Assembly: GCA_965238005.1 (NCBI GenBank)
Contig: OZ250165.1
Location: 2,688,001-2,752,000 of the forward strand
Origin: Longimicrobiales bacterium
Lineage (GTDB): Bacteria > Gemmatimonadota > Gemmatimonadetes > Longimicrobiales > Gaopeijiaceae
Length of the DNA stretch: 64,000 nt
Direction of reading: 5' to 3'
The notes below the pieces were generated by a model, which searched no databases, was not told where the DNA came from, and saw only the letters and a list, made by a program, of their open reading frames with translations. Both the position numbers and the translations under genes were made by a program. How positions within the stretch are numbered: position 1 is the first letter of the stretch; every line of letters begins with the position of its first letter. Below are positions 1-64,000 of this stretch, piece by piece.

Positions 1-407
1 CCCACACTGCCTCCGGCCCAAGGCGAAGGCCGCCCGAGCCAGATGCCGCAGCAGCCCCCGACGACGCGGCCGACATAGTCTTTCCACAACCGTGGAAACG
101 CCCGTTATGCTGTTGTGGTGTATTGGGTTCAGAGGAGAGCACGCCGTTAACGGCCCTCTAGGCCACGAGGGCGTTCCAGCCTACCCCAGGATACCGAAGA
201 CGCTCAGAACGTGTTTGCGAGCGACTGACAGGCTTCTCCTTGCGCCCACCGGACCACTCTCGGATGTTGACCTCGGTCTGATCCTCTTCGTGCCGAGGAC
301 TTCGTGAAATCGAGCTCGCATTCCCCCGGACGTGGAGCCGACCACTCCCTACCTATCGCTGATGCTTGTCGTCGCCGGAGGGTGATTCCGCGTAGGAAGA
401 CGGTTCT

Positions 408-2354
408 ATGGAGCGAAAACTCGCGGCGATTCTGAGTGCGGACGTCCAGGGCTACAGCCGTCTCATGGGGGACGACGAGGTGGCCACGATCCGCACTCTC
501 ACGGCCTATAGAGAGGTGATGTCGGCTCTGATTCAGCAACGCCAGGGCCGGGTGGTGGATTCGCCGGGAGACAACCTACTCGCGGAGTTCGCCAGTGCCG
601 TCGACGCGGTCGAGGGAGCGGTCGAGATCCAGCGTGAGCTCGGGACCAGGAACGCGGAGCTCCCCTCCCGTCGCCGGATGGAGTTCCGTATGGGGATCAA
701 CGTGGGCGACGTCCTGGTGGAGGAAGAGCGCATATACGGTGATGGCGTCAACATCGCTGCTCGTCTCGAGAGTCTGGCGGCTGGCGGGGGGATCTGCATC
801 TCGGGGACCGTCTACGACCAGGTCAAGAACAAGCTGTCCCTGGGCTTCGCGTATCAGGGTGAGCAGGCGGTGAAGAACATCGCAGACCCGATTCGCGTGT
901 ACACCGTCGGGCCGGACACCCTCGAGTCGCGTACGATCGAGTCGGACACAGCGGTGGAGAGGCCCTCCATCGCGGTTCTGCCGTTCGTCAACATGAGCCC
1001 CGACCCCGAGAACGAGTACTTCTGCGACGGGATCTCGGAAGAGATCATCAACTCGCTTGCGCAGCTTCCCGAGCTCAAGGTCGCGGGTCGGACATCGGCA
1101 TTTTCGTTCAAGGGGACGGATCTGGGAGTGCCGGAGATCGGGACCAAGCTGAAGGTCGCCACGGTCCTGGAGGGGAGCGTGCGCAAAATGGGGGACCAGC
1201 TCCGGATTACAGCGCAGCTCATCGACGTCGAGAGCGGATACCATCTCTGGTCCGAGCAGTTCGACCGACAACTCGACGACATCTTCGCGATTCAGAACGA
1301 GATCGCGACGAACATCGCCGAGCGGTTGGAGGTGACGATCGGAAGTGGGGCGCGAGGGCCGAGGCTGCAAACCGACAACGTCGAGGCCTACGAGCTCTAT
1401 CTGAAAGGCCGTGTCCTGCTGTATCAACGCGGAATGGCGATGTTCCGGGCGCGGGAATGTTTTGAGGAGGCGCTTGCCCTGGATCCGCAGTACGCGTTGG
1501 CCCACGCCGGTCTGGCCGACAGTTACTCGATCCTCGGCTACCACGGATTCATCGCGCCCCCCGAAGCATGGCCGCCTGCCCGTCAGGCCGCCGAGCAGGC
1601 CGTCGCGCTAGCGCCCGAGCTCGCGGAGGCGCACAATGCGCTCGCAATCGTTGCCTTCGCCCGGGATTGGGACTGGGTGACGGCGGGCCGTGAGTTTAGG
1701 CGCTCCCTCGAGCTTAATCCGGGCTACGTGCAGGCCCGAGTTTGGCACGCCGTGGCTTGCCTGCAGGGGACGAGGGGGGACCATGACGCTGCAATCGCAG
1801 AGGCGCGAGTGGCGGTGGACATCGACCCTCTATCCGCCTACACCCACACAATGCTCGCGTATGTCTTGACGCAAGCCGGCCGAGCAGAAGAGGCGGTTGA
1901 GGAAGCCCGAAGAGGGGTGGAATCCGATCCGGATTCGTACTGGGGCCAGTTTGTGCTGGCGACCGCGTACCACTGCGCCGCCCGCCTTTCGGAGGCGGAA
2001 GGCGCGTATCAACGGGCGTTGTCCGCATCGGGACGTAATCCTTTGGCCCTGGCGAACCTGGGCAGGCTCTATGCGGAGTGGGAGAAGCCAGCGGACGCGG
2101 CGGCGGTTGACGCCGAGCTCATGGCCCGATCCCGACAGAAATACGTGCAACCCATCACTGTCGCGCTAGCCGCGGCGTGTGCCGGCAGGGCCGAAGAGGC
2201 CCTCGCGCTACTCCAACGGGCCTGCGAAGAACGCGATCCCTGGCTAGCATGGGGTGCGCTCACTTCGCCATGGTTCGAGCCCTTGCGGGCATTCCCGGAA
2301 TACGAGGAGATACTGACGCGAATGAAGCTGCCAGTAACTGGCAGCGATTCGTAA
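408..2354 (+). CDS. Class III adenylate/guanylate cyclase with TolB-N-like and TPR domains
   Basis: ERKLAAILSADVQGYS, FRMGINVGDV and GDGVNIAARLE cyclase motifs; SIAVLPFVNMS..EYFCDGISEEII module; C-terminal TPR-like helices. Confidence 0.88.
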   Translation: MERKLAAILSADVQGYSRLMGDDEVATIRTLTAYREVMSALIQQRQGRVVDSPGDNLLAEFASAVDAVEGAVEIQRELGTRNAELPSRRRMEFRMGINVGDVLVEEERIYGDGVNIAARLESLAAGGGICISGTVYDQVKNKLSLGFAYQGEQAVKNIADPIRVYTVGPDTLESRTIESDTAVERPSIAVLPFVNMSPDPENEYFCDGISEEIINSLAQLPELKVAGRTSAFSFKGTDLGVPEIGTKLKVATVLEGSVRKMGDQLRITAQLIDVESGYHLWSEQFDRQLDDIFAIQNEIATNIAERLEVTIGSGARGPRLQTDNVEAYELYLKGRVLLYQRGMAMFRARECFEEALALDPQYALAHAGLADSYSILGYHGFIAPPEAWPPARQAAEQAVALAPELAEAHNALAIVAFARDWDWVTAGREFRRSLELNPGYVQARVWHAVACLQGTRGDHDAAIAEARVAVDIDPLSAYTHTMLAYVLTQAGRAEEAVEEARRGVESDPDSYWGQFVLATAYHCAARLSEAEGAYQRALSASGRNPLALANLGRLYAEWEKPADAAAVDAELMARSRQKYVQPITVALAAACAGRAEEALALLQRACEERDPWLAWGALTSPWFEPLRAFPEYEEILTRMKLPVTGSDS

Positions 2355-2387
2355 TGGCTGAAGAGACCTGAGCTGAAGACTAGGCCC

Positions 2388-2531
2388 ATGACCGACCCCA
2401 TCACCCGTCTGAACGCCGCCCTGGAAGGCCGCTACGCCATCGAGCGTGAGCTGGGCGAGGGCGGAAGGGTGCGTACCATCTATGATCAGAGCTTGACCCG
2501 ATGGGGCCTCCCGGTCCCGCCGCCGCAGTAG
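2388..2531 (+). pseudogene. N-terminal stub of a Ser/Thr protein kinase
   Basis: MTDPITRLNAALEGRYAIERELGEGG is a kinase start with the Gly-rich loop; the sequence then diverges and stops after 47 codons. Confidence 0.6.
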
Positions 2532-2600
2532 ACGCCCCGCAGGACGCCCGCCCCAACGACGAACCCGGAGCAGTGTTGAGCCGTGCGCCGGAGGTACGTC

Positions 2601-3662
2601 ATGAAGCGCTTCCCCTTGCTCCTGTGGACAGTCCTGATGCTTGCCGGGTGTCAGGACCTTGCACAGCAAGCGATGGGTCCGCCCGAGAACCCCGGTCCGC
2701 CCGAGAACCCCGGTCCGCCTGAAGACCCCGGTCCGCCTCCGTTCCTGGACCCTCCCAAGATCGCCTTTGTCAGCAGCCGAGACGGGAATATCGAGATCTA
2801 CACGATGAGCGCAGACGGATCGGGCCAGGTCCGCCTCACCAATAATAGCGCACAAGACCGCCTCCCCCGTTGGTCGCCGGACGGGACGAAGATCGCCTTT
2901 CAAAGCAACCGAGACGGAAACAGCGAGGTCTACGTAATTAACGCAGACGGATCAGGCCTGGCGAACCTCACTAGCCACGCGTCGCGTGATGACACCCCGC
3001 AATGGTCACCGGACGGGACGAAGATCGTCTTTGTCACCAATCGCGACGGGAACGATGAGGTCTACGTAATGAACGCCGACGGATCCGGGAAGACGAACCT
3101 CACTAACGATTCCGCCACCGATGCCCCCACGTTCGTCCGCGCCTGGTCACCGGACGGGTCGAGAATCCTTTTTAGGAGCCAGCGCGACGCGAGTCGTGGC
3201 CTTTACGTGATGAACCAAGACGGCTCGGGCGTGACTCGTCTCACGAGCATCACGGCCTTGAACGGCAGCTGGTCACCGGACGGGACGAAGATCGTATTCG
3301 ACAGCAGCGGTGACATATGGGTGATGAACGCCGACGGGTCGGGCCAAACCAACCTGACCAATGACCCAGGCAGAGGAGATTCCTTTCCCCATTGGTCGCC
3401 CGACGGGACGAAGATCACTTGGGATGCGGAGGGTGAGGTCTACATAATCAGCCCCGACGGAATGGGCCAGGCGAATCTCACGAACAACGCGGCCTACGAT
3501 TTTCCCCAATTCTTCCTGCCGGACGGGGCGAAGATCGTCTTTGGCACGACTCGGGACGGAAACGATGATCTCTACGTGATGAACGCCGACGGATCGGGGC
3601 CGCAACAGCTTACGAATAGCCCCGCGCTCGACGACGAGGCAGATCTGTGGCCAAAACCGTAA
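2601..3662 (+). CDS. TolB-like PD40 beta-propeller lipoprotein
   Basis: GGAGG RBS; signal peptide with lipobox LAGC; repeated [10 protein letters not shown] and YVMNADGSG blades. Confidence 0.85.
2676..2741 (+). repeat. 18-bp tandem repeat (about 3.5 copies) encoding a GPPENP linker
   Basis: GGTCCGCCCGAGAACCCC twice, followed by degenerate copies. Confidence 0.85.
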
Positions 3663-4429
3663 GGCGGGCCTCCCCACATGCGCTGCGTGTTTACCAAGGC
3701 CAACCCGCGCTACTGACGGCGTCTAGTTTGCGGTACGGCTGACGAGAGGACAGAGGAGAATCCTGGGGGGGATAGGTATCCCAAACAGTGCTAGGTCACG
3801 CGGTCTACGATCACCGGTCGAGGGCGCTCCACGATGGCACTCCGTTTCCCCTCCCTATGTGCGAAGCCCCTTACAAACATCAGGAGTGGGAAGCTCCCTC
3901 AGAGATCCCGACTGGGCTAGCAACACACGCAGAAAGTGGAACATGGGTTAGGGAGGACACACCTATGCTACTCCACACCTTTGAGTACATCGTCCGAAAT
4001 GCGCTTCTGAAGTGGTGGGCATCCCTTACGACGGATGGTGGCCAGAATCTCTCAGATTAAGCTGCCCCCACGCACGTCGGACTTCCCCACGCTCCCTCAA
4101 TATCAGGCAGCAAGTAGTAGCCCCCGCTCGTTACTGGTTCAGTTTGGGCGGGAGTCAAGCCAGGGGCAATTCGAGCACGCCTTCTAGCAAGCGATTAGTG
4201 TTGTCGCGGTAGGCGACGTGAACACCAGCGAGCCGCGCCCCGGTTGCCGTAGTCGCAATGGACGAGCAAGCCGTTAACGCGGCTTCAAGGTCGGGGCAGA
4301 TGGCTGTTCGTCGTTCGCATTCTTCGATCTGTTCCCGGCGCAGTAGACAGGGCCTTTGGTGAAGGCGTGAGCGTGATCATCGCGGCGGGGGGCACAGTGG
4401 GAGCCACGGCCACAAGTAGGTTTGACACC

Positions 4430-4520
4430 CCGCTATAGCATGAAAACTATAAAGTGTTGTGAATCATATAGTTAGCGTCACTCATATGGATATCGTTCCC
4501 TCTTTATATCCCTTTTTCAG
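4430..4520. mobile_element. Probable left end of an integrative element
   Basis: Abrupt AT-rich patch with ATAGTTAG and paired TCCCTCTTT/TCCCTTTTT motifs, resembling the other element ends in the window; no partner end identified. Confidence 0.4.
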
Positions 4521-4596
4521 GCCGGGATTCCAATAGAACCTAGCGGACCTTCGCGGACAGGTTGTCGGGGTGTGCCAACGAGCGGTGGCGGTCGCA

Positions 4597-7500
4597 TCAA
4601 CCGGCACCGCGACGTGCCTCATCCGCCTCCGACCTGGTCTGGAACGCGTCGGGCCAGCGGCCATGGGCATCGATGACCTCGTCGATCTCGGCCATGATGC
4701 GGATGGTCTCATTCAGGGCGACGACGATCTTCTGGTAGTGGGCAACGTCCTCGTCCGAGAGCGTGCGGCCTTTCCGGTCCTTGAGCCACTTGTGGCAGAC
4801 CTGGTAGCCGCCGATCTGGAAATCCCAGACCTCCTCGGGCACGCCCTGAAAGCCGATGGTGCCGGGCCTGGTCGCACGCTGGCCCTCGCGGGCGTTGGTC
4901 TTGCCGGCGTCGAGCCAGACGGTGCCGTCCGACCAGCCGACGCGGCCGACTTCAGGGTTCTTGGGGCCGGTGTAGGTGGTGATGAACTCGTCGAGCTCTA
5001 GGGACTCGAGCACGTGTAGGACCAGCAGGTCATGACCAGCCTCCGCCAGCTTTCGGAAGAGGTCGACACTTTCGGGCAGCGGCACGCGGGGGAAGTCGAG
5101 CTTGAGCTGGGCCTCGTAGCGCTCGCGGTAGCCGGGGCTGTGGAACACCGAGTAGATCCAGGCCAGCACGTCCTCGGGGCCGAAGGTCTTCCGGAGATCG
5201 CCGCGGCCATCGCTGACGAAGCGCAGTTCGGTGGCGGTTGCAATCTGCTCGACGAACCCCATGTCCAGATTCGGCGTGCGACCGTCCTTGCCCTTGGCCC
5301 AGCGGCTGAACAGCGAACCGTCGGCCTTGCCGACTCCGGGATAGAGGTATAAGGGAAAGAGCGAGTTGATGTCGTAGGCCGAGCAGGTCTTGTGCGCGAT
5401 GATGTTGGACGTCGCTAGTGCGCCCCACTCGTCTTTTGTCTGCCTCGTCGTAATAAGGCCGACATTCTCTCCCGCGAGCATGTGCCCCATGACCTCCACT
5501 ACAGGCCAGCCAATGAAGCCCCGGCTTCGCCCAGTGTAGTAAATGAAACGCCTATCGAATGGCCGGTAAAGGATGGGCGTGATGCAACGCCTTGAGGGAC
5601 CGCTATCGCGGACATCCTTCTGAGCCCAATCGAACTGCCAATCACGTACATCGGGAGGCAGACTGAAATGCGTTCGCGCTTCCTGTTGGGACAGACGAGC
5701 AAAGGTTGTTACTGTGTTCCAGACGGTGTCAGGGTCGAAGCGTATGGATAGTGCATCACGCTTTGTTATCACTCCTGTGCCGCCTATCTGAAATATCTCT
5801 CGAACTGACGTCCATTCTTCGTAGTTATCTCCACGGCTTGCGAATGGCTTGAACAAGTAGAAGCGAGCACGTGGTGCAATTCTTTCCCAAGCAGTTTCTG
5901 ATGCCGTATTGGCAATGAGACAGTCGTACTTGTGTGCCCTCGCTCCCCAGCAGTTCGCATGGCGCACACGGGGGTAAGAAACCTCGTGAGCCCCGGGAGA
6001 CGTTTTGACGAACAGACCGATTGCGACGCCCTGTTCGATGTCGAAGACGTTCTCGTCCTTGTGACCGTCGGGGGTCACCTCTTTCTTCTTTACGTTCCCG
6101 TGTAGGTCCAGCAGGAACAAATGGTCGAAAGACGCTAGCAATGCCCATCGCATGCCACGGAACGTCGGATTGTCGATATAGCTGTGATTCGTGATGAAGC
6201 CGTGGATTCCCATGCCGGACAGTTCCAACAACCAATTAGAGAGCCGCGTGAATTGGACGTAGAGGTCGTTCAACCACTTCGAGTTGCGCTCGTTCAGTGA
6301 CTCGCCGTCCACCTCGAAGTAGCTCAAAGTCTTGCAGCCCATCCGGATCTCCCGACCGCGCATGAGCGCAGCGATCCAGTCACCGCCGCGCCCGGCCTCG
6401 GCGAGGTACGGCGGATTCCCGATCACCACCGTGAACCGCCGCTTCCGCTTGATCTCGCTGACCGCATTGGCCTCGTGCGCCAGCGCGGGCAGGAAGTCGA
6501 GCATGAGCTGCTCGTCCGCCGCCGGCTCCAGCGCATTCGTGAGGTACACCCGTGCCCGCTCGTCGCTTTCGAAGCGGTAGCCGGTCTCGTAGAGCTTGAG
6601 CCCGATCTTGACGTGCGCGATGGCGTACGGGGCCATCAGCAGCTCGTACCCGTGCAGGCGCGGCAGCAGGTGCTTCGGGACGTACTCGTTCCAGAGTGTC
6701 CGAATCTTCTTCTCGCCGTGGCCCTGCGACTTCCACTTCACAGCCATCGTGTTGTGGATGAGATCGATGACCTCGACGAGGAAGGTGCCGATGCCGGTGG
6801 CCGGGTCGAGGATCTGAACGAAGGTCTGGGTGGGCGAGGTGCCTTCCGGGATCTTCAGATCCTCGTGGCGCTTGGCCATCTCGCCCCAGGCGGTGGTGTC
6901 GGCGAGGCCGTCGGTGAGAGCGAATTCGCTCCGCAAGAGCTCGTCCACCGAGCGCACGATGTAGGAGACCACCGGGCGTGGCGTGTAGAAGACGCCGCGG
7001 CTCACCTTTTGCTTCTTGTCGTAGGCGGCGAGGAAGTGCTCGTAGAAGTGGATGACCGGGTCTTCCTGGGGGTTCCGGTCGCCGAAGTCGCGGACGACGG
7101 CCTCCATGTTGGCCCGGTCGAGGAGTTCGACCACCTCGGAGACGCCCAGCTCGTCGAAGTCGATGCCCGGGCCGCCGGCCCTGCCGCGGCGTCCGCCCAC
7201 GCGCAGGAAGGTCTCCATCAGCTCCCGGAGGAACGGGTTAGTCCGCATGTGGGCGGCGAAGTCGTCGGCGGTGCGCCGCGCGGGGTCGGTGATGCGGGCC
7301 GAGAGCAGGCCGTATGCGATGGTCTGGGCGTACATGTCGGCGAAGCCGGCCTCGTCCAGGTCGTGGACGAGCGCAGTCCGGAACGCCTTCATGAGCTTGG
7401 TGAGCGGCCCGGACTCGGTCTCGATCGCAAGCACCGTCCGGATGCGGTCGCGGATCGCGCGGGCCAGCTCGGCCAGGCGCTCGGAGAGCTGCTTCGAGGT

Positions 7501-8106
7501 GCTGACGACCTCGCGGTGGCGCAGTGTGAAGGCAGCGCGCCAGCGGTCGCGCCAGGCGTCGGAGTCGCCCTCGTCATCGGGCCAGGTGAGGTGGTCGGTC
7601 AGCTCGCGGGCGACGGCGTCGAGGTGGAGCGGCGTGTCGAGGTTGTCCCAGCCGAGCACCTTGAGGGTCGGCAGGTCGTGGCCGTCCTGGGGCTTCGAGA
7701 AATGGGCGAAGGCGATGCGGCGCTCCTCGCCCTCGCCGTAGTTGGAGACGAAGAGCAGGTCGTCCGCGGCCCAAGCCTGGCGCTCGGACTTGTTGGCCGA
7801 GGCGCGCTTCTTGAGCGCCACCTGGCCGAGGATGCGGCGCAGCGCCACCACGGGCAGGCGCTTCGGCTCGAACTTGACGAAGAAGATGCCCCAGGGCTGG
7901 CCCGGCACGAGCGGGCGCAGGCGCTTGATCTCCTGGATCTTGGCCGCGCTCTTCGCGTCGATCCCTAGCTCCTTCGGGGTGTACTCGAAGGTCAGCTCAT
8001 CGAAGTCGTCCGAGTCGATCGGCCAGCCGAGCTCATCGCGCAAGTAGGCGACGAGCTGGTCGAAGCGGCGGATGCGGGCGAGGCGTTCGCGGTGGTCGGT
8101 TGCCAT
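4597..8106 (-). CDS. N6-adenine DNA methyltransferase with Type ISP-like C-terminal specificity region
   Basis: GVFYTP, LDPATGIGTF (motif I) and IGNPPY (motif IV); C-terminal YRPFD, DFPRVP and IGGYQV..KWLKDRK signatures. Confidence 0.85.
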   Translation of the reverse strand: MATDHRERLARIRRFDQLVAYLRDELGWPIDSDDFDELTFEYTPKELGIDAKSAAKIQEIKRLRPLVPGQPWGIFFVKFEPKRLPVVALRRILGQVALKKRASANKSERQAWAADDLLFVSNYGEGEERRIAFAHFSKPQDGHDLPTLKVLGWDNLDTPLHLDAVARELTDHLTWPDDEGDSDAWRDRWRAAFTLRHREVVSTSKQLSERLAELARAIRDRIRTVLAIETESGPLTKLMKAFRTALVHDLDEAGFADMYAQTIAYGLLSARITDPARRTADDFAAHMRTNPFLRELMETFLRVGGRRGRAGGPGIDFDELGVSEVVELLDRANMEAVVRDFGDRNPQEDPVIHFYEHFLAAYDKKQKVSRGVFYTPRPVVSYIVRSVDELLRSEFALTDGLADTTAWGEMAKRHEDLKIPEGTSPTQTFVQILDPATGIGTFLVEVIDLIHNTMAVKWKSQGHGEKKIRTLWNEYVPKHLLPRLHGYELLMAPYAIAHVKIGLKLYETGYRFESDERARVYLTNALEPAADEQLMLDFLPALAHEANAVSEIKRKRRFTVVIGNPPYLAEAGRGGDWIAALMRGREIRMGCKTLSYFEVDGESLNERNSKWLNDLYVQFTRLSNWLLELSGMGIHGFITNHSYIDNPTFRGMRWALLASFDHLFLLDLHGNVKKKEVTPDGHKDENVFDIEQGVAIGLFVKTSPGAHEVSYPRVRHANCWGARAHKYDCLIANTASETAWERIAPRARFYLFKPFASRGDNYEEWTSVREIFQIGGTGVITKRDALSIRFDPDTVWNTVTTFARLSQQEARTHFSLPPDVRDWQFDWAQKDVRDSGPSRRCITPILYRPFDRRFIYYTGRSRGFIGWPVVEVMGHMLAGENVGLITTRQTKDEWGALATSNIIAHKTCSAYDINSLFPLYLYPGVGKADGSLFSRWAKGKDGRTPNLDMGFVEQIATATELRFVSDGRGDLRKTFGPEDVLAWIYSVFHSPGYRERYEAQLKLDFPRVPLPESVDLFRKLAEAGHDLLVLHVLESLELDEFITTYTGPKNPEVGRVGWSDGTVWLDAGKTNAREGQRATRPGTIGFQGVPEEVWDFQIGGYQVCHKWLKDRKGRTLSDEDVAHYQKIVVALNETIRIMAEIDEVIDAHGRWPDAFQTRSEADEARRGAG

Positions 8107-8110
8107 CGGT

Positions 8111-11100
8111 TCAGCCCTCGTTCAACTCCATCCAGCAGCGCAGCTGCGGCTTGACACCGACCGGGGCATCCACGCGCTTCAGGTAGCTGTTCTTGATGTG
8201 CTTCTCGATCCGCTTGCGGATGTCGAGGAGCGTCTTCTCCTCCGTGGTGCAGCGCTGGGGAGTCTCGGGCTTCGAGCGGATGCTCGCAACGATCTCGCCC
8301 GGCTCCTCGAGGATGGTCTCGCGGTCGAGGTTGTAGAGGTACCAGCGGGTGGTGCCGGCCTCCTCGGTGAACGCGTTCTTCTCCTTGTCGAGGGCGGGGA
8401 GCGCGTAGCAGAAGAAGACACCGCGCACGCCCTTCGCCGGGCGCTTGCGGCCACTGAAGATCGCGCCGGGGAAGCGAGCGAGCCGCGCCTCCAGCTCCGG
8501 GTCGCTCTGGAGCAGCGCCTGGTACTCGAGGTGCATGTCCTCGACGGCCGTGCGCGTGCCCTCGTACGCGTGGTGGAACTCCTTCAGCGCCGCGTAGTCG
8601 TCCTCGGGGGTGAGAAGCTTCCGGCCCTCGATGCCGAGGGTCTTGGAGATCAGGAGCGTCTTCTGCGTGACCTTCGTGTAGAGCGAGAGGATCTCGTTCA
8701 GCTCCTCGGGCGGGAGAAAGTTCCAGAACCAGACCTTGTCGCGCGAGGCGGCCGCCTCGGGATGGTCGGCGACGAGCCGCTTCTCGATTGCGGGATTCAT
8801 GCGCCGGTCCACCCGGCCGATGCGCTGCATGAGGCGCACCGGGTTCCAGTGGATGTCGTAGTTGATCATCCGCGAGGCGTCCTGAAGGTTGAGACCCTCG
8901 GAGAGGACATCCGTGGAGATCAGGACGCGGATCTCTTCGCGGCCCTGCTCGGCGAGCTCCGGGGATGAGAGGCCGTTGTAGTAGGGCGCGAAGCCCTGGA
9001 TGACGTCTGAACGGTTCTTCTTCGTGGCACTGTCCACCTGCTCGACACCCTCGATACCGGCCTCGTCCAGGTGACGCTTGAGGTAGCGGGCCGTGTCGGC
9101 GAACTCGGTGAAGACCAGGATCTTCTGGTCGGCCAGGGCCTTTGACTTGAGCAGGCGGATGAGCTTCTGCAGCTTGTCGTCGTGCTTTGGCTCGAACTTC
9201 CGGGCCTCGTCCAAGAACTGCACGATCTGGTCGAGGTCGAGGAATGTCTCGGGCATCATCTCCTCTACGTCGTACCCGGCCCGGTCCAAGCGCTCGGCCG
9301 CGTCGAGCATTTCCTGGGGGACGACGTCTTCGTCGTCCGCCTCCCTACCTTCTTCGCCCCAGAGCTCGAGGTGGCGCTGGACGGCGTAGCCCAGGACCTC
9401 GGCGTTCTGCGCCTTCCAGCGCTCGAGGCGCTTCTTCTCGGCGGCGCTCTCGCTGTGAACCTCAAGGAAGGCGAGCAGTTTTTGGAGGAGGCGGTCGCAG
9501 GAGAGCTCGAAGGCGGCGACGGAGCTCTCGAAGCGCTTGAGGAAGTTGGTCCGGATGAGGCCGACCACTTGTCTCTGGCGGTTCTCGTCGAACGGGTCGA
9601 TGTCCTTGTCCGGCCCCCTGTACCAATGCAGGGGGTAGTACATCGGGAGCGTGAAGAGCGGGCTCCGCTTCGCGAAGGCCTTCTCGATCAGGTCGAGCAT
9701 CCGCCCGTAGGTCTTGCGGATCGAGTACGCCGCTACCTGAGGGTCCCTCCGCTCGGGAAAGGCTGCTGCTTTGCCGTACTCCCGAATCTGGCTCTCGCGG
9801 GCGTATGCGCGGCTCCGCTGGACGACGAGCTGGCGGAAGAATGCGTCGGAGAAGAGGATCCCCTGGGCTTCGGTCATGTGCTCCGCGGCATCCGCCTCGT
9901 CCTGCCCCACACGGCTGCGGAGCGTCTTTTCCATCTGGTTGAAGTGCGCCCGGAGGTTGTTCACGCCGATCGTGCGCGCGAAGTAGGCCTCGTCGCGACG
10001 CGTGAAGAGCTCGGTCATGTGGCGGAAGTCGCTCAGGCGGTTGTTGATGGGGGTGGCCGTCAGCATGAACAGGGTCTTGGGGCGTTCCGTGTTGTCGAGC
10101 AGCTCTAACAGGCGGTAGTAGCGCGACGGTTCGATTCCCCTGTCGGGGTCACGCCGCCGGCCCGGATTGCGGAAGTGGTGCGCCTCGTCGATGACCACGA
10201 TGTCGGCGAGTTCCGCAATGCGCTGGAATCGCTCCGGGAAGTCCCCCTTTCGTCCGAGGTCGGTGTGGCTGAAGACGGCCAGGTTGCTGAAGTCCGCGCC
10301 ACCGCCGACGCCGCCGATGTGCGGAAGCCACCGACGCAGGTGGGGCTCCCATACCCCCTCCTTGGCCGCCTTCGGTGCGAACAGCGCGACACGTTTGCCC
10401 TCGTGAAGGATGAGCCGCTCGATTAGCATCAGACCGACGAAGGTCTTGCCAAGACCCACGCCGTCACAGAGGAACGCGCCGCGGTGCTGCCGGGCGATCT
10501 TCATGAGCGCCCAATACGCCTCCTTCTGATAGCGATCGAGGTGCGGGAACATGCGCGACCGTGTCTCGTCCCACTCGGTCGCGGTCAACTCATGCCCCCG
10601 GAGGAACTGCTGCAGGGCCTTCGCATAGACGTCGAACGGCGAATACAAGTGCGTATGGCGCGAGATCGTCTCGATGACGGCCTCGGTGACCCCGCTCGCT
10701 TCGTTCCAGTGCATCTCGAACCACTCCTGGAGCTGCGCGACCTCGCGCGCGCTCTGGATCTGGACGTTCAGCTCGACGTTCTTCGTGAGACCCGGCCGCG
10801 TGAAGTTGCTGGAGCCCACCAGCGCCTGGGCACCCACGACCTCGAGCTTTGCGTGGGTGATGTAGGCCTTGGCGTGGAATTTGTGCTTGTCGTAGACACG
10901 GCATTCGATCTGCCCGGAACGGAGCGCGTCGAGGATCGCAGGGACCCCGTGCAGGAAGGGGTTCGGCTCCTTGTCCTCCTCAATGCTTTCATCGAGCCTG
11001 TCGAGCGCTTGCGCCCGGACCGCTTCGAGAATGGCCTTCCGAGTCCGATGGGTGGTCTCCGCTCCCATCAGGATCCGGATCTTGTCGAGCCCCTGCCATC

Positions 11101-11260
11101 TGCCGTCAAGGGTGAGCAGGGCGCCGATCTCGAAGTATCCGGTCGCGATGTCGAACGCCTTCGCGATGCTGGACCACTCCTCCAAGTACCGGAGCCCGGT
11201 CCAGCCGGAGACACTGTTGTCGACGATGAAGAGCTCGCGGCCCTTGGAGTCAACGGTCAT
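8111..11260 (-). CDS. PLD nuclease fused to SNF2-family helicase
   Basis: FHAKAYI...GSSNFT (PLD); DGVGLGKT, DEAH, LTATP, SEGLNLQ and QRIGRVDR (SF2); ends 4 bp before the MTase start. Confidence 0.88.
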   Translation of the reverse strand: MTVDSKGRELFIVDNSVSGWTGLRYLEEWSSIAKAFDIATGYFEIGALLTLDGRWQGLDKIRILMGAETTHRTRKAILEAVRAQALDRLDESIEEDKEPNPFLHGVPAILDALRSGQIECRVYDKHKFHAKAYITHAKLEVVGAQALVGSSNFTRPGLTKNVELNVQIQSAREVAQLQEWFEMHWNEASGVTEAVIETISRHTHLYSPFDVYAKALQQFLRGHELTATEWDETRSRMFPHLDRYQKEAYWALMKIARQHRGAFLCDGVGLGKTFVGLMLIERLILHEGKRVALFAPKAAKEGVWEPHLRRWLPHIGGVGGGADFSNLAVFSHTDLGRKGDFPERFQRIAELADIVVIDEAHHFRNPGRRRDPDRGIEPSRYYRLLELLDNTERPKTLFMLTATPINNRLSDFRHMTELFTRRDEAYFARTIGVNNLRAHFNQMEKTLRSRVGQDEADAAEHMTEAQGILFSDAFFRQLVVQRSRAYARESQIREYGKAAAFPERRDPQVAAYSIRKTYGRMLDLIEKAFAKRSPLFTLPMYYPLHWYRGPDKDIDPFDENRQRQVVGLIRTNFLKRFESSVAAFELSCDRLLQKLLAFLEVHSESAAEKKRLERWKAQNAEVLGYAVQRHLELWGEEGREADDEDVVPQEMLDAAERLDRAGYDVEEMMPETFLDLDQIVQFLDEARKFEPKHDDKLQKLIRLLKSKALADQKILVFTEFADTARYLKRHLDEAGIEGVEQVDSATKKNRSDVIQGFAPYYNGLSSPELAEQGREEIRVLISTDVLSEGLNLQDASRMINYDIHWNPVRLMQRIGRVDRRMNPAIEKRLVADHPEAAASRDKVWFWNFLPPEELNEILSLYTKVTQKTLLISKTLGIEGRKLLTPEDDYAALKEFHHAYEGTRTAVEDMHLEYQALLQSDPELEARLARFPGAIFSGRKRPAKGVRGVFFCYALPALDKEKNAFTEEAGTTRWYLYNLDRETILEEPGEIVASIRSKPETPQRCTTEEKTLLDIRKRIEKHIKNSYLKRVDAPVGVKPQLRCWMELNEG

Positions 11261-11754
11261 GACGCTCCCTGCTCGGCCGGTGAACGCACTTCGACAATCC
11301 GCGTATGCCCGCAGCGTCCTTCTCGCCCCTCAGCCAACACGCCGGCACGTTCGGGATCTTGCCGGGATCGAAAACCATGGCCACATCCCGAATCCTGATC
11401 AGTCGGTCCTCCAACGGGCTAAGAGTCTCTCTGCGCCTTGGGCGCCATAAAGGTAGAGCCCTGTGGCAAGATAGTCAGGTTCCCGGATGCCTCAGGGTGG
11501 CGGTACGTGAACAGCCTAGTAGCGACCGCAACTGGGCCGGGTCGCGATTGAGGCTCTTTTTAGGCTCTTCGGGAGGCGATGGAGGCGCCGTTGGCGGAGG
11601 CCGATCCGCATCCGGGACTACGCTGGAACACCTGGGACATCGCCGTTTCGCCCGTTGTTGACACGGCCTAAACCGGGCTCCTCAATGTACGGGTATGGAG
11701 ATGTTGACGGCGCAGGTTTCCAAGCGTCGGCGGACGAGTTTGCCGGTCGCACGG

Positions 11755-11832
11755 GAGGCACGTAAGCCAGCCCACGCAATGTCAAACATTGCGATCTGGC
11801 GAGGGGATGCTGCGCCCCCCTTCGAACCCCCA
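11755..11832 (+). other. ColE1/MOB_P5-type oriT, copy 1
   Basis: TAAGCCAG at 11763-11770 is the complement of the ColE1 nic CTGG^CTTA; hairpin CGCAATG-tcaaa-CATTGCG; lies directly upstream of mobC. Confidence 0.7.
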
Positions 11833-11905
11833 GCGTTCCGCGCCGCTGCCGGAGCAGCGGGCGGGTGGGGTGCGCCGCCCCCCGAACCCCGTCACCGGTG
11901 CGTCC

Positions 11906-12121
11906 GTGGCTGAGCGCCGGACCGTCACGGTCGCCGCCCGCGTGACGCCGGCGGAGCACGCCGCGTGGCAGGACAAGGCGGCGGCGGCAGGCGTGTCGCC
12001 GTCCGCGTTGCTGCGGCAGGCGATGTCGCGGACGCGAACGTGGACCGCGCCAGCGCTGGCCGTCGAGCGCGAGCGAACCCGCCAGCTCGCGCGCATCGGC
12101 AGCGGACTGTCGGTGGTCTGA
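11906..12121 (+). pseudogene. mobC: MobC/MbeC-type RHH relaxosome protein, truncated
   Basis: VAARVTPAEHAAWQDKAAAAGVSPSALLRQ...QLARIGS breaks off at the LxRIGNNLNQ motif; no relaxase follows. Confidence 0.7.
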
Positions 12122-12722
12122 ATCACGGCAGGAAGTCACGTAAGTCAACCAGGACTGCACGATCTGCCATTCTTGCCGTTGGACGATGCCTGATTCCACG
12201 GGACTGAAATAGCGGGGAAACCGCATCAAGTGGCGGGAATCCGGGTCGTCCCGTTGTCAGCCGCTCGTCTTCAGTTCCTAACCGCTTGGTGTTTCCGTCT
12301 TGTTCGCGCAGCGCCCGCGCCGCCTCCCCGCCCTGCGCGCGTTCGCTTCGGCAGTACCGATGTCCTCCACACCCTGCGCGCCCGCCGCTCGCCTCGCCGT
12401 TCCGTCCGGTACCGGCCTCATCGCCCGGGTGAAGCTCGCCGGGTCGCTCGCGCCTTCAATCGCGGCGGGCGCCGAGGTCGGATCGAGTTGACACGGATCG
12501 CGGTTCGGCTCGGCTCTGGCTTCGGTTCGCCCGAGCCGGGGCCGGCCGGGCGATCCAGCGCGCGCTCCGCCCCCCGCCAATTTGACGGTTGCGGTAGGGC
12601 GGGTCGCGTCGGTAGCATTGTTTACGGGCGGGCGCAGGAGGCTCGCCCTTCGAGGAATTCCGGCGCCGTCGCGCGGGACGGCATCGGGTCCCGAGTCGGT
12701 CTACTTTGAGAAGTGCGTGGGC

Positions 12723-14417
12723 ATGAGCCGTCATCGAGTGCTGGTCTTCGCGGCGGCCTCGCTGACGGCCTCGCTGTAGGCCTATGCGTGCGGCGGGGAC
12801 GGCGCGACGGAGCCTCCTCCCCCCGAGCCGCCCCGGGCGACCACGGTGACGGTCACGCCCGCGACCGCAGAGCTCGGGGCCGTGGGCGCGACCGTGCAGC
12901 TCACGGCCGAAGTGCGCGACCAGAACGGGCAGGTGATGTCCGGCGCCACCGTCACCTGGTCGAGCAGCAGCGCCGCCGTGGCGACGGTGGACGGATCGAG
13001 TCTCGTGACGGCGGTGGCCAACGGGACGGCAACGATCACGGCTACGGCGGGCGGGGTGTCGGGGAGTGCGGCCGTCACCGTGGCCCAGGAGATCAGCACG
13101 GTGGCGGTCACGCCCGCGGCCGACACCCTGGTGGCGGGCGACACGCTGCGCCTGGCCGCGGAGGCGACGGACGCGAACGGCCATGCGGTGGCGGGCGCCG
13201 AGTTCACGTGGGCGTCGAGCGACACGCTGGTCGCCGCGGTGGACGATGCGGGCCTCGTGACCGGGATCGGGGCGGGCGAGGCGGAGGTGACGGCCACCGC
13301 GGCGGGGGTGGCGGGCGGGGCCGCCCTGGCGGTCGCGGCTCCGGCGCCGACGACCATCGCGGTCGCCCCCGACACGGTGGCCCTGACGGCCCTCGGACAG
13401 ACCGCGCAGCTCGCCGCGGAGGTGCGCGACCAGGCCGGGCGTATGATGGCCGGCGTCCCGGTTGCCTGGTCGAGCGCCGACACGACCGTCGCGGCGGTCG
13501 ACTCGGCCGGGGTGGTGACGGCGGCGGGGAGTGGCGCGACGACGATCACCGCGGCGGCGGGAGAGGCCTCCGGCGACGCGTGGGTGACGGTGATGCAGTC
13601 GGCGGGTTCGGTCGTCGTGTCGCCGCCGGCGGACACGATCGCGCCCGGTGACACGCTCCGGCTGATCGCGGAGGCGTTCGACGCGAACGGGCATCCGGTC
13701 GAGGAAACCGAGTTCTCTTGGGCGTCGAGCGACACGCTGGTGGCAGCGGTGGATGATGCAGGGCTGGTGCGGGGCGTCGCCGAGGGTAGGGCCACGATCA
13801 CTGCGATGGCGGGCGAAGCCCAGGGGACCTCGGAGATCACCGTCGAGAACCCCGGACCCCGAGTGGGCTTCACCGCCGCAGTGGCGTACGCGCTGGAGGG
13901 CGAGGCCGTGGTTCTCGAGGTCGTAGTGGACGAGCCGCCCGAATCCCCCATCGCGGTCAGATACACGACAGGTACCGACGACGACCCTGGGACCGCTGAC
14001 GCGGAGACGGGCGATTACGGCGACGACAATGGCGGCTCCGTGCGGATCGCGCCAGGAACCACAGGTGCGGCCGTTGTGATCCGCATCCACGACGATGATG
14101 ACGCCGAACCGGCGCGCGAGATCTTCACGGTCACGCTCAACACGCCCGATCACGAGGCAGGATATGTCTTGGGCCCGGTCTTCTCAGCCGTGGTTGTGAT
14201 CGAGGAGGGCGTTTGCGATCGTACGCCCAACATCCGGGACGAGGTTCTGGCGGCCGTTGGACTAGACAAATGCTCACAGCCCGACACTGATGACCTGGCC
14301 AGCATTCGGAGGCTGGATCTGAAGAGATCCTCAATCACGGTCGAAGTGCGTTCTATACGGGGGGGCTTCCTAGCTATAGCAGAGTCCAGGCGAACCGCTG
14401 CGCTCGTCCGGTCGTAA
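12723..14417 (+). pseudogene. Big_2 Ig-repeat and Calx-beta-like lipoprotein, disrupted
   Basis: MSRHRVLVFAAASLTASL*AYACGG has an in-frame TAG at 12777 in the signal peptide; four VTVTP...WSSS..VAxVD repeats; truncated after the LRR N-cap GVCDRTP. Confidence 0.75.
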
Positions 14418-14541
14418 AGTGACGCGTTCCGCAAGACGGCTGGTGGCCGGCACCGGAGAGGCTGACGATACATTATGCTTAGGATGACTCGTGGCGATGA
14501 TACCGGTAAACCGGCATCCTGCCTGACAGACGGGGATTGAG

Positions 14542-15366
14542 ATGAACGACACGGTTGAAATCGAATACCGAGATAAGCTCGGAGAGGAGTTCGGAGCCAT
14601 ATTCCACCGTCTGCGGATCCACTGGGCGTTTTCCGTAATGAGATCCAAGGAGTTCGAAGCGTTGTTCAGCGACGCGGCGACCGTTGAACTCCTAAGCGCA
14701 ATTGGTGGTGGCGGGTTCATTCGGGATATCCAGAATATACTCTGGGACGACTTGATACTGCGCATCACAAGGTTGACAGATCCGATTCAAACAGCACGGA
14801 AGGACAACCTTACGGTTCGAAAGCTGCCGGAGTTCTGTGAGAATGGGTTGCGTAGCGAAGTGGAGGATCTCGTCAAGTCTGCGGGCCAACGCACCGCGTT
14901 CGCACGCGACTGGAGAAATCAACATATTAGCCACACAGATCTAACCCGCGCGATCGACCCCGACGTTGAGCCTCTGGCTCCTGCCAGTCTGCAACAAATA
15001 AACGCGGCATTGAACGCGATACATGCCGTTCTGGACCGGATCAGCTCATGCCTCTTGAATGAGAACATACGCAACGATATCGCTTACAGGCCAAGAGCCA
15101 GTGCATTCGTAGCATATTCAAGACAGCTTGTTGAAGCTGTCAAGTACATCGACTCGCTCATAGATTCTAGCGGGACGGCACACATCACCGATGTGGATGT
15201 CGCCGGCGACTTTCTCCGGAGACTTGGATGCGAACCCACAGCGGATCAGGTAAGACAGATAATTGAGTTGCGGGATGCCGGTCGTAGGTTCAAGGCGGTT
15301 CCGTCTCAGGGAAGGCGGTCTAACCGACGAGGGACGCTGTATTCGCGTCATAGGCATACCGGGTGA
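14542..15366 (+). CDS. HEPN AbiU2-like predicted RNase
   Basis: LWDDLILRITRLTDP and an RNQHISH HEPN-type motif; lower GC; convergent overlap with yeeC. Confidence 0.7.
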   Translation: MNDTVEIEYRDKLGEEFGAIFHRLRIHWAFSVMRSKEFEALFSDAATVELLSAIGGGGFIRDIQNILWDDLILRITRLTDPIQTARKDNLTVRKLPEFCENGLRSEVEDLVKSAGQRTAFARDWRNQHISHTDLTRAIDPDVEPLAPASLQQINAALNAIHAVLDRISSCLLNENIRNDIAYRPRASAFVAYSRQLVEAVKYIDSLIDSSGTAHITDVDVAGDFLRRLGCEPTADQVRQIIELRDAGRRFKAVPSQGRRSNRRGTLYSRHRHTG

Positions 15367-16504
15367 TCGTTCCCTTCCTGATCTTCTCGACGGCATCGTC
15401 GATTGTGCCGAGAGGCACCAGGAACCATTCGCGGGGCACGACTGGGTTTCCTAAGCGATCCTTAATCTCGACCTCGAGGCGGGCGGAGGAAAAGACGCGG
15501 TGGATCAGGTGTTCGAGCTTGCCGCGGTCGATGTTGTAGAGCTTGTAGGTGGCGACGACCTCGACGTCGGCCATGAGGAAGGTTGGTTGCAGCCTTGCGC
15601 CCGCGATGCGCTCCTCAACGCTGCCACTGGTGACGCCGATCTTGTGGATCAGGTCGCGGTGTTCTGAAACGAACGGCAGATCAGACTTGCTCCGGAGCAC
15701 GTAGATCGTGCCGCTCGCCTCGTCGCCGTCTGTGGTGTGGCCGGCAAAGAGTGGCCCGGCCGTCGGCTCGGTGATCCGCCGACCCGCCTCGTCCTTGTGG
15801 AGCGCCCGCTGAAGCGACCGGCGGAGCATGTTGTTCTCGGTGCCGTTGTCGAAGATCACGCGGAGGCGTGCATCCTTGTCGCCGTACTCCTGAGTGAAGA
15901 TCTCTCCCATCTCGGCGACGTAGGCTTTCTGGCCACCCACGATGAAAAACCGGCCGGGCTCGATCTCCAACTTCCGCTCGAAGGGTCGTGTCTGGCGGAT
16001 GCCCGCGTCGAGTTCCCTCTGGAGCTGCTCGAAAAGCGGCCGGAAGCGCTCGAAATCCTCACACCTCGCCCGGCTCGCGATCTCCTCTGCCTCCCGCTTC
16101 TCGGCGCTCGAGCGCACATGGTGCAGCTCGGTGATGTCCGCCGCCGTGGCATCGACACCGAGCTCGGCGAGGAGCGCGTCGTCGTCTATCGCGTCCGGGC
16201 GGGGCGGGGCGGCTACTGCGCTACTGCTCAGGAGTGCCTGCCGGTCCATCGGTGCCAGGAGTGTCCGGCACTCTTCCTGCTCGCGGATGCGGTCCAGCCG
16301 CACGGCATAGAGCCGTTCGAAGACGTCGCGGTCCTCGCCCCGCTCGGGGACGCGGCCGTGCGTATCGACGAAGCGCTGGATCTCCTCGAAGCCCGCAACG
16401 ATCGACTCCTCGCGAGGCGGGAGGTGGGAAGCCTTCTCGGGCACGACATCGACACCGAGCTCGGCGAGGAGCACGTCATCGTCCTCGGTGAATGTCTTAG
16501 TCAT
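15320..16504 (-). CDS. yeeC: GIY-YIG/T5orf172 nuclease (YeeC-like)
   Basis: GTIYVLRS...KIGVT...VEERI...LEHLIH...PREWF. Confidence 0.8.
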   Translation of the reverse strand: MTKTFTEDDDVLLAELGVDVVPEKASHLPPREESIVAGFEEIQRFVDTHGRVPERGEDRDVFERLYAVRLDRIREQEECRTLLAPMDRQALLSSSAVAAPPRPDAIDDDALLAELGVDATAADITELHHVRSSAEKREAEEIASRARCEDFERFRPLFEQLQRELDAGIRQTRPFERKLEIEPGRFFIVGGQKAYVAEMGEIFTQEYGDKDARLRVIFDNGTENNMLRRSLQRALHKDEAGRRITEPTAGPLFAGHTTDGDEASGTIYVLRSKSDLPFVSEHRDLIHKIGVTSGSVEERIAGARLQPTFLMADVEVVATYKLYNIDRGKLEHLIHRVFSSARLEVEIKDRLGNPVVPREWFLVPLGTIDDAVEKIRKGTITRYAYDANTASLVG

Positions 16505-18572
16505 CGGCCGCTGCCGCCTTCATGCGAACCAGAACGGCGATGCCTTCGGCCATGCGCCGCTCCCACGGGTCCGCCGCCGTGAGAGACGGGATCCGACCGC
16601 GCTCCTGCTTGAACCTGAGGGCTCGCCTCGCGAGATCCCGGGCCTCGTCCGGTGTGATCTGGACCTTTTTCGCCGTGATCACGGCGGCCACCTGCCTGAG
16701 GCTCTCCTCATTCATCGTCTTTGCAAGGATCGCGTAGGCTTCGCTAAACGGATTGATGCGGTCGATCAGGTCGATATCGAGATCCCGCACATCCATCACG
16801 AACCGCCGCACGCCGTCGATCAGGGCCGTGTTCCCGCCCTTCTCCTTCCCGTCACCCTCCTCCTCACCGCCGCCGTCGCCCGCCAGGGCGATCTCTTTCG
16901 CCTTCTGCGTCAGGTTCAGCGCGGCGACCGCATGCTCGCGAACGGCCTCCTGATCCCCCTCATCGAGGTCCGGGTACTTTTCCTTGATGATCTTCCCCAT
17001 CCGCACCTGGGTCAGCTCCTCGGGCACGAGCTCCTCATCGAAAAGCCCGCGTTCGACGGCGACCTTGTCCTGCATGAAGGCGGAGATCACCTCGTTCAGG
17101 TCCTCCCGGCAGATGCGCGTGGCCGCTTCGCTCTTCGGCTCCGCCAGCCCCTTGATCTCGACGGTGACCTCACCGGTCTTTTCGTTGACCCCCACATTGC
17201 ACTGCTCGGGGTCGTAGCCCTCCTCGCCGTAGTCGAGCCCTTCCACCGGCCCGCTCGACTCAGTCTTCGACGTGAAGTTGAAGCGCGGAGCGAGCACCTG
17301 CTCCATGAGGAGGCTCGCAGCGATGGCCTTGAGCGTATCGTTCACGGCTTCGGTGACGGCCTCCTCGGAGGCATCCGGCTCCGCGATGAGATTCGTGAAG
17401 CGGCTCCGGGCCTTCCCCGGGGCGTCGCGCGTGGCGCGGCCGATGATCTGCACGATCTCCGTCAGGCTCGACCGGTAGCCGACAGTCAGCGCGTGATCGC
17501 ACCAGACCCAGTCGAAGCCCTCCTTCGCCATCCCGAGGGCGATGATGATGTCCACGTGGTCCCGGTTGTCCTTCTGCGCGGGATCCCTGAGCGCGGCCGC
17601 GACCCGGTCCCTCCGGACCGGGTTGTCGTCGACGAGATCGGCGATCCGGAGCACACGCCCGTCGGAGGTCTTCACCATCTGGAAGCCGGTCTCGGGGTCC
17701 GCCCCCTTCCACTCGCCCAGCTCCTCGAGGATGTGCTCGACCTCCCGGATCTTGTCCTTCGTGCTCTCCCGCGAATTCACGCTCGGGATGTGGACGATCG
17801 TCTTCTCGCCCGGGTCGAGGACCTTCAGGATGTCGTCCGCGTAGCTCCCCGTGTAGAAGAAGTAGCCGATGTCGAGCCGCTTCAGGTGTTCGTAGCCGTT
17901 CAGCTGCTCGTAGTAGGTGTAGGTAACGGTCTCGAACCGCGCCTCGTCCTCGGGCACCAGCACGGGCTCGGCATCGCCACGGAAGTAGGATCCCGTCATC
18001 GCCACGATGTGGGCCTTGTCGCGTGCCATGAACTGGCTGACGTGCACGCCGAGCCTGTTGTCCGGATTGGCGGAGGCGTGATGGAACTCGTCCACCGCGA
18101 CGAGCCGGTCGTCGAAGGCCCCCACCCCGCACTGGTCCACGGCAAATCTGAAGGTCGCGTGCGTGCAGACGAGTACCCGGTCGTTGCTACCCAAGAACGC
18201 CTTCAGCGCTTTGACCTTGCCGCCGTCCGTGCCGGGCGCGCCGCAAAGGTTCCACTTCGGCCGGACGGTCCAGTCGGCCCAGAAGCCGAAGCGGCTGAGC
18301 GGCACGTCCGCGAAGCTCGCGCCGATGGTTTTCTCGGGGACGACGATGACCGCCTGGCGCACGCCCTGGTTCACGAGCTTGTCGAGCGCGATGAACATGA
18401 GCGCCCGGCTCTTCCCCGAGGCCGGCGGCGATTTGATCAGAAGATACTGCTCCCCGCGCTTCTCCCAGGCCCGCTCCTGCATCGGGCGCATCCCGAGCTC
18501 ATTGGACCGGATGGTGCGTCCCGTCCGCGCGTAGCTTACGGAGACGGACGGGATGCTCTTGGCGTTGGTCAA
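16497..18572 (-). CDS. yeeB: SF2 helicase (YeeB-like)
   Basis: PPASGKS, DEFHH, MTGS and QIIGRATR; likely TTG start overlapping the yafQ stop. Confidence 0.8.
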   Translation of the reverse strand: MTNAKSIPSVSVSYARTGRTIRSNELGMRPMQERAWEKRGEQYLLIKSPPASGKSRALMFIALDKLVNQGVRQAVIVVPEKTIGASFADVPLSRFGFWADWTVRPKWNLCGAPGTDGGKVKALKAFLGSNDRVLVCTHATFRFAVDQCGVGAFDDRLVAVDEFHHASANPDNRLGVHVSQFMARDKAHIVAMTGSYFRGDAEPVLVPEDEARFETVTYTYYEQLNGYEHLKRLDIGYFFYTGSYADDILKVLDPGEKTIVHIPSVNSRESTKDKIREVEHILEELGEWKGADPETGFQMVKTSDGRVLRIADLVDDNPVRRDRVAAALRDPAQKDNRDHVDIIIALGMAKEGFDWVWCDHALTVGYRSSLTEIVQIIGRATRDAPGKARSRFTNLIAEPDASEEAVTEAVNDTLKAIAASLLMEQVLAPRFNFTSKTESSGPVEGLDYGEEGYDPEQCNVGVNEKTGEVTVEIKGLAEPKSEAATRICREDLNEVISAFMQDKVAVERGLFDEELVPEELTQVRMGKIIKEKYPDLDEGDQEAVREHAVAALNLTQKAKEIALAGDGGGEEEGDGKEKGGNTALIDGVRRFVMDVRDLDIDLIDRINPFSEAYAILAKTMNEESLRQVAAVITAKKVQITPDEARDLARRALRFKQERGRIPSLTAADPWERRMAEGIAVLVRMKAAAADD

Positions 18573-18895
18573 TGGAACAGCTCCGCGTGAGTGCCGGCCC
18601 GAGCAAAGTAAACCGAACCGCTGGGGCCGTCCGTGTCGTCGATGCGATAGATCAGAAGGAAGTCGCCACCGACGTGGCATTCCCGGTAGTGCGCCCATGA
18701 GCCTTTGAGCGCGTGATCCCTCCGTTCGGGACCGAGCGGGGCCTCGTTGGCAATGAGAAGGAGCATGACCGCCTTCAGCCGATTCATATCGTATCGGCCG
18801 GAACGCGAAAGCCGCTCCCAGTCCTTGAGGAATTGCCGGGCGTAGTCGACCCGGCGCGGGAGGTTGGCCCGTTTACTGGCCGCTGGCTTCTTCAA
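18569..18895 (-). CDS. yafQ: YafQ-family mRNA interferase toxin
   Basis: RDHALKGSW..YRECHV.GDFLLIY...GTHAELF. Confidence 0.88.
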   Translation of the reverse strand: MKKPAASKRANLPRRVDYARQFLKDWERLSRSGRYDMNRLKAVMLLLIANEAPLGPERRDHALKGSWAHYRECHVGGDFLLIYRIDDTDGPSGSVYFARAGTHAELFH

Positions 18896-19154
18896 GCTCC
18901 GCAAACATCTCGTCCGCGTTGGCGAATCGCGCGGTGCGCGTCTTCACCATCTCGTCGATCTCGGCCATGGCCCTACGGGTTTGCGCGTTCGGTACCTTGA
19001 GTTCGAGCGGGAATGCCTGATCGACGGCGATGCGGTGGAAGAGCAGCCGCACGGCCTCCGAGGCCGTCAGGCCCATCGCCGCCAGCGCTTCCGTCGCCTT
19101 CTGCTTCATCTCGGTGTCCATCCGGACATGGAGCATTGAGCTTTGTGTCCTCAT
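18873..19154 (-). CDS. dinJ: RelB/DinJ antitoxin
   Basis: LHVRMD..MKQKA..ALAAMGLTASEAVRL...FPLELKVPN. Confidence 0.88.
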   Translation of the reverse strand: MRTQSSMLHVRMDTEMKQKATEALAAMGLTASEAVRLLFHRIAVDQAFPLELKVPNAQTRRAMAEIDEMVKTRTARFANADEMFAELEEASGQ

Positions 19155-19222
19155 CCGTGCCTCCTGTATCGCAATTGCGATATAGCATGTCATGTCGGGG
19201 CGGCCCAGTCAACCCGATGCGA

Positions 19223-21972
19223 TCAAGCAACCGTCTTTCTGCCTGCCATCTTCGTGTACAGCTCGAACAACTTCTCCAGCCGTTCCGTATCGTTTCGGAA
19301 GCGTCGGCCGATGTAGATGCGCTCGAGCACTTCGTCGTTGCGGTCATGGGCGGCGCGGAGATTCTCCGGCATGCGGTCAGAAGCGTAGAGATCGGCGATC
19401 GTCGCGGGGAAGTGCGCCTCTTGCGCCAACAGGATGTGCTCGGCGCATGCCGTCAGGTCCGCCCTGTTTTTCTCGGTAAGCGTCGGCACGGGAAACGTGT
19501 TCCAACCCAAGGTGTTTGAATACTAGAAATCCGTCCGCAACCGAACACAAACCGTGCCGATCCAAACCCAATGGAGCCGTGACGCGACCAGCGCCATGTT
19601 CCAGAGCGGAGCATCGAAGAGGCCGTAGCACTTGTTCGATATGATGACTCCAGGCGGTAACAGGCCACATGGCAGGTAATCACGATTCTCTGAAGTAATT
19701 CCCGGAACGACGATCGTACTTTCGATTCCGATATTCATCTCGCGAAACTGGTGCGCTCGACTAGCCATCTGGTTGGCACCCTTGTCCCTGCTCTCGAGCC
19801 GCATGGCACGCACGGCCTCCACGCGGCTTCGGATCGACGGAATCGCAAGCGCTTCTTCCAGGTGTTCGTCCTCAATCCACAGGCAGTAACGTGAGAGCCC
19901 GCGAATGAACTCGGCCGAACCGTAGATGCGCCGGATGAATCGGGCCTTCTGTTCGGGGGTCAGTCCCAAGCTCTCTACTTCATCGCGGGTGAGGAGCAGG
20001 TTCCCGCCATCAACAGCCTTGTTGCCAAAGCTCATGTCAGTCAACCCGGACGATGGCGTGGAAGCCTTGTTTACGATCACGTTCGGCCCTGCCACCAAGT
20101 ACACATTGATACTCTTGGCCTCTCTCCGGATCGTCTCCCCATCTTTGCCGACGGAGTAGAGCCTTCGAACGGGCCCCGCGTCGTTCGACATTCCTACGAT
20201 TGCGACGGTTACGCCTGCGTTGTGGCTGGCCAGGTTCGTCCACTTGAAGCTGGTGTGAGCGAAGGCGATCTCCTGGCCCGTGGCAAAGACCGCGGGCCAG
20301 AGGATCGCCGCCTGCTGTCCCTGATTGAGCGAATTCGTGGTCACCAAGGCCGACGCCGCACGGGTCGTCTCCATGTAGCCGGCCGCCTTCATGAACCACC
20401 CGGCCACATAGTCGAGCAACCGCCACTGCTTCACCCTGCCCTTGAAGACCTGCTCGAGGTCTGCCTTCTGTGCCGACGACTGCCACGTACTCCCGAGGTA
20501 CGGGGGATTCCCGCAGATGTACGTCTCCCCGCCCTCGTTCTCGAAGTCGATCTCGGGTTGATCCAGTGGCGTGTGGAACAGGTCATCGCCAACGTGCTTC
20601 ACTCCGGTCCCCGTGGGTGGGCAGATGCCGCTCCAATCCAGCCGCAGGGCGTTCGCACAGGTGATCCAGTTCTCCTTGTCGAGCGGCAGGACCACGGCCA
20701 CTGCCTCCTTCTGCCCGAGATAGAGCACGTTGCACTGATACTCGGCGATGATGAGTGCTAGGCGTGCGATCTCGGCCGAGAAGTCCCTGAGCTCGATCCC
20801 GCGAAAGTTGGTCAGCGGAATGTCGGAACGGCGCCCGCTCTCCCGCCGGCGCCTGTTGATCTCCGCCTCGATCTCCCGCATCTCCTTGTAGGCGATGACA
20901 AGGAAGTTGCCCGAACCGCACGCCGGGTCGAACACCCGGATCCGAGCCATGCGGTTGCGCAGATTCAGGAGCTTGCGGTTGTTGTCACCGGCCTCCTGGA
21001 GCTGCTCGCGCAGATCATTGAAGAACAGCGGGTTGAGGACCTTAAGGATGTTCGGCACGCTCGTGTAGTGCATGCCCAGGTCGCCGCGTTCCTGCTCATC
21101 CGCGACCGCCTGGATCATCGATCCGAAGATGTCCGGGTTGATCTTTTTCCAGTCGAGACTGCCGATGTGAAGAAGTAGGATCGCGCGATCCGGCTGAAAC
21201 GCGGTACCTCCGTCGAGTCCGAGAACAGTCCACCGTTGACGTATGGGAACACTGCGGCCCAGCGGGAGAGGTTTGCCGTCTCGCGTTTCTCCATACTGGT
21301 GTTCATGGCACGGAAGATCTCGTCGATTACCTCATGGGTGTTCGAACCATCGGGGGTGCTCATCTGCTCGATCGTGCCGGTGAACGGGGCCTGGTCGGGG
21401 AAGATATTGGTGTCCTCCGCGAAGAAGCAGAAAATGAGCCGCGCCATGAAACGGTTCATGTCATGCTGCCGGTCGGTGGCGCCCCAGTCGGCGTTGTCCT
21501 TCAGCAACTCGACATAGAGCCGGTTCAGCCGCCCAGTGGCCTTGATGTCGAAGGCGCTCTCGCGGATCTGCGTGACGGTCGTGATCCCGGCGAGCGGCAG
21601 GAAGAAACCGAAATGCTCGTGAAAGTCGGGATATTCGCAGACGACGATGTCGCCGCTCTCCACATCCTCGGCGTGGAACTCTCGCCCGTCGGTCGACAGG
21701 ACGAACTTCGCCTTGGCCCGGGTGGTCTCTGGACTCGCCTTCAGGGCGGCCAGCGCAGCCGCGGCCTCGCCCTCCGGGGCGACCTTGATATGGATGTTGT
21801 TCCGCTGGAGGACCCCACCGATATCGGACCGATTCGTAGTGCCGGCGCGGAGCCGCTTGATGGTTGTCCGCTTGTTTCCGAACGCTTCCAGGAAGGTGAA
21901 GGGAAACTCGCCCGGATCGAACAGCTCCCCGGCGAGGTCGGAGACAGCCTCTTCAATCTCGACGGCATTCAT
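19223..21972 (-). pseudogene. yeeA: MmeI-like Type IIG/IIL methyltransferase (YeeA-like), disrupted
   Basis: MNAVEIEEA..., YVNGGLF, GMHYTS, FDPACGSGNF and GNPPY; frameshift near 21176 (SY/LLHIGSLDWKKINPDIFGSM); in-frame TAG at 19523-19525 (RTDF*YSNTLGWNTFP). Confidence 0.82.
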
Positions 21973-22359
21973 CGGTCATTCTAGATTCGCCTCGACCATC
22001 GTGGACCCCATCCGACAACCGCAAGATAACACGGGCGAAAGACTGCCACCGAGAATCCTCCGCGACCCGCGATCCGCGTTGCGACCGCGCCCCTCTGCCC
22101 GGCGATTTCGATGCAATCGTCACGGTCGACCTCGCGCACGATCTCTGCCGCCCAGCCGTGCAAGCGGAAGGGTTTCAGCACCGTCCGCTCCACCTCCCAC
22201 CGAAGAAGGTCCAGACGCGGGTTCGCAGAGATCACTCGGCCCCTCCATGTCGGCAACTCTCCCTCGGGCTCCGGCAGGAGCCGGAAGAACGAGGACGCAT
22301 CCCCCGGATGGACGCGCAGCGTCCCGCCGGCCGATTCGAGCATGTGGACGATCGCCGAC

Positions 22360-22513
22360 CTCCGCGGGCCAGACCGACCTCTGCCTCCCGCAGTGCAGTG
22401 ATGATCTGCTCCGGAGTGTGTCGCTTCCTTCCCATCCTGACCTCCTCGCTGAAAAGCTTTAGACCAGGTCGATCCTAACATTGCACCTGGTCTCGTTTCA
22501 GGGGGTCAGGTCA
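22360..22513 (-). mobile_element. IS3-family left end with orfA stub
   Basis: TGACCTGACCCCCTGAAACGAGACCAG terminus; GGAGG followed by MGRKRHTPEQIITALREAEV; truncated. Confidence 0.7.
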
Positions 22514-22921
22514 CCCGGCGCGTGCAAGCCCTTCCTGGACGAACGGGCCGGCCCGCCCGCGGACCCATTCGGCAAGGCGGGGACGGATCGCCTTTGTCCA
22601 GCGCCTCTCCTGACTGCGCGTGAGCGGCAGCGGCTCGTCGCCGGCACCGGCAACCAGATCCGGTGCGAAGCCGCGGATGTCGTAGGTGATGTCGATGTCT
22701 TCCGAGAACCGCCGGATCGCGCGCCACACCTTGGACAAGGAGGTGCCGCCCTTGAACACCAACTGATAGCCGAACGGGGCGTCGAACAGGACGCCGAGGG
22801 TTGCGACCACCCAGATGTCTTTCTCGAGCACGAACGCCGGGTGCGGGCATTCGGCTTGAGCGGCACGCAAGGCATGACGGCGCTCTTCGGACGCCAGGCG
22901 CTGAAACAGTGCTTCAGCCAT
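22514..22921 (-). pseudogene. AbiEii/AbiGii nucleotidyltransferase toxin, N-terminal part cut by IS3
   Basis: LEKDIWVV...LVFKGGTSLSKV..AIRRFSEDIDI; a tail resembling the antitoxin C-terminus (WMAEPLSTRLAHG*) overlaps its start. Confidence 0.78.
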
Positions 22922-23220
22922 GCGCCAGACGCGTGCTCAGCGGCTCCGCCATCCACACCGACTCTCGAAGCCCTTGATCCGTTGCCGCGGCAGGCACGGC
23001 ATCCCGCTCGGCGACCGCCCCGCGCCCCGGCATGTGAAACCTGTCACTTCCGTGTGGGCGACGCCAAGTCGGCCGTGCCCGGGCCGACCTTCCGGTCGAG
23101 CCCTAAGACCCTTGACGGGAACCTCTGGCGAGCGCTGCGGAGGGTGTGTCTGCCATGCCACTGGCGGAGCCATCCAACAGCTCGCGTACCGGACTGGCTA
23201 TCTCTAGACACTACAGGCAT

Positions 23221-23270
23221 TTAGGATATTTCCTAAGAGTTGACTTCCTTGCATGCGGGTCTTCACCGTT
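23221..23270 (+). promoter_or_regulatory. Putative promoter/operator of the HTH-AlpA gene
   Basis: Palindrome TTAGGA-tatt-TCCTAA, then TTGACT at 23240; homologous segment at 59681-59736. Confidence 0.5.
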
Positions 23271-23276
23271 GTGGCC

Positions 23277-23792
23277 ATGGAGACGCTGGAGCAGCAGTTC
23301 AACTCGCGGGTGAGGGTGTTCCTCGGAGGCACGGGCCTGAGTTCGACGGCGTTCGGCATGAAGGCGCTGGGCGACCCGAACCTGATGCGCCAGATCGACG
23401 GCGGACGCTCGCTGTCGCTGAGAACGGCGGACCGGGTTCTGGCGTTCATGGCGGACTACGACCTGGACTCGGGCGGCCCTCGGACTCCGCCCCGAGGCCA
23501 CCGGCGCCGGAAGCCTTCGTCACGGGCGAGGAGAACGAGGAGGAGCAGAGCGATGAGTGAACAACCGATCGAACAGAGAACGAACCCGCCGACCCGCTTC
23601 CTGCGGCGGCCGGAGGTGACGGCCCGCACGGGCCTGTCGCGGAGCACGATCTAGGTGCGGCTGGCCGAGGGGCGCTTCCCCCGGCCGGTCTCGCTGGGCT
23701 CGCGCGCCGTGGGCTGGATCGAGGCGGAGCTGGACGAGTGGATCCGCGAACGGATCGCGGAAAGCCGGGACACGGAGAGTGCCGCCCACTGA
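23277..23792 (+). pseudogene. alpA: Small HTH domain in frame with an AlpA-family excisionase/regulator; nonsense mutation
   Basis: FLRRPEVTARTGLSRSTI*VRLAEGRFPRPVSLGSRAVGW; TAG at 23652 where the paralogue has Tyr. Confidence 0.75.
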
Positions 23793-23827
23793 CCCTTAAG
23801 GAGATAACGAACAGACGATGAGAAACG

Positions 23828-24027
23828 TTGTTGAGGACGGTGACGGCCGACTTCGATCTCGTCCACCTCAGGGACGGACAGGAGATCCGGCGCGAGCGCT
23901 GGTCGCTCATGCTGCGGTTCGAGTTCCTCTACCGCATCCCCCCGAGCTCGTCGTCTACAACCCCATGGGCATCCTCATCACCTACCTCCAGGTCGACCGG
24001 GCGCTCGTGACCGGGGACGGGCGATGA
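23828..24027 (+). pseudogene. C-terminal remnant of a VirB8/TrbF-like protein
   Basis: RERWSLMLRFEF (frameshift) PPELVVYNPMGILITY resembles the VirB8 NPxG motif. Confidence 0.45.
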
Positions 24028-24272
24028 TCGCCCATTTGCGTGGCCGCGAACAGGCGCTCGAGCCCTTCGGCTGGAAGGAACGCAAGGCCGAGTGGATCGC
24101 GCTCGCCTGCCTCCACAGCGGCGCCTTCACCCGCGCCCAGGCGACGCGGTTCCTGGACACGCATCACGAACGGGCGCGCCGCCTCGTCCACGCGCTGATC
24201 GCGCATGGCCTGGTAGCGGAGGAGACCGTGCCCCGCGTCCGGGGGATCGGCCGCGTGTGCCGGATCCACGCC
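24024..24272 (+). pseudogene. Truncated wHTH protein, paralogue of 59737-60711
   Basis: HLRGREQALEPFGW...CLHSGAFTRAQ...RGIGRVCRIHA matches the paralogue, then breaks into AT-rich DNA. Confidence 0.75.
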
Positions 24273-24350
24273 GACTCCGTTATAACTTATTATGGATAAT
24301 ATACTTAAGACTACTTAACCCACTCTGCTCCCCTTATTACACCCCTCTTT
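24273..24350. mobile_element. AT-rich element end (att-like junction)
   Basis: Truncates the preceding gene; CTCTGCTCCCCTTATT resembles CTCTGCCCCCCATTATT near 48470. Confidence 0.45.
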
Positions 24351-24485
24351 CTGAACGGGAATCCAGTGGACCGTAACGGAGGTTCCCGGAGGAGGCGAAG
24401 GAGAAAACCTTGCGGGAGGGCAGTTTGTCGATGGCCCCTGTCCTCTCTGATTGCGAACGATTCAGATGGTTATCGTCTCAGATCA

Positions 24486-24974
24486 CTACGCGTTGCCACG
24501 GCTCGCGGCGATCTGTTCTCGGATCCACGCATCCACCTCGGACTCGATCCAGCCGACGGCGCGCGCGCCTAGCCGGATCGGTTGGGGAAAGCTCCCGTCG
24601 GCCACCCGCACGTAGATCGTGCTCCGCGCCAGCCCGGTGCGGGCCTGCACTCGAGGTAACCGCAGGACGCGCGCGGGCGCGTCCATGCCCTGTTCCATTG
24701 CTCTGGTCATCGGTCTGCCTCCGTTCTGTTCGGGGAAAAATTCCGGGGCGCGTTGCCCCGGGAGGGAACAGGGGCCACTTGGGCCCGGCTGCAGGCTCGA
24801 TGGACACCGGGACCTGACAGGCCACCGCCAGCCTCGGGGATCGGCCAGGACGGAGCTGACGCACCAGGTTGAGATAGCCCACCGCCTGTGCAGGCCGAAC
24901 GTCGACGGCGTCACGCCCGTGCGCTCGAGGGATGCATCCACTCGCGATTCGAAGTGCCTCGTCAGCGTCTCCAT
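24486..24974 (-). CDS. alpA: AlpA-family regulator (intact 24486-24710) with a degenerate upstream HTH part
   Basis: VLRLPRVQARTGLARSTIYVRVADGSFPQPIRLGARAVGWIESEV; METLTRHFESRV is homologous to the 23277 start. Confidence 0.8.
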   Translation of the reverse strand: METLTRHFESRVDASLERTGVTPSTFGLHRRWAISTWCVSSVLADPRGWRWPVRSRCPSSLQPGPSGPCSLPGQRAPEFFPEQNGGRPMTRAMEQGMDAPARVLRLPRVQARTGLARSTIYVRVADGSFPQPIRLGARAVGWIESEVDAWIREQIAASRGNA

Positions 24975-25346
24975 GGCAGTTGGGGTCGAGACCGGGCATG
25001 TGAGGACCCGCTCATGCACTGCGGCGCGTGGCCGAGCGCGACCGGATGCCGCCCCGGAGGGTGGTGCTAAGTGAGTCGAAGGCCAGCCGACGGATCGCGG
25101 CGAAGGGCTGCACCGTGCGGTGCATTGACATCGATGCCGGCAGGGCGGCCAGTGCGGGCGGCCGCGACTAGAAGCTGACGCCACAGGGGAGCCATGAGAT
25201 GTTTCGACCGCAGGATCGAACCGGGCCTGCGGCCGGCCGCGCGACAAAGCCGCCCTGGCCCACCGCATGCGGGACGGCCATCGCCCGGAGTACGACCCTC
25301 GCAAGGACACCCGGATCCGCCGGGGACACTACTCGTCCGCCGGCGC

Positions 25347-28300
25347 CTACCAGCCCACTGTGAGTCGGCCCACCAGGCTGTGGTCGGCGTCTCCCCGGCC
25401 CAGGCTCTCGCGGCGCTGGGCGTCGAGGCCGAACTGGAAGCTCATGGCGCCACCCTGCACGACAGCCAGGCTGTAGCCCAGCCGGTAGTCGCGCCCGTAC
25501 TCGGAAGTCGTGACGCCGAACCTCGGGGTCCCCACCAGCCGACTCCCGACCGGCAGCGCATAGCCGAGCTCGGCGTCGATGCGGTCGCCCGATCCCGGGC
25601 CTGCCGCCCCGAGCCCCTCCATCGTATCGCGGCCCCAGAGCGCGTCGGCACCGCTCATCGCCTGACCGCCCCAGGACGGCGCCACCCGCGCCGTCAGCCC
25701 CAGCGGCGTCTGTGGCGTCGGGTCGTAGCTGAACGACACCGACACGCCCCGTTCCCTGAACCCTTCGTCCTGATGCACGAGCAGCGTCCGCACCCGCACG
25801 TCGACCGACAGCCCGGTCAGCGGGTCCGATGCGATCAGGCTCGCGGCGACGTCCGCGCCCGCGCCCGTCTCCGCGTCCCCGCCATCACGCCTGAGCCCGA
25901 CCTCGAGGCTCGGCCGCAGCACGATTCCATGCCCGAACACGTAGCCCCTCGAGGCCTCGAGCGCTGTCCGCACACGCGTCACCACCGCTTCGGTCCCAGC
26001 CAGGCGGCCTGCCGGACCGTCCACGGCCTCGCTGCCCGTGCCGACCCACAGCGCGTCCGCCTTGAACGCAAGCCCGAACCCGCCGACACCGGCATCCACC
26101 AGATCGCCCCTCACGCCCCCGGCGAGCATCGACATCGAGAGCCCGCCCTTGAGCGACGTCGGGGACGTCAGAGGCGTCGAGAGCGCCAGTGTCTCGCCCG
26201 GTGTCAGGCTCAGCGAGCCCCTCCCGTATCCGGTCACGCCCCAGAGCGTGACCCGCTCAGTCAGCTGGTAGCCCACCCAGGGGTGGAGCCCCGTCACCGA
26301 CGAGGCCACCTGGCCGATATCGGTCCCCTGGTAGCCGCCCAGGCCCCGCCGGTGCGAGAGCATCAGCCCGGCCATCAGCGGCCCCTTCGCGTAGTCGGCC
26401 CCGAACATCGTCGTCCTGACCCCGCCGTCGAGCGACAGCTCACCGTCCCGGCCGCCGAACCGCGACTCCATCCCGCGGCTCCAGAGCGACACGCTCGCGC
26501 CCCCGCCCGTCTCGCGGTTCAACACGAACCCCGAGCCCATCAGCAGGTCGCCGCCTCCCAGACCCCTCCGCAAGAGTTCCGCGCCGCTCAGATCGGACTG
26601 GACACCCGTCGTATCCCGGGCACCCGCAACTGCGGTGGACTGAAGCCGGCTCAGGAAGTTCCGGCCCATATCGCGCTCCATCCCACGCCTGAGCTCACGG
26701 CCCGCGAACCGGCCCCGGAAGCCCGAAGCTCTGGACGCCTCCAGCCGCGCCTCCACCTGCTCCATCACGTGCAGCGCCGTCGCCCGCCCGAACCGGGCCA
26801 ACAACGCCCGCGGCAGCGGATCGGTGTTCTCGATCGTTCCGGTCGCCTCGGCGTCCGCGACGGCCGCCCCCGAGGGACTGCTCAAGGTCAGCGTCAACGT
26901 CTCCTCGCCCTCGTTGTGCGAATCGTCGAGGACCGTGACCGAGACGGTCTTCACCGTGTCCCCGGCCGCGAACGTCAGCGTGCCTCTCGTGGCCGTGTAG
27001 TCCATGCCCGCCTGTGCGCTGCCGTCCGCCGTGGCGTAGTCGACCGTGACCGTCTCCGACGCCGGGCGGCTCAAGCTCACCACGAAGTCGAGCGTTGCGC
27101 CCGGAGCCTCGTGGACCTCGGCATTGGCGACCGAGAGCGAGGCGGGACCATAGACCGTCAGGCGAAGGTCGCCGGTCAGCAGCTGTCCGCCGGCGGTGCA
27201 GACGGCGTGCGCCTCGGAGCACGAACTCGCGGTGCGCACGGCGATGCGCACGTCTTCGTTCGCGTCGGGGGTAATGGTGATGGCCCAGCCCTGGTTCTCG
27301 CCCTTGGTGAGCCGCTTGGCCCGCGTCACGGTGCCGCCGGTGACGTCGAGCAGGTGGTCGCGCACCGTGCGGTAGCTGAGTCCCGCGGGGTTCTGGTTCT
27401 TGCCGAGCTGGAGGTGGAAGGTGAAGGCGCTGCCGTCGTGCTCGCTCGGTGTGCGGTCGAAGTAGGCGAGGAATGGCGTCACGCTCGTGCGCACCGTCGC
27501 GGAGAGCGTGCTCGTGAGCCTTCGCCCGTCGACGGTGCAGAGCGCCCCGTCGGCCGCGCAGTCGGTGGTGGCGGGCAGCGCGACGGTGACATCGCCTTGA
27601 CCGTCGGGCGTCACCGTGACGGCCCACTTGGCCGTCTCGCCGGCGACGAGCACCGCGGCGGTCACCGAGCCGCCGGTGACGTCGAACGCGCCGCGGACGG
27701 CTGCCGCGTCCGCAGTGACCGCTTCGCTGAACGCCACGCGGAACGAGAAGGCGCTGCCGTCGTGGGTCTCGGGCATGCCCTCGAACGCCGCCGTGAGCGG
27801 GTCCTGCACCGGGATCACCGGGCTGCCCGCCCGCGCCGCGCCGACGTGCGACCGATCCGCCGCCACGCCCGTCGCGCCGTCGATCGCCCCGCCGTTGAGC
27901 ACCAGCGTATTCGGCGGCACGATCACCGAGGACACGGTCCCATCCGCTGCGGCCACCGGGTAGCGGAACACCAGGGACCTCGTCTCGGACCCCCGGGCAT
28001 ACGCCGCCGCCCGCGGCGCGGTCCCGTTCAACTGCAGCCCGATCGAGGGCGTGCCGCCGCCCGTCTTCACCGTCACCGCCTCGCTGAACGTCAGCGTCAC
28101 CTCCACCGCCTCGCCCGGCGTCCACGCGCCATCGGCGCCGGGATCCGACACCACCGGAGCCCCCGCAATCGTCGCCGGCGCGTCCTCCGCCGTCGCCTCC
28201 GCCGTCGCCGTCGCCGGCACCACCTGCACCCGCACCTCCGGCGCACTGAACTTGCCCGACGCCCGGTGCTCGATCCGCACAGGGCCGAGCGTCGCGTCCC

Positions 28301-31300
28301 CGGCCGCCACCACCGTCACCTCCCGCGACCGGAACCAATTCGCGGGAACGAACGTCAGACGCTCCGGCGTCACGCGGACCCCGGCCGACTCGGACGGCGG
28401 CGTCGGGCGCACCGTCGAACCCAGGCTGGTCGTCCCCACGACCCACACCCCCGGGCGCATGAGGCGCACCCGGTACGAGGTCGTCCCCCCCTGCTCGACC
28501 GTGACCGAGGGGGGCGACACCTCCACCCGGTACCGCGTGCCCGGGTTGCCCTGGGTCAGCAGCCGCGTGAGCGCCGGCAGTTTTTCGAGCTCCGCCAGCG
28601 GGACGCTCTGCAGCCGGTTGTTCCGCAGGTCCAGCCACTCCAGCGACGTCAGCCCGTCGAAGACCCCCGATCCCAGCGAGCTCAAGCGGTTGTCGCTCAG
28701 CACCAGCTCGGTGAGCCCCCGCAACGGATCGAACACGCCCGGGGAGAGCGAGGCGAGCTGGCCGCGTTCAAGGTTCAGGGACCTAAGCGACGTCAGCCCG
28801 TCGAACACCCCAGCGGGCAGCGACGTCAGCGGCTGATCGAAGAAACTCAGCCGCCGCACCCCCGTCAACCCCGCAAAATCCCCGCGCCGCAAACTCGTGA
28901 CCGGCCCGTCGTCGTCCTGGAACTCCAGGTACGTCGCCCGCGCCAGCCAGTCCGCCGTCACCCCCGAACACGTCCCCGTATACCCCGGGCTCACGGCAAG
29001 CGTGAGCACTCTCAGGATCTCGTTCCTCACCGCCGCCGTGCGCCCGCAAATGCCCGTCCCGACACTCGCCACGCCCACCGTCACGATCACCGTGGCCGTC
29101 GCCGTCGCCTCCCCGTCGCTCACCGTGTAGGTGAACCGGGCCGTGCCCGTAAAGCCACTGCTCGGCGTATACACCACCCGGGTGTTGTCCGCGTTCGGCG
29201 CCGCGGTGCCGGAGGTGGGGGGCGTCACCGCCGCCACCGTCAGGGCATCGTCCTCGGCGTCGCGGTCGTTGGACAGCACATCGATCGTCACCGCCTCGCC
29301 CGCCCCGGTCGCCACGTTGTCGTTCGCCGCCACCGGCGCGGTATTCACCGTCGTCGGGCCGGTGACGACCGACCGGCTGCCGTCCACCTTGTGCCCCGCG
29401 TGATTCGTCGCGTCTATGCTGTGTGTGAGCACCGCGTCCCGCCCGCCCAACCCCTGGATCGTGCTGCCGCCGGTGAGCTCCACCGCGGGCGAAAAACCGG
29501 TATAGACGCCGTCGTCATCCATGTCGGTCGCCTGCACCACGTACACGAACGACAGCGTGGCCGTGCCCGAGCCGCCGTCGTAGTCCGCAAACTCACGATC
29601 CGGCGGGGCCAGCGGAATCCCCAACTCGAACCGCGGCATGCCGCTCACCACCACCACCTGGTCGAACTCCACCTCGAAGCGGATCTCTTCGTCCACCCCG
29701 TAGGTGTCGTCTTCCAGCACCGGCGTCGAGACCACCCGGAGCGCGGTGATCTGCGGCTGCGTGTTGACCTTGTGCGCATCCTGCCGGCCCCGCCCGCCGT
29801 AGGCGTCCACCACCGCCGCAACGTCGTCCGCCGTGATCGATCCCATGTTCAGCTCCAGGGCGCCGTCGGTCGCGCCGTCACGCAGGAACACCCCGTCGTC
29901 GTCCTGGTCTTCCGTTTCCACCGTGTAGCGGAACACCAGCGTGGTCGTGCCCGACCCCGAGATGTAGCCCGCCTTCCTGGCGCCCCGCGGGTCGATGCCG
30001 ATCTGGTGGCTCGGCGTGCCGTCCGTCGTGTCCACCGTCACCGCCTCGCTGAACACCACCGACACCTCGATGGTGTCGCCGGTCACGTAGCCGGTCACGA
30101 CGGGCGGCGTGGACGTCAACGCCACCGACGTCACCGTCGCCGCGCCGGTGTTCGTGGCGCCATCGACCTTGTGGTTCGGCTTATCTCCTCGGCCGACGGT
30201 GAGGGCGAGGTTGGCCGCGGTTTCCGTGTCCTTGGCCACGATCACGCCGTTCGAGCCCAGGGTGATCGCGCTGTTCGGGGTCACGTCGCTGTCGTTGACG
30301 AGGAAGATGCCGTTATCGTCCATGTCGCCGAACTGCACCGTGTAGGCGAACACCAGCACGGTCGTGCCCGTGCCGGAGGCGTAGGCCGCGTCGGTGCTTA
30401 CCGCTTCCCCGGCATTCCCCATCGAGAACGTCAGCGACGGGGTGCCCCTCACGTCCACCGCCGCGCTGAAGGTCACGGAGATCTCGATCGTCTCGTCCGT
30501 GTCGTAGGTGTTCGCCGCGACGGGGGTCGAGGTCACCGCGAGGCCCGTGATCGTCGGTGCGCCGGTGTTCGTGGCGCCATCGACCTTGTGGTTCGGCTTA
30601 TCTCCTCGGCCGACGGTGAGGGCGAGGTTGGCCGCGGTTTCCGTGTCCTTGGCCACGATCACGCCGTTCGAGCCCAGGGTGATCGCGCTGTTCGGGGTCA
30701 CGTCGCTGTCGTTGACGAGGAAGATGCCGTTATCGTCCATGTCGCCGAACTGCACCGTGTAGGCGAACACCAGCACGGTCGTGCCCGTGCCGGAGGCGTA
30801 GGCCGCGTCGGTGCTTACCGCTTCCCCGGCATTCCCCATCGAGAACGTCAGCGACGGGGTGCCCCTCACGTCCACCGCCGCGCTGAAGGTCACGGAGATC
30901 TCGATCGTCTCGTCCGTGTCGTAGGTGTTCGCCGCGACGGGGGTCGAGGTCACCGCGAGGCCCGTGATCGTCGGCGCGGCAACGCCGGTAGTGTTGGTGA
31001 CCGCCTGGTCGGTGAAGGTCGCCACCTCGTTGCCGTTCGCATCGACCAGCGTGTTGTTGCTGCCCGAGGCGGGCTTGGTGTAGCTCACCTTGACATCGGT
31101 GTCCGTGCTCACCACCGCCGCGGCCAGGGTCAGGGTCACCGTGGCGCCGCTGATGGACGGCGTGTCGCTCAGGGTGACCTCTGCCTCGGTGCCCGCATCC
31201 GGGGTCTTCTTCACCGTGAAGGGGGTGTTCACCAGGGAGGTGGCGGCGGCGAGGTCCTTATCGAAGGTGATGACCAGCGACGTGCCGTCGACCGTGGCCG

Positions 31301-33280
31301 AGCTGACGATGGGGGCGACGGTGTTGTTGGTCACCTCCTCGTCGGTGAATGTGGGCGCATCGTTGCCCGCGGCGTCCTGAACCACCCCGGTCTGGTCCCC
31401 GGCGGCATCGGTGTAGCTCAGCGTCACCGTCTGCCCGGCGGTCACCGCCGTCGCCGGGGTCAGCGTCACCGTGCGGCCCGAGACGGCGGCGAAGCTGCCG
31501 GTCCTCAGCGTCGCCGCCACATTGTCGACCTTGAGGGCATACCGGTCGATCGCAAGGTTGACCGAGCCCGCCCCGAAAAGGTCCTCGTCGTAGGTGAGGA
31601 CGATGGTCGCGCCGTCCGTGGAGGTCGCGGCGCTCTCGAGGGCCGGATAGGCGAAGTTGACCCGGTGGTCGGCATCCCTGTCCACCCTGGTGTGGCTCAG
31701 AACGGCGGGGGTGTTGTCCGATACGGCCACGATCGTGCCGCCGTTGAGCTCGAGGGTGTTGCCGTCAATCCTGATGCCGGCGGCGGCGGACTCGTCGCTC
31801 GCGACCACCGTGTAGCGGAAGACCAGCGCCGTCGTGCCCGAGCCGCTGTCGTAGTCGGCCCACCGATTCCCTGAGTTCGAGACCGTCAGAGAAAGTTGAA
31901 TCCGCGGCGTGCCGTTCGTGGTGTCCACCGTCATCGCCGTGCCGAACGTCACCGTCACCTCGATAGAGTCGTCCGTTACGTAGTTGTCGTCGCTGCCGGG
32001 ATCGGAGGTGATCTCCACGCCGGTGACCGCGGTCGCGACTAGGACGTTGTTGGTGACGGAATTGTTGCTGGAGAACGCATTGCCATTGCCGACGGCGTCC
32101 CTGACCGTGTTTAAGCTCAAGCTTACGGTGACCGTCTGACCATGCCCCAGGGCGGTCCTGAGAGTCAGCACGACGGTCGCACCGCTGACAGTCGCTCCGG
32201 AGACGCTGGACTGCCTGTTGTTCACTAAAATCTGTGAGTGGTCGACGCTGCTGAGGGTCTCGCTGAAGGTGGCGGTGATGGTCGTGCCGTCCGTCGAGGT
32301 TTCGGCGCTGACGAAGGTCGGCCGCACGCCGTCCACCTTGTGGTCGGCATCGGCCGCCACCGCGGCATGGGTCAGGACGGCGTCCGTGGTCCCCGCCTTG
32401 ATCGTGCCGCCGTTCAGGGCCAGCTGGTTCGCCGCGATCGCGATGCCGTCGGTGTCCGCATCGTTCGCCGCCACCGTGTAGGCGAACACCAGTTGCGTCG
32501 CCGTCGAGTCCGTGGCGCTGTAGTCGGCGGTCTTGTCCGTCCCGCCGACGTCCAGGGTGAGCTGCGGGGTGCCGGTCACCGTCACGTCCGCGCTGAAGGT
32601 CACCGTCGCCTGGATCGCGTCGCCGATGGCGTAGGTGGCGTCGTCGCCGTCACGGTCGTCATCGTTGGGATCGGAGGTGATCTCCACCGAGGTGACCGTC
32701 GGGGCCGTGGTGGTGTCGGCCTTCTCGGTGCCCTTGACGACGATGACCAGACTGCCGGTAGTCTCCCTGCCGCCCCACGACTGCGTTTCCAAGCCCCTCT
32801 GAATCCGACCGTCTCCGATGCTCCAGCCGGTCTCGCCCGTCTGGCCATTGCCGCTGGCTCGCCTAAGGCCTGTCCGACTCGATATTCCCTCGCCTACGGA
32901 GATCCAGTAGGTCGTGGTGGCATCGAGGGTGGTGTTGGCCGGCGCGGTAAAAGTGTTGAGGTGGTGGTCAAGGTGGCCGGGTTGGTGAGGGTCGCCACCA
33001 AGTCACCCGGCTGGTTGCTGGCGTTGTTCTCCCGGATCGTCACGGATGTCGAGGTGCCTGCGGGGACGCTACTTATACTGACCTGAACCTCCGAAAGCGT
33101 GAAGCCCGTGTTGCCGGTGGTGTTGGCGCCGGTGGTGAAGTCCTGGGCCTGAAAGTTACCGTTCGAGCTAGGCGACACGGTCTCGCCGGTGTTGCTGACG
33201 AAGGTGGTCTGCGCCTCGACCGGCGCCACGCCGGCAAGGAGGGTCAGGACGACAAGGAGGGGAACGAAGGCGAGCCCGGC
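25347..33280 (-). CDS. Giant surface adhesin/autotransporter-like protein (Ig-like repeats, SwmB-like, cadherin-like, LRR, Calx-beta, C-terminal barrel); 5' end frameshifted
   Basis: 2481-aa open frame; LPAGVFDGLTSL LRRs; TVTVDYAT.DGSA.AG.DY Calx-beta; terminal Trp; signal-like LAFVPLLVVLTLLAGVAPVEAQ in another frame joined by a shift near 32960; start codon not found. Confidence 0.8.
30142..30975. repeat. Near-perfect 417-bp (139-aa) tandem duplication
   Basis: 30142-30558 and 30559-30975 look identical by eye apart from the last base. Confidence 0.9.
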
Positions 33281-34059
33281 CGCGGCGCGGCGCCGGCCGC
33301 GCGCGGGACCCGCCTTGAGGGCAGGGCGTCGCGTGTCCTGAGCAGGTGCGGGTCCGCCCGCGAGGGACGCGGGCGAGTCAGGCGCCCGGCCTGACCGGGT
33401 TGCGCTCAGCCGAGGCCTGACGCGCCCCGGTGAAACCGTGCGTGCGGGTAGGCTTAGGTCAGAGGTGGCTCTTGGCTCTTATAATGGTGGATCACTTCGC
33501 CTCCCGATTTGTCAACCCCTAATTCGATGTATTCTACTCCGTGTTCCGAGGGCCGAGCAAGTGGTAACCCCACTCAGCCTGGAACGAGCGGTGACTCCAA
33601 GCTCCCTCTCGGACCTACGCTGGGAGTGCTCGTCGAAGCTATGGACGGCCGAATCGGATTCTGGCCTCATCGAAGCCTACGACCGGGTTCACCGCAATGG
33701 GTCTGGTCCGGGAGCAAGTTGCCCTTGGACTCTTTCCCAGGGGGGAGAGACGAGCTGACGACGAAGCGGCGAGGGGCTATTCCACTGCGGCACCACCCGG
33801 CAAACGGTGCGCCTCTCCGGGGCGCACTTCCGGTGACCTGCCTGCCTGTCATGCCACGACTGGGATGTGCAAGACACGTCGGGGGTCGATACACAGATTG
33901 CCCCGGCAGCGATTCACACGGGCGCGGCTCTTCATGCGATTGTAGCTAATGCAGTTACGCCTTGTGCTGGCCGGTCGGCGCGGCAAACCGGGCAGCACCG
34001 AGGTTGACGGGAGGCGACCCCCCGATCTGACGATCCGGTACGGGGGTTCGGGGGGCATC

Positions 34060-34143
34060 CCCCGCCCGCGAACTCCGCCGGAGCGCGGGCCTCCTGGGGG
34101 ATCGAAGGGGGAGCGTGGAGCATCCCCTCGCCAGATCGCAATG
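34060..34143 (-). other. Distal half of a ColE1-type oriT (copy 2), cut at the hairpin loop
   Basis: Minus strand CATTGCGATCTGGCGAGGGGATGCT matches 11787-11811. Confidence 0.7.
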
Positions 34144-34850
34144 GTAGAGTCGAGGGCTGGCGCGCCGACGGTAGGGTCCGGTGGCTATTCCGTCGCTTTC
34201 GCTCCGGGCCTCAGACCGGCTCCCATAGTCACGTTTCCAGTCCCCGCTCATCGGTAGGGTCGGGAGCTGGCGCGCCGACGGTAGGGTCCGGTGGCTGTCC
34301 CATCGCTTTCGCTCTGGCCCTCAGTCCGGCTCCCGTGACCACGTTTCCAGCTCCCGCCTCGTCAAACGCAGCATGCGGTTTTCCCGCACTACGCTTTCCT
34401 GTTGCCTTCATCCCATGGGTTATGGGGCCTACTGAGCCGGGAGCGCTTTCGGCGACAGATAGCGAACCCGGTACTGTGAGAACAATCCGAGCCGCTCATA
34501 TAGCCATCGCCTACTCCACCTCTTCCAGCCAAATCCCCGACGTCCGCGCTGTTGCATCAGATGTCGCCGTATCTTCTTCTCGACCCAATCCTTGACCTGA
34601 CCGAAACATCTGCTCGCATGCCCTACGCAAAAATAGTTCACCCATCCACGCAGGATCGGGTTGATCAGGTCCACGACCTGCTCCACCGGTTGCGAGCGAT
34701 AACGTCGGAACACTTCCTTGAGTCGGCGCAGGAGTTTGGTGCGTGCCTTCATTGTCGGCACACACCTCACCCCCCACTTGCCCCGCCGCGTTTTCGCACG
34801 GCGGATCTCAAACCCCAGAAAACGGAAACTCTCGCCATTGGCAAGATCAA
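34144..34850 (-). mobile_element. Group II intron 3' remnant: maturase end, domain V and two tandem domain VI/3' ends
   Basis: DV AAGCGTAGTGCGGGAAAACCGCATGCTGCGTTT (about 34364-34396); 3' ends GACCCTAC at 34254 and GACTCTAC at 34144. Confidence 0.85.
34429..34850 (-). pseudogene. ltrA: Group II intron RT/maturase C-terminal fragment without endonuclease domain
   Basis: FRFLGFEI (RT7) and LINPILRGWVNYF (domain X). Confidence 0.85.
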
Positions 34851-34957
34851 CAGCGACACTGCAACTAGGAGCGTCCTACATAACCCACTGCGGTAGCTAT
34901 AGTTAGATAATCTTACCAGACACATATGGATTGTATTGGAATCTGTGTGTAGCAGAC
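34851..34957. mobile_element. Integrase-proximal end of a sibling integrative element
   Basis: Alignable with 46062-46168, including the shared block CTTACC.GACACATATGGATTGTATTGGAAT. Confidence 0.75.
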
Positions 34958-35212
34958 GGTTGGTCAGCTCGGAGAGGAGCCGGGAAGCCTCGGCGGGCCC
35001 CAGCAGGTAGGTCGGCGCACTCGCTTGACGGCGGCGGCGCCACCGTAAGGGGGGGTGGATGCCCCATCTGACGGTACGCGAGGCAGTCGAATAGTTGAAG
35101 GTCAGGGAGCGATTCATCGTCTGCTCGCCAAGGCAGACATTCCCGGCATTCAAGGTCGGCTACTTCGGGGATTCGGAAACGGTGAGATCGACCGATTGGA
35201 CGGACTCGCACC

Positions 35213-35310
35213 GTAGTGAAGAAGCTCCGCCCGAAGCTCGGCGACGACGCGGCCAGACCGGGCCTACGTCTTCAACGAGCGCGGGGTCGGCTACCGGATG
35301 GCGAGGCCGG
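35213..35310 (+). pseudogene. OmpR/KdpE-type response regulator C-terminal remnant
   Basis: VKKLRPKLGDDAARP (frameshift) YVFNERGVGYRM. Confidence 0.5.
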
Positions 35311-35348
35311 ACGGGGCGTACCGGACGGGGCGTACCGGACGGGGCGTA
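35307..35348. repeat. 14-bp tandem repeat, three copies
   Basis: CCGGACGGGGCGTA three times. Confidence 0.9.
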
Positions 35349-35590
35349 CTCCGTCACTGGCGGTCCGGGGGCCCGCACAGCCCGCCTCGCGGATCTGCGT
35401 CACCCCCGGGCCCTGGCGGCGCCCCGCCCCGGACTGCCACGCGGCGCAGGCGCCGAGACAGCTCGAGGGAATATCCGCCGAGATCGCTCTGGGATCCGTA
35501 CCGCCGGCTTCCCCCACCAAATCCTTCACCAGATACGCGTAGCGCGCCCGGGACGCAGACCTGTGACGTTCCCCGGACAGGTTGCTGGGT

Positions 35591-35905
35591 TCAGTCCCAG
35601 TCGCCTTCGGCGTCCCTCTTGAGCGCGCGGGCGAGCTCGGGATCGCCCTCACCGCGGCGGACCGAGCGCTCGACGAGGTCGACGCGGCGCCCGAGGTCGG
35701 CGAGTCCGGCAGCGCGCGCGACGCCGTAGATGGCGGCCGCAACGGCTGCAAGCCCCAGCGCCACGTGGAAAGCGATCGCAAGGCCGTGGTCCGCGAGAAT
35801 CACGGGCCAGAACGACGCGAGATACTGGAGGCGGGACCCGGCGAGGAGGAAGGCGGAGCCGACAAGTGCTGCGCTGAGCCCTACGCTGATTCTCCAGGGT
35901 TGCAT
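35591..35905 (-). CDS. Small membrane protein, last gene of the conjugation operon
   Basis: Two hydrophobic segments; starts 9 bp after the upstream stop. Confidence 0.6.
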   Translation of the reverse strand: MQPWRISVGLSAALVGSAFLLAGSRLQYLASFWPVILADHGLAIAFHVALGLAAVAAAIYGVARAAGLADLGRRVDLVERSVRRGEGDPELARALKRDAEGDWD

Positions 35906-36744
35906 GGCGGTGTGCTAGAGCTCGAGCGTGGCCGGGTCCCGCTCGGCGGGACCTCGTATGGAGCTGCGGTCGCCGTCTTGGCCCAGTGCTTGAAGCACCC
36001 GTGCGCGGCCAGCGGCTCCGTTGGCATGGACGACGAACCCGGCGTTGGCCTTGGCTCGGATGGAGGGGGCCCGGTAGTTACCCGAAGCGACCTCAATGTT
36101 GACACGTCCGGTCCGCCCGTCGGCGTCGACGCACTCGATCTGGGCGTCCGGATAGAGCACGCGGCCCCGGGCATCTATGGGTAGGCCGAGTTCGTGGGCG
36201 GCGCGGTGCCGCTCGGCGTCGGCGGCCCGCCGGCCGTCTCTCGCCCGCGCGGACTCGCTCTTGCGTGCTACGGCGCTCTTGAGCTCGCCGTCGAGCCGGA
36301 CGCGCCGGATGGCGGCGCCCTGCGTGAGCAGGCGTTGGTGCTCCAGCCGGCAAGCGCGATAAATGGCAGTGTCGTGTGCGGCTTCGGCGGGCCGGGTACG
36401 TGCGAACCCGATCTCCTGACCGGGATCCAGCCCTCGCGCGGAGGCCAGCTCGCGTGCGGCGGCGCCGCCGCTCCGTGTGAGGGTCAGGACCTTGAACGGC
36501 CTTCCCTTTGGTCCCTTGGCCGTGGACTCCTTGACGAGCCCTTCGCGGATCCAGGCGTTCACGGCCCGCCGCGTGGTGTAGGGATGCCCGCCGAAGTGAG
36601 CCTCGGCGAGATCGCGGTACGAGACGGCGCCGTAGATGCCGATGTCGGCGAGCGCCCCACGGCACCGTTCTCTGAAGGAGGTGGACCCGCGGTCCCGGCT
36701 CGCGTCGTATTCTCGGCGATGGCCGTCCCGCATGCGGTAGCTAG

Positions 36745-38345
36745 GAGTCTGCGCCGCAGAACCCTGCGGCGGCTATCTTTGGTGGTAGCGAAGGCATTGG
36801 GAAGGCTTGCGGATCACCGAGGGGGGTGAATGGGAACGACATTTCGACCGTACGATCCGGAGCAGATGTTGTTGCTGCCTCCGGATCTTCGGGAGTGGGT
36901 GTCGGAGGGTCATTTGGCGCACCATGTGAGCGACCTGGTGGACGCGGTGGAGCTGAGCGCGTTCTACGGGCGGTACCGGGGGGACGGGCGGCGCAACTCG
37001 CCGTACGACCCTCGGATGATGGTCAAGGTGCTGATCTACGCGTATGCGACGGGCACCTTCTCGTCGCGGAAGATGGCGAGGAAGCTGGAGGAGGATGTCG
37101 CGTTTCGGATGCTGGCGGCGGAGAACTTCCCGAAGCACCGGACGCTGTGCGAGTTCCGCAAGCGCCATCTCGGGGATTTCCGGGCGGTGTTTGTGGAGGT
37201 GGTGATGCTCGCGCGGGCCTTGGGGCTGGCGGGGCTTGGCAGGGTGTCGGTGGACGGGACGAAGGTTCGGGCGAACGCGAACAAGCGCAAGGCGATGAGC
37301 TACGGCCGGATGGTGACCGGGGAGCCTCGGCTGGAGGCGGAGATCCGGGGGCTGTTGGAGAGGGCCGAGGCGGTGGACGAAGCGGAAGACGAGCGCTACG
37401 GCGAGGAAGCATGCGGAGACGAGGTGCCGGAGGAGCTCAAGCGGCGCGAGGACCGGCTGGCGGCGATCCGGGAGGCGAAGGCGCGCCTGGAAGCCGAGCA
37501 GAGAGCGGCGGACGACGCACGGGGCCGCAAGCCGGGGCAGACGCGCAACCCGAAGGGCGGCAGGCCCTACAAGCGGGAGTACGGAGAGCCGGACGAGGCG
37601 GCGCAGAGCAACTTCACGGACCCTGAGAGCCGGATCATGAAGACGAGTTCGGAGGGGTTCCAGCAGTGCTACAACGCACAGACGGTCGTGGAGGGGGAGA
37701 ACCAGCTGGTGGTCGGGGCCGAGGTGACGGACAACGCGAGCGACCAGGGCCAGCTGGTGCCCATGGTCGACGCGGTGGCGCAAGCGTACGGCGAGACGCC
37801 GGCGCAGGTGCTGGCGGACACGGGCTATTGCAACGAGCGGGATCTCGAGGAACTGGAAGAGCGAGACATCGACGGGTATGTGGCGCTGGCCCGGGAGGGC
37901 AAGGCCGCCCCCACGGTTGACAAGGAGGAATATCCGGCGAAAGTCCGCATGGCGGAGAAGCTGGCGAGCGAAGATGGCCGCAGACGCTACGCACGGCGAA
38001 AGTCGCAGGCCGAGGCGCCCATCGGCTGGATCAAGGAAGTGATGGGCTTTCGACGATTCAGCTACCGGGGCCTCGAGAAGGTCCGGGCCGAGTGGACCCT
38101 CGTGTGCCTGGCACTCAATGTGAAGCGGCTGCACACCCTTCAGGCGGCATGACTGCACGAGGGTTCACCCGCATCTGCCGGCGCGAGGGCTCTCGTAGCT
38201 CTCTTGCCCCCCCAACGCATCCATTCCGCTCTCCCGATCCGTCGCAGACACAAGTCCTCAACCTCCCAATCACCCGGATCCGCCTCGCCGCGGACGGCTC
38301 GATGACCATTCGGCTCAGTCAGCTGTGCTTCTGCGGCGCAGACTC
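36745..38345 (+). mobile_element. Complete IS1182-family element, 1601 bp
   Basis: Perfect 17-bp terminal inverted repeats GAGTCTGCGCCGCAGAA; CTAG duplicated at 36741-36744 and 38346-38349. Confidence 0.92.
36830..38152 (+). CDS. IS1182-family transposase
   Basis: PYDPRMMVKVLIYAY..G.FSSR, VDGTKVRANA, TDPESRIM, YNAQ and LADTGY. Confidence 0.92.
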   Translation: MGTTFRPYDPEQMLLLPPDLREWVSEGHLAHHVSDLVDAVELSAFYGRYRGDGRRNSPYDPRMMVKVLIYAYATGTFSSRKMARKLEEDVAFRMLAAENFPKHRTLCEFRKRHLGDFRAVFVEVVMLARALGLAGLGRVSVDGTKVRANANKRKAMSYGRMVTGEPRLEAEIRGLLERAEAVDEAEDERYGEEACGDEVPEELKRREDRLAAIREAKARLEAEQRAADDARGRKPGQTRNPKGGRPYKREYGEPDEAAQSNFTDPESRIMKTSSEGFQQCYNAQTVVEGENQLVVGAEVTDNASDQGQLVPMVDAVAQAYGETPAQVLADTGYCNERDLEELEERDIDGYVALAREGKAAPTVDKEEYPAKVRMAEKLASEDGRRRYARRKSQAEAPIGWIKEVMGFRRFSYRGLEKVRAEWTLVCLALNVKRLHTLQAA

Positions 38346-38425
38346 CTAGCGCGGTTTTGCGGCGCGGCGGGCCGCGGGTCCGATCCGATCGTGCGGTCGA
38401 GCATCTGTCGACTCCTTCTTTGGCG

Positions 38426-39454
38426 TCAGCGGCCCGGACCGAAGTTCCGTTTGGGGAGCGGCAGCGGGAGCTCCGGCCTTGCGGCGTGCTGCGGGTCGGG
38501 AGCCCGAGTGGCGGCCACCGGAGTGGGCTCCCGCTCGGCCTGGCGCTCGCGGCTCCGGGCCAGCACGAAGTCGGAGATCTTCTGTGCGTCGGCCGCGGCG
38601 CGGCGGATCTCCCTTGGGTCTTCCTCGAGGGCAGTGACCCACCCCTCGACGTAGGCGGCCCCTCGGCTCGGGTCATGGCCGACGCCCACGCGCTCGCCGG
38701 TCATCATTGCGCTGATCTCCGCGCGGAGCTCCTCCTTCGCATAGGCCGGTGAGCCGAACCCTTCGCCGATCCCTTGGGTGAGCGTGGCGCGGTTCATCCG
38801 CTCGGGATGGCCCGTGCTGTGCCCCAGCTCGTGCAGCGCGGTCTGGTAGTAGTGGTTCGCCGAGGGGAACTGTCCCCTCTCCGGAAGCACGATCTCGTCG
38901 CGGTTCAGGTTGTAGAACGCCCGGTCGCCGGCCATGTGACGGACGGGGACCCCGCTGTCCTCGAGGACGCGTTCGGCCTGCTGGTGGACCTTCCAGAGCG
39001 GCTCGGCAGCGGGCGCGGGCCGCGCGGGCAACCCGTCGGCCTGCTCGGCGTTGAAGACGGTGTACTGCCGGACGACGGGCGCGCGCATCCGCTCGTATCG
39101 GTAGACGCGCTTGCCTTCGTTGTCCGTGACGGGCCGTCCGCGCTCGTCGTTGACGGCGATCTTCCGGTGGTCCTGGAAGGAGAGGATGCGGGTGCCCTGC
39201 TCGCCCTTCCGCACCTGTCCGCCCCGGGCTTGGATCTGGCGGTAGGTTCCCCAGCGCACGTCGCCGTAGCCGCGCTCCTGCTGGACGGCGGCAAGGTGCA
39301 GGCTGTTCCCTCCCGAGTAGGAGCGTCCGGTATCGACGTTCGCGGGAAGCACGCGCTCGCCCGGCCCCCAGGGCTTCTGCCAGGGCGCCGTGCCCTGGCG
39401 GATCTGCTCGATGACCCGGTCGGCGAACTGGCGGTGGTATTCGTCGTGTTTCAT
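38426..39454 (-). CDS. ardC: ArdC-family ssDNA-binding antirestriction protein
   Basis: PWQKPW, TGRSYSGGN and GGQVRKGEQG; zincin-like HELGHSTGH. Confidence 0.85.
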   Translation of the reverse strand: MKHDEYHRQFADRVIEQIRQGTAPWQKPWGPGERVLPANVDTGRSYSGGNSLHLAAVQQERGYGDVRWGTYRQIQARGGQVRKGEQGTRILSFQDHRKIAVNDERGRPVTDNEGKRVYRYERMRAPVVRQYTVFNAEQADGLPARPAPAAEPLWKVHQQAERVLEDSGVPVRHMAGDRAFYNLNRDEIVLPERGQFPSANHYYQTALHELGHSTGHPERMNRATLTQGIGEGFGSPAYAKEELRAEISAMMTGERVGVGHDPSRGAAYVEGWVTALEEDPREIRRAAADAQKISDFVLARSRERQAEREPTPVAATRAPDPQHAARPELPLPLPKRNFGPGR

Positions 39455-39651
39455 CGGTCTTCCTCCTCCCGGCCGTGCGGATCCTCCGAGGCGTCCCGGA
39501 TCTCGTCTTCGGTGCCCACGTCCTCGGGGAAGAGGCCGTACTCTTCTGCCAATGAGGCCGGGACCTGGAGGGTCTCGCCCCCGTCCCGTCCGAGCTCGCG
39601 GTCGAAGTCGTCGAGCGTCTCGACGCGGACGATCTTCTCGTCGCTTTCCAT
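39451..39651 (-). CDS. Small acidic hypothetical protein
   Basis: RBS upstream; ATGA overlap with ardC. Confidence 0.5.
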   Translation of the reverse strand: MESDEKIVRVETLDDFDRELGRDGGETLQVPASLAEEYGLFPEDVGTEDEIRDASEDPHGREEEDR

Positions 39652-39655
39652 GTCC

Positions 39656-39925
39656 TCACTCCTTTTCTGTTTGTTCTTCATCGTCCTTCCTCCAGACGGG
39701 TTCGGTGAGCCAGCGGTTGGCGGCCGCCTCGTAGCCCTTCACACGGAGCGCTTCCTCGACGAACCTCCGGCCCCCTCGCCGGGTCATGTGGACAACGAGC
39801 GAGATGCCGTCGACGACGCCCCTGCAGGTCACCTCCCAGGGGAGCGCGCCTCCGGCCTGCATGGCGCAACTCGCCAGGCGCGAGAGCGCGGAGCGGGCGT
39901 TGTTGGCGTGCACGGTGGTGAGCGA
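39656..39925 (-). pseudogene. trbB: VirB11/TrbB-type ATPase, C-terminal half
   Basis: SLTTVHANNARSALSRL continues the GHGG of the half at 46169-46889. Confidence 0.85.
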
Positions 39926-40425
39926 GCAGCTATCAACGATGTGCTTTAATCGTCGTAACTATATGATATATAGTTAGTTACAGATGAAGTAGTTTTTGGT
40001 ACGACTCGTTTCTATCGTATGTGATCCCGTATAAGCGGCGGGCGATTACACGGGAGCGTACGGTACGTTCGCGGAACCCGTGACGGGTTCTGCCTTCGGC
40101 GTCGCGCGGGGCTGAGGAAGACCCGGCAGGTGACGACGTGGCGATCCCGAAAACTGGAATCTCGTCGCGACGGCGGGGGCGTTCGGGCACATGCTGGCGA
40201 CGCGCGATGAGGCAGTCCCGAAGCGGGCCGGACGGTATGCGTTCGGGTCAGGGGATTATGAGGCCCTTGCGGGCAAGGTGTTTTCACAGGTCTCGCGGAG
40301 AGCGGGAAGACTCGCCAGAGGCCGAGAAGCCCTCAAGATGGGTCAGAGAAAGGGAGGGGAGGGTCCCAGGCTCCTGAGGGTCCTCCCTCCAGCTAGTGCG
40401 CTTCGGATCGCCCGCCGAACTCGAT

Positions 40426-41375
40426 CTATAGCCTGAACTTCGATTTGTGGATGTGGAACCATTCGCTAACCGCGTCGATGGCTACGCCCACCTGATCTCG
40501 CAACGTGCCAGCGCCGTCGCGAAGAGCCGCATCTGCAGCTTCCTTCGTTGCTACCACCTTCTCTACGGCAGCAGCGCGCGTGTCGTCCCCGATCGCCTGC
40601 CAGATGCGCTCACCCGAATTCCACGCGTACAAGCTTCCACCCACTCCTGCGAAACCCACCAGCACCGGAGTGCCCACAGTGACACCCAGCGCGCTCGCCG
40701 TGGCAACTACGCCGACTGTCGAACCGACGACAGCCGTGGCAATACTGACCGACCGCGCGAAATCAAGCACCGCAGTCCAAGCGCCTTTCGCCCGTTTACC
40801 ACGTGCAGCGTCTCCACAGAAGCTGAGACGGGCAATTCCACCAGGGCGCCGATTGCGCCGCCCCTCGCGAGGCTGGCCAGAATTGGGCGACGTGCAGCTC
40901 CCAAGCCCATGCGGGCGTTGTGCGTGTGCATCCGCAGCTTGTCCGGGAACCCCATGTCTCTGGGACCACGTCCTTGGTTCCATTTCGGAGGCTCAAAGAC
41001 CACGTTACCGGCGCTGGCCGCCAATTCGGGATGGCGATTCACTGATCGTATATGACTCACGTCATGGACGTCGAGAAAGCCCAGTACCGCCTTCCCACCT
41101 GCCACCCGAACACCGCCGGGAATCTTCCTATAGAGATCCTCCGCAGTTACCCGGCCGACATTTGCTCTCCAATTGACCGTCGATGCCCGCTGATTCAGCC
41201 TCGTGTGAACTTTGGGCAGGTCACTCAATCTCGCGGGAATGAGTTCGGCCCAGATTTTCTCCACCCACGGAGTCATGACTGAAGCTGCTTGCGACTGCAA
41301 ACCGACATTAGCGTGAGCTGACAGAGGTCCAGCAACTGCTAGGGTGACCAGAATGATGGTCACAAAGACCCTCAT
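40426..41375 (-). pseudogene. Signal-peptide protein with possible HNH-like motif and hydrophobic C-terminus; frameshifted near 40780
   Basis: MRVFVTIILVTLAVAGPLSAHA; DVSHIRSV..HPELA....NVVFE...WN..RG; two overlapping frames. Confidence 0.45.
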
Positions 41376-41795
41376 GGCTCTCCTCATGCGGGAAGCGGAC
41401 GACTGCCGGAGTGCGTCATCGGTACGCAACGGCCCGAGCACGGCAGACTGACCCCGTCATCCTAAACGTAAGTCCGGACGGCCACCTGCGTCCATGTCCG
41501 TTGCGCTCCCTCAGCGGCTTTCAGAGCGGCGATCACAGGTGGCCCCGAAGGCCCCACGGGGCCGTGACCCGGGGAGTTCGTCTGTTTCACGACCGCGGCA
41601 GGGCCGAGAGGAGCCCTCAGTGGCCGTCAGAGCCGACTTCTCGGCGCCGGATGACCCACAGGGGACCCGGGGATCCACTGCGGACGGTCCTCTCACACAT
41701 TGCGGAGCGCTATCGGTACGGTTTCTTATTGAGGCTGCGCCGCTGATAATCGTCAGCCTGCGTGCAAGCCATATTGCCAAGGGGTTACCCGATAG

Positions 41796-42560
41796 ATGAG
41801 TCTCGCTCAGGCAGTGGTGCAAGCAAGCCGCGCATTCGACCACGTCGCCCGCCGGACATGGTGCGTCAAACCGGCTGTGCCGATTCTTTTTTTCGGCGAC
41901 CTCGACGCGTATCGAGCTTCGCCGCTACACGTGCTGACGGTCGGACTGAATCCCTCGCGGCATGAGTTTCCGGCTGACCAGCCGTTCCTGCGCTTTCCGC
42001 TCGCAGAAGGCGGCCTTGGCGGGGAGCCATCCCGGTACCTCGAAGCAATGTCCGCCTATTTTCGAATCGCCCCCTACGACGGGTGGTTCAGCGCCTTCGA
42101 GCCGCTGCTCAACGGCATGAAGGCGAGCTACTACCACGGCGGCGCATCGACGGCGCTCCACACCGACATCTGCTCACCCGTCGCGACGAACTCGACGTGG
42201 AACGACCTCGACAAAGCTGATCGTGAAGCACTCGAGTCCGATGGCGGCCCGCTCTGGCACATGCTTCTGGAGGAGCTAGAGCCACAAATCGTGGCTCTGT
42301 CGGTGGCGAAGGCTCACCTCGAGGGCATCAAGTTCACGCCCTTGACCAGTTGGGAGGTCATCCACGCCTTCGAGCGGACAGGCAGCGGCGCCCTTCGGTC
42401 CCGACCGTACGAGGTCCACGCACGGTGGTACGACGTAGGCGGTGAACGGTCGCTGTTCATCTTCGGCAGAGCAGCTCAGAAGCCCTTTGGGCTGCTGGCC
42501 AACACCCACAAGCGCAAGGCAGGCGCGGTGGTACTGAAGGCATATCAGGATGGCCGATAA
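41796..42560 (+). CDS. Uracil-DNA-glycosylase-fold protein (atypical)
   Basis: ILFFGD...VLTVGLNPS motif A; HTDIC.P.AT; LLEELEPQIV. Confidence 0.55.
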   Translation: MSLAQAVVQASRAFDHVARRTWCVKPAVPILFFGDLDAYRASPLHVLTVGLNPSRHEFPADQPFLRFPLAEGGLGGEPSRYLEAMSAYFRIAPYDGWFSAFEPLLNGMKASYYHGGASTALHTDICSPVATNSTWNDLDKADREALESDGGPLWHMLLEELEPQIVALSVAKAHLEGIKFTPLTSWEVIHAFERTGSGALRSRPYEVHARWYDVGGERSLFIFGRAAQKPFGLLANTHKRKAGAVVLKAYQDGR

Positions 42561-43539
42561 GCGTTGCTTCGTTCAGTTCCCGCACCCGGGGGGCGAGCAC
42601 CGACCCGACCGTAGCGGAAGTAAGCCGTGGCACACCCGGGCAAGCAGCCATGCGCGGAAGTTCATGCAGTTCCCTGGCGAGTGGATTGCGTCGGACGACA
42701 GCCCGCACCGCGGCGAATTGTGGGCGTGGGGCGAGTGGGAGCCCGAGTCGCGCCTCATTCGTGAGCTCGACCAGTCCCGTGGCAACCGGGACTATCCGCG
42801 TTACCTCTGGCAGCCGTACTACGTCCTGAGGGACAACTACCGGGGACTGCACAATACCGACCCGTTCATCTTCGGCGAACGCTTCCTCTATTCGAACTGC
42901 CGTCAAGGGGCCCACAGCCCCGGCTTGATGCGCCTCGGTGAGGGGTCCGTGATCGCCTTCGGCAGCGGTAAGCAGGGAGTCGGGGGCGAGTGGAGATGGT
43001 GGCTCGATACCGTGTTCGTGGTCGCGAATTCCGATCTCTATCCGGTATCCGAGGCAGACCGGGTGCTGAAGGACTGGACGTCTGACGTGTTCGGCATCGT
43101 GACCGGCGGACCGCTCGCCGACAACCACGAAGGCGGGTGCGCAGCGGACGTGCGGCTCAGGCTCTATCGGGGCGCGACGCCGGACGATCCGGTGGACGGA
43201 ATGTTCAGCTTCTTCCCCGCGCAGCCCGCCGGTGACGGGACGGGCTTTCCGCGACCGGGCATCGACCTGCCAAGCGAGTACTTCAACCCCGCCTGCTATA
43301 TAGCTCCCAAGGGGGTCAGCCGCGAGCACTGCCGCGATCAGCTACACTCGATCTGGATGGCCCTCGTCGCGCAGGTGCGGCAAGCCGGGCTCGTGCTCGG
43401 CACATACGCGGAAGTGCCACCACAACGGGCACACACGGGTGCTTCTAACGATCTGAACACCGACGGAAACCGTTCTCTGGGAACGACCGCTCAGGTCCCG
43501 CTCAGGGCACCGAGATGCGGCAGATGTGCACAGCCATGA
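42550..43539 (+). CDS. Hypothetical protein, possibly nucleotide-modification-associated (Nmad-like)
   Basis: Clean ORF overlapping the upstream gene by 11 bp; HNTDPFIFG..FLYSNCRQ...L.EGSVIAFGS...LDTVFVV. Confidence 0.5.
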   Translation: MADKRCFVQFPHPGGEHRPDRSGSKPWHTRASSHARKFMQFPGEWIASDDSPHRGELWAWGEWEPESRLIRELDQSRGNRDYPRYLWQPYYVLRDNYRGLHNTDPFIFGERFLYSNCRQGAHSPGLMRLGEGSVIAFGSGKQGVGGEWRWWLDTVFVVANSDLYPVSEADRVLKDWTSDVFGIVTGGPLADNHEGGCAADVRLRLYRGATPDDPVDGMFSFFPAQPAGDGTGFPRPGIDLPSEYFNPACYIAPKGVSREHCRDQLHSIWMALVAQVRQAGLVLGTYAEVPPQRAHTGASNDLNTDGNRSLGTTAQVPLRAPRCGRCAQP

Positions 43540-43584
43540 TCAGCTCCTCCTCACAGCCTCTGCCACGTATGGGCAGGTGGAGGA

Positions 43585-43940
43585 CTTGATGATCCAGGCT
43601 TCCGAGCGTCGGGCGACGAGTTCGTTTAATGTACGAGAGCCAGCATACCCCTTGGGGCCACGCTTCGCGGGTCCCGGGCAGGGGCTGGCGAGGGGTAGCT
43701 CCGCCCCCCTTCGAACCCCCGAGGCCCGCGCTCCTGCGGAGTGCTTTGCCCCCCTCCCCCTTGCCGGTGCGCTGATGGCTGAGCGCCGCACGTCACCGCC
43801 GCCGCCCGCGTATCGCCAGCTGAGCTCACCGACTGGCGGGCCACGGCAACGGTCGCTGGCGTGCCTCTCTCGGAGCTGATGCGGCAAGCCATGGCACGCG
43901 CACGGACGTGGGCCGCCCCGACATCGGCGGAGCGAGTGAT
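43585..43940 (+). pseudogene. mobC: Degenerate oriT (copy 3) and mobC remnant
   Basis: Homologous to 11700-12060; GAGCCAG in place of TAAGCCAG; ATGGCTGAGCGCCG at 43775, frameshifted. Confidence 0.65.
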
Positions 43941-43973
43941 ATTGAACCCACGCTACCATTGGGAGGCATGCCG

Positions 43974-44606
43974 ATGACGGGCACCGTGGTCGGATACGAC
44001 CCTGGTGGCAACCGCAAGCATGGACTTGCGTGGGCGACGGTTGAAGACGGGAATATCGTCAACGTGACTACGAAGACCCTCTGCAACGTTGAGGAGGTGG
44101 TTGCATTGATTTTCGATATCGAAACACCCCTTGGGCTCGGTATCGACACCCTCACCTGCTGGGGCACTGGTCGCAGTGGCTGGCGTCCGGCGGATCGCTG
44201 GCTTCGACGGCGCTATCCCGACGTGCAGAACAGCGTCCAAGCGCCAAACTCCCTTTACGGGGCCATGAGCGTCAGCGGAATGGCATTGCTGGTCGCCGTG
44301 CGACAGGCCTTCCCCGACATCTTCGTTACCGAAACCCACCCCAAGGTGCTGTACCACGCGCAGTGCAACGAACGCTACGACTACAACGGCCCGAACACAT
44401 CCGTCATGAACAAGCACCTGAGTCGATTGCTCGCCGTCGATGTCGCACTTCAGAACGAGCACGAGTGGGACTCTGCCATCTCGATTCTCGCGGCCGTCCG
44501 TGGACTTCATGGGTTATGGCAGCGTGACCTGCACGCTCTGCCGACCGATTCCGACGAACGTTTGGTGCAGCCGTGCGGCAGGACGGCCTACATGTGGCCC
44601 GAATAG
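43974..44606 (+). CDS. DUF429-like RNase H-fold predicted nuclease
   Basis: VVGYDPGG, LGIDT, R.ADRWL, ETHPK and HEWDSAIS; GGAGG RBS. Confidence 0.7.
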   Translation: MTGTVVGYDPGGNRKHGLAWATVEDGNIVNVTTKTLCNVEEVVALIFDIETPLGLGIDTLTCWGTGRSGWRPADRWLRRRYPDVQNSVQAPNSLYGAMSVSGMALLVAVRQAFPDIFVTETHPKVLYHAQCNERYDYNGPNTSVMNKHLSRLLAVDVALQNEHEWDSAISILAAVRGLHGLWQRDLHALPTDSDERLVQPCGRTAYMWPE

Positions 44607-44689
44607 AATGTCGGGCCGGTCATCCGGCTCCCAACCCCACTAGCCGGCCCTCGGACTCGCGAGGCTTTTGGAGCGGATCGCTCGCGAAC

Positions 44690-44780
44690 TCCGCCGGAGC
44701 GCGCGCCTCCAGGGGATCGAAGGGGCGGAGCCCTCGCCAGCCCCAATGTACCCACATTGGGTAGGCTGGCTTAAGCACCT
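44690..44780 (-). other. ColE1-type oriT, copy 4
   Basis: CTGGCTTA at 44766-44773; hairpin CCCAATGT-accc-ACATTGGG; about 45 bp downstream of the integrase. Confidence 0.7.
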
Positions 44781-44818
44781 TAGTCTCCGCCTGAGGTGCC
44801 GCGACGGTGGGCTGCAAC

Positions 44819-46006
44819 CTATGGCTTGCGACTGTCGCCGGTGAGGTACGCAGCCCAAAGCTCCATCAGGACGCGCCTGCGCTCGAACAGGTCGGAACGA
44901 GCGTAGGCGGCCTCCGCCTTGTTGCGGACCACGTGCGCCAAGGCCGCCTCCATGACCGCATGGGGGGTGTCCGTGCATTCGGCCGCCCAGTCCCTGAAGC
45001 TGGACCGGAAGCCGTGCGGCACGGCCGCGATGCCCAGTCCTCGAAGCAGCCTGGGGAGGTTGGTGTCGGAAAACACGCGGCCCTCCGGCGACGGGAACAC
45101 CAGACCGCCACCACCGCCGAGCGTCCGCGCCTCCTCGAGGATCACCATGGCGCGCCCGGACAGCGGCACCCTGTGGGGGCGCTGGGCCTTCATGCGCTCA
45201 CCGGGGATGGTCCACTCGGCCGTCTCGAGATTGATGTCATCCCAGCTTGCCAAGCGAACCTCACTGGAGCGGCACGCCGTCAGCACCAGGAACTCGAAGG
45301 CGAGCCTTGTCGTGAGGGTCGACGCCGAAGTCCGGGCCGCCTCGATCGCGCCCGCGACCTCCGCGTGAGGCAACGCGCGCATGTGCCGGACTACGACGCG
45401 CTGTCGGCCGAGCGCTTGACCGAGCACATCGCCAGCGGGGTTGTCCGGCCGAAGCTCCATCGCCACCGCCCACTTCATCACCGCCCCGATGCGCTGGCGC
45501 ACCCGCCGGGCGGTCACCTGCTTGTCGTGCCAGATCGGTGTCAGAACCGCCAGAACGTCGGCTGTCGTTATCTCGCCGACCGGTCGATTGCCCAGCTGTG
45601 GGAACGCATAGACGCGCAGGCTGGTGACCCAGTCCTTCGCATGCTTGGCGGTACGCCAGCCCGGCCGCAGCTGTTCCAGAACACGGGCGGCCGCCTCGGC
45701 GAACGTGGGCATGTCCCGGATCTTGTGCCGCTCGGTACGCGGATCGCCGCCCGAGCGCGCGATCTTGCGGTTCATGAATGCCTTCTCGCGCGCCTCGGCC
45801 AGCGATACCAGCTGGTAGCCCCCGAGCCCCATCGTGCGGGGTCGGCCCTGGATCCGTAGACGCTGCTCCCATCGGCGCGCGCCGGATCGGTCCACGCGCA
45901 GATAGAGGCCGTTCCCGTCACAGTAGTATCCGGGCTTGGCACTGCGCACGAAGGCCGCGCTGAGTGCGTTGTGCGGGCGTCTCCCTCGGTGTTTGGGCAA
46001 ATCCAT
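44819..46006 (-). CDS. P4-type tyrosine integrase
   Basis: DGNGLYL arm domain; TACRSSE, HGFRSSFRDW and LAH...AAY. Confidence 0.92.
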   Translation of the reverse strand: MDLPKHRGRRPHNALSAAFVRSAKPGYYCDGNGLYLRVDRSGARRWEQRLRIQGRPRTMGLGGYQLVSLAEAREKAFMNRKIARSGGDPRTERHKIRDMPTFAEAAARVLEQLRPGWRTAKHAKDWVTSLRVYAFPQLGNRPVGEITTADVLAVLTPIWHDKQVTARRVRQRIGAVMKWAVAMELRPDNPAGDVLGQALGRQRVVVRHMRALPHAEVAGAIEAARTSASTLTTRLAFEFLVLTACRSSEVRLASWDDINLETAEWTIPGERMKAQRPHRVPLSGRAMVILEEARTLGGGGGLVFPSPEGRVFSDTNLPRLLRGLGIAAVPHGFRSSFRDWAAECTDTPHAVMEAALAHVVRNKAEAAYARSDLFERRRVLMELWAAYLTGDSRKP

Positions 46007-46168
46007 TTCCTATATCCCGTATAAAGTATCGTATGACATGTACGGGAACATAGCGGACATACAGCGACTCTGTAACCCGGAGTGTAGTTATATAACTAAC
46101 TGCTATACTGAGAGTTATATAACCTTACCGGACACATATGGATTGTATTGGAATTTATGTACTGGAGA

Positions 46169-46889
46169 TGAGCGATCCGCCGTGGCCAGTGTTCAGCGCT
46201 TGGAGGAGATCGGCGGCCTCGCCGCCCCTGACCTCTCCGACGACGATGTGGTCGGGCCGGTGGCGGAGCGCGTGCCGGACCAGGTCGCGGATCGACACGG
46301 GCGCGTCGGAGCCGACGGCTCCGGCCTCGAAGCGCAGGCAGTTCGCGCGCTCGATCCTGAGCTCGAGCGTGTCCTCGATGGCGACGATCCTCTCCTCCTC
46401 GGGGAGCAGCTCGATCAGTGCGTTGAGGAGTGTGGTCTTGCCCGAGCCGGTGCCTCCGGAGACCAGGATGTTGCGCCGCGAAGTGAGAGTGTCGCGGGCG
46501 GCGCGGAACACCGTCTCTGGCAAGGCGCCCTGGCCAACGAGGTCTTCGGCCGAGAACGCGCGGCCCCCGAACCGGCGGATGGTCATAGCCACGTGGGGGC
46601 TTGCGGGCGGCGTGCATATGGCGACCCGGGAGCCGTCCTCGAGCCGCGCGTCTAGGACGGGCCGTGTGGCCGGATCGAGCCCGAGCGGCCTGGCGATGTG
46701 GATGGCCGCCCGGTAGAGTGCCGCGGCGGTGAGCGCCGGTGCCTCGATGGGCTCGAGCTCTCCGCCGCGCTCGACCCAGACGTTGCCGGGGCCGTTGATC
46801 ATCAGCTCGGAGACCTCCGGATCCTCGAGCACGGCCTCGAGGCCGGGCAGAAACGGCTTCAGATGCCCGATCCCGCTCGCGCGCTTCAT
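46169..46889 (-). pseudogene. trbB: VirB11/TrbB-type ATPase, N-terminal half
   Basis: GGTGSGKTT, IEDTLEL, LRHRPD.IVVGEVRG and LNTGHGG. Confidence 0.88.
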
Positions 46890-48168
46890 AGCCGGCCCTC
46901 CTCGCGGAGCCGCCAGTAGCCCGTGCTCCTCGGCAGGTAGTGGGGCTGCAGGTAGACCCGCCGGGCCGGAAGGGACTTCGTGCCGTCGTAGGGCAGGCAG
47001 ATCGCCTGATAGTTGGCGAGGAGCGTGAAGTCCCTCGGCGTGAACACCGGCTCCCGTGCCTGCCGGAACGACTTGCTCGCGCCGATCGTGCCCCGTCCGC
47101 CTCCGGCGCGTCCCGATAGCAGCGAGAACTCCGGCCTGCCCGTCGTCTCGGTGAACGTGTAGGACGGCTGCGTCTTCATGACGCTGCCGCACATCTCCGA
47201 TGCGATCCGGGCCGAGGACTCGTCGCTCAAGGACAGGAAGATCCGGGTGCGGAGCGTCTGGACCAGGGTGCGCCACGCGTCCGTGCCCGACAGCACGGAG
47301 CGGAGCGAGGAGATCGACTGCGTCGCGACGATCGGGATGCAGCGGCACTGCCGCGTCAAGGCGAACGCCTTCTCGTCGCCAGCGGGGTCGTCCTGGCCCA
47401 CGGTCGCGAACGCTTGGTACTCGTCGCAGATGAACACGGCGGGCCGGAGGTAGCGGCCGGGCCGGCGGGCGGCCTCGGCGGGCCGCCGGAGCAGCGCCTG
47501 CATCCAGGCGTTCTTGAGCAGCACGCCGATGGCGCGTCCGAGCGCCGGGTTCGCGCCGGCGGGCATGTTGAGGGCCAGGACCCTGCCCCCTTCGATCAGC
47601 TCGGCGAGCGGCGGCAGGCGGCGGCGAAGGCCCGGCATGGGCCGGACGGCCGCCGCATCCTCGTCCGGTGTCTCCTTATATAGATGTGTGGGCGCATCCG
47701 GATCCGGAGGCGGCGGACAGAACACGCTCGCGACCTGCGGCTGGTCGAAGAGCGAGAGGAAGACGGAGATGCCCTCGACGATCGAGGTGCGGAGCTTGGC
47801 ATCGAGCGCCATCCAATCGTTCAGGTACCAGCGCTCGATCGCCTCGACCTGGTCCTTGAGTTCGCTGCCTGCGCCGCTCTCGCCTTTCTCGGTCTCGAAC
47901 GGGATCTCGAACTCGGCGAGCCGATCCCGGAGGACCGGGTCGAGCCGGCACGTCACCGTGTCCTCACCGGAGGTATATATCCAGACCCAGTCATTCAGCG
48001 CTTCCGGATGGCCGATCATGTCGTCGTGGGAGATGACGACGCGCGCCGGGCACGCCTCAGCCACCAGGTCCTTGGCCTCGCGGATTCTCTCGGCGAATAG
48101 TTCCGCGTCGATCGTGCAGCGGTAGATGTCCTGCAGCGTGACCCAGCCCCCCGGCAGGAGCCGGTGCA
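46886..48168 (-). pseudogene. VirD4/TraD-type coupling protein, C-terminal half
   Basis: FICDEYQAF Walker B and IVATQSISSL; joins 62580-63342. Confidence 0.82.
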
Positions 48169-48701
48169 ACCTATCTAAAAGGCTCGTAAGTCGTTGTGGG
48201 TATTACCTAATCGGTTTGCGCGTGTCTAACAGTGCCCCCAGAGTTGCCCCATAATCGCACCCGCATCCAGCGCTCGCCATCAGCGTCCATTGCGATCCAG
48301 CATAGCGGAGCCATCGTCTCGGCCCCGCGGGTGCCAGCTGGCCGGCGCGGCCGCCCCGCAGGGCAGCCTAGTAAGATCATGCTATATCATCCGAGGCAGC
48401 CCTACGGACTGCCTCGGACAGCTAAATAACTCATTTTATACAAACGAGTTATATATTTAGCGACGGTGCTCTGCCCCCCATTATTTCCACCGGGACGAAA
48501 CGGATTTCCTCGGCCCTTCGTGGCCGTGAACGGACGCGTCAGTCCGAATGCCACGCGGCCACGCGCCCAAGGCCGAGCGGCTGAGCGTGGGGTCGGTGAT
48601 GCTCCGATCCGTACCGCCTGTGCCCAACCGACCCGGCGTCACGCCGCCCAACCAGTGGGTAGCATCTCCGCCTGTTCGAGTACCGCCCGCATCGCCATCA
48701 A

Positions 48702-49472
48702 TCACGATCCGGTCGTTGAGTTCGAAGTTACCCCCGCCGACGGGCAGATGGGTCCCATGTAGCATTCGCCGCACGCGGGTGCCCGCCTTGCGTGACACCA
48801 CGTGCGTCCGATCTGCCATGTTGGCCAGTCAAGCTCTCCGGGCCAATCCGGGTTGAGTTCGCGAGCGCGCAGCTGGAGCCCAATCTTCTGTTTCTCCGTG
48901 GTCGACCGTAGCTGGCTGTGTTCGAACCCTGGGAGAAGGTCCAGTCGCTTCCACACGCGTAGGACGTGAGTATCGACGGGAATGTCGGGCCTGGGCGTCG
49001 GGAGCTCGATGCCGAAGTCGCGGATCAGGATGTTCGCCGCCATGCTGGCAATCTTCGGACCCACACCGTCAAACTCCAGGAACCGTCTGGCGACTGCAAC
49101 ACCGCTGCTTCCGTTGGCCCAGATTCGTGCGGCGTCCCCGCCGTACCTGTCGCCGATAAGTCGGATGGCTGCGGGAAGTAATCGCTCCATGTCGGTGGCC
49201 AGCCGGTGGCCGGATGACGCGAGTACGGAGGACCAGACACTCCCCCGAAGCCCCGCTAGGGTCTCGAACTCGAAGTCCCCCGCGGCCTTACAAATCGCGT
49301 GTGGAAGGCTCCATGCGATATCGGCTTGCGTTTGACGGTCGGCGATGCACGCCAGCACGAACGCGTGCGGATAATGCTCAAGGTCGTTCACGAGGTCGCG
49401 CGCGGCGGGCTCGACGGTGATGCCGGAGACGCCACGCTCCTGCTCGAGCGAATCCTCACCGAACCGCTTCAA
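48702..49472 (-). CDS. HhH-GPD/endonuclease III-like DNA glycosylase with Fe-S motif
   Basis: FDGVGPKIA, IPVDTHVLRV and C-terminal C...C..C.....C. Confidence 0.8.
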   Translation of the reverse strand: MKRFGEDSLEQERGVSGITVEPAARDLVNDLEHYPHAFVLACIADRQTQADIAWSLPHAICKAAGDFEFETLAGLRGSVWSSVLASSGHRLATDMERLLPAAIRLIGDRYGGDAARIWANGSSGVAVARRFLEFDGVGPKIASMAANILIRDFGIELPTPRPDIPVDTHVLRVWKRLDLLPGFEHSQLRSTTEKQKIGLQLRARELNPDWPGELDWPTWQIGRTWCHARRAPACGECYMGPICPSAGVTSNSTTGS

Positions 49473-49807
49473 ACATGAGACGATGCGGTTTATCTCTGCC
49501 AGATAGAATCCCCCCTCATGGCCCTAGTTGCCTCAACTTGGAACCAAGCAACTGGACCCGTCTGTCTTCACAGCGGTCGCTCTCGCCGAGGCGGAGAATC
49601 CCGAGCGCGTGGAGCTTGCAGGTGGCCGACCCGCAGACCGGGCCGACGAAACCGGCCAAGACCTCTGAGCTAAGCCGACTGCTGAGAATCAACGTACGGC
49701 CACGGGCCTTCGCATCAAAGCCGAACTCCCTTCGTGGACTACGACGGCCCCCATCCCTCGGCCCGGTCCTCTCCGTGCAACTTCCCGGCGGTGTTCAGCC
49801 GCAGCGC

Positions 49808-49935
49808 GGCGCTGGCACACAAAGGTCCGCAACCAGATCGAGGCAGCGTATCGGCGCACGGACCTGTTCGAGCGCCGACGGCGACTCATGGACGATTGGG
49901 CCGCGTACCTCGCCGGTGGAAGCCGCAAGCCATAG
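49808..49935 (+). pseudogene. Tyrosine integrase C-terminal remnant
   Basis: RNQIEAAYRRTDLFERRRRLMDDWAAYLAGGSRKP*, homologous to the end of the 44819 integrase. Confidence 0.75.
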
Positions 49936-49971
49936 GTTGCAGCCCGCCGTCACGGCACCACAGGCGCAGGC

Positions 49972-50075
49972 TAAGGTGCGTAAGCCAGCCCACGCAATGT
50001 TAAACATTGCGAGCTGGCGAGGGGGGTGCTCCGCCCCCCCTTCGACCCCCCGAGGACCCGCGCTTCGGCGGATTT
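49972..50075 (+). other. ColE1-type oriT, copy 5
   Basis: TAAGCCAGCCCACGCAATGTTAAACATTGCG at 49981. Confidence 0.7.
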
Positions 50076-50228
50076 CGTGGGCGGGGGACTCCCCCCGGCC
50101 ACGGGCCATACTCTCGCTCTGGCCCATGCTCGGACCGCAAGACGCCGTGGACCGTGGATGTAAGCGTTCGGCGGGGCCATGAGGATGGCGCCGGACTTGG
50201 CCCACAACGGGGCTCCCTGACGGGGCGC

Positions 50229-50347
50229 GCGAGGTCATCGAAGCAACCCTCGCGCATGTGGCCCAGAACAGAGTGGAGGCGGCCTACCGGTGCTCGGAGC
50301 TGCTCCAGCGCCGACGCAAGCTGATGGACGACTGGGCTGCCTGTTGA
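50229..50347 (+). pseudogene. Second integrase C-terminal remnant
   Basis: EVIEATLAHVAQNRVEAAY..SELLQRRRKLMDDWA. Confidence 0.65.
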
Positions 50348-50383
50348 TGCTGCCTATTTTTCACGATTGAACTGTGCCAAGCA

Positions 50384-51118
50384 TCACCGAGACGATGGGA
50401 GGCGTTTGCCCAACTTCCAGATGCCCCTAAGGTGCATCATGTCAACCATTGGATTATACTCGCGGCCAAGGTTCTCTACAAAGAGCTTTGCTTTTCTCTC
50501 ATCGAACCTGTCGAAATCGTCAGCATCAGCGAGGAATTCTGATATATACCGAACCGCGTGACTTGCCCTTTCGAGCATGACGATAAATCGGTTAGCGTAC
50601 ATTGGGTGAACGACTTCGTTCATCATATGTATACCGAGGCGCCGCAAATCGAATTTTTGGAGAACTTCGTATATCGCATCAGTGGCATCGGAGATGTCAT
50701 TGACTGATTGTGGACCGATTCCGGAGCCTTCTAGAGACTGCTTCTCGTCAGCATGAGCGATGGTCTTGTTTCTGGCGACACGAGCAGATTTCGTGGCTTC
50801 CTTTGCCTTTTTCAAGGCATTCTCGATATCCACACGTAGCTCATCATCGTCATCACAAAACTCCAACAACCGTTCCACACTGACATTTGTCTTGGATCCT
50901 GTCTTAGGAGGGTCCGTCAGTCGCGATAACCGCAGAATCAAGTCATCCCAGAGCCTTGGCCAAATGTAGAGGTGAAATAAATCGCCGCCAAAAGGGTCAA
51001 TCGTTTGTCGTGCATCTAGCTCGCTGAACAAGTCCTTGTAGCTGTCGAGCGACCATTTCAGAGTAGTCCAATCCTCCCACAGCTTCTCGTGTATCTCAGC
51101 AGCCTTCCCTTCAAGCAT
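50384..51118 (-). CDS. HEPN AbiU2-like protein, paralogue of 14542
   Basis: LWDDLILRLSRLTDP and RNKTIAH; low GC. Confidence 0.7.
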   Translation of the reverse strand: MLEGKAAEIHEKLWEDWTTLKWSLDSYKDLFSELDARQTIDPFGGDLFHLYIWPRLWDDLILRLSRLTDPPKTGSKTNVSVERLLEFCDDDDELRVDIENALKKAKEATKSARVARNKTIAHADEKQSLEGSGIGPQSVNDISDATDAIYEVLQKFDLRRLGIHMMNEVVHPMYANRFIVMLERASHAVRYISEFLADADDFDRFDERKAKLFVENLGREYNPMVDMMHLRGIWKLGKRLPSSR

Positions 51119-51159
51119 GATCGTCGTTCCGTTCGCCCGAGCCCCGCTGATCGTCTGCC

Positions 51160-51593
51160 TCTACTGCCCGCGGTGCGCCAGCTTGGGCGACGCCAAGGCC
51201 AGCAAGCGCCCCGATGACGTTCTGGTGCGGATCGTGCCGGAAGCGGTTCAGCGTTCGCACGGATTCGGTCTTGGAGCAGACGCGGCTGCCCCTGCGTAAG
51301 TGGGTGATCGCCATCTACCTTTACACGACCAACCTTAAGGGCGTGTCGAGCATGAACCTCCACCGCGACCTGGACATCACCCAGAAGTACGCGTGGTTCA
51401 TGCTTCACCGCATCCGCAAGGCGTGGGGCGGCCAGTCGGCCAGCTTCTCCGGGCCGGTCGAGGTTGACGAAACCTACATCGGCGGGAAAGAGAAGAACAA
51501 GCACTCATCGAAGCGGCTTCGGGCTGGCCGTGGCGCGGTCGGGAAAACGGCGGTCGTCGGAGTCAAGGACCGCGAGACCAACAAGGTCGCGGT
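51160..51593 (+). mobile_element. IS1595-family transposase fragment
   Basis: CPRC...CGSCRKRFSV, AWFMLHRIR and VEVDETYIGG. Confidence 0.8.
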
Positions 51594-51900
51594 CGGCTTG
51601 CCATATCCGTTGCGGTAGCCCTCGGCCGAGTCCACCGTACTCCTGCGCTCTGACCTCTCCCGGCCTAACAACTCCGTGACTTCCTCCTCCATGATCTGTT
51701 GGATGAACTCCTGCGCCTTCTCCCTAACCATCCCCTCGAGCGTCTCCCACATCGGCCTGCTGGACGCACCCTGGGGTCCCGCGATATCCTCTCTCATGAG
51801 GCGACGTTCCTTTCCCCGGGCTGTCACCCGGGCTCGCTGGTTTAAATCTCAGCGCAAAGGTGCGTCGCCTCTCTTTTTACACACCCTTTGATCCTAGCTC
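51594..51900 (-). mobile_element. IS256-family 5' end fragment
   Basis: Terminal repeat GAGCTAGGATCAAAGGGTGTGTAAA; EEEVTELLGR..ER...GYRNGY. Confidence 0.75.
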
Positions 51901-51918
51901 GGAGCTGGAGGGGTTGGA

Positions 51919-52749
51919 GTGAGCGACGCGTCGAACATGGACGCCCCCTCAGGCTCTGACATAGTCCTTCAGGCCAAGGCCCTACCCCACCGGTCACCAC
52001 GAGAGCAGGCCCAGGCCCTAGTCGCCCTAATCCCCTACGTCGGCGGTGCAGTATCGGCGTACTGGGCGGGTAAGGACCTTGAGAGAGTCGTGGAGCGTAT
52101 CGAGCAGTTCGTGGGGGAGACCAGTGCTCGCATACGGCGCCTGGAAGCCCATGACAATCTCGATAAGGGCTTTCTTGAGACCGAGGAAGCGGCCGAATTT
52201 GTTATTGAGGTGACGAATACGGTCACCTTGGAGCGCGACTCCGAGAAACGGAATCTCTACGCGACCATCCTCGCAAATACCGCTCGACGGGATATCAACC
52301 GTTCGTTTTACCCGACGGCCCTGAAGCTGCTCGACGCGCTGGCACCCATTCATATAGAACTCTTGCGCGAACTCTTGCGGCGGAGAGAGAAGCATGAGAA
52401 AGGTGGGGGAGAGCATCATACCAGCACGAGGGAACTAGCGATCAAACTCCACCTTCAGGATCTGGAACAACTACGGTTGGCCGGACTGTCGGATGAAATT
52501 CCCCACGTCTTTTCCGAGAAGCCGGATGGTGTCCGTGGCTGGGACGCAGCGTTGGGAGCGGCCGACAACATCGGTGGCCCAGGCGCCGAAGCCTTGAAAG
52601 ACAAGTTTCGACAGTGGGACGATGACATCTTGGCGCACCTCCAATACATGGGGAAAGAGGGGTTGGTAGAACAGGTGTCCGAGAGACGAAGCAGCATCAC
52701 CCAGCTGAGTGTCCGACTGTTGGAGTGGCTATCGGAACCCGAGGGCTGA
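51919..52749 (+). CDS. Hypothetical protein, Abi-alpha/DUF4393-like with C-terminal wHTH
   Basis: LIPYVGG...EKRNLYATILAN...LLDAL...EGLVE pattern. Confidence 0.45.
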   Translation: MSDASNMDAPSGSDIVLQAKALPHRSPREQAQALVALIPYVGGAVSAYWAGKDLERVVERIEQFVGETSARIRRLEAHDNLDKGFLETEEAAEFVIEVTNTVTLERDSEKRNLYATILANTARRDINRSFYPTALKLLDALAPIHIELLRELLRRREKHEKGGGEHHTSTRELAIKLHLQDLEQLRLAGLSDEIPHVFSEKPDGVRGWDAALGAADNIGGPGAEALKDKFRQWDDDILAHLQYMGKEGLVEQVSERRSSITQLSVRLLEWLSEPEG

Positions 52750-52767
52750 CCCACCAACCGTCCCCGC

Positions 52768-53487
52768 TCAAGACTCTTTGCCCTCGTCTGTCTCGGGAGC
52801 GGCTGGGGCCATCTCCATAATCCTCTTTCCGATGGCCTTGAGCGACTCATCGGTCAACGACGGCCCTGTGCCAAGTGTCGACGTGCTCGTGTCCGCTGCG
52901 CCCACCAGGGAGTTAGGGGCTTGGTCGGGGAGCGGTCCTCTCCACGCGATGTACTCACGACCCTTTGGCGTCACCTCAATCAGGCCATCCCCCATCAGGA
53001 CCAAGTGGTGCCCTGCCAGCGCAGCGAGTATCGCGTTTCGCTCATTCGCACTGGGAATGAAGGCGTGAAGATCGGAGTCGAGGAGTCGCAGGGCGATTGG
53101 ACCGGCGGAAGAAGCTATGTGGTCCAGAACCAGTTGAGTCGCACGGACCAAGTAGCGATTTAGGTAGCGGTACTCCCACAGGTATGTCGCTGCCCGCTCT
53201 GACCGAATTGCTTCCCTCAGTCGATCGGCCTCTGCCCCACTGACGTCGGGTGGTAGCTCGACGTCGCCTTCTGGTACCTCGGGGGCGTCCTTGGTATCAG
53301 TTGGTGGGGCCTGTCGAGGAAGGGCGATCTCGCCCCCTCCTGGGAAACGGATCCTCGCAATCCGCCCGATTAGGGAACGCACCTCTTTCTTGAACAGAAC
53401 GAGCACAACCGTGCCGAGCAGGCCCACAAGAGGCGGCCAGCTTAGAAGGACCTCGAGATACGCGAGGACGATCTGGTGCACTTCCAT
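52768..53487 (-). CDS. Membrane-anchored hypothetical protein with wHTH-like C-terminus
   Basis: GGAGG RBS; LLSWP transmembrane segment; EVTPKGREYI. Confidence 0.6.
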   Translation of the reverse strand: MEVHQIVLAYLEVLLSWPPLVGLLGTVVLVLFKKEVRSLIGRIARIRFPGGGEIALPRQAPPTDTKDAPEVPEGDVELPPDVSGAEADRLREAIRSERAATYLWEYRYLNRYLVRATQLVLDHIASSAGPIALRLLDSDLHAFIPSANERNAILAALAGHHLVLMGDGLIEVTPKGREYIAWRGPLPDQAPNSLVGAADTSTSTLGTGPSLTDESLKAIGKRIMEMAPAAPETDEGKES

Positions 53488-53613
53488 CTGCCCTACCTCC
53501 TCCGTTGGGTGCCTGGCGAGAAAGATCGTCTGATGCGAGGGGCTGGACCAGCGTCGTCCATCCCGTGGGTCGTAGAACGAATTAACTAGACACGCTCCAC
53601 CACGTCGGCGATC

Positions 53614-53745
53614 GAGGTTGGGTCAATAGGTGTGTAAACGTATCAGGCGGCATTCTTCCGCTGTTGTGTTGAGACGGGCTTTCCGTCTTCGAACTTCCTT
53701 CCTTCAAACACGTCCTTGAGGAGGTGAGGAGCGCTCGATCTGAGC
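53614..53745 (-). mobile_element. IS256-family 3' end fragment
   Basis: APHLLKDVFEGRKFEDG...AA* followed by TTTACACACCTATTGACCCAACCTC, an imperfect match to the 51900 end. Confidence 0.65.
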
Positions 53746-53885
53746 GCGGGTCATGAGCCGTTCACGGTTATCCAGCGTCAACCGGGCGTTTGCGGCAGCG
53801 AAGCCACTCGGGTCGGTCGGAGGATCATGCCATCCATCTCACTGGGGGTCTTGTGGGAAAGTCTTACAAAATGTAAGATAGGATC

Positions 53886-54179
53886 ATGGACGAGATTCCG
53901 AAGTTGTCGAAGAAGGAGGCGGTCATCCTCCACCTCCTTGTGAACCAGGGCAGCATGTATGGCCTGGAGATGATCCGTGTGAGCGACGAATTGAAGCGCG
54001 GCACTGTCTATGTGACTCTGGGCCGGATGGCGGAAAAGGGCTACGTCGAGTCCAACCTGGAGGACGCACCGGAGGGCGGAGTCGCTCGGAGAGTCTATCA
54101 GGCCACCGGACACGGCAAGCGCGTCCTTAGCTTTTGGGAGCGAATGCGGTCGCTCGCCCCCTCCTTGAGCACGGCATGA
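53886..54179 (+). CDS. PadR-family wHTH regulator
   Basis: MYGLEM...GTVYVTLGRM..KGYVES...RRVYQATG.G. Confidence 0.8.
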   Translation: MDEIPKLSKKEAVILHLLVNQGSMYGLEMIRVSDELKRGTVYVTLGRMAEKGYVESNLEDAPEGGVARRVYQATGHGKRVLSFWERMRSLAPSLSTA

Positions 54180-54982
54180 ACGGCTTCCACGACACCTCCG
54201 GGCTCCTTCGTCAGATAGAGGCTCTGAGGACCGCGATGGAGAGCATTCGTCGAACGCAGAAAGCGCTGGAATGCTCTCCCGTGCTGGAAGGAGTCCGAAG
54301 AGCGCAGGAGGCGCTGGACAACTCCCAGCTGTCCGAGAGCATTCGCCGGACGCAGAAGGCGCTCGACTGTTCTCCCATGCTGGAAGGAATCCGAAGAGCG
54401 CAGGAGGCCTTGGACAACTCCCAGCTGTTCGAGAGCATTCGCCGGACGCAGAAGGCGCTCGACTGCTCTCCGATGCTGGAAGGAATCCGAAGAACGCAGG
54501 AGGCCCTTGGCAATTCAAGCCTGGCCCTTCATAGAGTCATCCGCCAGATGGCGAAGGCAAACGCTCTGGACTTCCGCGTTGGACATACCGGGACCCGCCT
54601 GGCTGCTCACGTAACTGAGGCTAAAGTGACGAGAGAAAAGGCGCAGGGGCGCGATCTGCGTGGTCGGCGACTAAGAAAAGCCGGGCAAACCGCTACGAAC
54701 TGGCTCGTGCGGTTGGCGAGTCGCCGAAAAGTCCAACGGCCGGTTGGTTCCTCGCTGCGCGGCGTCGCCGAGTTCGTTTTCTCCAAGAAGTCTTGCGAGC
54801 AAATCTACGACCCGCTAATCAATGACTTGCGGTTTGAGTATTTCGAGGCCTTGGCTTCGAACCGCAGGTGGAAGGCACGGTGGGTGCACGCGCGGGGATA
54901 CGGTAGCTTCTTGACAGCTGTGTTAGCCCACGCTGCTGCGTCGGGCGGTCATCTTGTTGTTCGGGTATGGCGAATCTTCTAG
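54176..54982 (+). CDS. PadR-coupled hypothetical protein with helical repeats
   Basis: ATGA overlap with padR; C-terminal IYDPLINDLRFEY.EAL. Confidence 0.6.
   Translation: MNGFHDTSGLLRQIEALRTAMESIRRTQKALECSPVLEGVRRAQEALDNSQLSESIRRTQKALDCSPMLEGIRRAQEALDNSQLFESIRRTQKALDCSPMLEGIRRTQEALGNSSLALHRVIRQMAKANALDFRVGHTGTRLAAHVTEAKVTREKAQGRDLRGRRLRKAGQTATNWLVRLASRRKVQRPVGSSLRGVAEFVFSKKSCEQIYDPLINDLRFEYFEALASNRRWKARWVHARGYGSFLTAVLAHAAASGGHLVVRVWRIF
54239..54520 (+). repeat. 96-bp (32-aa) tandem repeat, three copies
   Basis: Units start at 54239, 54335 and 54431: ESIRRTQKALDCSPMLEGIRRAQEALDNSQL. Confidence 0.9.
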
Positions 54983-55205
54983 GCGGCCGGATAGAGGTAG
55001 GAGTACGGTAATCGCCTGAAACCCGGCCTCACCGAAGTGAGGGTCTACTCGGCTGGTTGCCGCCCGCGGACCGAGGACCAGTGGTTTTCTTTGGCCCTGC
55101 ACGGTGAGCGTAGCGCGCCGGGACGGTGGAGGTCGCCCACACCACGACCTTCTGCCGATCAGCTACAGGTGCGCGGTGCCGACGCGGACGATTCGCCCAA
55201 TTCCT

Positions 55206-57782
55206 TCACAATGTCCCCCGAAACAGCATCTCGTTCAGCCGCGCCTGCCACTCGTCCTCATCCACGACCTCGAAGCGCAGCACCTTGCTTCGCATCGCGG
55301 GCGCGAACTCGGCCCAATCGGCCTTGCGGGCGTGCTCGCTGCAGATGTCGAAGACGGACCGCTTGTATTCGGTATCCTCAGACGCCTTCAGGTGAACACC
55401 CTTGGTTTCGACCACGAACACCTGGTGGAAGCCGTCGTCCGCCCCGGGCTCGTCGCTCTGCAGTGTCACGATGAAGTCGGCGTAGATCCGGCGCGGCTTC
55501 CATCCCTGCACGTAATAGTCCTTGCGGGCGCGGTTGCGGTACCAGAAGAACAGCCGCGCCTGCTGGTCCAGGTAGGTCGCGACCTTGTTCTCGAACTGGT
55601 TGAGATCGTCCTCCGTGGTAACGTCGAAGAGGTTGCGCTGGTAGGGACTGCCGTCCTCTCGGTTCGCCTGCTTCGCCTTCGGGCCCTCGATCTTCTCGGG
55701 CAGGCGACCGAATTCAAGATCCTCTGCGACGACCAGAAAACGCATCCTTCCCGACTCTAGGAGGGCACGGAAGACCTCGCGCGACAGGCGGTCGCGCTCC
55801 ATCTCGACCTGTCGGCGCAGCTCTTCAAGGACGAACACATGATTGGCCGCCACCCGCTTGGTTGGGTAACGCTTGAGCAGGACCTCGAAGGTGCGTCGGG
55901 CGAGATCGCGGCCCCACCACGGGTTGGGAACCAGGTCCAGGAGGTGGCTGGCCGCGAAAAAGTAGTCCACGGGATCGCCGCCGTTACCCGAGTCGGCGGC
56001 GGGGGGGGCTTCGACGTTTCCGGGATCACCGCCGTTCGGGACGCCCGGCTCCACAACACGTTCCTCGGTCAGGTTCGCCCGGAGCAGGTCATCTCCCCCT
56101 CGCCCCTCGTCCAGCGTCAGATCGTCCAGCGCGGAGAGGTCGATGTCGTCCCAAGGCAACCGCGAAAGGATGTCCGCCTCGTAATGGACCAGACGCCAGC
56201 CGTCCACATCCCGGATCATGAACGCGGGAAAGACGAGATCACGCGCCGCCGCTCTATACGGCGTGCGCTGCCGGGTCGCCAGCTTCTCCGTTGGGCGCGT
56301 CGGGCCGCCATCGGATACCACCCTCCCTTCGAGGCCCTGCAACCCCTCCAACCCGAACCCCTTCCTGACCTCTTTCAGCAGTTCGTTTCCCCGGCGGCTG
56401 AAGCAGAAGACGTAGCTCTCGTCAAGCAGGGGCACTCCCGTCTTGCACGCGTAGGGCTGCCGCAGGATCCGGCCCACCAACTGGGTGATCCCCGTTTTCG
56501 ACATCGGGTTGGTGAGGATAGTGAGGACGTAGGCGAACGGGCAGTCCCAGCCCTCCTGCAACGCTTGTTTGGTGATGATGAAGCGGATCGGACAGTCGCG
56601 GGACATCAGGCCACCAACGTCGTCCACCTCCTTGAGTTCGTCCTTCACGCTAGTCTTGACCGCAATGTGCTCCGGAGCGATTCCCGGGTGCTGGAGCAGG
56701 TACTCGCGCACATCATCGGTGTGCACGTACCCGGGCTTCCTCTGCTCCTTGCCGGTCCGCTCCACCTGGATTACGCAGATGGGACGGATGTAGGTCCCGG
56801 ACTCGGCTTCACGAAGCCGCGCCTCGGCCTCGAGAGTTTCGCGGTGTTCGACCGACTCCAGCAGCGTGCCGCGCCAGTCACCGCTCGCCTTGTTACGGAT
56901 GTGCAGGTCGAGCTTGATCATCTCCTCAGCGTTGAGTTCCCGGCCCAGGATCTCGACGAGCACGTTGGCAGCGTTGGCCGGAGTGGCCGAAAGCTCGACG
57001 ATCATGCAGGGGTTGAACCCTTCGAGCGTTGCCTTCGCGTTGACGCTGTAGGCCTTGTGTCCCTCGTCGAGGATAATCAGCGGTCGCAGCAGCCGCACGG
57101 TGTTCCCGAGGGATGTCTTGATGTAGCGGCCCCAGAACCCCGTCGTTTGCTCGAAGGTGTCCAGATTGGGGTGTTCCTCAAGCAGTTTGGCGTGCGCGGC
57201 GGGATCGTCGTCCGGGGGGAAGAACCTGTCGAAGCCGCCGCTGTCGCGGAACATCCGGAGCGTATCCTTCGTCCGCCGGTTAGCCGACGGGAGCATGAGC
57301 AGGAGGATGCATAGGTTCTCGGCGACATCGCGCGGGCCGAACGCCATAGTCTTCTCGAAGATGCGCGTGCGCTGACCCGAAGAAAGGTCGAGCTGCTGCC
57401 GGTACGGGTGGTCGCGGTCCTTGAGCGCCCTGAGCGTCTGGTTGTAGATCTGCGTCGTGGGCACGATCCACAGCACCAGGCCGCGCCGGCTCTGCCGGAA
57501 TTGCGCGTTGACGAGATCGATCACCCGCGTCGCGAGCAGCGTCTTGCCGCCGCCGGTCGGGATCTTGAGGCAGAAGGCGGGAAGCTGCTCGCCGAGTCCG
57601 TTGCGGCGGGGGTGGTAGGGCCGCCCGGCCACGGTCTTGCCCCAAGCCCGCTGCACCCAGTCGAACCGCCATTCGGAGTCCTGGCTTCGCGCCGCCGCGT
57701 CCTTCTCCCGCCACACCGCAAGCTGTTCGAGGAAGCTGCGGACCGTCGCCAGCGTCTGCTTCTGGTATTCCTTCAGGATCAT
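55206..57782 (-). CDS. res: Type III restriction endonuclease Res
   Basis: PTGGGKT, DEGH, SAT, EGWDCP, QLVGRILR and ADF...VETKG. Confidence 0.88.
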   Translation of the reverse strand: MILKEYQKQTLATVRSFLEQLAVWREKDAAARSQDSEWRFDWVQRAWGKTVAGRPYHPRRNGLGEQLPAFCLKIPTGGGKTLLATRVIDLVNAQFRQSRRGLVLWIVPTTQIYNQTLRALKDRDHPYRQQLDLSSGQRTRIFEKTMAFGPRDVAENLCILLLMLPSANRRTKDTLRMFRDSGGFDRFFPPDDDPAAHAKLLEEHPNLDTFEQTTGFWGRYIKTSLGNTVRLLRPLIILDEGHKAYSVNAKATLEGFNPCMIVELSATPANAANVLVEILGRELNAEEMIKLDLHIRNKASGDWRGTLLESVEHRETLEAEARLREAESGTYIRPICVIQVERTGKEQRKPGYVHTDDVREYLLQHPGIAPEHIAVKTSVKDELKEVDDVGGLMSRDCPIRFIITKQALQEGWDCPFAYVLTILTNPMSKTGITQLVGRILRQPYACKTGVPLLDESYVFCFSRRGNELLKEVRKGFGLEGLQGLEGRVVSDGGPTRPTEKLATRQRTPYRAAARDLVFPAFMIRDVDGWRLVHYEADILSRLPWDDIDLSALDDLTLDEGRGGDDLLRANLTEERVVEPGVPNGGDPGNVEAPPAADSGNGGDPVDYFFAASHLLDLVPNPWWGRDLARRTFEVLLKRYPTKRVAANHVFVLEELRRQVEMERDRLSREVFRALLESGRMRFLVVAEDLEFGRLPEKIEGPKAKQANREDGSPYQRNLFDVTTEDDLNQFENKVATYLDQQARLFFWYRNRARKDYYVQGWKPRRIYADFIVTLQSDEPGADDGFHQVFVVETKGVHLKASEDTEYKRSVFDICSEHARKADWAEFAPAMRSKVLRFEVVDEDEWQARLNEMLFRGTL

Positions 57783-59398
57783 TGTTCCAGCCTATCGATC
57801 GCTTCGTAGATCTGGAAGGGGAGCTGCTGGAAGTCGATCCGGTACTTGTGAAGGAACTCGCGATCGAGGTACTTGGTGGGCGCGAAGACGAGCTTCCTTC
57901 TCGATCCGGAGGGCAGGGTGCGGGCCATTGGCAACGAAAGCGCGAGATTCTTGAGCTTGTCGACATCGGGCTCGTAGAAGAGGAAGACATCGTGGGACGC
58001 GGTGCGCCCGACGAATCCGGTGTCAAAGTTGGTCTCGGTCGGGTCGAACTCCTGTCCGGTCGCCGTGAAGAAGATGTAGGAGGCCAGTTTCTCCCACGAC
58101 GGCAGGTGGGAGCCGTCGAGGAGCGACTCCTGGCGCATGGGGCGCCCAAGCTCGAAGTAGCTGAAGGTGCCGCCGAGGCCGGCCTTGAGGGCATCGTCCC
58201 TGGCGCTCGGAACCCCTTGAATGACGCGCCGAACGCGCTCGGCGGTGATGGTGTTGGCGTAGTCCTCGCACTCGACGAGGATGAAGCGCCGGTTGCCGCC
58301 GTCTTCCCGGTTTTGGGCGAGAACGGCGTGGGCCGTGGTGCCCGAACCGGCGAAGGAATCTAGGATGATCGAGTCGGGGTCGGTGGACAGGAGTACCATC
58401 CGCTGGATGAGCTCGAAGGGCTTGGTGGTGAAGCCGGGCAGCTCTTCCGGGAAGAGCTGTAGCAGCGTCTTCTTCGCACCCTGTGTGTGGTTGACTTCCT
58501 TGTAAGTCCAGATTGTCTCCGGGACCAATCCCGGCTGCACCTCGGACAGAAACCGTTTGATGGCGGGAACCTGGTTCTCGTCGCTACCCCAGAAGATCTG
58601 GTTGTCCTTGTCCAGTTCCCGGAAGCTGTCCTCCGAGACGGACCAGAATCGTCCAGCCGGGGGGCCATCGATGACCCGCCCCCCCGGACACCTAATCGCG
58701 TAGGTGCCCTTGCTATAGGGATTGCGTGCAGAAAGATCGCTGGACTTCCAAGATCCGCGTGGATCGTCATCCGGGTTCCCATAGCGTGCGTCGGCCTCCT
58801 TCGTCCGCGGAAGCAAGTTTCTCTTGAACAACTCCCTTCGTTTCGCGTACACGACCACGAAGTCGTGGTTTTCTGAGAAGTACTTCGCGCTGCTCTTCGG
58901 AGAGTACACTTTCTCCCAAATGATGGTCGCCACAAAGTTCTCCTCCCCGAACACCTCGTCCATCAGACAGCGCAGATGGTGCACCTCGTTGTCGTCGATG
59001 GACACGAAGATCGCCCCGTCCTCCCGGAGCAGTTCGCGGAGCAGCTTCAAGCGCGGCATCAACATGCAGCACCACTTGTCGTGCCGGGTCAGGTCATCGC
59101 GGTCCACCACCCGGCCCAGCCAGTCCCGCATGAGGGGCGAATTCACGTTGTCGTTGTACGCCCAGCCCTCGTTGCCCGTGTTGTAGGGCGGATCGATGTA
59201 GACGCACTTTACCTTTCCGTGATAGGTCGGCAGCAGAGACTTCAGCGCGGCCAAGTTGTCGCCGTGGACGATCAGGTTGTCGTGGAGGCTCGCCTTCTCG
59301 CTCAGCCCGTTCTCTCGCGCCGGCAGCAGCTCGTGGAAGGGTACGGCCAGGTGATGGTTCTCTACGAATACCTTCCCCTTGAAGTGGAGCCGTGGCAA
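57779..59398 (-). CDS. mod: Type III DNA methyltransferase Mod
   Basis: GDNL, YIDPPYN, SIDDNE and LDSFAGSGTT; ATGA overlap with res. Confidence 0.9.
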   Translation of the reverse strand: MPRLHFKGKVFVENHHLAVPFHELLPARENGLSEKASLHDNLIVHGDNLAALKSLLPTYHGKVKCVYIDPPYNTGNEGWAYNDNVNSPLMRDWLGRVVDRDDLTRHDKWCCMLMPRLKLLRELLREDGAIFVSIDDNEVHHLRCLMDEVFGEENFVATIIWEKVYSPKSSAKYFSENHDFVVVYAKRRELFKRNLLPRTKEADARYGNPDDDPRGSWKSSDLSARNPYSKGTYAIRCPGGRVIDGPPAGRFWSVSEDSFRELDKDNQIFWGSDENQVPAIKRFLSEVQPGLVPETIWTYKEVNHTQGAKKTLLQLFPEELPGFTTKPFELIQRMVLLSTDPDSIILDSFAGSGTTAHAVLAQNREDGGNRRFILVECEDYANTITAERVRRVIQGVPSARDDALKAGLGGTFSYFELGRPMRQESLLDGSHLPSWEKLASYIFFTATGQEFDPTETNFDTGFVGRTASHDVFLFYEPDVDKLKNLALSLPMARTLPSGSRRKLVFAPTKYLDREFLHKYRIDFQQLPFQIYEAIDRLEQ

Positions 59399-59736
59399 GG
59401 AGCCCTCCTTTGGCGCGTCCAGAGTGTCTCAAGCGCTCCGCCCGCTAGCATCGGACGGATGTTCACCCCCCAAAACTAATGCCTCATGCCCCGGCCGCGC
59501 AGGTCACGCGGCGGTCGTCCGCAGCCGATCCCGTGCCCGTTCCGCCTGCCTCTAGGCCCGGTCGCGTTCGATCCCCCGGCGTCATCTCTGTTGAACCCTG
59601 CGGGGGCGTTTGCCGTGCCGCTGGCGGCGGTGTCCAACAGCCCCTGTACCGTACTGAACGTCTCTGAACGCCACAGGCATTTAGGAGGTTTTCTACGGGT
59701 TGACTTCCTTGCAAACGGCTCCTCACCGTTAGGGGC

Positions 59737-60711
59737 ATGGAGACGCGGAAGCAGCAGTTCAACTCGGCGGCGAGCGATGCGATCGTCCACCTCCAGGGAC
59801 GCGAACAGGCGCTCGCGCCATTCGGCTGGACGGGAGAAAAGGCCGGGTGGATCGCGTTCGTCTGCCTCCACAGCGGCGCGTTCACCCGCGCCCAGTGCGC
59901 GCGGTTCCTTGAAGCGCACCCCGAACAGGTGCGGCGCGTCGTCCACGCCCTGATCGCGCAGGGCCTGGCCGCCGAGGAGACCGTGCCCGACGTCCGCGGG
60001 ATCGGCCGCGTGTGCCGGATCCATGCACGGAGCCTCTATCGCGCGCTCGGAGCCGAGCACATCCGCCACCGCCGCGACGCCTCTCCAGAGGTGCTCATGC
60101 GGCGCCTGCTCTCGCTCGACTACGTCATCGATCATCCCGGCCTGCCGTGGCTTGCCACCGAAGCCGAGAAGGTCGCCGCGTTCGAGGCCCTCGACATCGA
60201 CCGGGGGCTGCTGCCCGTCAGGGTGTACCGGGGAGCCGCCAGCACCGCGCGGCGCTACTTCCCGGTCAAGCTGCCGGTCGCGCTGGACGCCGAGCGCGCC
60301 GTCTTCGTCTACGCCGATCCCGGCCACGATACCGCGACCGCGCTCCGCTCCTGGGGCGTGGCGCACCGCCAACTCTGGTACGCGCTCCGGAGACAAGGCA
60401 GGTCAGTTGAGGTCGTCGTCGCCGCGCGCACGCATCGGGAGATGGAGCGGGCGCGGCAGGTCATGCGAGGCTGGGCCAGGCCTTCCGGCCACGCCGAACC
60501 CGCCCCCGAGGTCCGTGAGGAACTCGACCGGATCGAGCGGGCCATTCTCGAGGGCGCGGTCCAGATCCTCGAAGAGTTCGGCGGCCTCCAGGCCGCCATG
60601 AAGCGCAGCGTCGCGCTCACGAAACAGGCACGGCGACAGGCCGTCCACGGATCGATCCGCCGGGGCAGCACATGGCGGACCGCGCGCCTCGCCGGGGCTC
60701 GCTACCGATGA
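59737..60711 (+). CDS. wHTH-containing mobile-element protein of unknown function
   Basis: Long ORF paralogous to 24024-24272; first 10 codons derive from the HTH-AlpA gene start. Confidence 0.65.
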   Translation: METRKQQFNSAASDAIVHLQGREQALAPFGWTGEKAGWIAFVCLHSGAFTRAQCARFLEAHPEQVRRVVHALIAQGLAAEETVPDVRGIGRVCRIHARSLYRALGAEHIRHRRDASPEVLMRRLLSLDYVIDHPGLPWLATEAEKVAAFEALDIDRGLLPVRVYRGAASTARRYFPVKLPVALDAERAVFVYADPGHDTATALRSWGVAHRQLWYALRRQGRSVEVVVAARTHREMERARQVMRGWARPSGHAEPAPEVREELDRIERAILEGAVQILEEFGGLQAAMKRSVALTKQARRQAVHGSIRRGSTWRTARLAGARYR

Positions 60712-61027
60712 GCGGGGCGCGACTTACGGCCGGACTGGAGTGCGCAAACGACGTGGGGGTGCGATTCACACTTTGGCCCTCCGGCGATTCACAGGGGCCT
60801 TCCCGCGTATCCACTGGCGGGGCCGTGTCTTGCGCATCCGTGGCCCGGACGGCCGGCGCCGCGCGGGCCGCACCGGCCGTGGCGGGAGCGACCCCCCCTT
60901 CGGGATGCCTGGTACGGCATCGGGGAGGGTTGACATGTGCACGCACCTGCCACCCCTCCCCGGCGGGGTCGCTCCCGGCCAGATATCCCTCCGGGAAGGG
61001 TTTTCAACGCCGCTGCCAGGCGGCGGA

Positions 61028-62410
61028 TCACCCAGTTCGCCGACCGTCCAGCCGGTGTGTCGGCGCTACCGCGAAGGACCCGGGCGGGGAGCTGGGGACA
61101 GGGCCGACCGTGGGAGGCACGGCTCCAGCTACCGGGAACGGCGGGCCGTGAGTTGGTGTTCCGGGATCCCCGGCGACGTTGGTATTTCGGAAAGCCCCGG
61201 TTCCGTGAGTCGCCTCGATCTCTTCCCCGGCTCTGAGCCGGTCCAGATAGTCGGCCCAGGCCTGCATCATCACGCGGCGCTCGGGCAGGAACGCCGTCCG
61301 GTTGTAGGCCCGGCCGTTGGGGTCCCTGACCCGGTGGGCCAGCTGGTGCTCGATGAAGTCGGGCCGGAAGCCCAGCACCTCGTCCAAGATGGTGCGCGCC
61401 ATCGCCCGGAAGCCATGCGGCGTCATCCGTTCCGGAGGGATGTCCAAGGCCCGGAACGCCCCCCAAAAGGTGGTGTTGCTCATCGTCCGGTCGCGTTGCC
61501 GATAGCGCGCATTCGGGAACACGTAGCGGTGGTGCCCCGTCACGGGATGCAACTCGCGAAGGATCTCGACCGCCTGACGCGCCAGTGGGACCACATGCGG
61601 CGTGTCGGTCTTGGTCGCCGTGTAGCGCCACTCGGCTCCATCGAGGTCGATGTCGGCCCATTCGGCCTTGCGCAACTCGCCGGGCCGCACGAAGAGCAGC
61701 GGCACCAGACGCAGCGCGCACCGCACCGGCAGCGTGCCCGGGTAGCCGTCCAGGAGCCGGAGAAGCGGGCCGACCTCCTTCGGGTCGGTGATCGCCGGGA
61801 AGTGCTTCCGCTTCACCGGAGGGAAGGCTCCGCGCAGGTCCCCCGACACGTCCCGCTCCGCTCGGCCCGTTGCCACCGCATAGCGCAGCACCCGCCCACA
61901 GACCTGAAGCGTGCGATGCGCCGTGTCCAGGGTGCCGCGGGCTTCGATGCGGCGCAGCGCGGCCAGCAGCTCCGGTGCCGTGAGCTCCGCGACCGGCTTC
62001 TCTCCGATCCACGGGAAGACATCCTTACCCAGATCGCGCTCGAGTCGCCGAGCGTAGCTCGCGCACCAGTTCGGCGAGTGCTTGGCGAGCCATTCAGCGG
62101 CCACGGCCTCGAAGCTGTTCCTGGCCCATTGCCGCTTCGACTGCTTCTGCGCCTTCCGGTAGGCGCTCGGGTCGATGTCCCGGGCCAGCAGCTTGCGGGA
62201 ATCGTCGCGCCGCTCGCGGGCGAGCTTCAGCGAGACCTCGGGATAGATGCCCATCGAGATGCGCTTCTCCTTCTCGGCGAAACGGTACTTGAAGCGCCAG
62301 GCCTTGGTGCCGCGCGGGGCGATCTCGAGGTACAGGCCGCGGCTGTCGTAGAGCTTGCGCGGCTTGTCGCGGGGCTTGGCCTTTCGGATGGCGGTGTCGG
62401 TCAGCGGCAT
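61028..62410 (-). CDS. P4-type tyrosine integrase
   Basis: MPLTDTAIRKAKP...GLYL, RPGELR, HGFRAMART and QLAH...AYNR. Confidence 0.92.
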   Translation of the reverse strand: MPLTDTAIRKAKPRDKPRKLYDSRGLYLEIAPRGTKAWRFKYRFAEKEKRISMGIYPEVSLKLARERRDDSRKLLARDIDPSAYRKAQKQSKRQWARNSFEAVAAEWLAKHSPNWCASYARRLERDLGKDVFPWIGEKPVAELTAPELLAALRRIEARGTLDTAHRTLQVCGRVLRYAVATGRAERDVSGDLRGAFPPVKRKHFPAITDPKEVGPLLRLLDGYPGTLPVRCALRLVPLLFVRPGELRKAEWADIDLDGAEWRYTATKTDTPHVVPLARQAVEILRELHPVTGHHRYVFPNARYRQRDRTMSNTTFWGAFRALDIPPERMTPHGFRAMARTILDEVLGFRPDFIEHQLAHRVRDPNGRAYNRTAFLPERRVMMQAWADYLDRLRAGEEIEATHGTGAFRNTNVAGDPGTPTHGPPFPVAGAVPPTVGPVPSSPPGSFAVAPTHRLDGRRTG

Positions 62411-62579
62411 GTTGGGGCACCGGTTGAGGTTTCAGGAATATGCCCCAAAACATGCCCCAGAAAAGTCGTGGCTGTCAAGGGGTGGCACTGGATGTTCCGG
62501 AGTATGAGAAATCTCCCAACTCATTATATATCACTGTTTATGTGTACACTAAGGAGCATTACTGCACGTCAATGGATGC

Positions 62580-63342
62580 GCCGGTGCAGTTCGACGATCC
62601 AGCGCACGAGATTCGTATAGGCTTGCTGCCAGAACGGTTCGCGGCTCTTGCCGAAGAGCTGGTTGATCAGGGAGGCGACGCTGTAGGCGAGCGAGTAGGT
62701 ATCGAGGAGGGGATCGTCGAGCGGGTTCCACTGCCAGGCGCCGTCGAGCCCGATCTCCACGTAGTCGTCCCCGCGCCCGGCGTCCCCGAGGATCCGGCGC
62801 ACCGCGTGGCAGAAGTCGCCCTTGACCTCGAGCACCAAGGCGCTGGCCCGGCGTGCGGGCCGGTCGGCCTGCCACGAGAGGAGCTGCTGGGCGAACGGAT
62901 ACATGCAGGCCGAGGTCTTGCCGGAGCCGACGGCGCCGACGATCAGGATGCCGGTGTAGAGCCCCGTCTCGGGAACGACGAGCCAGGAGGGCCGCTCGCT
63001 CTCGCGCGGGACGACGGGATGGTGGAGCTCGCCGATCACCAGCGATGGTGTCTCGTCCTCGGGCGAGGCGGGCCAGGGTGGCAACGTGCCCCGGCGCCCT
63101 CCTCCCGCTCGTGGCTGGAGCCAGACTCTCCAGACCGAGAGGCCGAGGCTGCCGAAGAGCACCACGGCGACGGCGGGCGCCACGTAGTACCAGACGCGGA
63201 TCACCGTGTGGAAGCCCGGATCGTGGTAGGCGATGAGGTCGAGCACGGGATTACCGCCGCTGGCGGGAAACGGCGCCCAGAAGGCGTGGGCGATCGCGGC
63301 CGCGGCGGCGGCGCCAGCCAGGATCAGCGCGGGCCGCCTCAT
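62580..63342 (-). pseudogene. VirD4/TraD-type coupling protein, N-terminal half
   Basis: Two transmembrane segments; GAVGSGKT Walker A; VLEVKGD, WNPL and PFW. Confidence 0.82.
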
Positions 63343-63528
63343 CGCTGTGACAACCTTCCCGTAGGGCTGCATGGTAGGATATTACCATTATGTCCAGCCA
63401 AGGCCCGTAACGCACATAACTGACGTGTTTATATTGACCTATAACGATACATGAGGATATGTCCTGTCCCATGCCGCTCCGCTCCATCCCCTTGCATCCA
63501 CCATATGATGGTGGATATATTGGCGGGT

Positions 63529-64000
63529 ATGGCACTCCCCAACCGACCTCCGCAACGCAAGCCGCGCGGCCAACATCCCCACAACGCGCTCACGCCCGCC
63601 TTCGTCCGCAACGTGAGCCAGGCCGGACGATATTGCGACGGCCAGGGCCTCTATCTCGATGTCCGGCCCACGGGTAGCCGGGGCTGGGTGCAGCGCCTCA
63701 CGATCCGGGGCCGCCGAACCGAGCTCGGGCTCGGCGGATTCCCCCTCGTCTCGCTGAAGGAAGCGCGCGAGAAGGCGTTCGCGAACCGGAAGCTGGCCCG
63801 CGACGGTGGTGACCTCCTGGCCGAGAAGCGGCGGGCCGAGTCGATGCCCACCTTCGCGGAGGCGGCGCGGCAGGTCTGGAACCAGCTGCGGCCGGGCTGG
63901 CGCTCCCCTCAGCATGCGCAGCTCTGGCTGAAGAGCCTGGAGCGCTACGCCATCCCCCGCATCGGGGAGATGCCGATATCGGAGGTGACGAGCGCCGACG
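63529..64000 (+). CDS. P4-type tyrosine integrase, truncated by the window edge
   Basis: HPHNALT.AFVR...DGQGLYL...LGLGGFPLVSL.EARE; homologous to the 44819 integrase. Confidence 0.85.
   Translation, partial: MALPNRPPQRKPRGQHPHNALTPAFVRNVSQAGRYCDGQGLYLDVRPTGSRGWVQRLTIRGRRTELGLGGFPLVSLKEAREKAFANRKLARDGGDLLAEKRRAESMPTFAEAARQVWNQLRPGWRSPQHAQLWLKSLERYAIPRIGEMPISEVTSAD

Follow-up and report, generated by a model that had tools for sequence, protein, structure and literature searches.

The window analysed here is a stretch of 64,000 nt from Longimicrobiales bacterium GCA_965238005.1 (contig OZ250165.1, positions 2,688,001 to 2,752,000, forward strand). On its minus strand the remains of two group II introns meet one half of a hairpin site. 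Read along that strand, the locus opens with a divergent group II intron, the second of the two, which lies inside the outer one and, being truncated at its 5' end, survives as its 3' part (34254-34850; RF00029, 29.3 bits; GIIM, 3.9e-18). This inner intron retains an ORF fragment for the end of the reverse transcriptase (RT) and the maturase X domain (34429-34839), a domain V (34360-34398) and an extended domain VI (34254-34362). It is followed by 110 nt (34144-34253) that hold the extended domain VI, and no other domain, of the outer group II intron, with a bulged A and a CTAC end. The 3' exon of the outer intron is the 3' half of the hairpin site (34035-34143), made up of the 3' arm CATTGCG, CTGGCGAGGGG, a GGGG..CCCC hairpin and a TTCGA box.

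Copies of the same site lie elsewhere in the window. Intact site 1 (11756-11900, plus strand) carries a TAAGCCAG box (11763-11770), an outer stem GCCAG/CTGGC and the hairpin itself (11775-11793), and a truncated NikA/MobC-like gene lies directly downstream (11906-12118, plus strand; PF21983, 2.4e-10). Site 3, also intact, has the loop TTAAA (49974-50100, plus strand); it is found 52 nt after a P4-type integrase gene fragment, with no mobC downstream. Intact site 4 (44690-44790, minus strand) lies 52 nt after the integrase gene 44819-46006, its hairpin being a compensatory variant, CCCAATGT GGGT ACATTGGG. In site 5 (43640-43935, plus strand) a long inner hairpin variant is followed by a MobC-like fragment (43801-43935). 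Two other identities for these sites were tried and dropped: a tRNA-derived att site, as neither a tRNA nor a tmRNA was called in the window by ARAGORN, and a known RNA family, as a permissive Rfam scan of 43400-50400 gave chance-level matches only.

The surroundings are rich in mobile and defence functions. Defence genes are dense at 4597-23000 and 50384-59400 (a type ISP restriction enzyme, a PLD-helicase, MmeI-type enzyme parts, AbiU2, AbiEii, YafQ/RelB and a type III-like Res/Mod pair), and the same surroundings hold fragments of conjugation genes (ArdC, coupling protein, VirB11-type ATPase). An insertion sequence at 36745-38350, with a DDE_Tnp_1/DUF772 transposase gene (36830-38152, plus strand) and the terminal inverted repeats CTAGGAGTCTGCGCCGCAGAA, is flanked by an ArdC-like gene (38426-39454, minus strand) and a 272-aa ORF. 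The inner-intron break coincides with an AT-rich 72-nt repeat (34877-34948) that is 81% identical to a second copy at 46089-46160, which lies upstream of the integrase gene 44819-46006 and has a VirB11-type ATPase gene on its other side. This repeat, matched also at 512189-512230 of the same genome, is possibly a terminal or regulatory region of an integrase island.

The two domain VI units of the window (34144-34253 and 34254-34362) stand in tandem, are about 110 nt long each and are 86% alike. Both show the extended domain VI fold, a bulged A 7 nt from the end and the CTAC 3' end. When 14 tails were aligned, the domain VI consensus had 25 predicted pairs, of which 12 carried compensatory changes, and a branched extension of ~75 nt (GGAAACG...GCGAAAGC...CCGGACCCTA), supported by covariation, was conserved in the domain VI of all family members. 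The outer unit is 96% identical to the domain VI of a full-length intron in another genome (locus L017), and it starts exactly where domain V of that intron ends (...GTCCGGTT/CGATGAGC). At gathering level Rfam gave no match in the whole window; domains V-VI of the inner copy scored 29.3 bits with RF00029 against a cut-off of 40, and the outer copy has no domain V. The reading frame of the inner unit, which corresponds to an RT/maturase end (GIIM, 3.9e-18), breaks off near 34850 beside the 34877-34948 repeat, and its domain I and 5' junction are lost. Its product shares 26-36% amino acid identity with the family proteins, so that domain VI is conserved far better than the protein (86% of nucleotides versus about 30% of amino acids between the two window copies). 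The tail, domain VI and the matches to L017 thus indicate that the outer intron has been reduced to its last domain with a second intron fragment inside, and the low identity of the inner maturase makes the arrangement either a twintron with a divergent intron or a recombinant.

A full-length family member is absent from this genome. One further family tail, 80 nt long, is present at 813 kb, where an IS3-type element cuts it and the flank is different. Outside the window, a possible 5' end of a more distant group II intron (GTGCGCCGTGCAAAGG...) was noticed at genome position 4327854 (plus strand), and 4328007-4328187 matches the intron family at 69%. The window element itself is a dead remnant without likely function.

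Related copies from other genomes were used to describe the intact form of the intron. A DNA search of 61 related genomes gave matches in 8, and with a full-length copy as query 49 of the 401 genomes of the class were matched (E <= 1e-10). Forty loci were fetched, from which 42 5' junctions, together with 3' junctions, were tabulated. The family found in this bacterial class is ~2.05 kb long and has the form GTGCG...CTAC; the GTGCG start is seen only in the relatives, since the window copy has no 5' end. The reference copy, L013 (2644-4695), measures 2052 nt, GTGCG...CTAC, and exceeds the Rfam cut-offs for RF02003 (65.2 bits, cut-off 49) and RF00029 (44.3 bits, cut-off 40). The non-ORF RNA of the intron is about 780 nt long with the ~75-nt domain VI extension, and the domain V triad is AGC. 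The 424-aa protein that it encodes matches RVT_1 (2.4e-31), GIIM (1.8e-14) and TIGR04416 (323 bits, cut-off 300), and no nuclease or endonuclease domain was found in it. The first-pass annotation had assumed an intron lacking an endonuclease domain, and the protein of this relative, with its RT and maturase domains, bears this out. Among solved structures its nearest counterparts are IIC RTs (2.3e-46 for GsI-IIC and 1.9e-42 for the next), followed by a IIB RT (1e-32) and LtrA (6e-26).

At the window junction, the 3' end of the outer intron on the minus strand (...CTCGACTCTAC, or ...GCGCGCCAGCCCTCGACTCTAC; last base 34144) joins CATTGCGATCTGGCGAGGGG (34143-34124). The proposal that the intron end abuts the 3' arm of the putative oriT hairpin, intact at 11775-11793, was confirmed: the plus strand there reads CGCAATG TCAAA CATTGCG and continues with ATCTGGCGAGGGG, as beside the junction. 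The whole of 34143-34035 (genome 2722143-2722035) aligns with the intact site over ~110 nt at 76%, and the junction match is therefore no chance 20-mer. The point equivalent to the insertion in site 1 is 11786/11787. The 5' half of the site (GTAAGCCAGCCCACGCAATGT) occurs in the window as intact copies at 11762 and 49980 (plus strand) and as a variant at 44774 (minus strand), and the search of the window revealed none next to 34144. Downstream of the intron-bearing site there is no MobC match.

Full-length relatives of the outer intron, as anticipated in the first-pass annotation, were found at the identical position of the site in 4 other genomes of the same class, whose record titles read Longimicrobiales or Gemmatimonadetes. 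All four sit in the same site family. Including the window, five genomes have the identical 3' junction. Three loci of this site-A group (L013, L015 and L017) keep both junctions, in the general form GCCAGCCCACGCAATGTTGAA/intron/CATCGCGG: L013 reads GTAAGCCAGCCCACGCAGTGTTTAA/intron/CATTGCGCTCTGGCAAGGGG, L015 reads ...CGCAATGTTGAA/.../CATCGCGGTCTGGC with an internal insertion of ~1.3 kb in the intron, and L017 reads ...CGCGACGTTGAA/.../CATCGCGGACTGGC. The fourth, L059, retains the 3' junction only; its intron is 98% identical to that of L013 and is cut by an IS3-type element. L059 came from a scan of species-representative genomes for the junction pattern, which returned 6 loci: the DNA of L013, L015 and L017, this new locus and two chance matches. 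The latter, both in Chromatiaceae, were rejected as they lie inside a gene and have no intron.

Because the hairpin variants, the downstream flanks and the intron subtypes differ between the genomes of this group, several independent insertions into the site are indicated. Within 3 kb of the occupied sites, in the window and the 4 genomes, no MobC or relaxase homologue was found, so these sites are orphan copies. The hairpin arms mismatch at one position in all three occupied sites with both halves (L013, L015 and L017), and each half of these sites agrees with a variant whose hairpin, where it occurs elsewhere, is perfect. Of the 18 empty sites in the genome under study, by contrast, 17 are perfect hairpins. 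These mismatches suggest decay after insertion, or recombination between intron copies that shuffled the site halves.

In this genome the 18 intact sites share conserved flanks, TAAGGTGCGTAA GCCAGCCYA ... CTGGCGAGGGG ... CCCCTTCGA.CCCC, around at least 7 inner-stem variants, whose arms are complementary save for one mismatch, in the copy at 1001085. As a DNA fold, site 1 forms the outer stem GCCAG/CTGGC and an 8-bp inner stem (-16.6 kcal/mol, z -3.68). The inner-hairpin variants look like specificity classes for MobC/NikA-like proteins. A 37-nt version of the inner hairpin occurs 4 times among the genome sites. A MobC homologue starts within about 200 nt downstream (60-200 nt), on the same strand, at 8 of the 18 intact sites, and at 3 of those 8 it is itself followed by a relaxase (PF03432). 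The MobC-like protein, of 111 aa, matches the Pfam families NikA-like PF21983 (5.5e-14) and MobC PF05713 (2e-9). The relaxase matches Pfam Relaxase PF03432 (5.5e-6), and its best NCBIfam model is MbeA (3.7e-30; 105 bits against a cut-off of 500). No match to the TrwC, TraI_2 or MobA_MobL relaxase families was found in the genome.

Plasmid records with a homologue of the relaxase number 3416, of which 3258 are typed mobilizable; in each case a MobC gene is the neighbour. Upstream of mobC on the proteobacterial plasmids NZ_CP115725.1 and NZ_AP024719.1 we observed the succession TAAGCCAGCC(C/T)A, hairpin, GGCTGG.AGGG, GC hairpin, and the block AGCCAG.C.AC was invariant in 6 of 6 aligned sequences, the 2 plasmids included; searched as DNA, the site gave no match to plasmids. 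A position upstream of mobC and the relaxase, with the same blocks on plasmids, is the place and the build of an oriT. The site is thus best read, on this gene order and architecture, as the oriT of a MobC/MbeA-type mobilisation family, and the oriT label given to it in the first-pass annotation is supported to the same extent. The integrase-linked sites (5 of 18, including window sites 3 and 4), which lie 52-90 nt past a P4-type integrase gene and have no mobC, are read as oriT copies carried by integrase islands. The ColE1/pBR322 nick motif, which we take to be CTGG/CTTA, is the complement of TAAG/CCAG in this site. If this motif applies, the nicked strand would be the complement of the mob genes and of the intron, which would place the intron on the untransferred strand, and the distance between nick and insertion point would be 20 nt (in site 1, from 11767 to 11787).

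EBS1 was sought by aligning the initial 700 nt of 42 copies with MAFFT and scoring the columns against the 5' exon. It was located in the loop of a stem, CCCTCC(loop)GGGGAAGG, and pairs with the last six bases of the exon: in this column pairing was complete (6/6) in 22 of 39 copies, with a mean of 5.18 of 6, and the runner-up column reached 12 of 42. Covariation was assessed with one representative for each of the 17 distinct EBS1 sequences, for which 83 of 102 positions pair; shuffles of the 17 types averaged 49.9 paired positions (sd 5.0), and not one in 20000 reached 83. EBS1 moreover tracks the target (for example TTCAAC/GTTGAA, GCAAGAA/TTCTTGC, TGTAATC/GATTACA and GACATT/AATGTC), with exon misfits in L020, L042 and the tandem copy of L031. 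Judged from these pairings, target choice is set mainly by the 6-7 nt EBS1 loop.

Pairing of EBS1 and EBS2 with the 5' arm and loop of the oriT, a check proposed in the first-pass annotation, was seen for EBS1 and was not found for EBS2. EBS1 of L017 (TTCAAC) pairs with GTTGAA at 6/6, and that of L013 (TTTAAC) with its own exon GTTTAA at 5/6; the L013 sequence would pair at 6/6 with GTTAAA, the loop of window site 3. A scan for EBS2/IBS2 over exon positions -13 to -5 gave 9 of 41 in its best column, among few groups and with offsets that may vary. In folded site 1, IBS1 takes in the loop together with the two 5'-arm bases before it and the single 3'-arm base after it. The window copy has no domain I and hence no EBS1, and as it also has no 5' junction, its homing is deduced from the relatives. 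Members of the other subgroups are inserted at unrelated sites that fit the EBS1 of the subgroup concerned: ...TTAGACGATTTCCTGC/CGGGATTC, positions after TGTAA..TTACA hairpins, TAGCCCGGATTTCTCA/ and AAAGTAGAAATGTC/. The oriT is therefore one of several targets of the family.

The commonest of these targets, here called B-type, has the form ...GCAGATCGTGCAGTCC-N10-TTAGACGATTTCCTGC/CGNGATTC and is occupied at L018, L021-L025, L028, L029, L041, L044 and L051, and at 813282 of the genome under study, outside the window. About 140 nt of its left flank are conserved, with repeated TTCCCGCC boxes, and the right flank is variable; in L014 and L029 empty copies lie about 160-220 nt downstream of the occupied ones. 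In L022 and L025 the B-type target abuts the oriT hairpin, replacing the TAAGCCAG block. The idea that it might mark another insertion point within this oriT element and carry an RP4-like nick motif was dropped: among the 16 B-type 3' flanks examined, 3 of them classed as 'B?', the hairpin follows about 26 nt downstream in only those two loci, window site 1 aligns poorly to the B flank, and the genes near one B site were uninformative.

How the window remnant was put together admits of two accounts other than successive intron insertions. A deletion or recombination might have joined an intron fragment and half a hairpin by accident at 34143/34144, and the mosaic character of the whole region (IS, truncated inner intron, AT-rich repeat) and the missing 5' half of the site could be cited for such a scar. 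The first-pass annotation had itself named this as the outcome that would undo its proposal; the same junction, base for base, in 4 other genomes with differing flanks and intron subtypes, in three of them with a matching 5' junction and a complementary EBS1, refutes an accidental join at the 3' junction and makes such a scar highly improbable. A recombination or duplication between intron copies, rather than insertion of one intron into another, could likewise have produced the tandem domain VI units: the mismatch between units that are 86% alike and a maturase at 26-36% identity suggests a chimera, and in the directly tandem copy of L031 its own EBS1 is unmatched. Yet the inner unit ends properly (CCCTAC) and the outer sequence resumes exactly after ...GTCCGGTT, past domain V, as a precise insertion predicts. 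Nested family copies with an EBS1 that matches the host do exist, as in L049, where the loop CTAGGGTA at position 3876 faces the exon ACCCTA. We regard recombination as somewhat unlikely for these units. Tandem or nested copies are frequent in the family (L031, L045 and L049, in genomes G230, G120 and G007), and the EBS1 of the L049 copy, TAGGGT, complements the 3' end of another intron, ACCCTA/.

For the nature of the site itself there is one main rival reading, in which P4-type integrase islands would use the hairpin for attachment or recombination, or it would serve mobC as an operator, and the intron would have homed in the ordinary way to a conserved island sequence. This would fit the 5 of 18 intact sites found 52-90 nt after an integrase gene and without mobC, the sequence to the left of the TAAGG..TAAGCCAG block, which differs from copy to copy, and the occupied sites, near which there are no mob genes. 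However, at 8 of 18 sites the hairpin keeps a fixed short distance upstream of mobC, or of mobC and relaxase, on the same strand, and small plasmids of other phyla, around whose mob genes no integrase is annotated, show this arrangement of blocks ahead of mobC as well. The integrase-linked orphans, for their part, resemble mobilisable islands that carry an oriT mimic, such as the MGIs of SXT/R391. We therefore consider an attachment site or operator unlikely and retain the transfer origin as the preferred identity of the hairpin.

Taken together, the most probable explanation, which we hold with fair but not full confidence, is that window 34144-34253 is the last domain of a group II intron that retrohomed into the oriT-type hairpin of an integrated mobilisable element. 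The intron would have inserted between the loop and the 3' arm (TCAAA/CATTGCG), and in the site-A subgroup an EBS1 of TTCAAC or TTTAAC pairs with the end of the 5' arm and the loop (GTTGAA or GTTAAA). Afterwards the second, divergent intron would have come to sit in the final bases of the outer domain V, probably forming a twintron, and a later rearrangement would have taken away everything upstream, which left the window copy dead. For the entry itself, an endonuclease-less intron ribonucleoprotein may reverse-splice into the strand with GTTGAA/C where the loop is unpaired. Candidate settings would be melting of the oriT by the relaxosome, extrusion of the hairpin, a replication fork moving through, or the close of a round of transfer, when the retained strand would be bare and the replacement strand, coming from the 3'-exon side, could prime cDNA synthesis. 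We infer both the nicking of the site as an oriT and the opening of its loop, by melting or extrusion, to an intron that does not cut. The cumulative GC skew of the genome is irregular (minimum at ~4.79 Mb, maximum at ~1.87 Mb), too much so for the window copy to be placed on the leading or the lagging template.

A wider reading would make this endonuclease-less lineage one that uses the loop of an oriT, exposed by the relaxosome or by transfer, as its IBS1, and hence the oriT a fourth kind of group II target. It would further hold that insertion takes place about 20 nt from the nick, in the retained strand, with the returning replacement strand priming cDNA synthesis; that recombination between intron copies in different oriT variants shuffles the hairpin halves; and that the intron, since it splits the inverted repeat in the DNA, would silence that oriT. 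Taken whole, this reading is tentative and in our view rather doubtful. Three target specificities of bacterial group II introns are listed in the 2015 review PMC4424553, namely homing sites, terminators and attC. Group II introns residing in relaxase genes are on record, and relaxase nicking is reported to influence retrotransposition (PMC4256276). A limited full-text literature search returned no account of an oriT as the homing target of a group II intron.

The element resembles several known systems in part. Its protein differs from that of Ll.LtrB, which has an endonuclease domain. Ll.LtrB belongs to group IIA and resides in ltrB, a relaxase gene carried by conjugative elements of Lactococcus (PMC4256276, PMC1874635, PMC7947834). 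Like Ll.LtrB, the intron described here is associated with the DNA-processing module of an element that conjugates or can be mobilised, and is carried along by it. Unlike Ll.LtrB, which interrupts the relaxase coding sequence, it occupies a non-coding hairpin upstream of mobC, and no EBS2 pairing was seen. The attC and the oriT are both handled as folded single strands. The domain V triad is AGC here versus CGC in IIC introns. With class C introns, including IIC-attC, our family shares the lack of an endonuclease domain, an apparently short exon recognition and targets associated with DNA hairpins; PMC4424553 describes IIC introns as inserting after terminator stem-loops and IIC-attC introns in the attC hairpins of integrons. 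It differs from them in inserting inside the hairpin, at the border of loop and 3' arm, and in the about 780-nt non-ORF RNA with the ~75-nt domain VI extension. Insertion of the IIC type, after a terminator or in attC, was not what we found, the A-type site having no T run; some sister subgroups do insert right after short hairpins, e.g. TGTAA..TTACA/.

RmInt1 uses EBS1, EBS2 and EBS3 on a longer site, unlike the present family, in which no EBS2 signal was detected. It is comparable in other respects: RmInt1-type introns are, according to PMC4615759 and PMC4496777, endonuclease-less and home site-specifically into multicopy mobile DNA, the target of RmInt1 being insertion sequences. The site, in turn, is like those of the ColE1 superfamily in its gene order, a MobC/NikA-like gene and then an MbeA-like relaxase, and in having the TAAGCCAG block and an inverted repeat upstream of mobC. 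It is unlike them in being chromosomal, in Gemmatimonadota islands, with many copies orphan or adjacent to an integrase, in the lack of a DNA-level plasmid match and in a relaxase that scores below the NCBIfam cut-off. We read the new part as the target, that is, the lineage and its oriT-type site, the kind of element being already known.

With the window copy a dead remnant, the interest of the finding rests on the lineage and its target. With its 17 EBS1 types, the family amounts to a natural series of EBS1 retargeting events, and it raises the question whether the entry of an endonuclease-less intron depends on the relaxosome or on DNA transfer. If the interpretation is right, repeated entry into oriT would add to the targets of group II introns one that is present in many copies, moves horizontally and is periodically melted or single-stranded, and would link the spread of a retroelement to conjugation in a way other than that of Ll.LtrB in its relaxase gene.

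Follow-up and report, generated by a model that had tools for sequence, protein, structure and literature searches.

Genomic islands that carry P4-like integrases insert at the 3′ ends of tRNA genes, lambda/HK022-type heterobivalent integrases can be retargeted by a change in the overlap sequence, and in ICE3 of Mesorhizobium the att pairs that assemble the element lie at intergenic or tRNA/guaA sites. Nesting inside conjugation genes is documented for streptococcal ICEs of the Tn5252 superfamily, in which IMEs occupy traG/VirD4 (two sites), maff2 and snf2, with Tn6104 of Clostridioides difficile as a further case, as set out in passages of PMC5357655 and PMC5704250. In the same passages, the traG-nested IMEs use serine integrases, many decayed ICEs harbour them, and excision on induction is already proposed. 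Skin, in sigK, and the prophage in comK are named in part of PMC5357655 as elements whose excision restores a gene.

The two islands described here, E1 and E2, resemble the streptococcal IMEs in being small, integrase-bearing and inserted site-specifically inside ICE conjugation genes, and at least two T4CP sites are used in both groups. Unlike those IMEs, which rely on serine recombinases in Firmicutes, E1 and E2 employ P4-type integrases of the tyrosine class, with arm sites, in a host of the phylum Gemmatimonadota, they carry no recognised relaxase, and the targets also include VirB11, VirB4, VirB8 and a number of backbone genes without a name. P4-like islands have the three-domain integrase too, with its gene beside one att end, as well as arm-type repeats and cargo that varies; in contrast to these tRNA-targeting islands, E1 and E2 lie in protein-coding ICE genes, have a core of only 7–9 bp and contain no AlpA-type gene. 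As with skin and the comK prophage, a gene is interrupted that precise excision would rebuild, but what skin and the comK prophage give back is a functional host gene whose pathway is intact, and at a set point of development, whereas the operon around E1 and E2 is broken. As in lambda/HK022 retargeting, siblings of the E1 integrase keep their arms while their 7-bp overlaps match three target genes, although here the series is natural, occurs within one genome and has every target in one ICE backbone. Finally, one and the same conjugative element is the substrate of several tyrosine recombinases, as a passage of PMC5882170 describes for ICE3, but direct repeats here flank cargo islands inside genes.

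The islands interrupt a divergent VirB-type ICE

The window, the whole 64-kb stretch of DNA that was analysed, holds what a preliminary description took for a conjugation operon and what is a mere ICE fragment. Its backbone features outside the interrupted genes are as follows.

35591..35905, minus strand: p104, conserved ICE backbone gene (71% identity to H_p104 from ICE copy H, which is nearly complete)
35915..36733, minus strand: p272, ICE backbone gene of the p299/p295 family (aligned with H_p299 residues 27–299)
36745..38345: IS of 1,601 bp with 16-bp terminal inverted repeats and a CTAG target duplication
36830–38152, plus strand: DDE transposase of the IS (Pfam DDE_Tnp_1, DDE_Tnp_1_6, DUF772)
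38426..39454, minus strand: ArdC-like anti-restriction/zincin protein of the ICE backbone (Pfam ArdcN 1.5e-32, MPTase-PolyVal 2.5e-37)
39451..39681, minus strand: backbone ORF of 76 aa between VirB11 and ArdC, with high GC3

The p104 protein has 0 Pfam matches and the 76-aa ORF 0 family matches; copy H has a 65-aa small ORF at the equivalent position. The IS, present in ~50 genome copies of >99.6% identity by own-genome BLAST, severs p272 from its upstream region, and paralogue K is continuous across the IS site. The backbone carries AlpA-type genes upstream of virB4. The IS, a third island that begins at 63375 and the fragmentary state of the ICE had been overlooked in the preliminary description. 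Defence genes are abundant in the 64-kb window and its surroundings.

All pieces of the interrupted T4CP and VirB11 genes lie on the minus strand. The full-length T4CP of paralogue H (689 aa) matches TrwB_AAD_bind (4.9e-10) and TraG-D_C (1e-7) in Pfam, and the T4CP matches NCBIfam conju_CD1115 at 1.1e-8, under the family cut-off; its neighbours in the T4SS cluster are VirB4, VirB9, VirB6 and VirB8. Judged from its sequence, the protein is a divergent member of the type IV coupling proteins (VirD4/TraG/TrwB). The VirB11-like ATPase matches Pfam T2SSE (3.1e-48), NCBIfam VirB11 (1e-65, 221.8 bits, under the cut-off of 249.95) and a TadA-type conjugal ATPase profile (2.8e-66, under its cut-off), so that no equivalog threshold is reached.

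Island E1 in the VirB11-like gene

39656..39925, minus strand: C-terminal piece of the VirB11-like ATPase, SL/TTVHAN... to the stop (tblastn to H_VirB11 residues 239–333)
39926..46168, minus strand: island E1, 6,243 bp, with a 7-bp direct repeat TCGCTCA at 39919–39925 and 46169–46175
40013..40035, minus strand: distal arm-type repeat block of E1, CATACGATA and TATACGGGA, with a twin at 46014–46035
40707–41441 (minus), 41796–42560 (plus), 42550–43539 (plus) and 43908–44606 (plus): four cargo ORFs of E1
44819..46006, minus strand: Int1, 395-aa P4-type tyrosine integrase of E1 (Pfam Arm-DNA-bind_3 1.8e-17, Phage_int_M 1.1e-27, Phage_integrase 9.5e-13)
46170..46889, minus strand: N-terminal piece of the VirB11-like ATPase, 240 aa, ...NTGHGGSL then ISST and a stop (Pfam T2SSE 3.3e-35)

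The N-terminal piece is 85% identical to H_VirB11 residues 1–242. Removal of 39919–46168 joins the 240-aa N-half to the C-half and yields the 327-aa VirB11 that had been claimed, rebuilding the stretch NTGHGGSL/TTVHAN, which we take to be the His-box. In seven uninterrupted paralogues the E1 flanks adjoin with an exact 7-bp overlap (own-genome BLAST; for example g877632–877637). Int1, which also matches NCBIfam PRK09692 (2.4e-47), starts ~160 bp from the att core. Within the 64-kb window, the 9-mers CATACGATA and TATACGGGA have exactly two copies each, one per E1 end and in the same orientation. The four cargo ORFs gave 0 Pfam, NCBIfam or PADLOC matches at E≤0.001.

Island E2 in the coupling protein and island E3 at its start

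46886..48168, minus strand: C-terminal piece of T4CP, LLPGGW... after the repeat (Pfam TraG-D_C 1.9e-7, TrwB_AAD_bind 7.6e-5)
48169..62579, minus strand: island E2, 14,411 bp, with a 9-bp direct repeat TGCACCGGC at 48160–48168 and 62580–62588
49806–50097: integrase 3′ remnant within E2
50384..51118, minus strand: AbiU2-type HEPN protein, E2 cargo (Pfam HEPN_AbiU2 1.5e-12)
51214–51827: IS1595 and Mutator transposase fragments within E2
55206..59398, minus strand: type III restriction-modification system, E2 cargo (res 55206–57782, mod 57779–59398)
59737..60711, plus strand: p324, winged-helix protein with an uncharacterised alpha/beta domain, paralogue of backbone p353
61028..62410, minus strand: Int2, 460-aa P4-type tyrosine integrase of E2 (Pfam Arm-DNA-bind_3 1.7e-26, Phage_int_M 3.5e-35, Phage_integrase 5e-15)
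62580..63372, minus strand: N-terminal piece of T4CP, 264 aa, with a GAVGSGKT P-loop, ...WIVELHR then RIH and a stop (79.5% identity to H_T4CP residues 1–264)
63375..64000, plus strand: left end of island E3 at the T4CP start, extending past the window to window-equivalent 78721
63451–64752, plus strand: Int3 of E3 (Pfam integrase domains including arm-binding, central and catalytic)

The C-terminal piece of T4CP aligns with H_T4CP residues 255–689, and the E2 flanks adjoin in paralogues E, H, I and M with an exact 9-bp overlap (own-genome BLAST; for example g694991–694999). Removal of 48160–62579 does rebuild the reading frame, as had been stated, but its length from the first ATG is 264 + 424 = 688 aa; the 678 aa given before corresponds to a start at the second Met (63342). 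Int2 starts ~170 bp from the att core. Its arm-type repeats make a weaker case than those of E1, with 4 of the 13 TGGGGCA copies of the window lying within 170 nt of the E2 ends.

E2 is a mosaic with remnants of other mobile elements. Its restriction-modification genes match PADLOC REase_III (7.2e-165) and MTase_III (4.6e-170) and Pfam ResIII and N6_N4_Mtase. The p324 protein is 49.7–57% identical to ICE backbone p353 by tblastn; its AlphaFold model (pLDDT 74) matches a MarR-type wHTH over residues ~11–144 (Z 6–7), and each of its >1,190 homologues is without a name. E3 is bounded by an imperfect 16-bp repeat (63359–63374 versus 78722–78737), and paralogue I is continuous there.

Two integrase islands split VirB11 and T4CP precisely, as first described, with uninterrupted paralogues and exact 7- and 9-bp overlaps, a coincidence of features far beyond chance. 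Predicted excision would restore both frames, because the intact paralogues are continuous across both sites. Each insert has an intact tyrosine integrase, Int1 and Int2 both being full length with three Pfam domains, in agreement with the preliminary description. The oriT motif that it assigned to each insert was not recovered: a repeat scan in search of oriT returned 0 inverted repeats in E1 and five unremarkable ones in E2, and profile searches recognised no relaxase family in either island. In E1 nothing of the kind, including a mobilisation gene, is recognisable; the statement that the inserts lack transfer genes needs a qualifier for E2, which encodes the backbone paralogue p324.

P4-type integrases recur at fixed sites of one ICE family

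By their Pfam domains, Int1, Int2 and Int3 are P4-type heterobivalent tyrosine integrases with an arm-binding N-domain and central and catalytic domains. The distance from integrase start to core is characteristic, at 157–160 bp in the Int1 clade, 167–173 bp in the clade of T4CP site 2 and 78 bp in the Int3 clade, in which all three integrases (≥92%) lie 78 bp from a T4CP start. Siblings in the Int1 clade, 84–100% identical, have element arms in common while their 7-bp overlaps differ and match the targets: TCGCTCA in VirB11, and CGCCACG and TCAACCG in VirB4. The fixed sites of this diversified integrase family lie in backbone genes of one ICE family, comprising T4CP (~4), VirB11, VirB4 (two), VirB8, p353, p322 and p104. 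The 64-kb window contains 0 tRNA genes; the island targets are ICE protein genes.

Mapping of integrase homologues across genomes revealed recurrent ICE-gene sites in other species and genera. An ICE backbone gene lies within 2.5 kb of the integrase start at 15 of 26 loci in the same genome (10 of the others have no recognised ICE flank and one has a weak 40% Int387-like match) and within 1.5 kb at 6 of 14 foreign Int1-family loci, counts that are lower bounds because the canonical backbone set used for scoring is incomplete. Among 15 foreign Int2-family loci, seven flank p322 residue 227 and two flank p104 residue 68. At all three attL junctions found in G001, a sister species, an Int2 orthologue (97.5–98.9% identical) sits at T4CP codon 264. 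The 23-nt junction between the E2 end and T4CP (attR) has five exact occurrences in four genomes of three genera, and its reversed control has 0 matches. In 3/3 fetched foreign loci, an E1-like end adjoins the VirB11 C-piece at codon ~239. Altogether, the VirB11 site is occupied in the window, in own copy C, twice in G001 and in G104, and the site at T4CP residue 264 in the window, in own copy B, and in G001, G005 and G243, with an exact copy of the attR junction in each of the last three. These orthologues, junctions and ends bear out the earlier proposal that the islands target transfer genes of their helper specifically and repeatedly. At junctions elsewhere, the partner half of the gene is often absent nearby.

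Condition of the ICE copy

The ICE copy that hosts E1 and E2 has the IS in or just before p272, and no p129 and no ICE integrase (Int387) were found in it. The two halves of its virB8 differ in strand and are separated by 22 kb, and its virB4 is in three pieces. The inverted virB8 and virB4 pieces are found beyond the window, each adjoining an integrase or element end, with the pairs interleaved. In the related genome G007, by contrast, this ICE type is represented by five full-length T4CP and five full-length VirB11 genes, and none of the island integrases was detected there at the thresholds used; the ICE therefore does not need the islands.

The gene halves do look undecayed, as previously remarked, as none of the four pieces contains a stop or a frameshift. 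Comparison with paralogues gives dN/dS of 0.08–0.44 for them, and of 0.08–0.26 against each piece's nearest paralogue, compared with 0.16–0.21 for intact-to-intact pairs. The measure does not discriminate: the range is also compatible with maintained function, and the divergence may predate the insertions.

Alternative explanations

Precise insertion, a conserved att architecture and junctions that recur across paralogues, species and genera characterise these islands, and E2 has defence-type cargo. The explanation we favour, with a probability of roughly 80%, is that E1 and E2 are islands placed by their own P4-type integrases in genes of a resident divergent VirB-type ICE, that they are here plain knock-outs of an already broken copy, and that a guild of such elements uses ICE backbone genes as landing pads. 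Site-specific recombination by Int1 and Int2 would have placed E1 into conserved VirB11-like codons and E2 into T4CP, each integrase subclade recognising a short core (7–9 bp) inside an ICE backbone gene, which would make ICE copies, alive or dead, into landing pads. Such sites may be favoured because their disruption is free of cost to the host and because the ICE takes the target along when it moves. The islands could spread by excision and mobilisation, or by riding inside ICEs that are complemented in trans; 'mobilisable' is a presumption for them, since no mobilisation gene is recognisable in E1, and p324 of E2, a paralogue of a putatively DNA-binding backbone protein, shows a wHTH fold only.

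The preliminary description had instead proposed an excision-gated transfer switch, akin to the Coluzzi/Guedon hypothesis; in this model the islands would lock two ATPase genes until induction of the ICE leads to excision, rebuilt genes and transfer of ICE and islands together. Exact restoration of both frames by predicted excision, undecayed gene pieces and intact Int1 and Int2 would all suit it, and the same idea is in print for traG-nested IMEs (a passage of PMC5357655). Profile searches recognised no excisionase and no AlpA-type gene in E1 or E2; genes of the latter type belong to the ICE backbone, which leaves room for ICE-controlled excision of the islands, and they could serve as a shared trigger. 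What makes the switch quite improbable here, and leaves unsupported the claim that the helper works only once the islands are excised, is the state of the copy, with its IS and E3, without p129 or an ICE integrase, and with virB8 and virB4 in scattered pieces, together with the five copies of G007 in which T4CP and VirB11 are intact and none of the island integrases was detected, the absence of the partner half near many junctions elsewhere, and a passage of Libante 2019 (PMC7168690) in which no excision was seen for the ICE-nested IMEs tested. The restored genes would not stand in an otherwise intact pathway, and excision here would bring both reading frames back without a working transfer system. 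Parasitic knock-out, named earlier as the alternative, fits better than the switch.

Selection might also act on the host rather than on island mobility, with islands kept for disabling conjugative elements and for their defence genes. The type III system and AbiU2-like HEPN protein of E2, the richness of the window and its surroundings in defence genes, and the fact that all three T4SS ATPases are struck are in line with such silencing. It is nonetheless unlikely: conserved att architecture, intact integrases and identical junctions across genera speak for active site-specific mobility, no defence function was recognised in the cargo of E1, and ICE copies also decay by many other routes. An assembly of separated pieces into one transferable element by several integrases, after the manner of Mesorhizobium ICE3 with its three recombinases (a passage of PMC5882170), is hardly credible. 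The interleaved, inverted virB8 and virB4 pieces beside integrases or element ends recall it, but in both E1 and E2 discrete cargo lies between att repeats of direct orientation, so that excision and not inversion is predicted; decay is indicated by a truncated ArdC, by deletion fusions and by integrases that are only partial, and the inversions can be put down to homologous recombination, given the dozens of near-identical IS copies and the many paralogous elements.

Significance

This locus provides no working genetic switch. The nesting habit and the switch idea are already known (passages of PMC5357655 and PMC5704250); tyrosine integrases, a new phylum and additional target genes are what is new. 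Nesting in conjugation genes, a habit of Firmicutes IMEs with serine integrases, is thereby extended to islands with tyrosine integrases in a phylum that has been little studied, and the target set becomes much wider, with VirB11, VirB4 and VirB8 besides VirD4. The natural series of closely related integrases, alike in their arms but not in their 7-bp overlaps, can help to understand how integrases are retargeted and possibly to engineer such changes, and the islands explain 'fragment' conjugation genes in the annotation of these genomes. For the Gemmatimonadota guild as a whole, which spans several sister genera besides that of the window, it is conceivable, though improbable, that the dozen fixed ICE-gene sites, which include all three T4SS ATPases, act in intact ICEs as multiple reversible locks jointly released by ICE AlpA-type proteins, such that the transfer machine would be rebuilt only on induction, with the islands leaving along with it. 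In the genomes at hand, the finding marks ICE remnants as landing pads that gather defence cargo.

Two islands interrupt two ATPase genes of a VirB-type ICE

The window (G000:C1:2688001-2752000) belongs to a 4.84-Mb, single-contig genome of 64.8% GC, and the homologues of its proteins carry the labels Gemmatimonadota or 'Candidatus Palauibacter'. Between 35.6 and 63.4 kb the ICE backbone genes lie on the minus strand throughout and are interrupted by two integrase islands, E1 and E2, as listed here in transcription order.

Backbone genes and inserts at the interrupted locus (window coordinates)
62580-63372, minus: coupling protein (T4CP), N-half
48169-62579: insert E2
46886-48168, minus: T4CP, C-half
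46170-46889, minus: VirB11-like ATPase, N-half
39926-46168: insert E1
39656-39925, minus: VirB11, C-half
39451-39681, minus: 76-aa ORF
38426-39454, minus: ArdC
36745-38345: insertion sequence
35915-36733, minus: p272
35591-35905, minus: p104

The junction sequences show E1 flanked on both sides by TCGCTCA and E2 by TGCACCGGC, and the predicted junctions of the empty sites read ...GGATCGCTCACCACC... in VirB11 and ...CTGCACCGGCTCCTG... in T4CP. In silico deletion of E1 and one repeat rebuilds a VirB11 of 327 aa, the length given in the preliminary description. The T4CP frame also rejoins, but the 678 aa claimed for it had been counted from the second methionine; the full protein has 688 aa, and that of its paralogue H has 689 aa. 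Of the roughly ten paralogous T4CP-VirB11-ArdC-p272 modules in this genome, seven have a VirB11 that is unbroken at the E1 site and three (E, H and M) have a complete T4CP; in copy I, T4CP is continuous over the E2 site, yet interrupted elsewhere. When aligned with uninterrupted copies, the insert flanks meet end to end with an overlap of exactly 7 bp (E1) or 9 bp (E2). The insertion pattern of E1 and E2 is beyond chance, and the observation of two interrupted genes is confirmed.

Both islands encode an intact tyrosine integrase, as described before: Int1 (E1) and Int2 (E2) are full-length proteins that combine the Pfam domains Arm-DNA-bind_3 and Phage_int_M with a catalytic domain. The 9-mers TATACGGGA and CATACGATA occur twice each in the 64 kb, one copy per E1 end and in identical orientation, a pattern that would be expected of arm-type binding sites. 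The oriT motif reported for each insert was not confirmed, the search giving no convincing candidate.

The host ICE

E1 and E2 sit in a divergent VirB-type ICE, which is present in 9 of 71 sampled genomes and is defined by copy H (g812-848 kb), a near-complete paralogue in the same genome. The genes of copy H run from a large surface protein through two AlpA-type genes and VirB4 to a VirB9/CagX-like protein and further ORFs; these are followed by VirB6/TrbL-like and VirB8-like proteins and p353, then by T4CP, VirB11, a small ORF and ArdC, and finally by p299, p104, p129 and the XerC-like integrase Int387. The copy H proteins gave no match to known relaxase families in comparison with family profiles, and p299 had no match in the PDB.

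Upstream of the AlpA genes, the backbone includes giant surface proteins of 2481 and 1292 aa (window 25347-32792 and window-equivalent 85799-89677, the same numbering extended past the window's end) with Calx-beta, LRR, cadherin-like and Ig domains and internal repeats. They also show an inverted duplicate of 92% (24394-27102 versus 87924-90631).

A guild of integrases at ICE genes

The four integrases of the region match 26 loci in the genome, and 15 of these have an ICE backbone gene no more than 2.5 kb away from where the integrase starts, with offsets that are specific to each clade.

Integrase clades and adjoining ICE positions in the own genome
Int1 clade (84-100% identical): VirB11 residue 242, VirB4 residue 747 and VirB4 residue 272, one each; fourth member with unrecognised flank
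Clade 58-59% identical to Int1: T4CP residue ~510, three of four
Int3 clade (at least 92%): T4CP start, three of three
Clade 53% identical to Int1: T4CP residue 197 and p353 residue 202, one each
Int4: VirB8 residue 86, one
63% relative of Int3: adjoins Int387, one

Siblings within the Int1 clade share the element arms ...CTG[A/C] - 7 nt - TCT[C/G]C..., and their 7-bp overlaps are the respective target sequences, TCGCTCA, CGCCACG and TCAACCG. Copy F was considered as an interruption at site 1 and rejected, its sequence showing a truncation ~25 nt upstream of the core.

Related integrases adjoin ICE genes in other genomes as well. The Int1 family occurs in 4 of 41 relatives searched (G000, the genome itself; G001, its sister species; G002; G005), and a backbone gene lies within 1.5 kb at 6 of 14 foreign loci. 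Relatives of Int2 with 78-87% identity are flanked by p322 residue 227 at seven of 15 foreign loci and by p104 residue 68 at two, with a distant p104 fragment at one, no recognised flank at five and a T4CP flank at none of the 15. Close Int2 orthologues of G001 (97.5-98.9%) adjoin T4CP residue 264 at all three junctions, and the 23-nt junction between the E2 end and T4CP occurs five times in four genomes of three genera (reversed control pattern, 0). Twelve foreign T4CP fragments end at residues 254-273 (G001, G005, G104 and G243), where the boundaries are alignment ends and junctions were verified only for the 23-nt pattern and the G001 orthologues. VirB11 C-pieces that start at residues 229-240 were found twice each in G000 and G001 and in G104, and at all three foreign loci examined the VirB11 C-piece directly adjoins an E1-like end, with 83-85% identity over 172-307 bp. 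Mapped in this way across own and foreign genomes, the integrase homologues have recurrent targets in ICE genes. These comparisons support the targeting part of the earlier interpretation and indicate that E1 and E2 belong to a guild that targets its host ICE.

Cargo of the islands

E1 carries just four cargo ORFs of unassigned family, with no match in PADLOC, Pfam or NCBIfam; the weak atlas leads are Nmad3 (0.88) and UDG (11% of one cluster). From these leads, the overlapping ORFs p254 and p329 may form a two-gene DNA-modification or defence pair. Unnamed look-alikes of p254/p329 (41796-43539) are widespread in Bacteroidota, Chloroflexota and Bacillota. Rfam returned 0 matches.

E2 is a mosaic. 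Besides p324 and Int2, it encodes an HhH-GPD-like protein, an HEPN protein of AbiU2 type, a PadR regulator and a complete type III R-M system. It further contains the 3' remnant of an integrase, fragments of IS1595 and Mutator transposases, and a two-gene cassette that lies within a repeat. The cassette (51919-53487, one gene weakly Abi_alpha-like) sits inside a short repeat (51593-51900 / 53613-53738) with many copies in the genome. Downstream of the PadR regulator, ORF 54134-54982 contains 96-bp tandem repeats (54239-54516), of which a 92-96% identical copy lies ~2 Mb away. p324 is a paralogue of the ICE backbone protein p353 and has more than 1,190 homologues, none of them named. Its model (pLDDT 74) combines a MarR-type winged helix with an unmatched alpha/beta domain; residues ~11-144 matched MarR-type wHTH only, at Z 6-7 (VIA wide), and neither Foldseek against the PDB (E<=0.001) nor a profile search against PDB sequences gave a match. 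p324 may act in DNA processing or regulation and in this way give E2-type islands use of the ICE machinery.

A dense defence stretch occupies window 4597-22921 and also includes a T5orf172 protein, a DEAD helicase and an AbiEii fragment.

Assigned systems in the defence stretch (window coordinates)
4597-8106: Type ISP R-M enzyme
8111-11260: PLD-helicase
18569-19193: YafQ/RelB toxin-antitoxin pair
19223-21972: MmeI-family enzyme over three consecutive ORFs

Does excision gate transfer?

The preliminary description had also proposed a switch, in which the islands excise and thereby restore the ICE transfer genes; this gating is not supported at the window locus. In its favour, all four gene pieces are free of stops and frameshifts. 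Compared with the nearest paralogues they have a dN/dS of 0.08-0.26; values reach 0.44 where the short VirB11 C-piece is compared with distant copies, and intact-to-intact pairs give 0.16-0.21. No relaxation is visible in the split halves, but dS to the nearest paralogue is 0.17-0.34, so that the insertions may be younger than most of the divergence, and dN/dS cannot decide on the switch. Two AlpA-type genes lie in the ICE backbone upstream of virB4, and no AlpA/Xis-type gene was found in E1 or E2: AlpA, Xis and HTH_17 had no match at E<=1 among 34 scanned ORFs of E1, E2 and the backbone, and tblastn with three ICE AlpA proteins had none inside either island. From this distribution, ICE-controlled excision of the islands is conceivable.

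Against a switch stands the state of the ICE copy itself, which shows damage unrelated to E1 and E2. An insertion sequence with a CTAG duplication either interrupts p272 at its 5' end or immediately precedes it, and p129 and Int387 were not found after p104. A third island, E3 (63375-78721, with Int3), separates T4CP from p353; its end provides the current ATG-CAG start of T4CP, whose ORF thus stays whole though severed from p353 upstream. VirB8 is split into a C-part (79957-80364, minus) and an N-part (102158-102433, plus) on opposite strands 22 kb apart, and VirB4 into three pieces (120664-121470, minus; 91104-92555, plus; 97643-98035, plus). Elsewhere in the genome, ICE copies have undergone deletion fusions or contain a truncated ArdC or partial integrases. 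Moreover, in G007, from a related genus, T4CP and VirB11 of the same ICE type are each present in five full-length copies, and searches for integrases of the Int1 family (E<=1e-60) and the Int2 family (E<=1e-80) gave no match. This ICE therefore also occurs free of the islands, and G007 is a natural island-free control.

Several features of this damage can be described further. The 1.6-kb insertion sequence (36745-38345) has a DDE_Tnp_1 transposase and 16-bp inverted ends, and its ~50 copies genome-wide at >99.6% identity point to a recent burst. E3 (63359-64000 on to window-equivalent 78737) sits exactly at the T4CP start codon, an arrangement also seen in copy H and one further own copy. The virB8 and virB4 pieces (window-equivalent 79957-121470) lie on opposite strands, each adjoining an integrase or element end, with the pairs interleaved. 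Inversion events between related islands or ICEs that lie in inverted orientation could explain this layout.

Logan metagenome contigs from the 22 public runs listed decide neither way. Contigs of runs X1-X4, compared with 39400-59399, contain no joint bridging E1, and the right end of E2 lies beyond that span. Cargo is present at low depth and conserved parts at high summed depth. Loose contig ends at 39927 and 48165 run on into uninterrupted VirB11- and T4CP-like sequence, but were rejected as excision products because they differ from the window's own N-halves (3/22 and 2/30 letters); they are alleles of paralogues or other strains, and one matches the allele of copies B and F. Contigs of runs X1 and X2 skip 1.7 kb at 51900-53614.

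Relation to known nested elements

The gating idea is not new. PMC5357655 and PMC5704250 describe serine-integrase IMEs that occupy specific internal sites in three genes of Tn5252-superfamily ICEs, namely traG (VirD4, two sites), maff2 and snf2, and likewise Tn6104 in C. difficile; both propose that induced conjugation might set off IME excision and so reconstitute the module, for which PMC5357655 cites the sigK and comK precedents. The same source indicates that many decayed ICEs end up holding such IMEs, and PMC7168690 detected no excision of the nested IMEs tested there. Mesorhizobium ICE3 (PMC5882170) is a looser analogy that does not match the direct-repeat geometry of E1 and E2.

Subscription journals aside, we found no literature that describes islands of this kind in virB4, virB11 or virD4 outside Firmicutes and nothing relevant on Gemmatimonadota ICEs, and the sole match for P4-like integrase islands within ICE conjugation genes was a Faecalibacterium paper. 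Whereas streptococcal-type nested IMEs use serine integrases, E1 and E2 have P4-type tyrosine integrases and no recognisable relaxase, belong to a different phylum and are part of a broader target set. Both element nesting in ICE genes and the excision-switch idea were known before.

What the first reader, a model, noticed from the sequence alone, without database searches (positions are those of the whole stretch)
41796..44606. UDG-fold, Nmad-like and DUF429 cluster: candidate defence system against modified DNA
Seen: two overlapping co-oriented genes and a DUF429-like nuclease gene make up most of the cargo of a small mobile element. Established: Brig1 is a UDG-superfamily glycosylase that attacks modified phage DNA, and Nmad domains are linked to base-modification loci. 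Inference: glycosylase, modified-base reader and nuclease could form an undescribed anti-phage module. The DUF429 gene is separated by an oriT/mobC remnant and may have been acquired separately. The fold calls rest on short motifs.
Basis: inference. Interest (0 to 1): 0.75.

Follow-up and report, generated by a model that had tools for sequence, protein, structure and literature searches.

The report
Brig3–BapA-type anti-phage gene pair
Two overlapping genes carried by a small mobile element look like a recently described bacterial defence pair, in which one enzyme strips sugar from modified phage DNA and the other cuts out the modified base; the neighbouring nuclease gene is not part of it.

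Summary
The three genes exist exactly as described. They lie on a 6,243-bp integrative element (E1, 39926-46168) flanked by 7-bp direct repeats and inserted into one of at least 8 copies of a conjugative element.

Gene B (329 aa, overlapping A by 11 nt) is not Nmad-like. Its model is an enlarged PUA/ASCH-like double barrel. This fits BapA, Brig3's overlapping operon partner, which removes glucose from glucosyl-5hmC. The essential Asp is invariant in B's family.

A and B are adjacent in 47 of 80 related loci and are fused in both orders elsewhere. Gene C (DUF429, RNase H-like) is in 0 of 80 such loci and is a separate cargo gene.

So this is a new member of a known kind, not an undescribed system. 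What is new: solo BapA-like genes sit directly behind McrBC, GmrSD and HsdR genes in other genomes.

The parts
39919..39925 (.). Left 7-bp direct repeat TGAGCGA (target-site copy) of element E1
   Evidence: Uninterrupted copies L090 and L091 carry one TGAGCGA where the window carries two copies 6.25 kb apart.
39926..46168 (.). E1, a 6,243-bp integrative element inserted between the virB11-like gene and the small genes upstream of ArdC, in one copy of a multi-copy conjugative element
   Evidence: BLAST of the empty copies against the window. virB11-like and ArdC spacing in 8 copies. GC 0.61-0.66 inside against 0.66-0.71 in the flanks.
40426..41441 (-). Two overlapping ORFs in different frames (40707-41441 and 40426-40983). 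They begin with a signal-peptide-like N-terminus (by eye) and have only weak HNH/GHH-type hits. Possibly one frameshifted gene.
   Evidence: ORFs. (Tox-GHH E 0.064, below cut-off). (Geo26A E 0.013, below cut-off). (sequence).
41796..42560 (+). Gene A: Brig3-type UDG-superfamily DNA glycosylase, predicted specific for 5hmC
42550..43539 (+). Gene B: BapA-like enlarged PUA/ASCH-type double beta-barrel protein, predicted glucosyl-5hmC hydrolase. Residues 298-329 are a disordered tail.
43681..43742 (-). Inverted copy of the 65-nt repeat R1, in the B-C spacer
43786..43977 (+). Start-less 64-codon open stretch that overlaps C's start by 4 nt. Ribbon-helix-helix-like by eye only; probably a gene remnant.
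   Evidence: translation. (no PDB match below E 0.1).
43974..44606 (+). Gene C: divergent DUF429 (RNase H-like superfamily) predicted nuclease. Separate cargo, not part of the A-B module.
   Evidence: Window protein hits DUF429 at E 0.073, below cut-off. 36 of 41 family members hit DUF429, best 5.3e-6. 0 of 80 B loci contain it. Fold assignment from PMC3985635 passages.
44672..44745 (+). Repeat R1 just beyond the integrase 3' end
   Evidence: at least 19 copies in the genome.
44819..46006 (-). Tyrosine integrase of E1 (395 aa)
   Evidence: Arm-DNA-bind_3 1.8e-17, Phage_int_M 1.1e-27, Phage_integrase 9.5e-13.
46089..46160 (+). Repeat R2 upstream of the integrase start, inside E1's right end
   Evidence: 81% identical copy at 34877-34948. 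4 copies in the genome, each about 1.4 kb from an R1 copy except the degraded one.
46169..46175 (.). Right 7-bp direct repeat TGAGCGA

Best explanation
A and B form a Brig3-BapA-type anti-phage operon carried as cargo of a 6.24-kb integrative element.

Shown here:
- A has the UDG-superfamily fold and is a full-length homologue of Brig3.
- A keeps the residues that in Brig3 stack the flipped base (F, Y, W, F, H), read the hydroxymethyl group (Glu), and are needed for excision (Asn, Asp).
- B is a conserved partner of A. It overlaps A, is fused to it in other organisms, and has a PUA/ASCH-like double-barrel model with an invariant Asp.

Inferred from the preprint's experiments on Brig3 and BapA:
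- B flips glucosylated 5-hydroxymethylcytosine out of invading phage DNA and hydrolyses off the sugar.
- A then excises the exposed 5hmC base, leaving abasic sites that block phage replication.
- Host DNA lacks 5hmC and is spared.

The DUF429 nuclease gene C is a separate passenger of the same element.

For: **A's kinship to Brig3.** Brig3 residues F31, N50, P51, S52, R53 and E55 correspond to A's F33, N52, P53, S54, R55 and E57 (offset +2). Y97, W100, F101, H125 and D127 correspond to Y94, W97, F98, H122 and D124 (offset -3). That is 11 of 11; no shuffle of 5000 exceeded 6. All but R55 are invariant or nearly so across 71 sequences. R197 matches R194. N225 matches Q228, which is Q in 33 and N in 20 of 71. 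The Brig3 sequence printed in supplementary Fig. S1D matches A along its whole length, about 100 of 250 positions by eye.

**Same operon layout.** In the preprint the UDG-type gene comes first, overlapping a second gene of unknown family.

**B compared with the preprint's description of BapA (supplement).**
- BapA has two beta-barrels with an ASCH-like fold whose best match is ZmASCH 5GUQ. 5guq and its mutant entries are ranks 2-7 in Foldseek and rank 6 in VIA for B.
- BapA's essential D101 matches B's D104, present in 42/42.
- BapA's wedge Q252 matches column 251, which is Q in 23/42.
- BapA's flexible loop 186-196 matches B's lowest-pLDDT block, 191-200.

**Coupling of A and B.** A is adjacent to B in 47 of 80 loci. 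Fusions occur as A-B (P0363, P0364, P0367, P0368, P0448, P0128, P0129) and as B-A (P0403, P0410).

**Context.** The pair sits on a mobile element in a window that also holds Type ISP-like, MmeI-like and Type III restriction-modification genes and two AbiU2 genes. The family is patchy: found in 2 of 401 genomes sampled from the phylum.
Against: - No activity was measured here. Substrate and defence are inferred from one preprint on a roughly 40%-identical enzyme.
B's homology to BapA rests on position, fold description and a few residue numbers, not on an alignment.
- The window's B has Ile, not Gln, at the wedge position. In BapA, however, Q252A was fully active.
- Brig3's wedge Asn is Gln in A.
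- Neighbourhoods of the pair in other genomes are mostly housekeeping genes. In five Dehalococcoidia loci the pair sits syntenically between MurJ and IleRS genes, which would also fit a repair role.
- PADLOC (2023) and Pfam have no model that hits A or B.
- Phages with 5hmC DNA are not known for this uncultured host.
Confidence: 0.78

Rival explanations
1. Three-gene system. The glycosylase A makes abasic sites, B reads the modified base, and the DUF429 nuclease C cleaves the damaged phage DNA.
For: C is co-oriented and lies 434 nt downstream of B on the same 6.24-kb element. Brig3 has no lyase activity, so a nuclease partner would make mechanistic sense. DUF429 is a predicted RNase H-like nuclease.
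Against: - 0 of 80 B-containing loci have a C-family gene within about 6 kb (profile search; tblastn).
- C's relatives come from different contigs than A's and B's: no shared contig lengths.
- The spacer holds an R1 repeat copy and a gene remnant.
- Brig3 alone, or with BapA, suffices for defence in the preprint.
- The genome has a second C paralogue and a second solo B at unrelated places.
Confidence: 0.06
2. Housekeeping base-excision repair. A removes a damaged or oxidised pyrimidine from the cell's own DNA, and B assists lesion recognition.
For: UDG-superfamily fold. Brig enzymes retain residual uracil activity according to the preprint's discussion. Most neighbours of the pair in other genomes are metabolic or housekeeping genes. 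The pair is syntenic between MurJ and IleRS genes in 5 loci.
Against: - Very patchy: 2 of 401 sampled genomes of the phylum.
- Carried by a mobile element that is absent from sister copies in the same genome.
- The Glu that reads the hydroxymethyl group in Brig3 is invariant (71/71).
- Fusions to a HEPN_Swt1 domain (P0414) and to Schlafen AlbA_2/HATPase_c_4 (L020-L022) point to conflict systems.
- Solo B genes sit next to McrBC and GmrSD.
Confidence: 0.08
3. Service to the mobile element. The pair acts for the integrative or conjugative element, for example against rival modified plasmid or element DNA, or to process transferred DNA, rather than against phages.
For: E1 sits inside a conjugative element next to an ArdC anti-restriction gene. 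The labels printed in the preprint's Fig. S1B also show type IV secretion genes near brig3-bapA.
Against: In most of the 80 loci the pair is not next to conjugation genes. The Brig3-BapA phenotype shown in the preprint is phage restriction.
Confidence: 0.05
4. B is an Nmad-family (Nmad3-like) domain tied to a base-modification pathway and acts as a reader.
For: One soft lead: an ESM Atlas cluster at cosine 0.88 (rank 14) in which 26% of members carry PF18754 Nmad3.
Against: 0 of 42 B-family members hit any Nmad model at E<=1. hhalign of the B profile against a bona fide Nmad3 protein (260 bits to PF18754) gave probability 0.18%. Structural neighbours are PUA/ASCH/YTH/EVE-type.
Confidence: 0.03

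Closest known systems
Brig3-BapA operon (Mejia-Pitta et al., bioRxiv 10.64898/2026.02.25.707755 = PMC13160076). Read: abstract; sections 5, 8, 9, 10, 11 and part of 44; part 2 of supplement 1.
   Same: - Two overlapping genes in the same order: a UDG-superfamily glycosylase first, then a protein of no known sequence family with an ASCH-like double-barrel model.
- A matches the printed Brig3 sequence along its full length (250 vs 254 aa, about 40% by eye).
- A keeps N50, E55, W100, D127 and R197, whose mutation abolished Brig3 defence.
- B keeps an invariant Asp 3 residues from BapA's essential D101.
- Both sit among defence and type IV secretion genes.
   Different: - Different organism and context: here the pair is cargo of a 6.24-kb integrative element.
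- Brig3's wedge Asn225 is Gln228 in A, and BapA's Gln252 is Ile251 in the window's B.
- B carries a roughly 35-residue disordered C-terminal tail that most of its relatives lack.
- No ADP-ribosylglycohydrolase gene was identified downstream.
- Activity is untested. B's homology to BapA is not shown by alignment.
Brig1 (Hossain et al., Nature 2024, PMC11078745; seen in the search listing, and as described and aligned in the Brig3 preprint)
   Same: UDG-superfamily antiviral glycosylase acting on modified cytosine in phage DNA. Shares the GLNP motif after the first core strand.
   Different: Brig1 excises alpha-glucosyl-5hmC directly and works alone. Its pocket residues are Q81, W122 and Q147, against E, W and D in Brig3 and in A. 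The Brig1 row in the printed alignment is far less similar to A than the Brig3 row.
Brig2 and integron UDG-like defence glycosylases (Getz et al., bioRxiv 10.1101/2025.10.29.685425; abstract and section 9 read)
   Same: UDG-fold enzymes repurposed for defence. They are patchy and associated with mobile elements.
   Different: Brig2 targets modified thymidines and has no described partner protein.
PUA-superfamily modification sensors of type IV restriction enzymes (EVE-HNH VcaM4I 6yex, McrB N-terminal domains 6p0g and 6n0s, PD-T4-3 9u75) and ASCH proteins (ZmASCH 5guq, YqfB 9kyf)
   Same: These are B's only structural neighbours. Several of them are solved in complex with modified DNA or RNA, by their entry titles.
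Family 4 and UdgX uracil-DNA glycosylases (4zby, 1ui0, 6ail)
   Different: 8-13% identity. A has only two cysteines, so, on recalled knowledge that family 4 carries a four-cysteine Fe-S cluster, it cannot hold one. Its first motif carries Asn (GLNPS), which from recall resembles the MUG/SMUG type. The window protein has no Pfam UDG hit.

Membership tests
Brig3-type antiviral glycosylase (Brig family, UDG superfamily) | UDG-superfamily alpha/beta fold | tested here: met
Brig3-type antiviral glycosylase (Brig family, UDG superfamily) | Full-length sequence similarity to Brig3 | tested here: met
   Compared by eye with the Brig3 rows printed in supplementary Fig. S1D: about 100 of 250 identical, with shared blocks VxTVGLNPSRxEFP, TALHTDxCSPxAT, PTW and AA[N/Q]xPFG. 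Not computed with a program.
Brig3-type antiviral glycosylase (Brig family, UDG superfamily) | Residues required for Brig3 defence: N50, E55, W100, D127, R197, N225 | tested here: met
   N52, E57, W97, D124 and R194 are present. N225 corresponds to Q228 (a conservative change; N in 20 and Q in 33 of 71 relatives).
Brig3-type antiviral glycosylase (Brig family, UDG superfamily) | Excises 5hmC and protects against 5hmC phages | not testable with these tools
   Needs enzyme and plaque assays.
BapA (Brig-associated protein A) | Encoded directly downstream of, and overlapping, a brig3-type gene | tested here: met
   11-nt overlap in the window. B lies directly downstream of A in 46 of 80 loci (one with A split by a transposase gene) and directly upstream of it in 1.
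BapA (Brig-associated protein A) | Two beta-barrels with an ASCH-like first barrel (ZmASCH 5GUQ as structural match) | tested here: inconclusive
BapA (Brig-associated protein A) | Essential Asp (D101) in the base pocket | tested here: inconclusive
   D104 is invariant in 42/42, within the motif NTDPF. The correspondence is inferred from numbering (+3), because no BapA sequence was available.
BapA (Brig-associated protein A) | Hydrolyses glucose from glucosyl-5hmC DNA | not testable with these tools
   Needs a glucose-release assay.
Nmad3 (PF18754) and other Nmad domains | Match to the family model | tested here: not met
   P0002 has no hit at E<=0.1. 0 of 42 relatives hit at E<=1. hhalign against a true Nmad3 protein gave probability 0.18%.
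Pfam UDG (PF03167) | Match above the gathering score | tested here: not met
   No hit for P0001. 16 of 71 relatives give sub-threshold hits, best E 0.0028. The fold is nevertheless shared.
DUF429 (PF04250), RNase H-like superfamily, for gene C | Match to the family model | tested here: inconclusive
   Window protein scores 13.2 bits against a cut-off of 23 (E 0.073). 36 of 41 close relatives match, best E 5.3e-6. The first-strand motif GYDPGG is invariant.
Tyrosine recombinase integrative element, for E1 | Integrase gene, short direct repeats at the ends, and an empty site available for comparison | tested here: met
   Integrase domains. 7-bp direct repeats and two uninterrupted sister copies.

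The most novel reading that the evidence does not exclude
BapA-like ASCH-type hydrolases are an exchangeable 'modification-stripping' module that serves several classes of restriction effector, not only Brig3.

Evidence in the 80 loci examined:
- The B family sits beside a Brig3-type glycosylase in 47 loci.
- It is fused to the glycosylase in both gene orders elsewhere.
- It stands directly behind McrB-McrC in L064, GmrSD in L041, and a type I HsdR in L036.

Removing a protective sugar or other adduct from hypermodified phage DNA would then be a general, unrecognised first step of restriction. In these uncultured non-enterobacterial lineages its substrates would be adducts of still unknown phages.
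Probability: 0.35. Interest if true: 0.7.

Novelty: new member of a known kind. Interest (0 to 1): 0.45.

Why it matters
Brig3-BapA was isolated from one unsequenced soil cosmid. The parts of the preprint that I read contain no survey of relatives: the word 'homologs' occurs once, in the introduction.

This locus adds four things.
- **The family is large.** A search with a fused A-B protein found 2,512 cluster representatives at E<=1e-3.
- **It is phylogenetically broad.** Record titles name Chloroflexota, Acidobacteriota, Binatia, Alphaproteobacteria, Acidimicrobiia, Nitrospirales and others.
- **It moves on small integrative elements.**
- **The two activities are repeatedly fused.**

It also gives a testable lead. 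The de-glucosylase partner may work with McrBC, GmrSD and type I enzymes. That would extend 'strip the modification, then attack' beyond glycosylases.

For annotation, it supplies names for two large families of hypothetical proteins that Pfam, NCBIfam, PHROGs and PADLOC do not cover.

Tried and rejected
- **Family libraries.** Pfam, NCBIfam, PADLOC and PHROGs gave nothing for A or B.
- **PDB by sequence.** Single sequences and profiles gave nothing meaningful for A, B or C. The best was RPB5 at E 0.011 for the B profile, judged spurious.
- **Foldseek for B.** No PDB hit at E<=1e-3.
- **Nmad reading.** Tested and rejected.
- **Conserved third gene.** None found. The commonest neighbour cluster is in 11 of 80 loci and is a short-chain dehydrogenase.
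- **C as toxin with an RHH antitoxin.** The upstream RHH-like stretch has no start codon and no PDB match. The closest C locus in a relative (L087) has no RHH gene upstream. Dropped.
- **R1 and R2 repeats as E1's ends.** First considered, then rejected. R1 has at least 19 copies in both orientations, and R2 is internal. The true ends came from comparison with empty sister copies.
- **Promoter and terminator scan of 41300-44850.** 0 promoter-like sites. 2 terminator-like sites against 1.9 expected, so uninformative.
- **Earlier notes of this scan.** None by sequence or by words.
- **Literature.** A search for 'Nmad3' returned one unrelated paper.
- **Not run.** Complex prediction was not used: no binding is claimed, and the preprint reports no stable Brig3-BapA complex. 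The sequencing-run tools were also not used.
Full report
**1. Observation**

- A: 41796-42560 (+, 254 aa).
- B: 42550-43539 (+, 329 aa), overlapping A by 11 nt.
- C: 43908-44606 (+).

C's probable true start is ATG 43974, giving 210 aa. It follows a GGAGG by 7 nt, and the closest relatives are about 210 aa and cover 91% of the long form.

The public gene call for B starts at M39 (P0123, 291 aa). Residues 1-38 are nevertheless conserved: H12 and E16 in 41/42, H34 in 40/42, R36 in 42/42. The long start, and hence the overlap, is right.

None of the three proteins reaches a family threshold in Pfam, NCBIfam, PADLOC or PHROGs. C has a sub-threshold DUF429 hit. All three belong to large conserved families of unnamed proteins, with 998, 789 and 668 relatives at E<=1e-3. 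They are real genes.

**2. The mobile element**

A tyrosine integrase lies at 44819-46006 on the minus strand. ArdC (38426-39454), a virB11-like ATPase gene (46155-47348) and a TraG/VirD4-like gene (46886-48169) flank the region.

The genome is one 4.84-Mb contig. It holds 8 near-full-length virB11-like copies and at least 8 full-length ArdC copies, normally about 450-480 nt apart. In the window they are 6.7 kb apart.

Two uninterrupted copies (L090, L091) align to window 46407-46169 and 39925-39300. At the junction the empty site has a single TGAGCGA, which the window has twice, at 39919-39925 and 46169-46175.

E1 is therefore a 6,243-bp insertion (39926-46168) with 7-bp direct repeats. It contains:
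- a possibly frameshifted gene for a secreted-looking protein with weak HNH-type hits (40426-41441, minus strand);
- A, B, a start-less gene remnant, and C;
- the integrase.

The last four codons and the stop of the virB11-like ORF come from E1.

A to C make up 45% of it. The 'oriT/mobC remnant' is not confirmed.

The wider window also carries Type ISP-like, MmeI-like and Type III restriction-modification genes, RelB and two AbiU2 genes.

**3. Gene A**

An AlphaFold model built on 71 sequences has pLDDT 96.7.

Weak PF03167 hits occur in 16 of 71 relatives.

**4. Gene B**

The model has pLDDT 88.6, with a disordered tail at 298-329. Foldseek finds nothing at E<=1e-3.

- YTH domains or ASCH / ASC-1 proteins;
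- McrB N-terminal domains;
- the THYN1-5mC complex;
- modification-dependent restriction enzymes (VcaM4I, PD-T4-3).

Two more (TRIP4, YqfB) are ASCH proteins from my recall.

The scores are individually weak but point one way: an enlarged PUA-like barrel.

The Nmad label failed every test:
- 0 of 42 relatives hit an Nmad model.
- The B profile against a genuine Nmad3 protein found in a related genome gave hhalign probability 0.18%.
- Only a soft Atlas lead remains (cosine 0.88; 26% of a cluster's members carry Nmad3).

**5. Coupling of A and B**

365 genomic relatives of B were found and the best 80 loci were examined.
- A profile of A hits 47 of the 80. In 46, A lies directly upstream of B with overlapping ends (in L001 A itself is split by a transposase gene). 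In one (L074), A lies directly downstream.
- 33 loci lack A. Three of these are cut at a contig edge and cannot be judged.
- A profile of C hits 0 of 80.

Single-chain fusions exist in both orders and at 27-49% identity to the window proteins. A-B fusions are P0363, P0364, P0367, P0368, P0448, P0128 and P0129. B-A fusions are P0403 and P0410. These are therefore independent events.

A is also fused to HEPN_Swt1 (P0414), to DUF6508 (P0397, P0409) and, in L020-L022, to a Schlafen AlbA_2/HATPase_c_4 protein.

No third gene is conserved: the commonest neighbour is in 11 of 80 loci.

Within the window's phylum the pair is rare, found in 2 of 401 sampled genomes including this one. C is found in 3 of 401.

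**6. Identification**

A literature search led to Mejia-Pitta et al. 2026 (bioRxiv 10.64898/2026.02.25.707755). I read the abstract, sections 5, 8, 9, 10, 11, part of 44, and part 2 of the supplement. The preprint reports that:
- brig3 encodes a UDG-superfamily 5hmC glycosylase;
[quoted passage not shown] *A against Brig3.*
- The Brig3 residues named in the paper map onto A at constant offsets. F31, N50, P51, S52, R53 and E55 map at +2. Y97, W100, F101, H125 and D127 map at -3.
- That is 11 of 11. In 5000 shuffles of A, the best score was 6.
- Ten of the eleven are invariant or nearly so across 71 relatives.
- R197 matches R194, G229 matches G232, and N233 matches N236.
- The wedge N225 corresponds to Q228, which is Q in 33 and N in 20 of 71.
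- The supplement prints the Brig3 sequence in Fig. S1D. Read against A by eye, it is colinear over the full length (250 vs 254 aa) with roughly 100 identities. I did not compute this.

*B against BapA.* No BapA sequence was available. The agreement is indirect:
- same position and overlap;
- same fold description;
- BapA's essential D101 against B's invariant D104;
- BapA's wedge Q252 against column 251 (Q in 23/42; Ile in the window);
- BapA's flexible loop 186-196 against B's lowest-confidence block, 191-200.

**7. Mechanism**

Shown here: folds, residue conservation, gene coupling and mobility.

Inferred from the preprint:
- B flips a sugar-decorated 5hmC out of phage DNA and removes the sugar.
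- A flips the 5hmC into an aromatic cage, reads the hydroxymethyl with E57, and cleaves the glycosidic bond with N52 and D124.
- The resulting abasic sites stop phage replication.

I put 0.78 on the pair being a Brig3-BapA-type defence operon. I am less sure that its natural substrate in this host is exactly glucosyl-5hmC.

Points against:
- no assay was done;
- B's structural scores are weak;
- neighbours elsewhere are mostly housekeeping genes, with a syntenic MurJ-pair-IleRS arrangement in five Dehalococcoidia loci;
- no 5hmC phage is known for this host.

**8. Gene C**

36 of 41 relatives match DUF429, best E 5.3e-6. The motif GYDPGG is invariant. DUF429 was assigned to the RNase H-like superfamily as a probable nuclease (PMC3985635, passages seen).

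C never accompanies B elsewhere (0 of 80). It has a 37%-identical paralogue elsewhere in the genome. A repeat copy and a gene remnant separate it from B. It is a separate passenger.

**9. What goes beyond the preprint**

In loci where B stands alone, the gene directly upstream on the same strand is:
- McrC preceded by McrB in L064 (Pfam McrBC 9.4e-76; McrB matches PDB 6ut3 at 7e-53);
- GmrSD in L041;
- a type I HsdR in L036.

L057 and L061 have a DNA methylase downstream, and L078 has a DEAD/Cas3-like helicase upstream.

This covers only a handful of the 33 solo loci, and the immediate neighbours were sampled rather than scanned exhaustively. Still, it suggests that the stripping enzyme serves several effector classes.

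In the parts of the preprint I read, McrBC and GmrSD are mentioned only as analogies. A search for 'BapA' with 'Brig3' found only that preprint, and a search for ASCH with 5-hydroxymethylcytosine and phage listed no other paper on such an enzyme.

**10. Verdict**

It is a new member of a known, very recently described kind. Interest is moderate, mainly for the family's breadth, the fusions, the mobile carrier, and the lead about McrBC, GmrSD and HsdR.

Noticed in passing
L064:2496-6888; L041:3880-6864; L036:2794-6969: Solo BapA-like genes lie directly downstream, on the same strand, of McrB-McrC (L064), GmrSD (L041) and a type I HsdR (L036). This suggests the de-glucosylase-like protein also partners with restriction endonucleases.
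   Followed up: partly
Own genome G000:C1, e.g. 876459-879131, 494007-496692, 710115-712800, 842639-845324, 4830750-4833435: At least 8 copies of a conjugative-element segment (virB11-like plus ArdC, 75-91% identical proteins) in one 4.84-Mb genome. Only the window's copy carries E1.
   Followed up: partly
window 44672-44745, 43681-43742, 34049-34143, 50005-50097: A 65-nt GC-rich repeat (R1) with at least 19 copies in the genome, in both orientations, clustered at 0.64-0.87 Mb and 2.72-2.83 Mb. One copy lies about 700 nt downstream of the genome's second, solo B gene (C1:640514-641389).
   Followed up: partly
window 34049-34948: A degraded second integrase module. R1 and R2 copies are only 0.8 kb apart, with a group II intron maturase fragment (GIIM, 34429-34770, minus strand) where the integrase should be. 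Two tandem 105-nt repeats lie at 34143-34357.
   Followed up: no
window 36740-38350: An IS with perfect 22-nt terminal inverted repeats and a DDE_Tnp_1/DUF772 transposase (36830-38152), just beyond ArdC in the conjugative element.
   Followed up: no
window 19223-21972: An MmeI-type restriction-modification gene split into three consecutive ORFs on the minus strand (N+helicase spacer; methyltransferase+TRD; C-terminal domain), next to a RelB antitoxin gene. Probably broken.
   Followed up: no
window 40426-41441 (minus strand): Two overlapping ORFs in different frames, starting with a signal-peptide-like sequence (by eye) and carrying a weak GHH/HNH-type hit (E 0.064). Possibly a frameshifted secreted nuclease-like gene within E1.
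   Followed up: no
L001:3371-6008: In this Dehalococcoidia MAG the A homologue is split by a roughly 1.9-kb insertion that holds a DDE_Tnp_1_4-type transposase gene.
   Followed up: no
L020-L022:3546-6008; proteins P0414, P0397, P0409: A-family glycosylase domains fused to Schlafen AlbA_2 + HATPase_c_4, to HEPN_Swt1, or to DUF6508.
   Followed up: partly
L013:9665-10825: A Vicinamibacterales MAG has an integrase 60% identical to E1's about 2.7 kb downstream of its A-B pair, in the same relative orientation. A related element may carry the pair in another phylum.
   Followed up: no
window 43420-43539 (B residues 291-329): B's disordered C-terminal tail is shared nearly verbatim with P0138 and partly with P0128, while most relatives end about 35 residues earlier. 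This looks like a subclade-specific extension from a lost stop codon.
   Followed up: no
window 35307-35349: Three perfect tandem copies of a 15-nt word at 14-nt spacing (CCGGACGGGGCGTAC).
   Followed up: no
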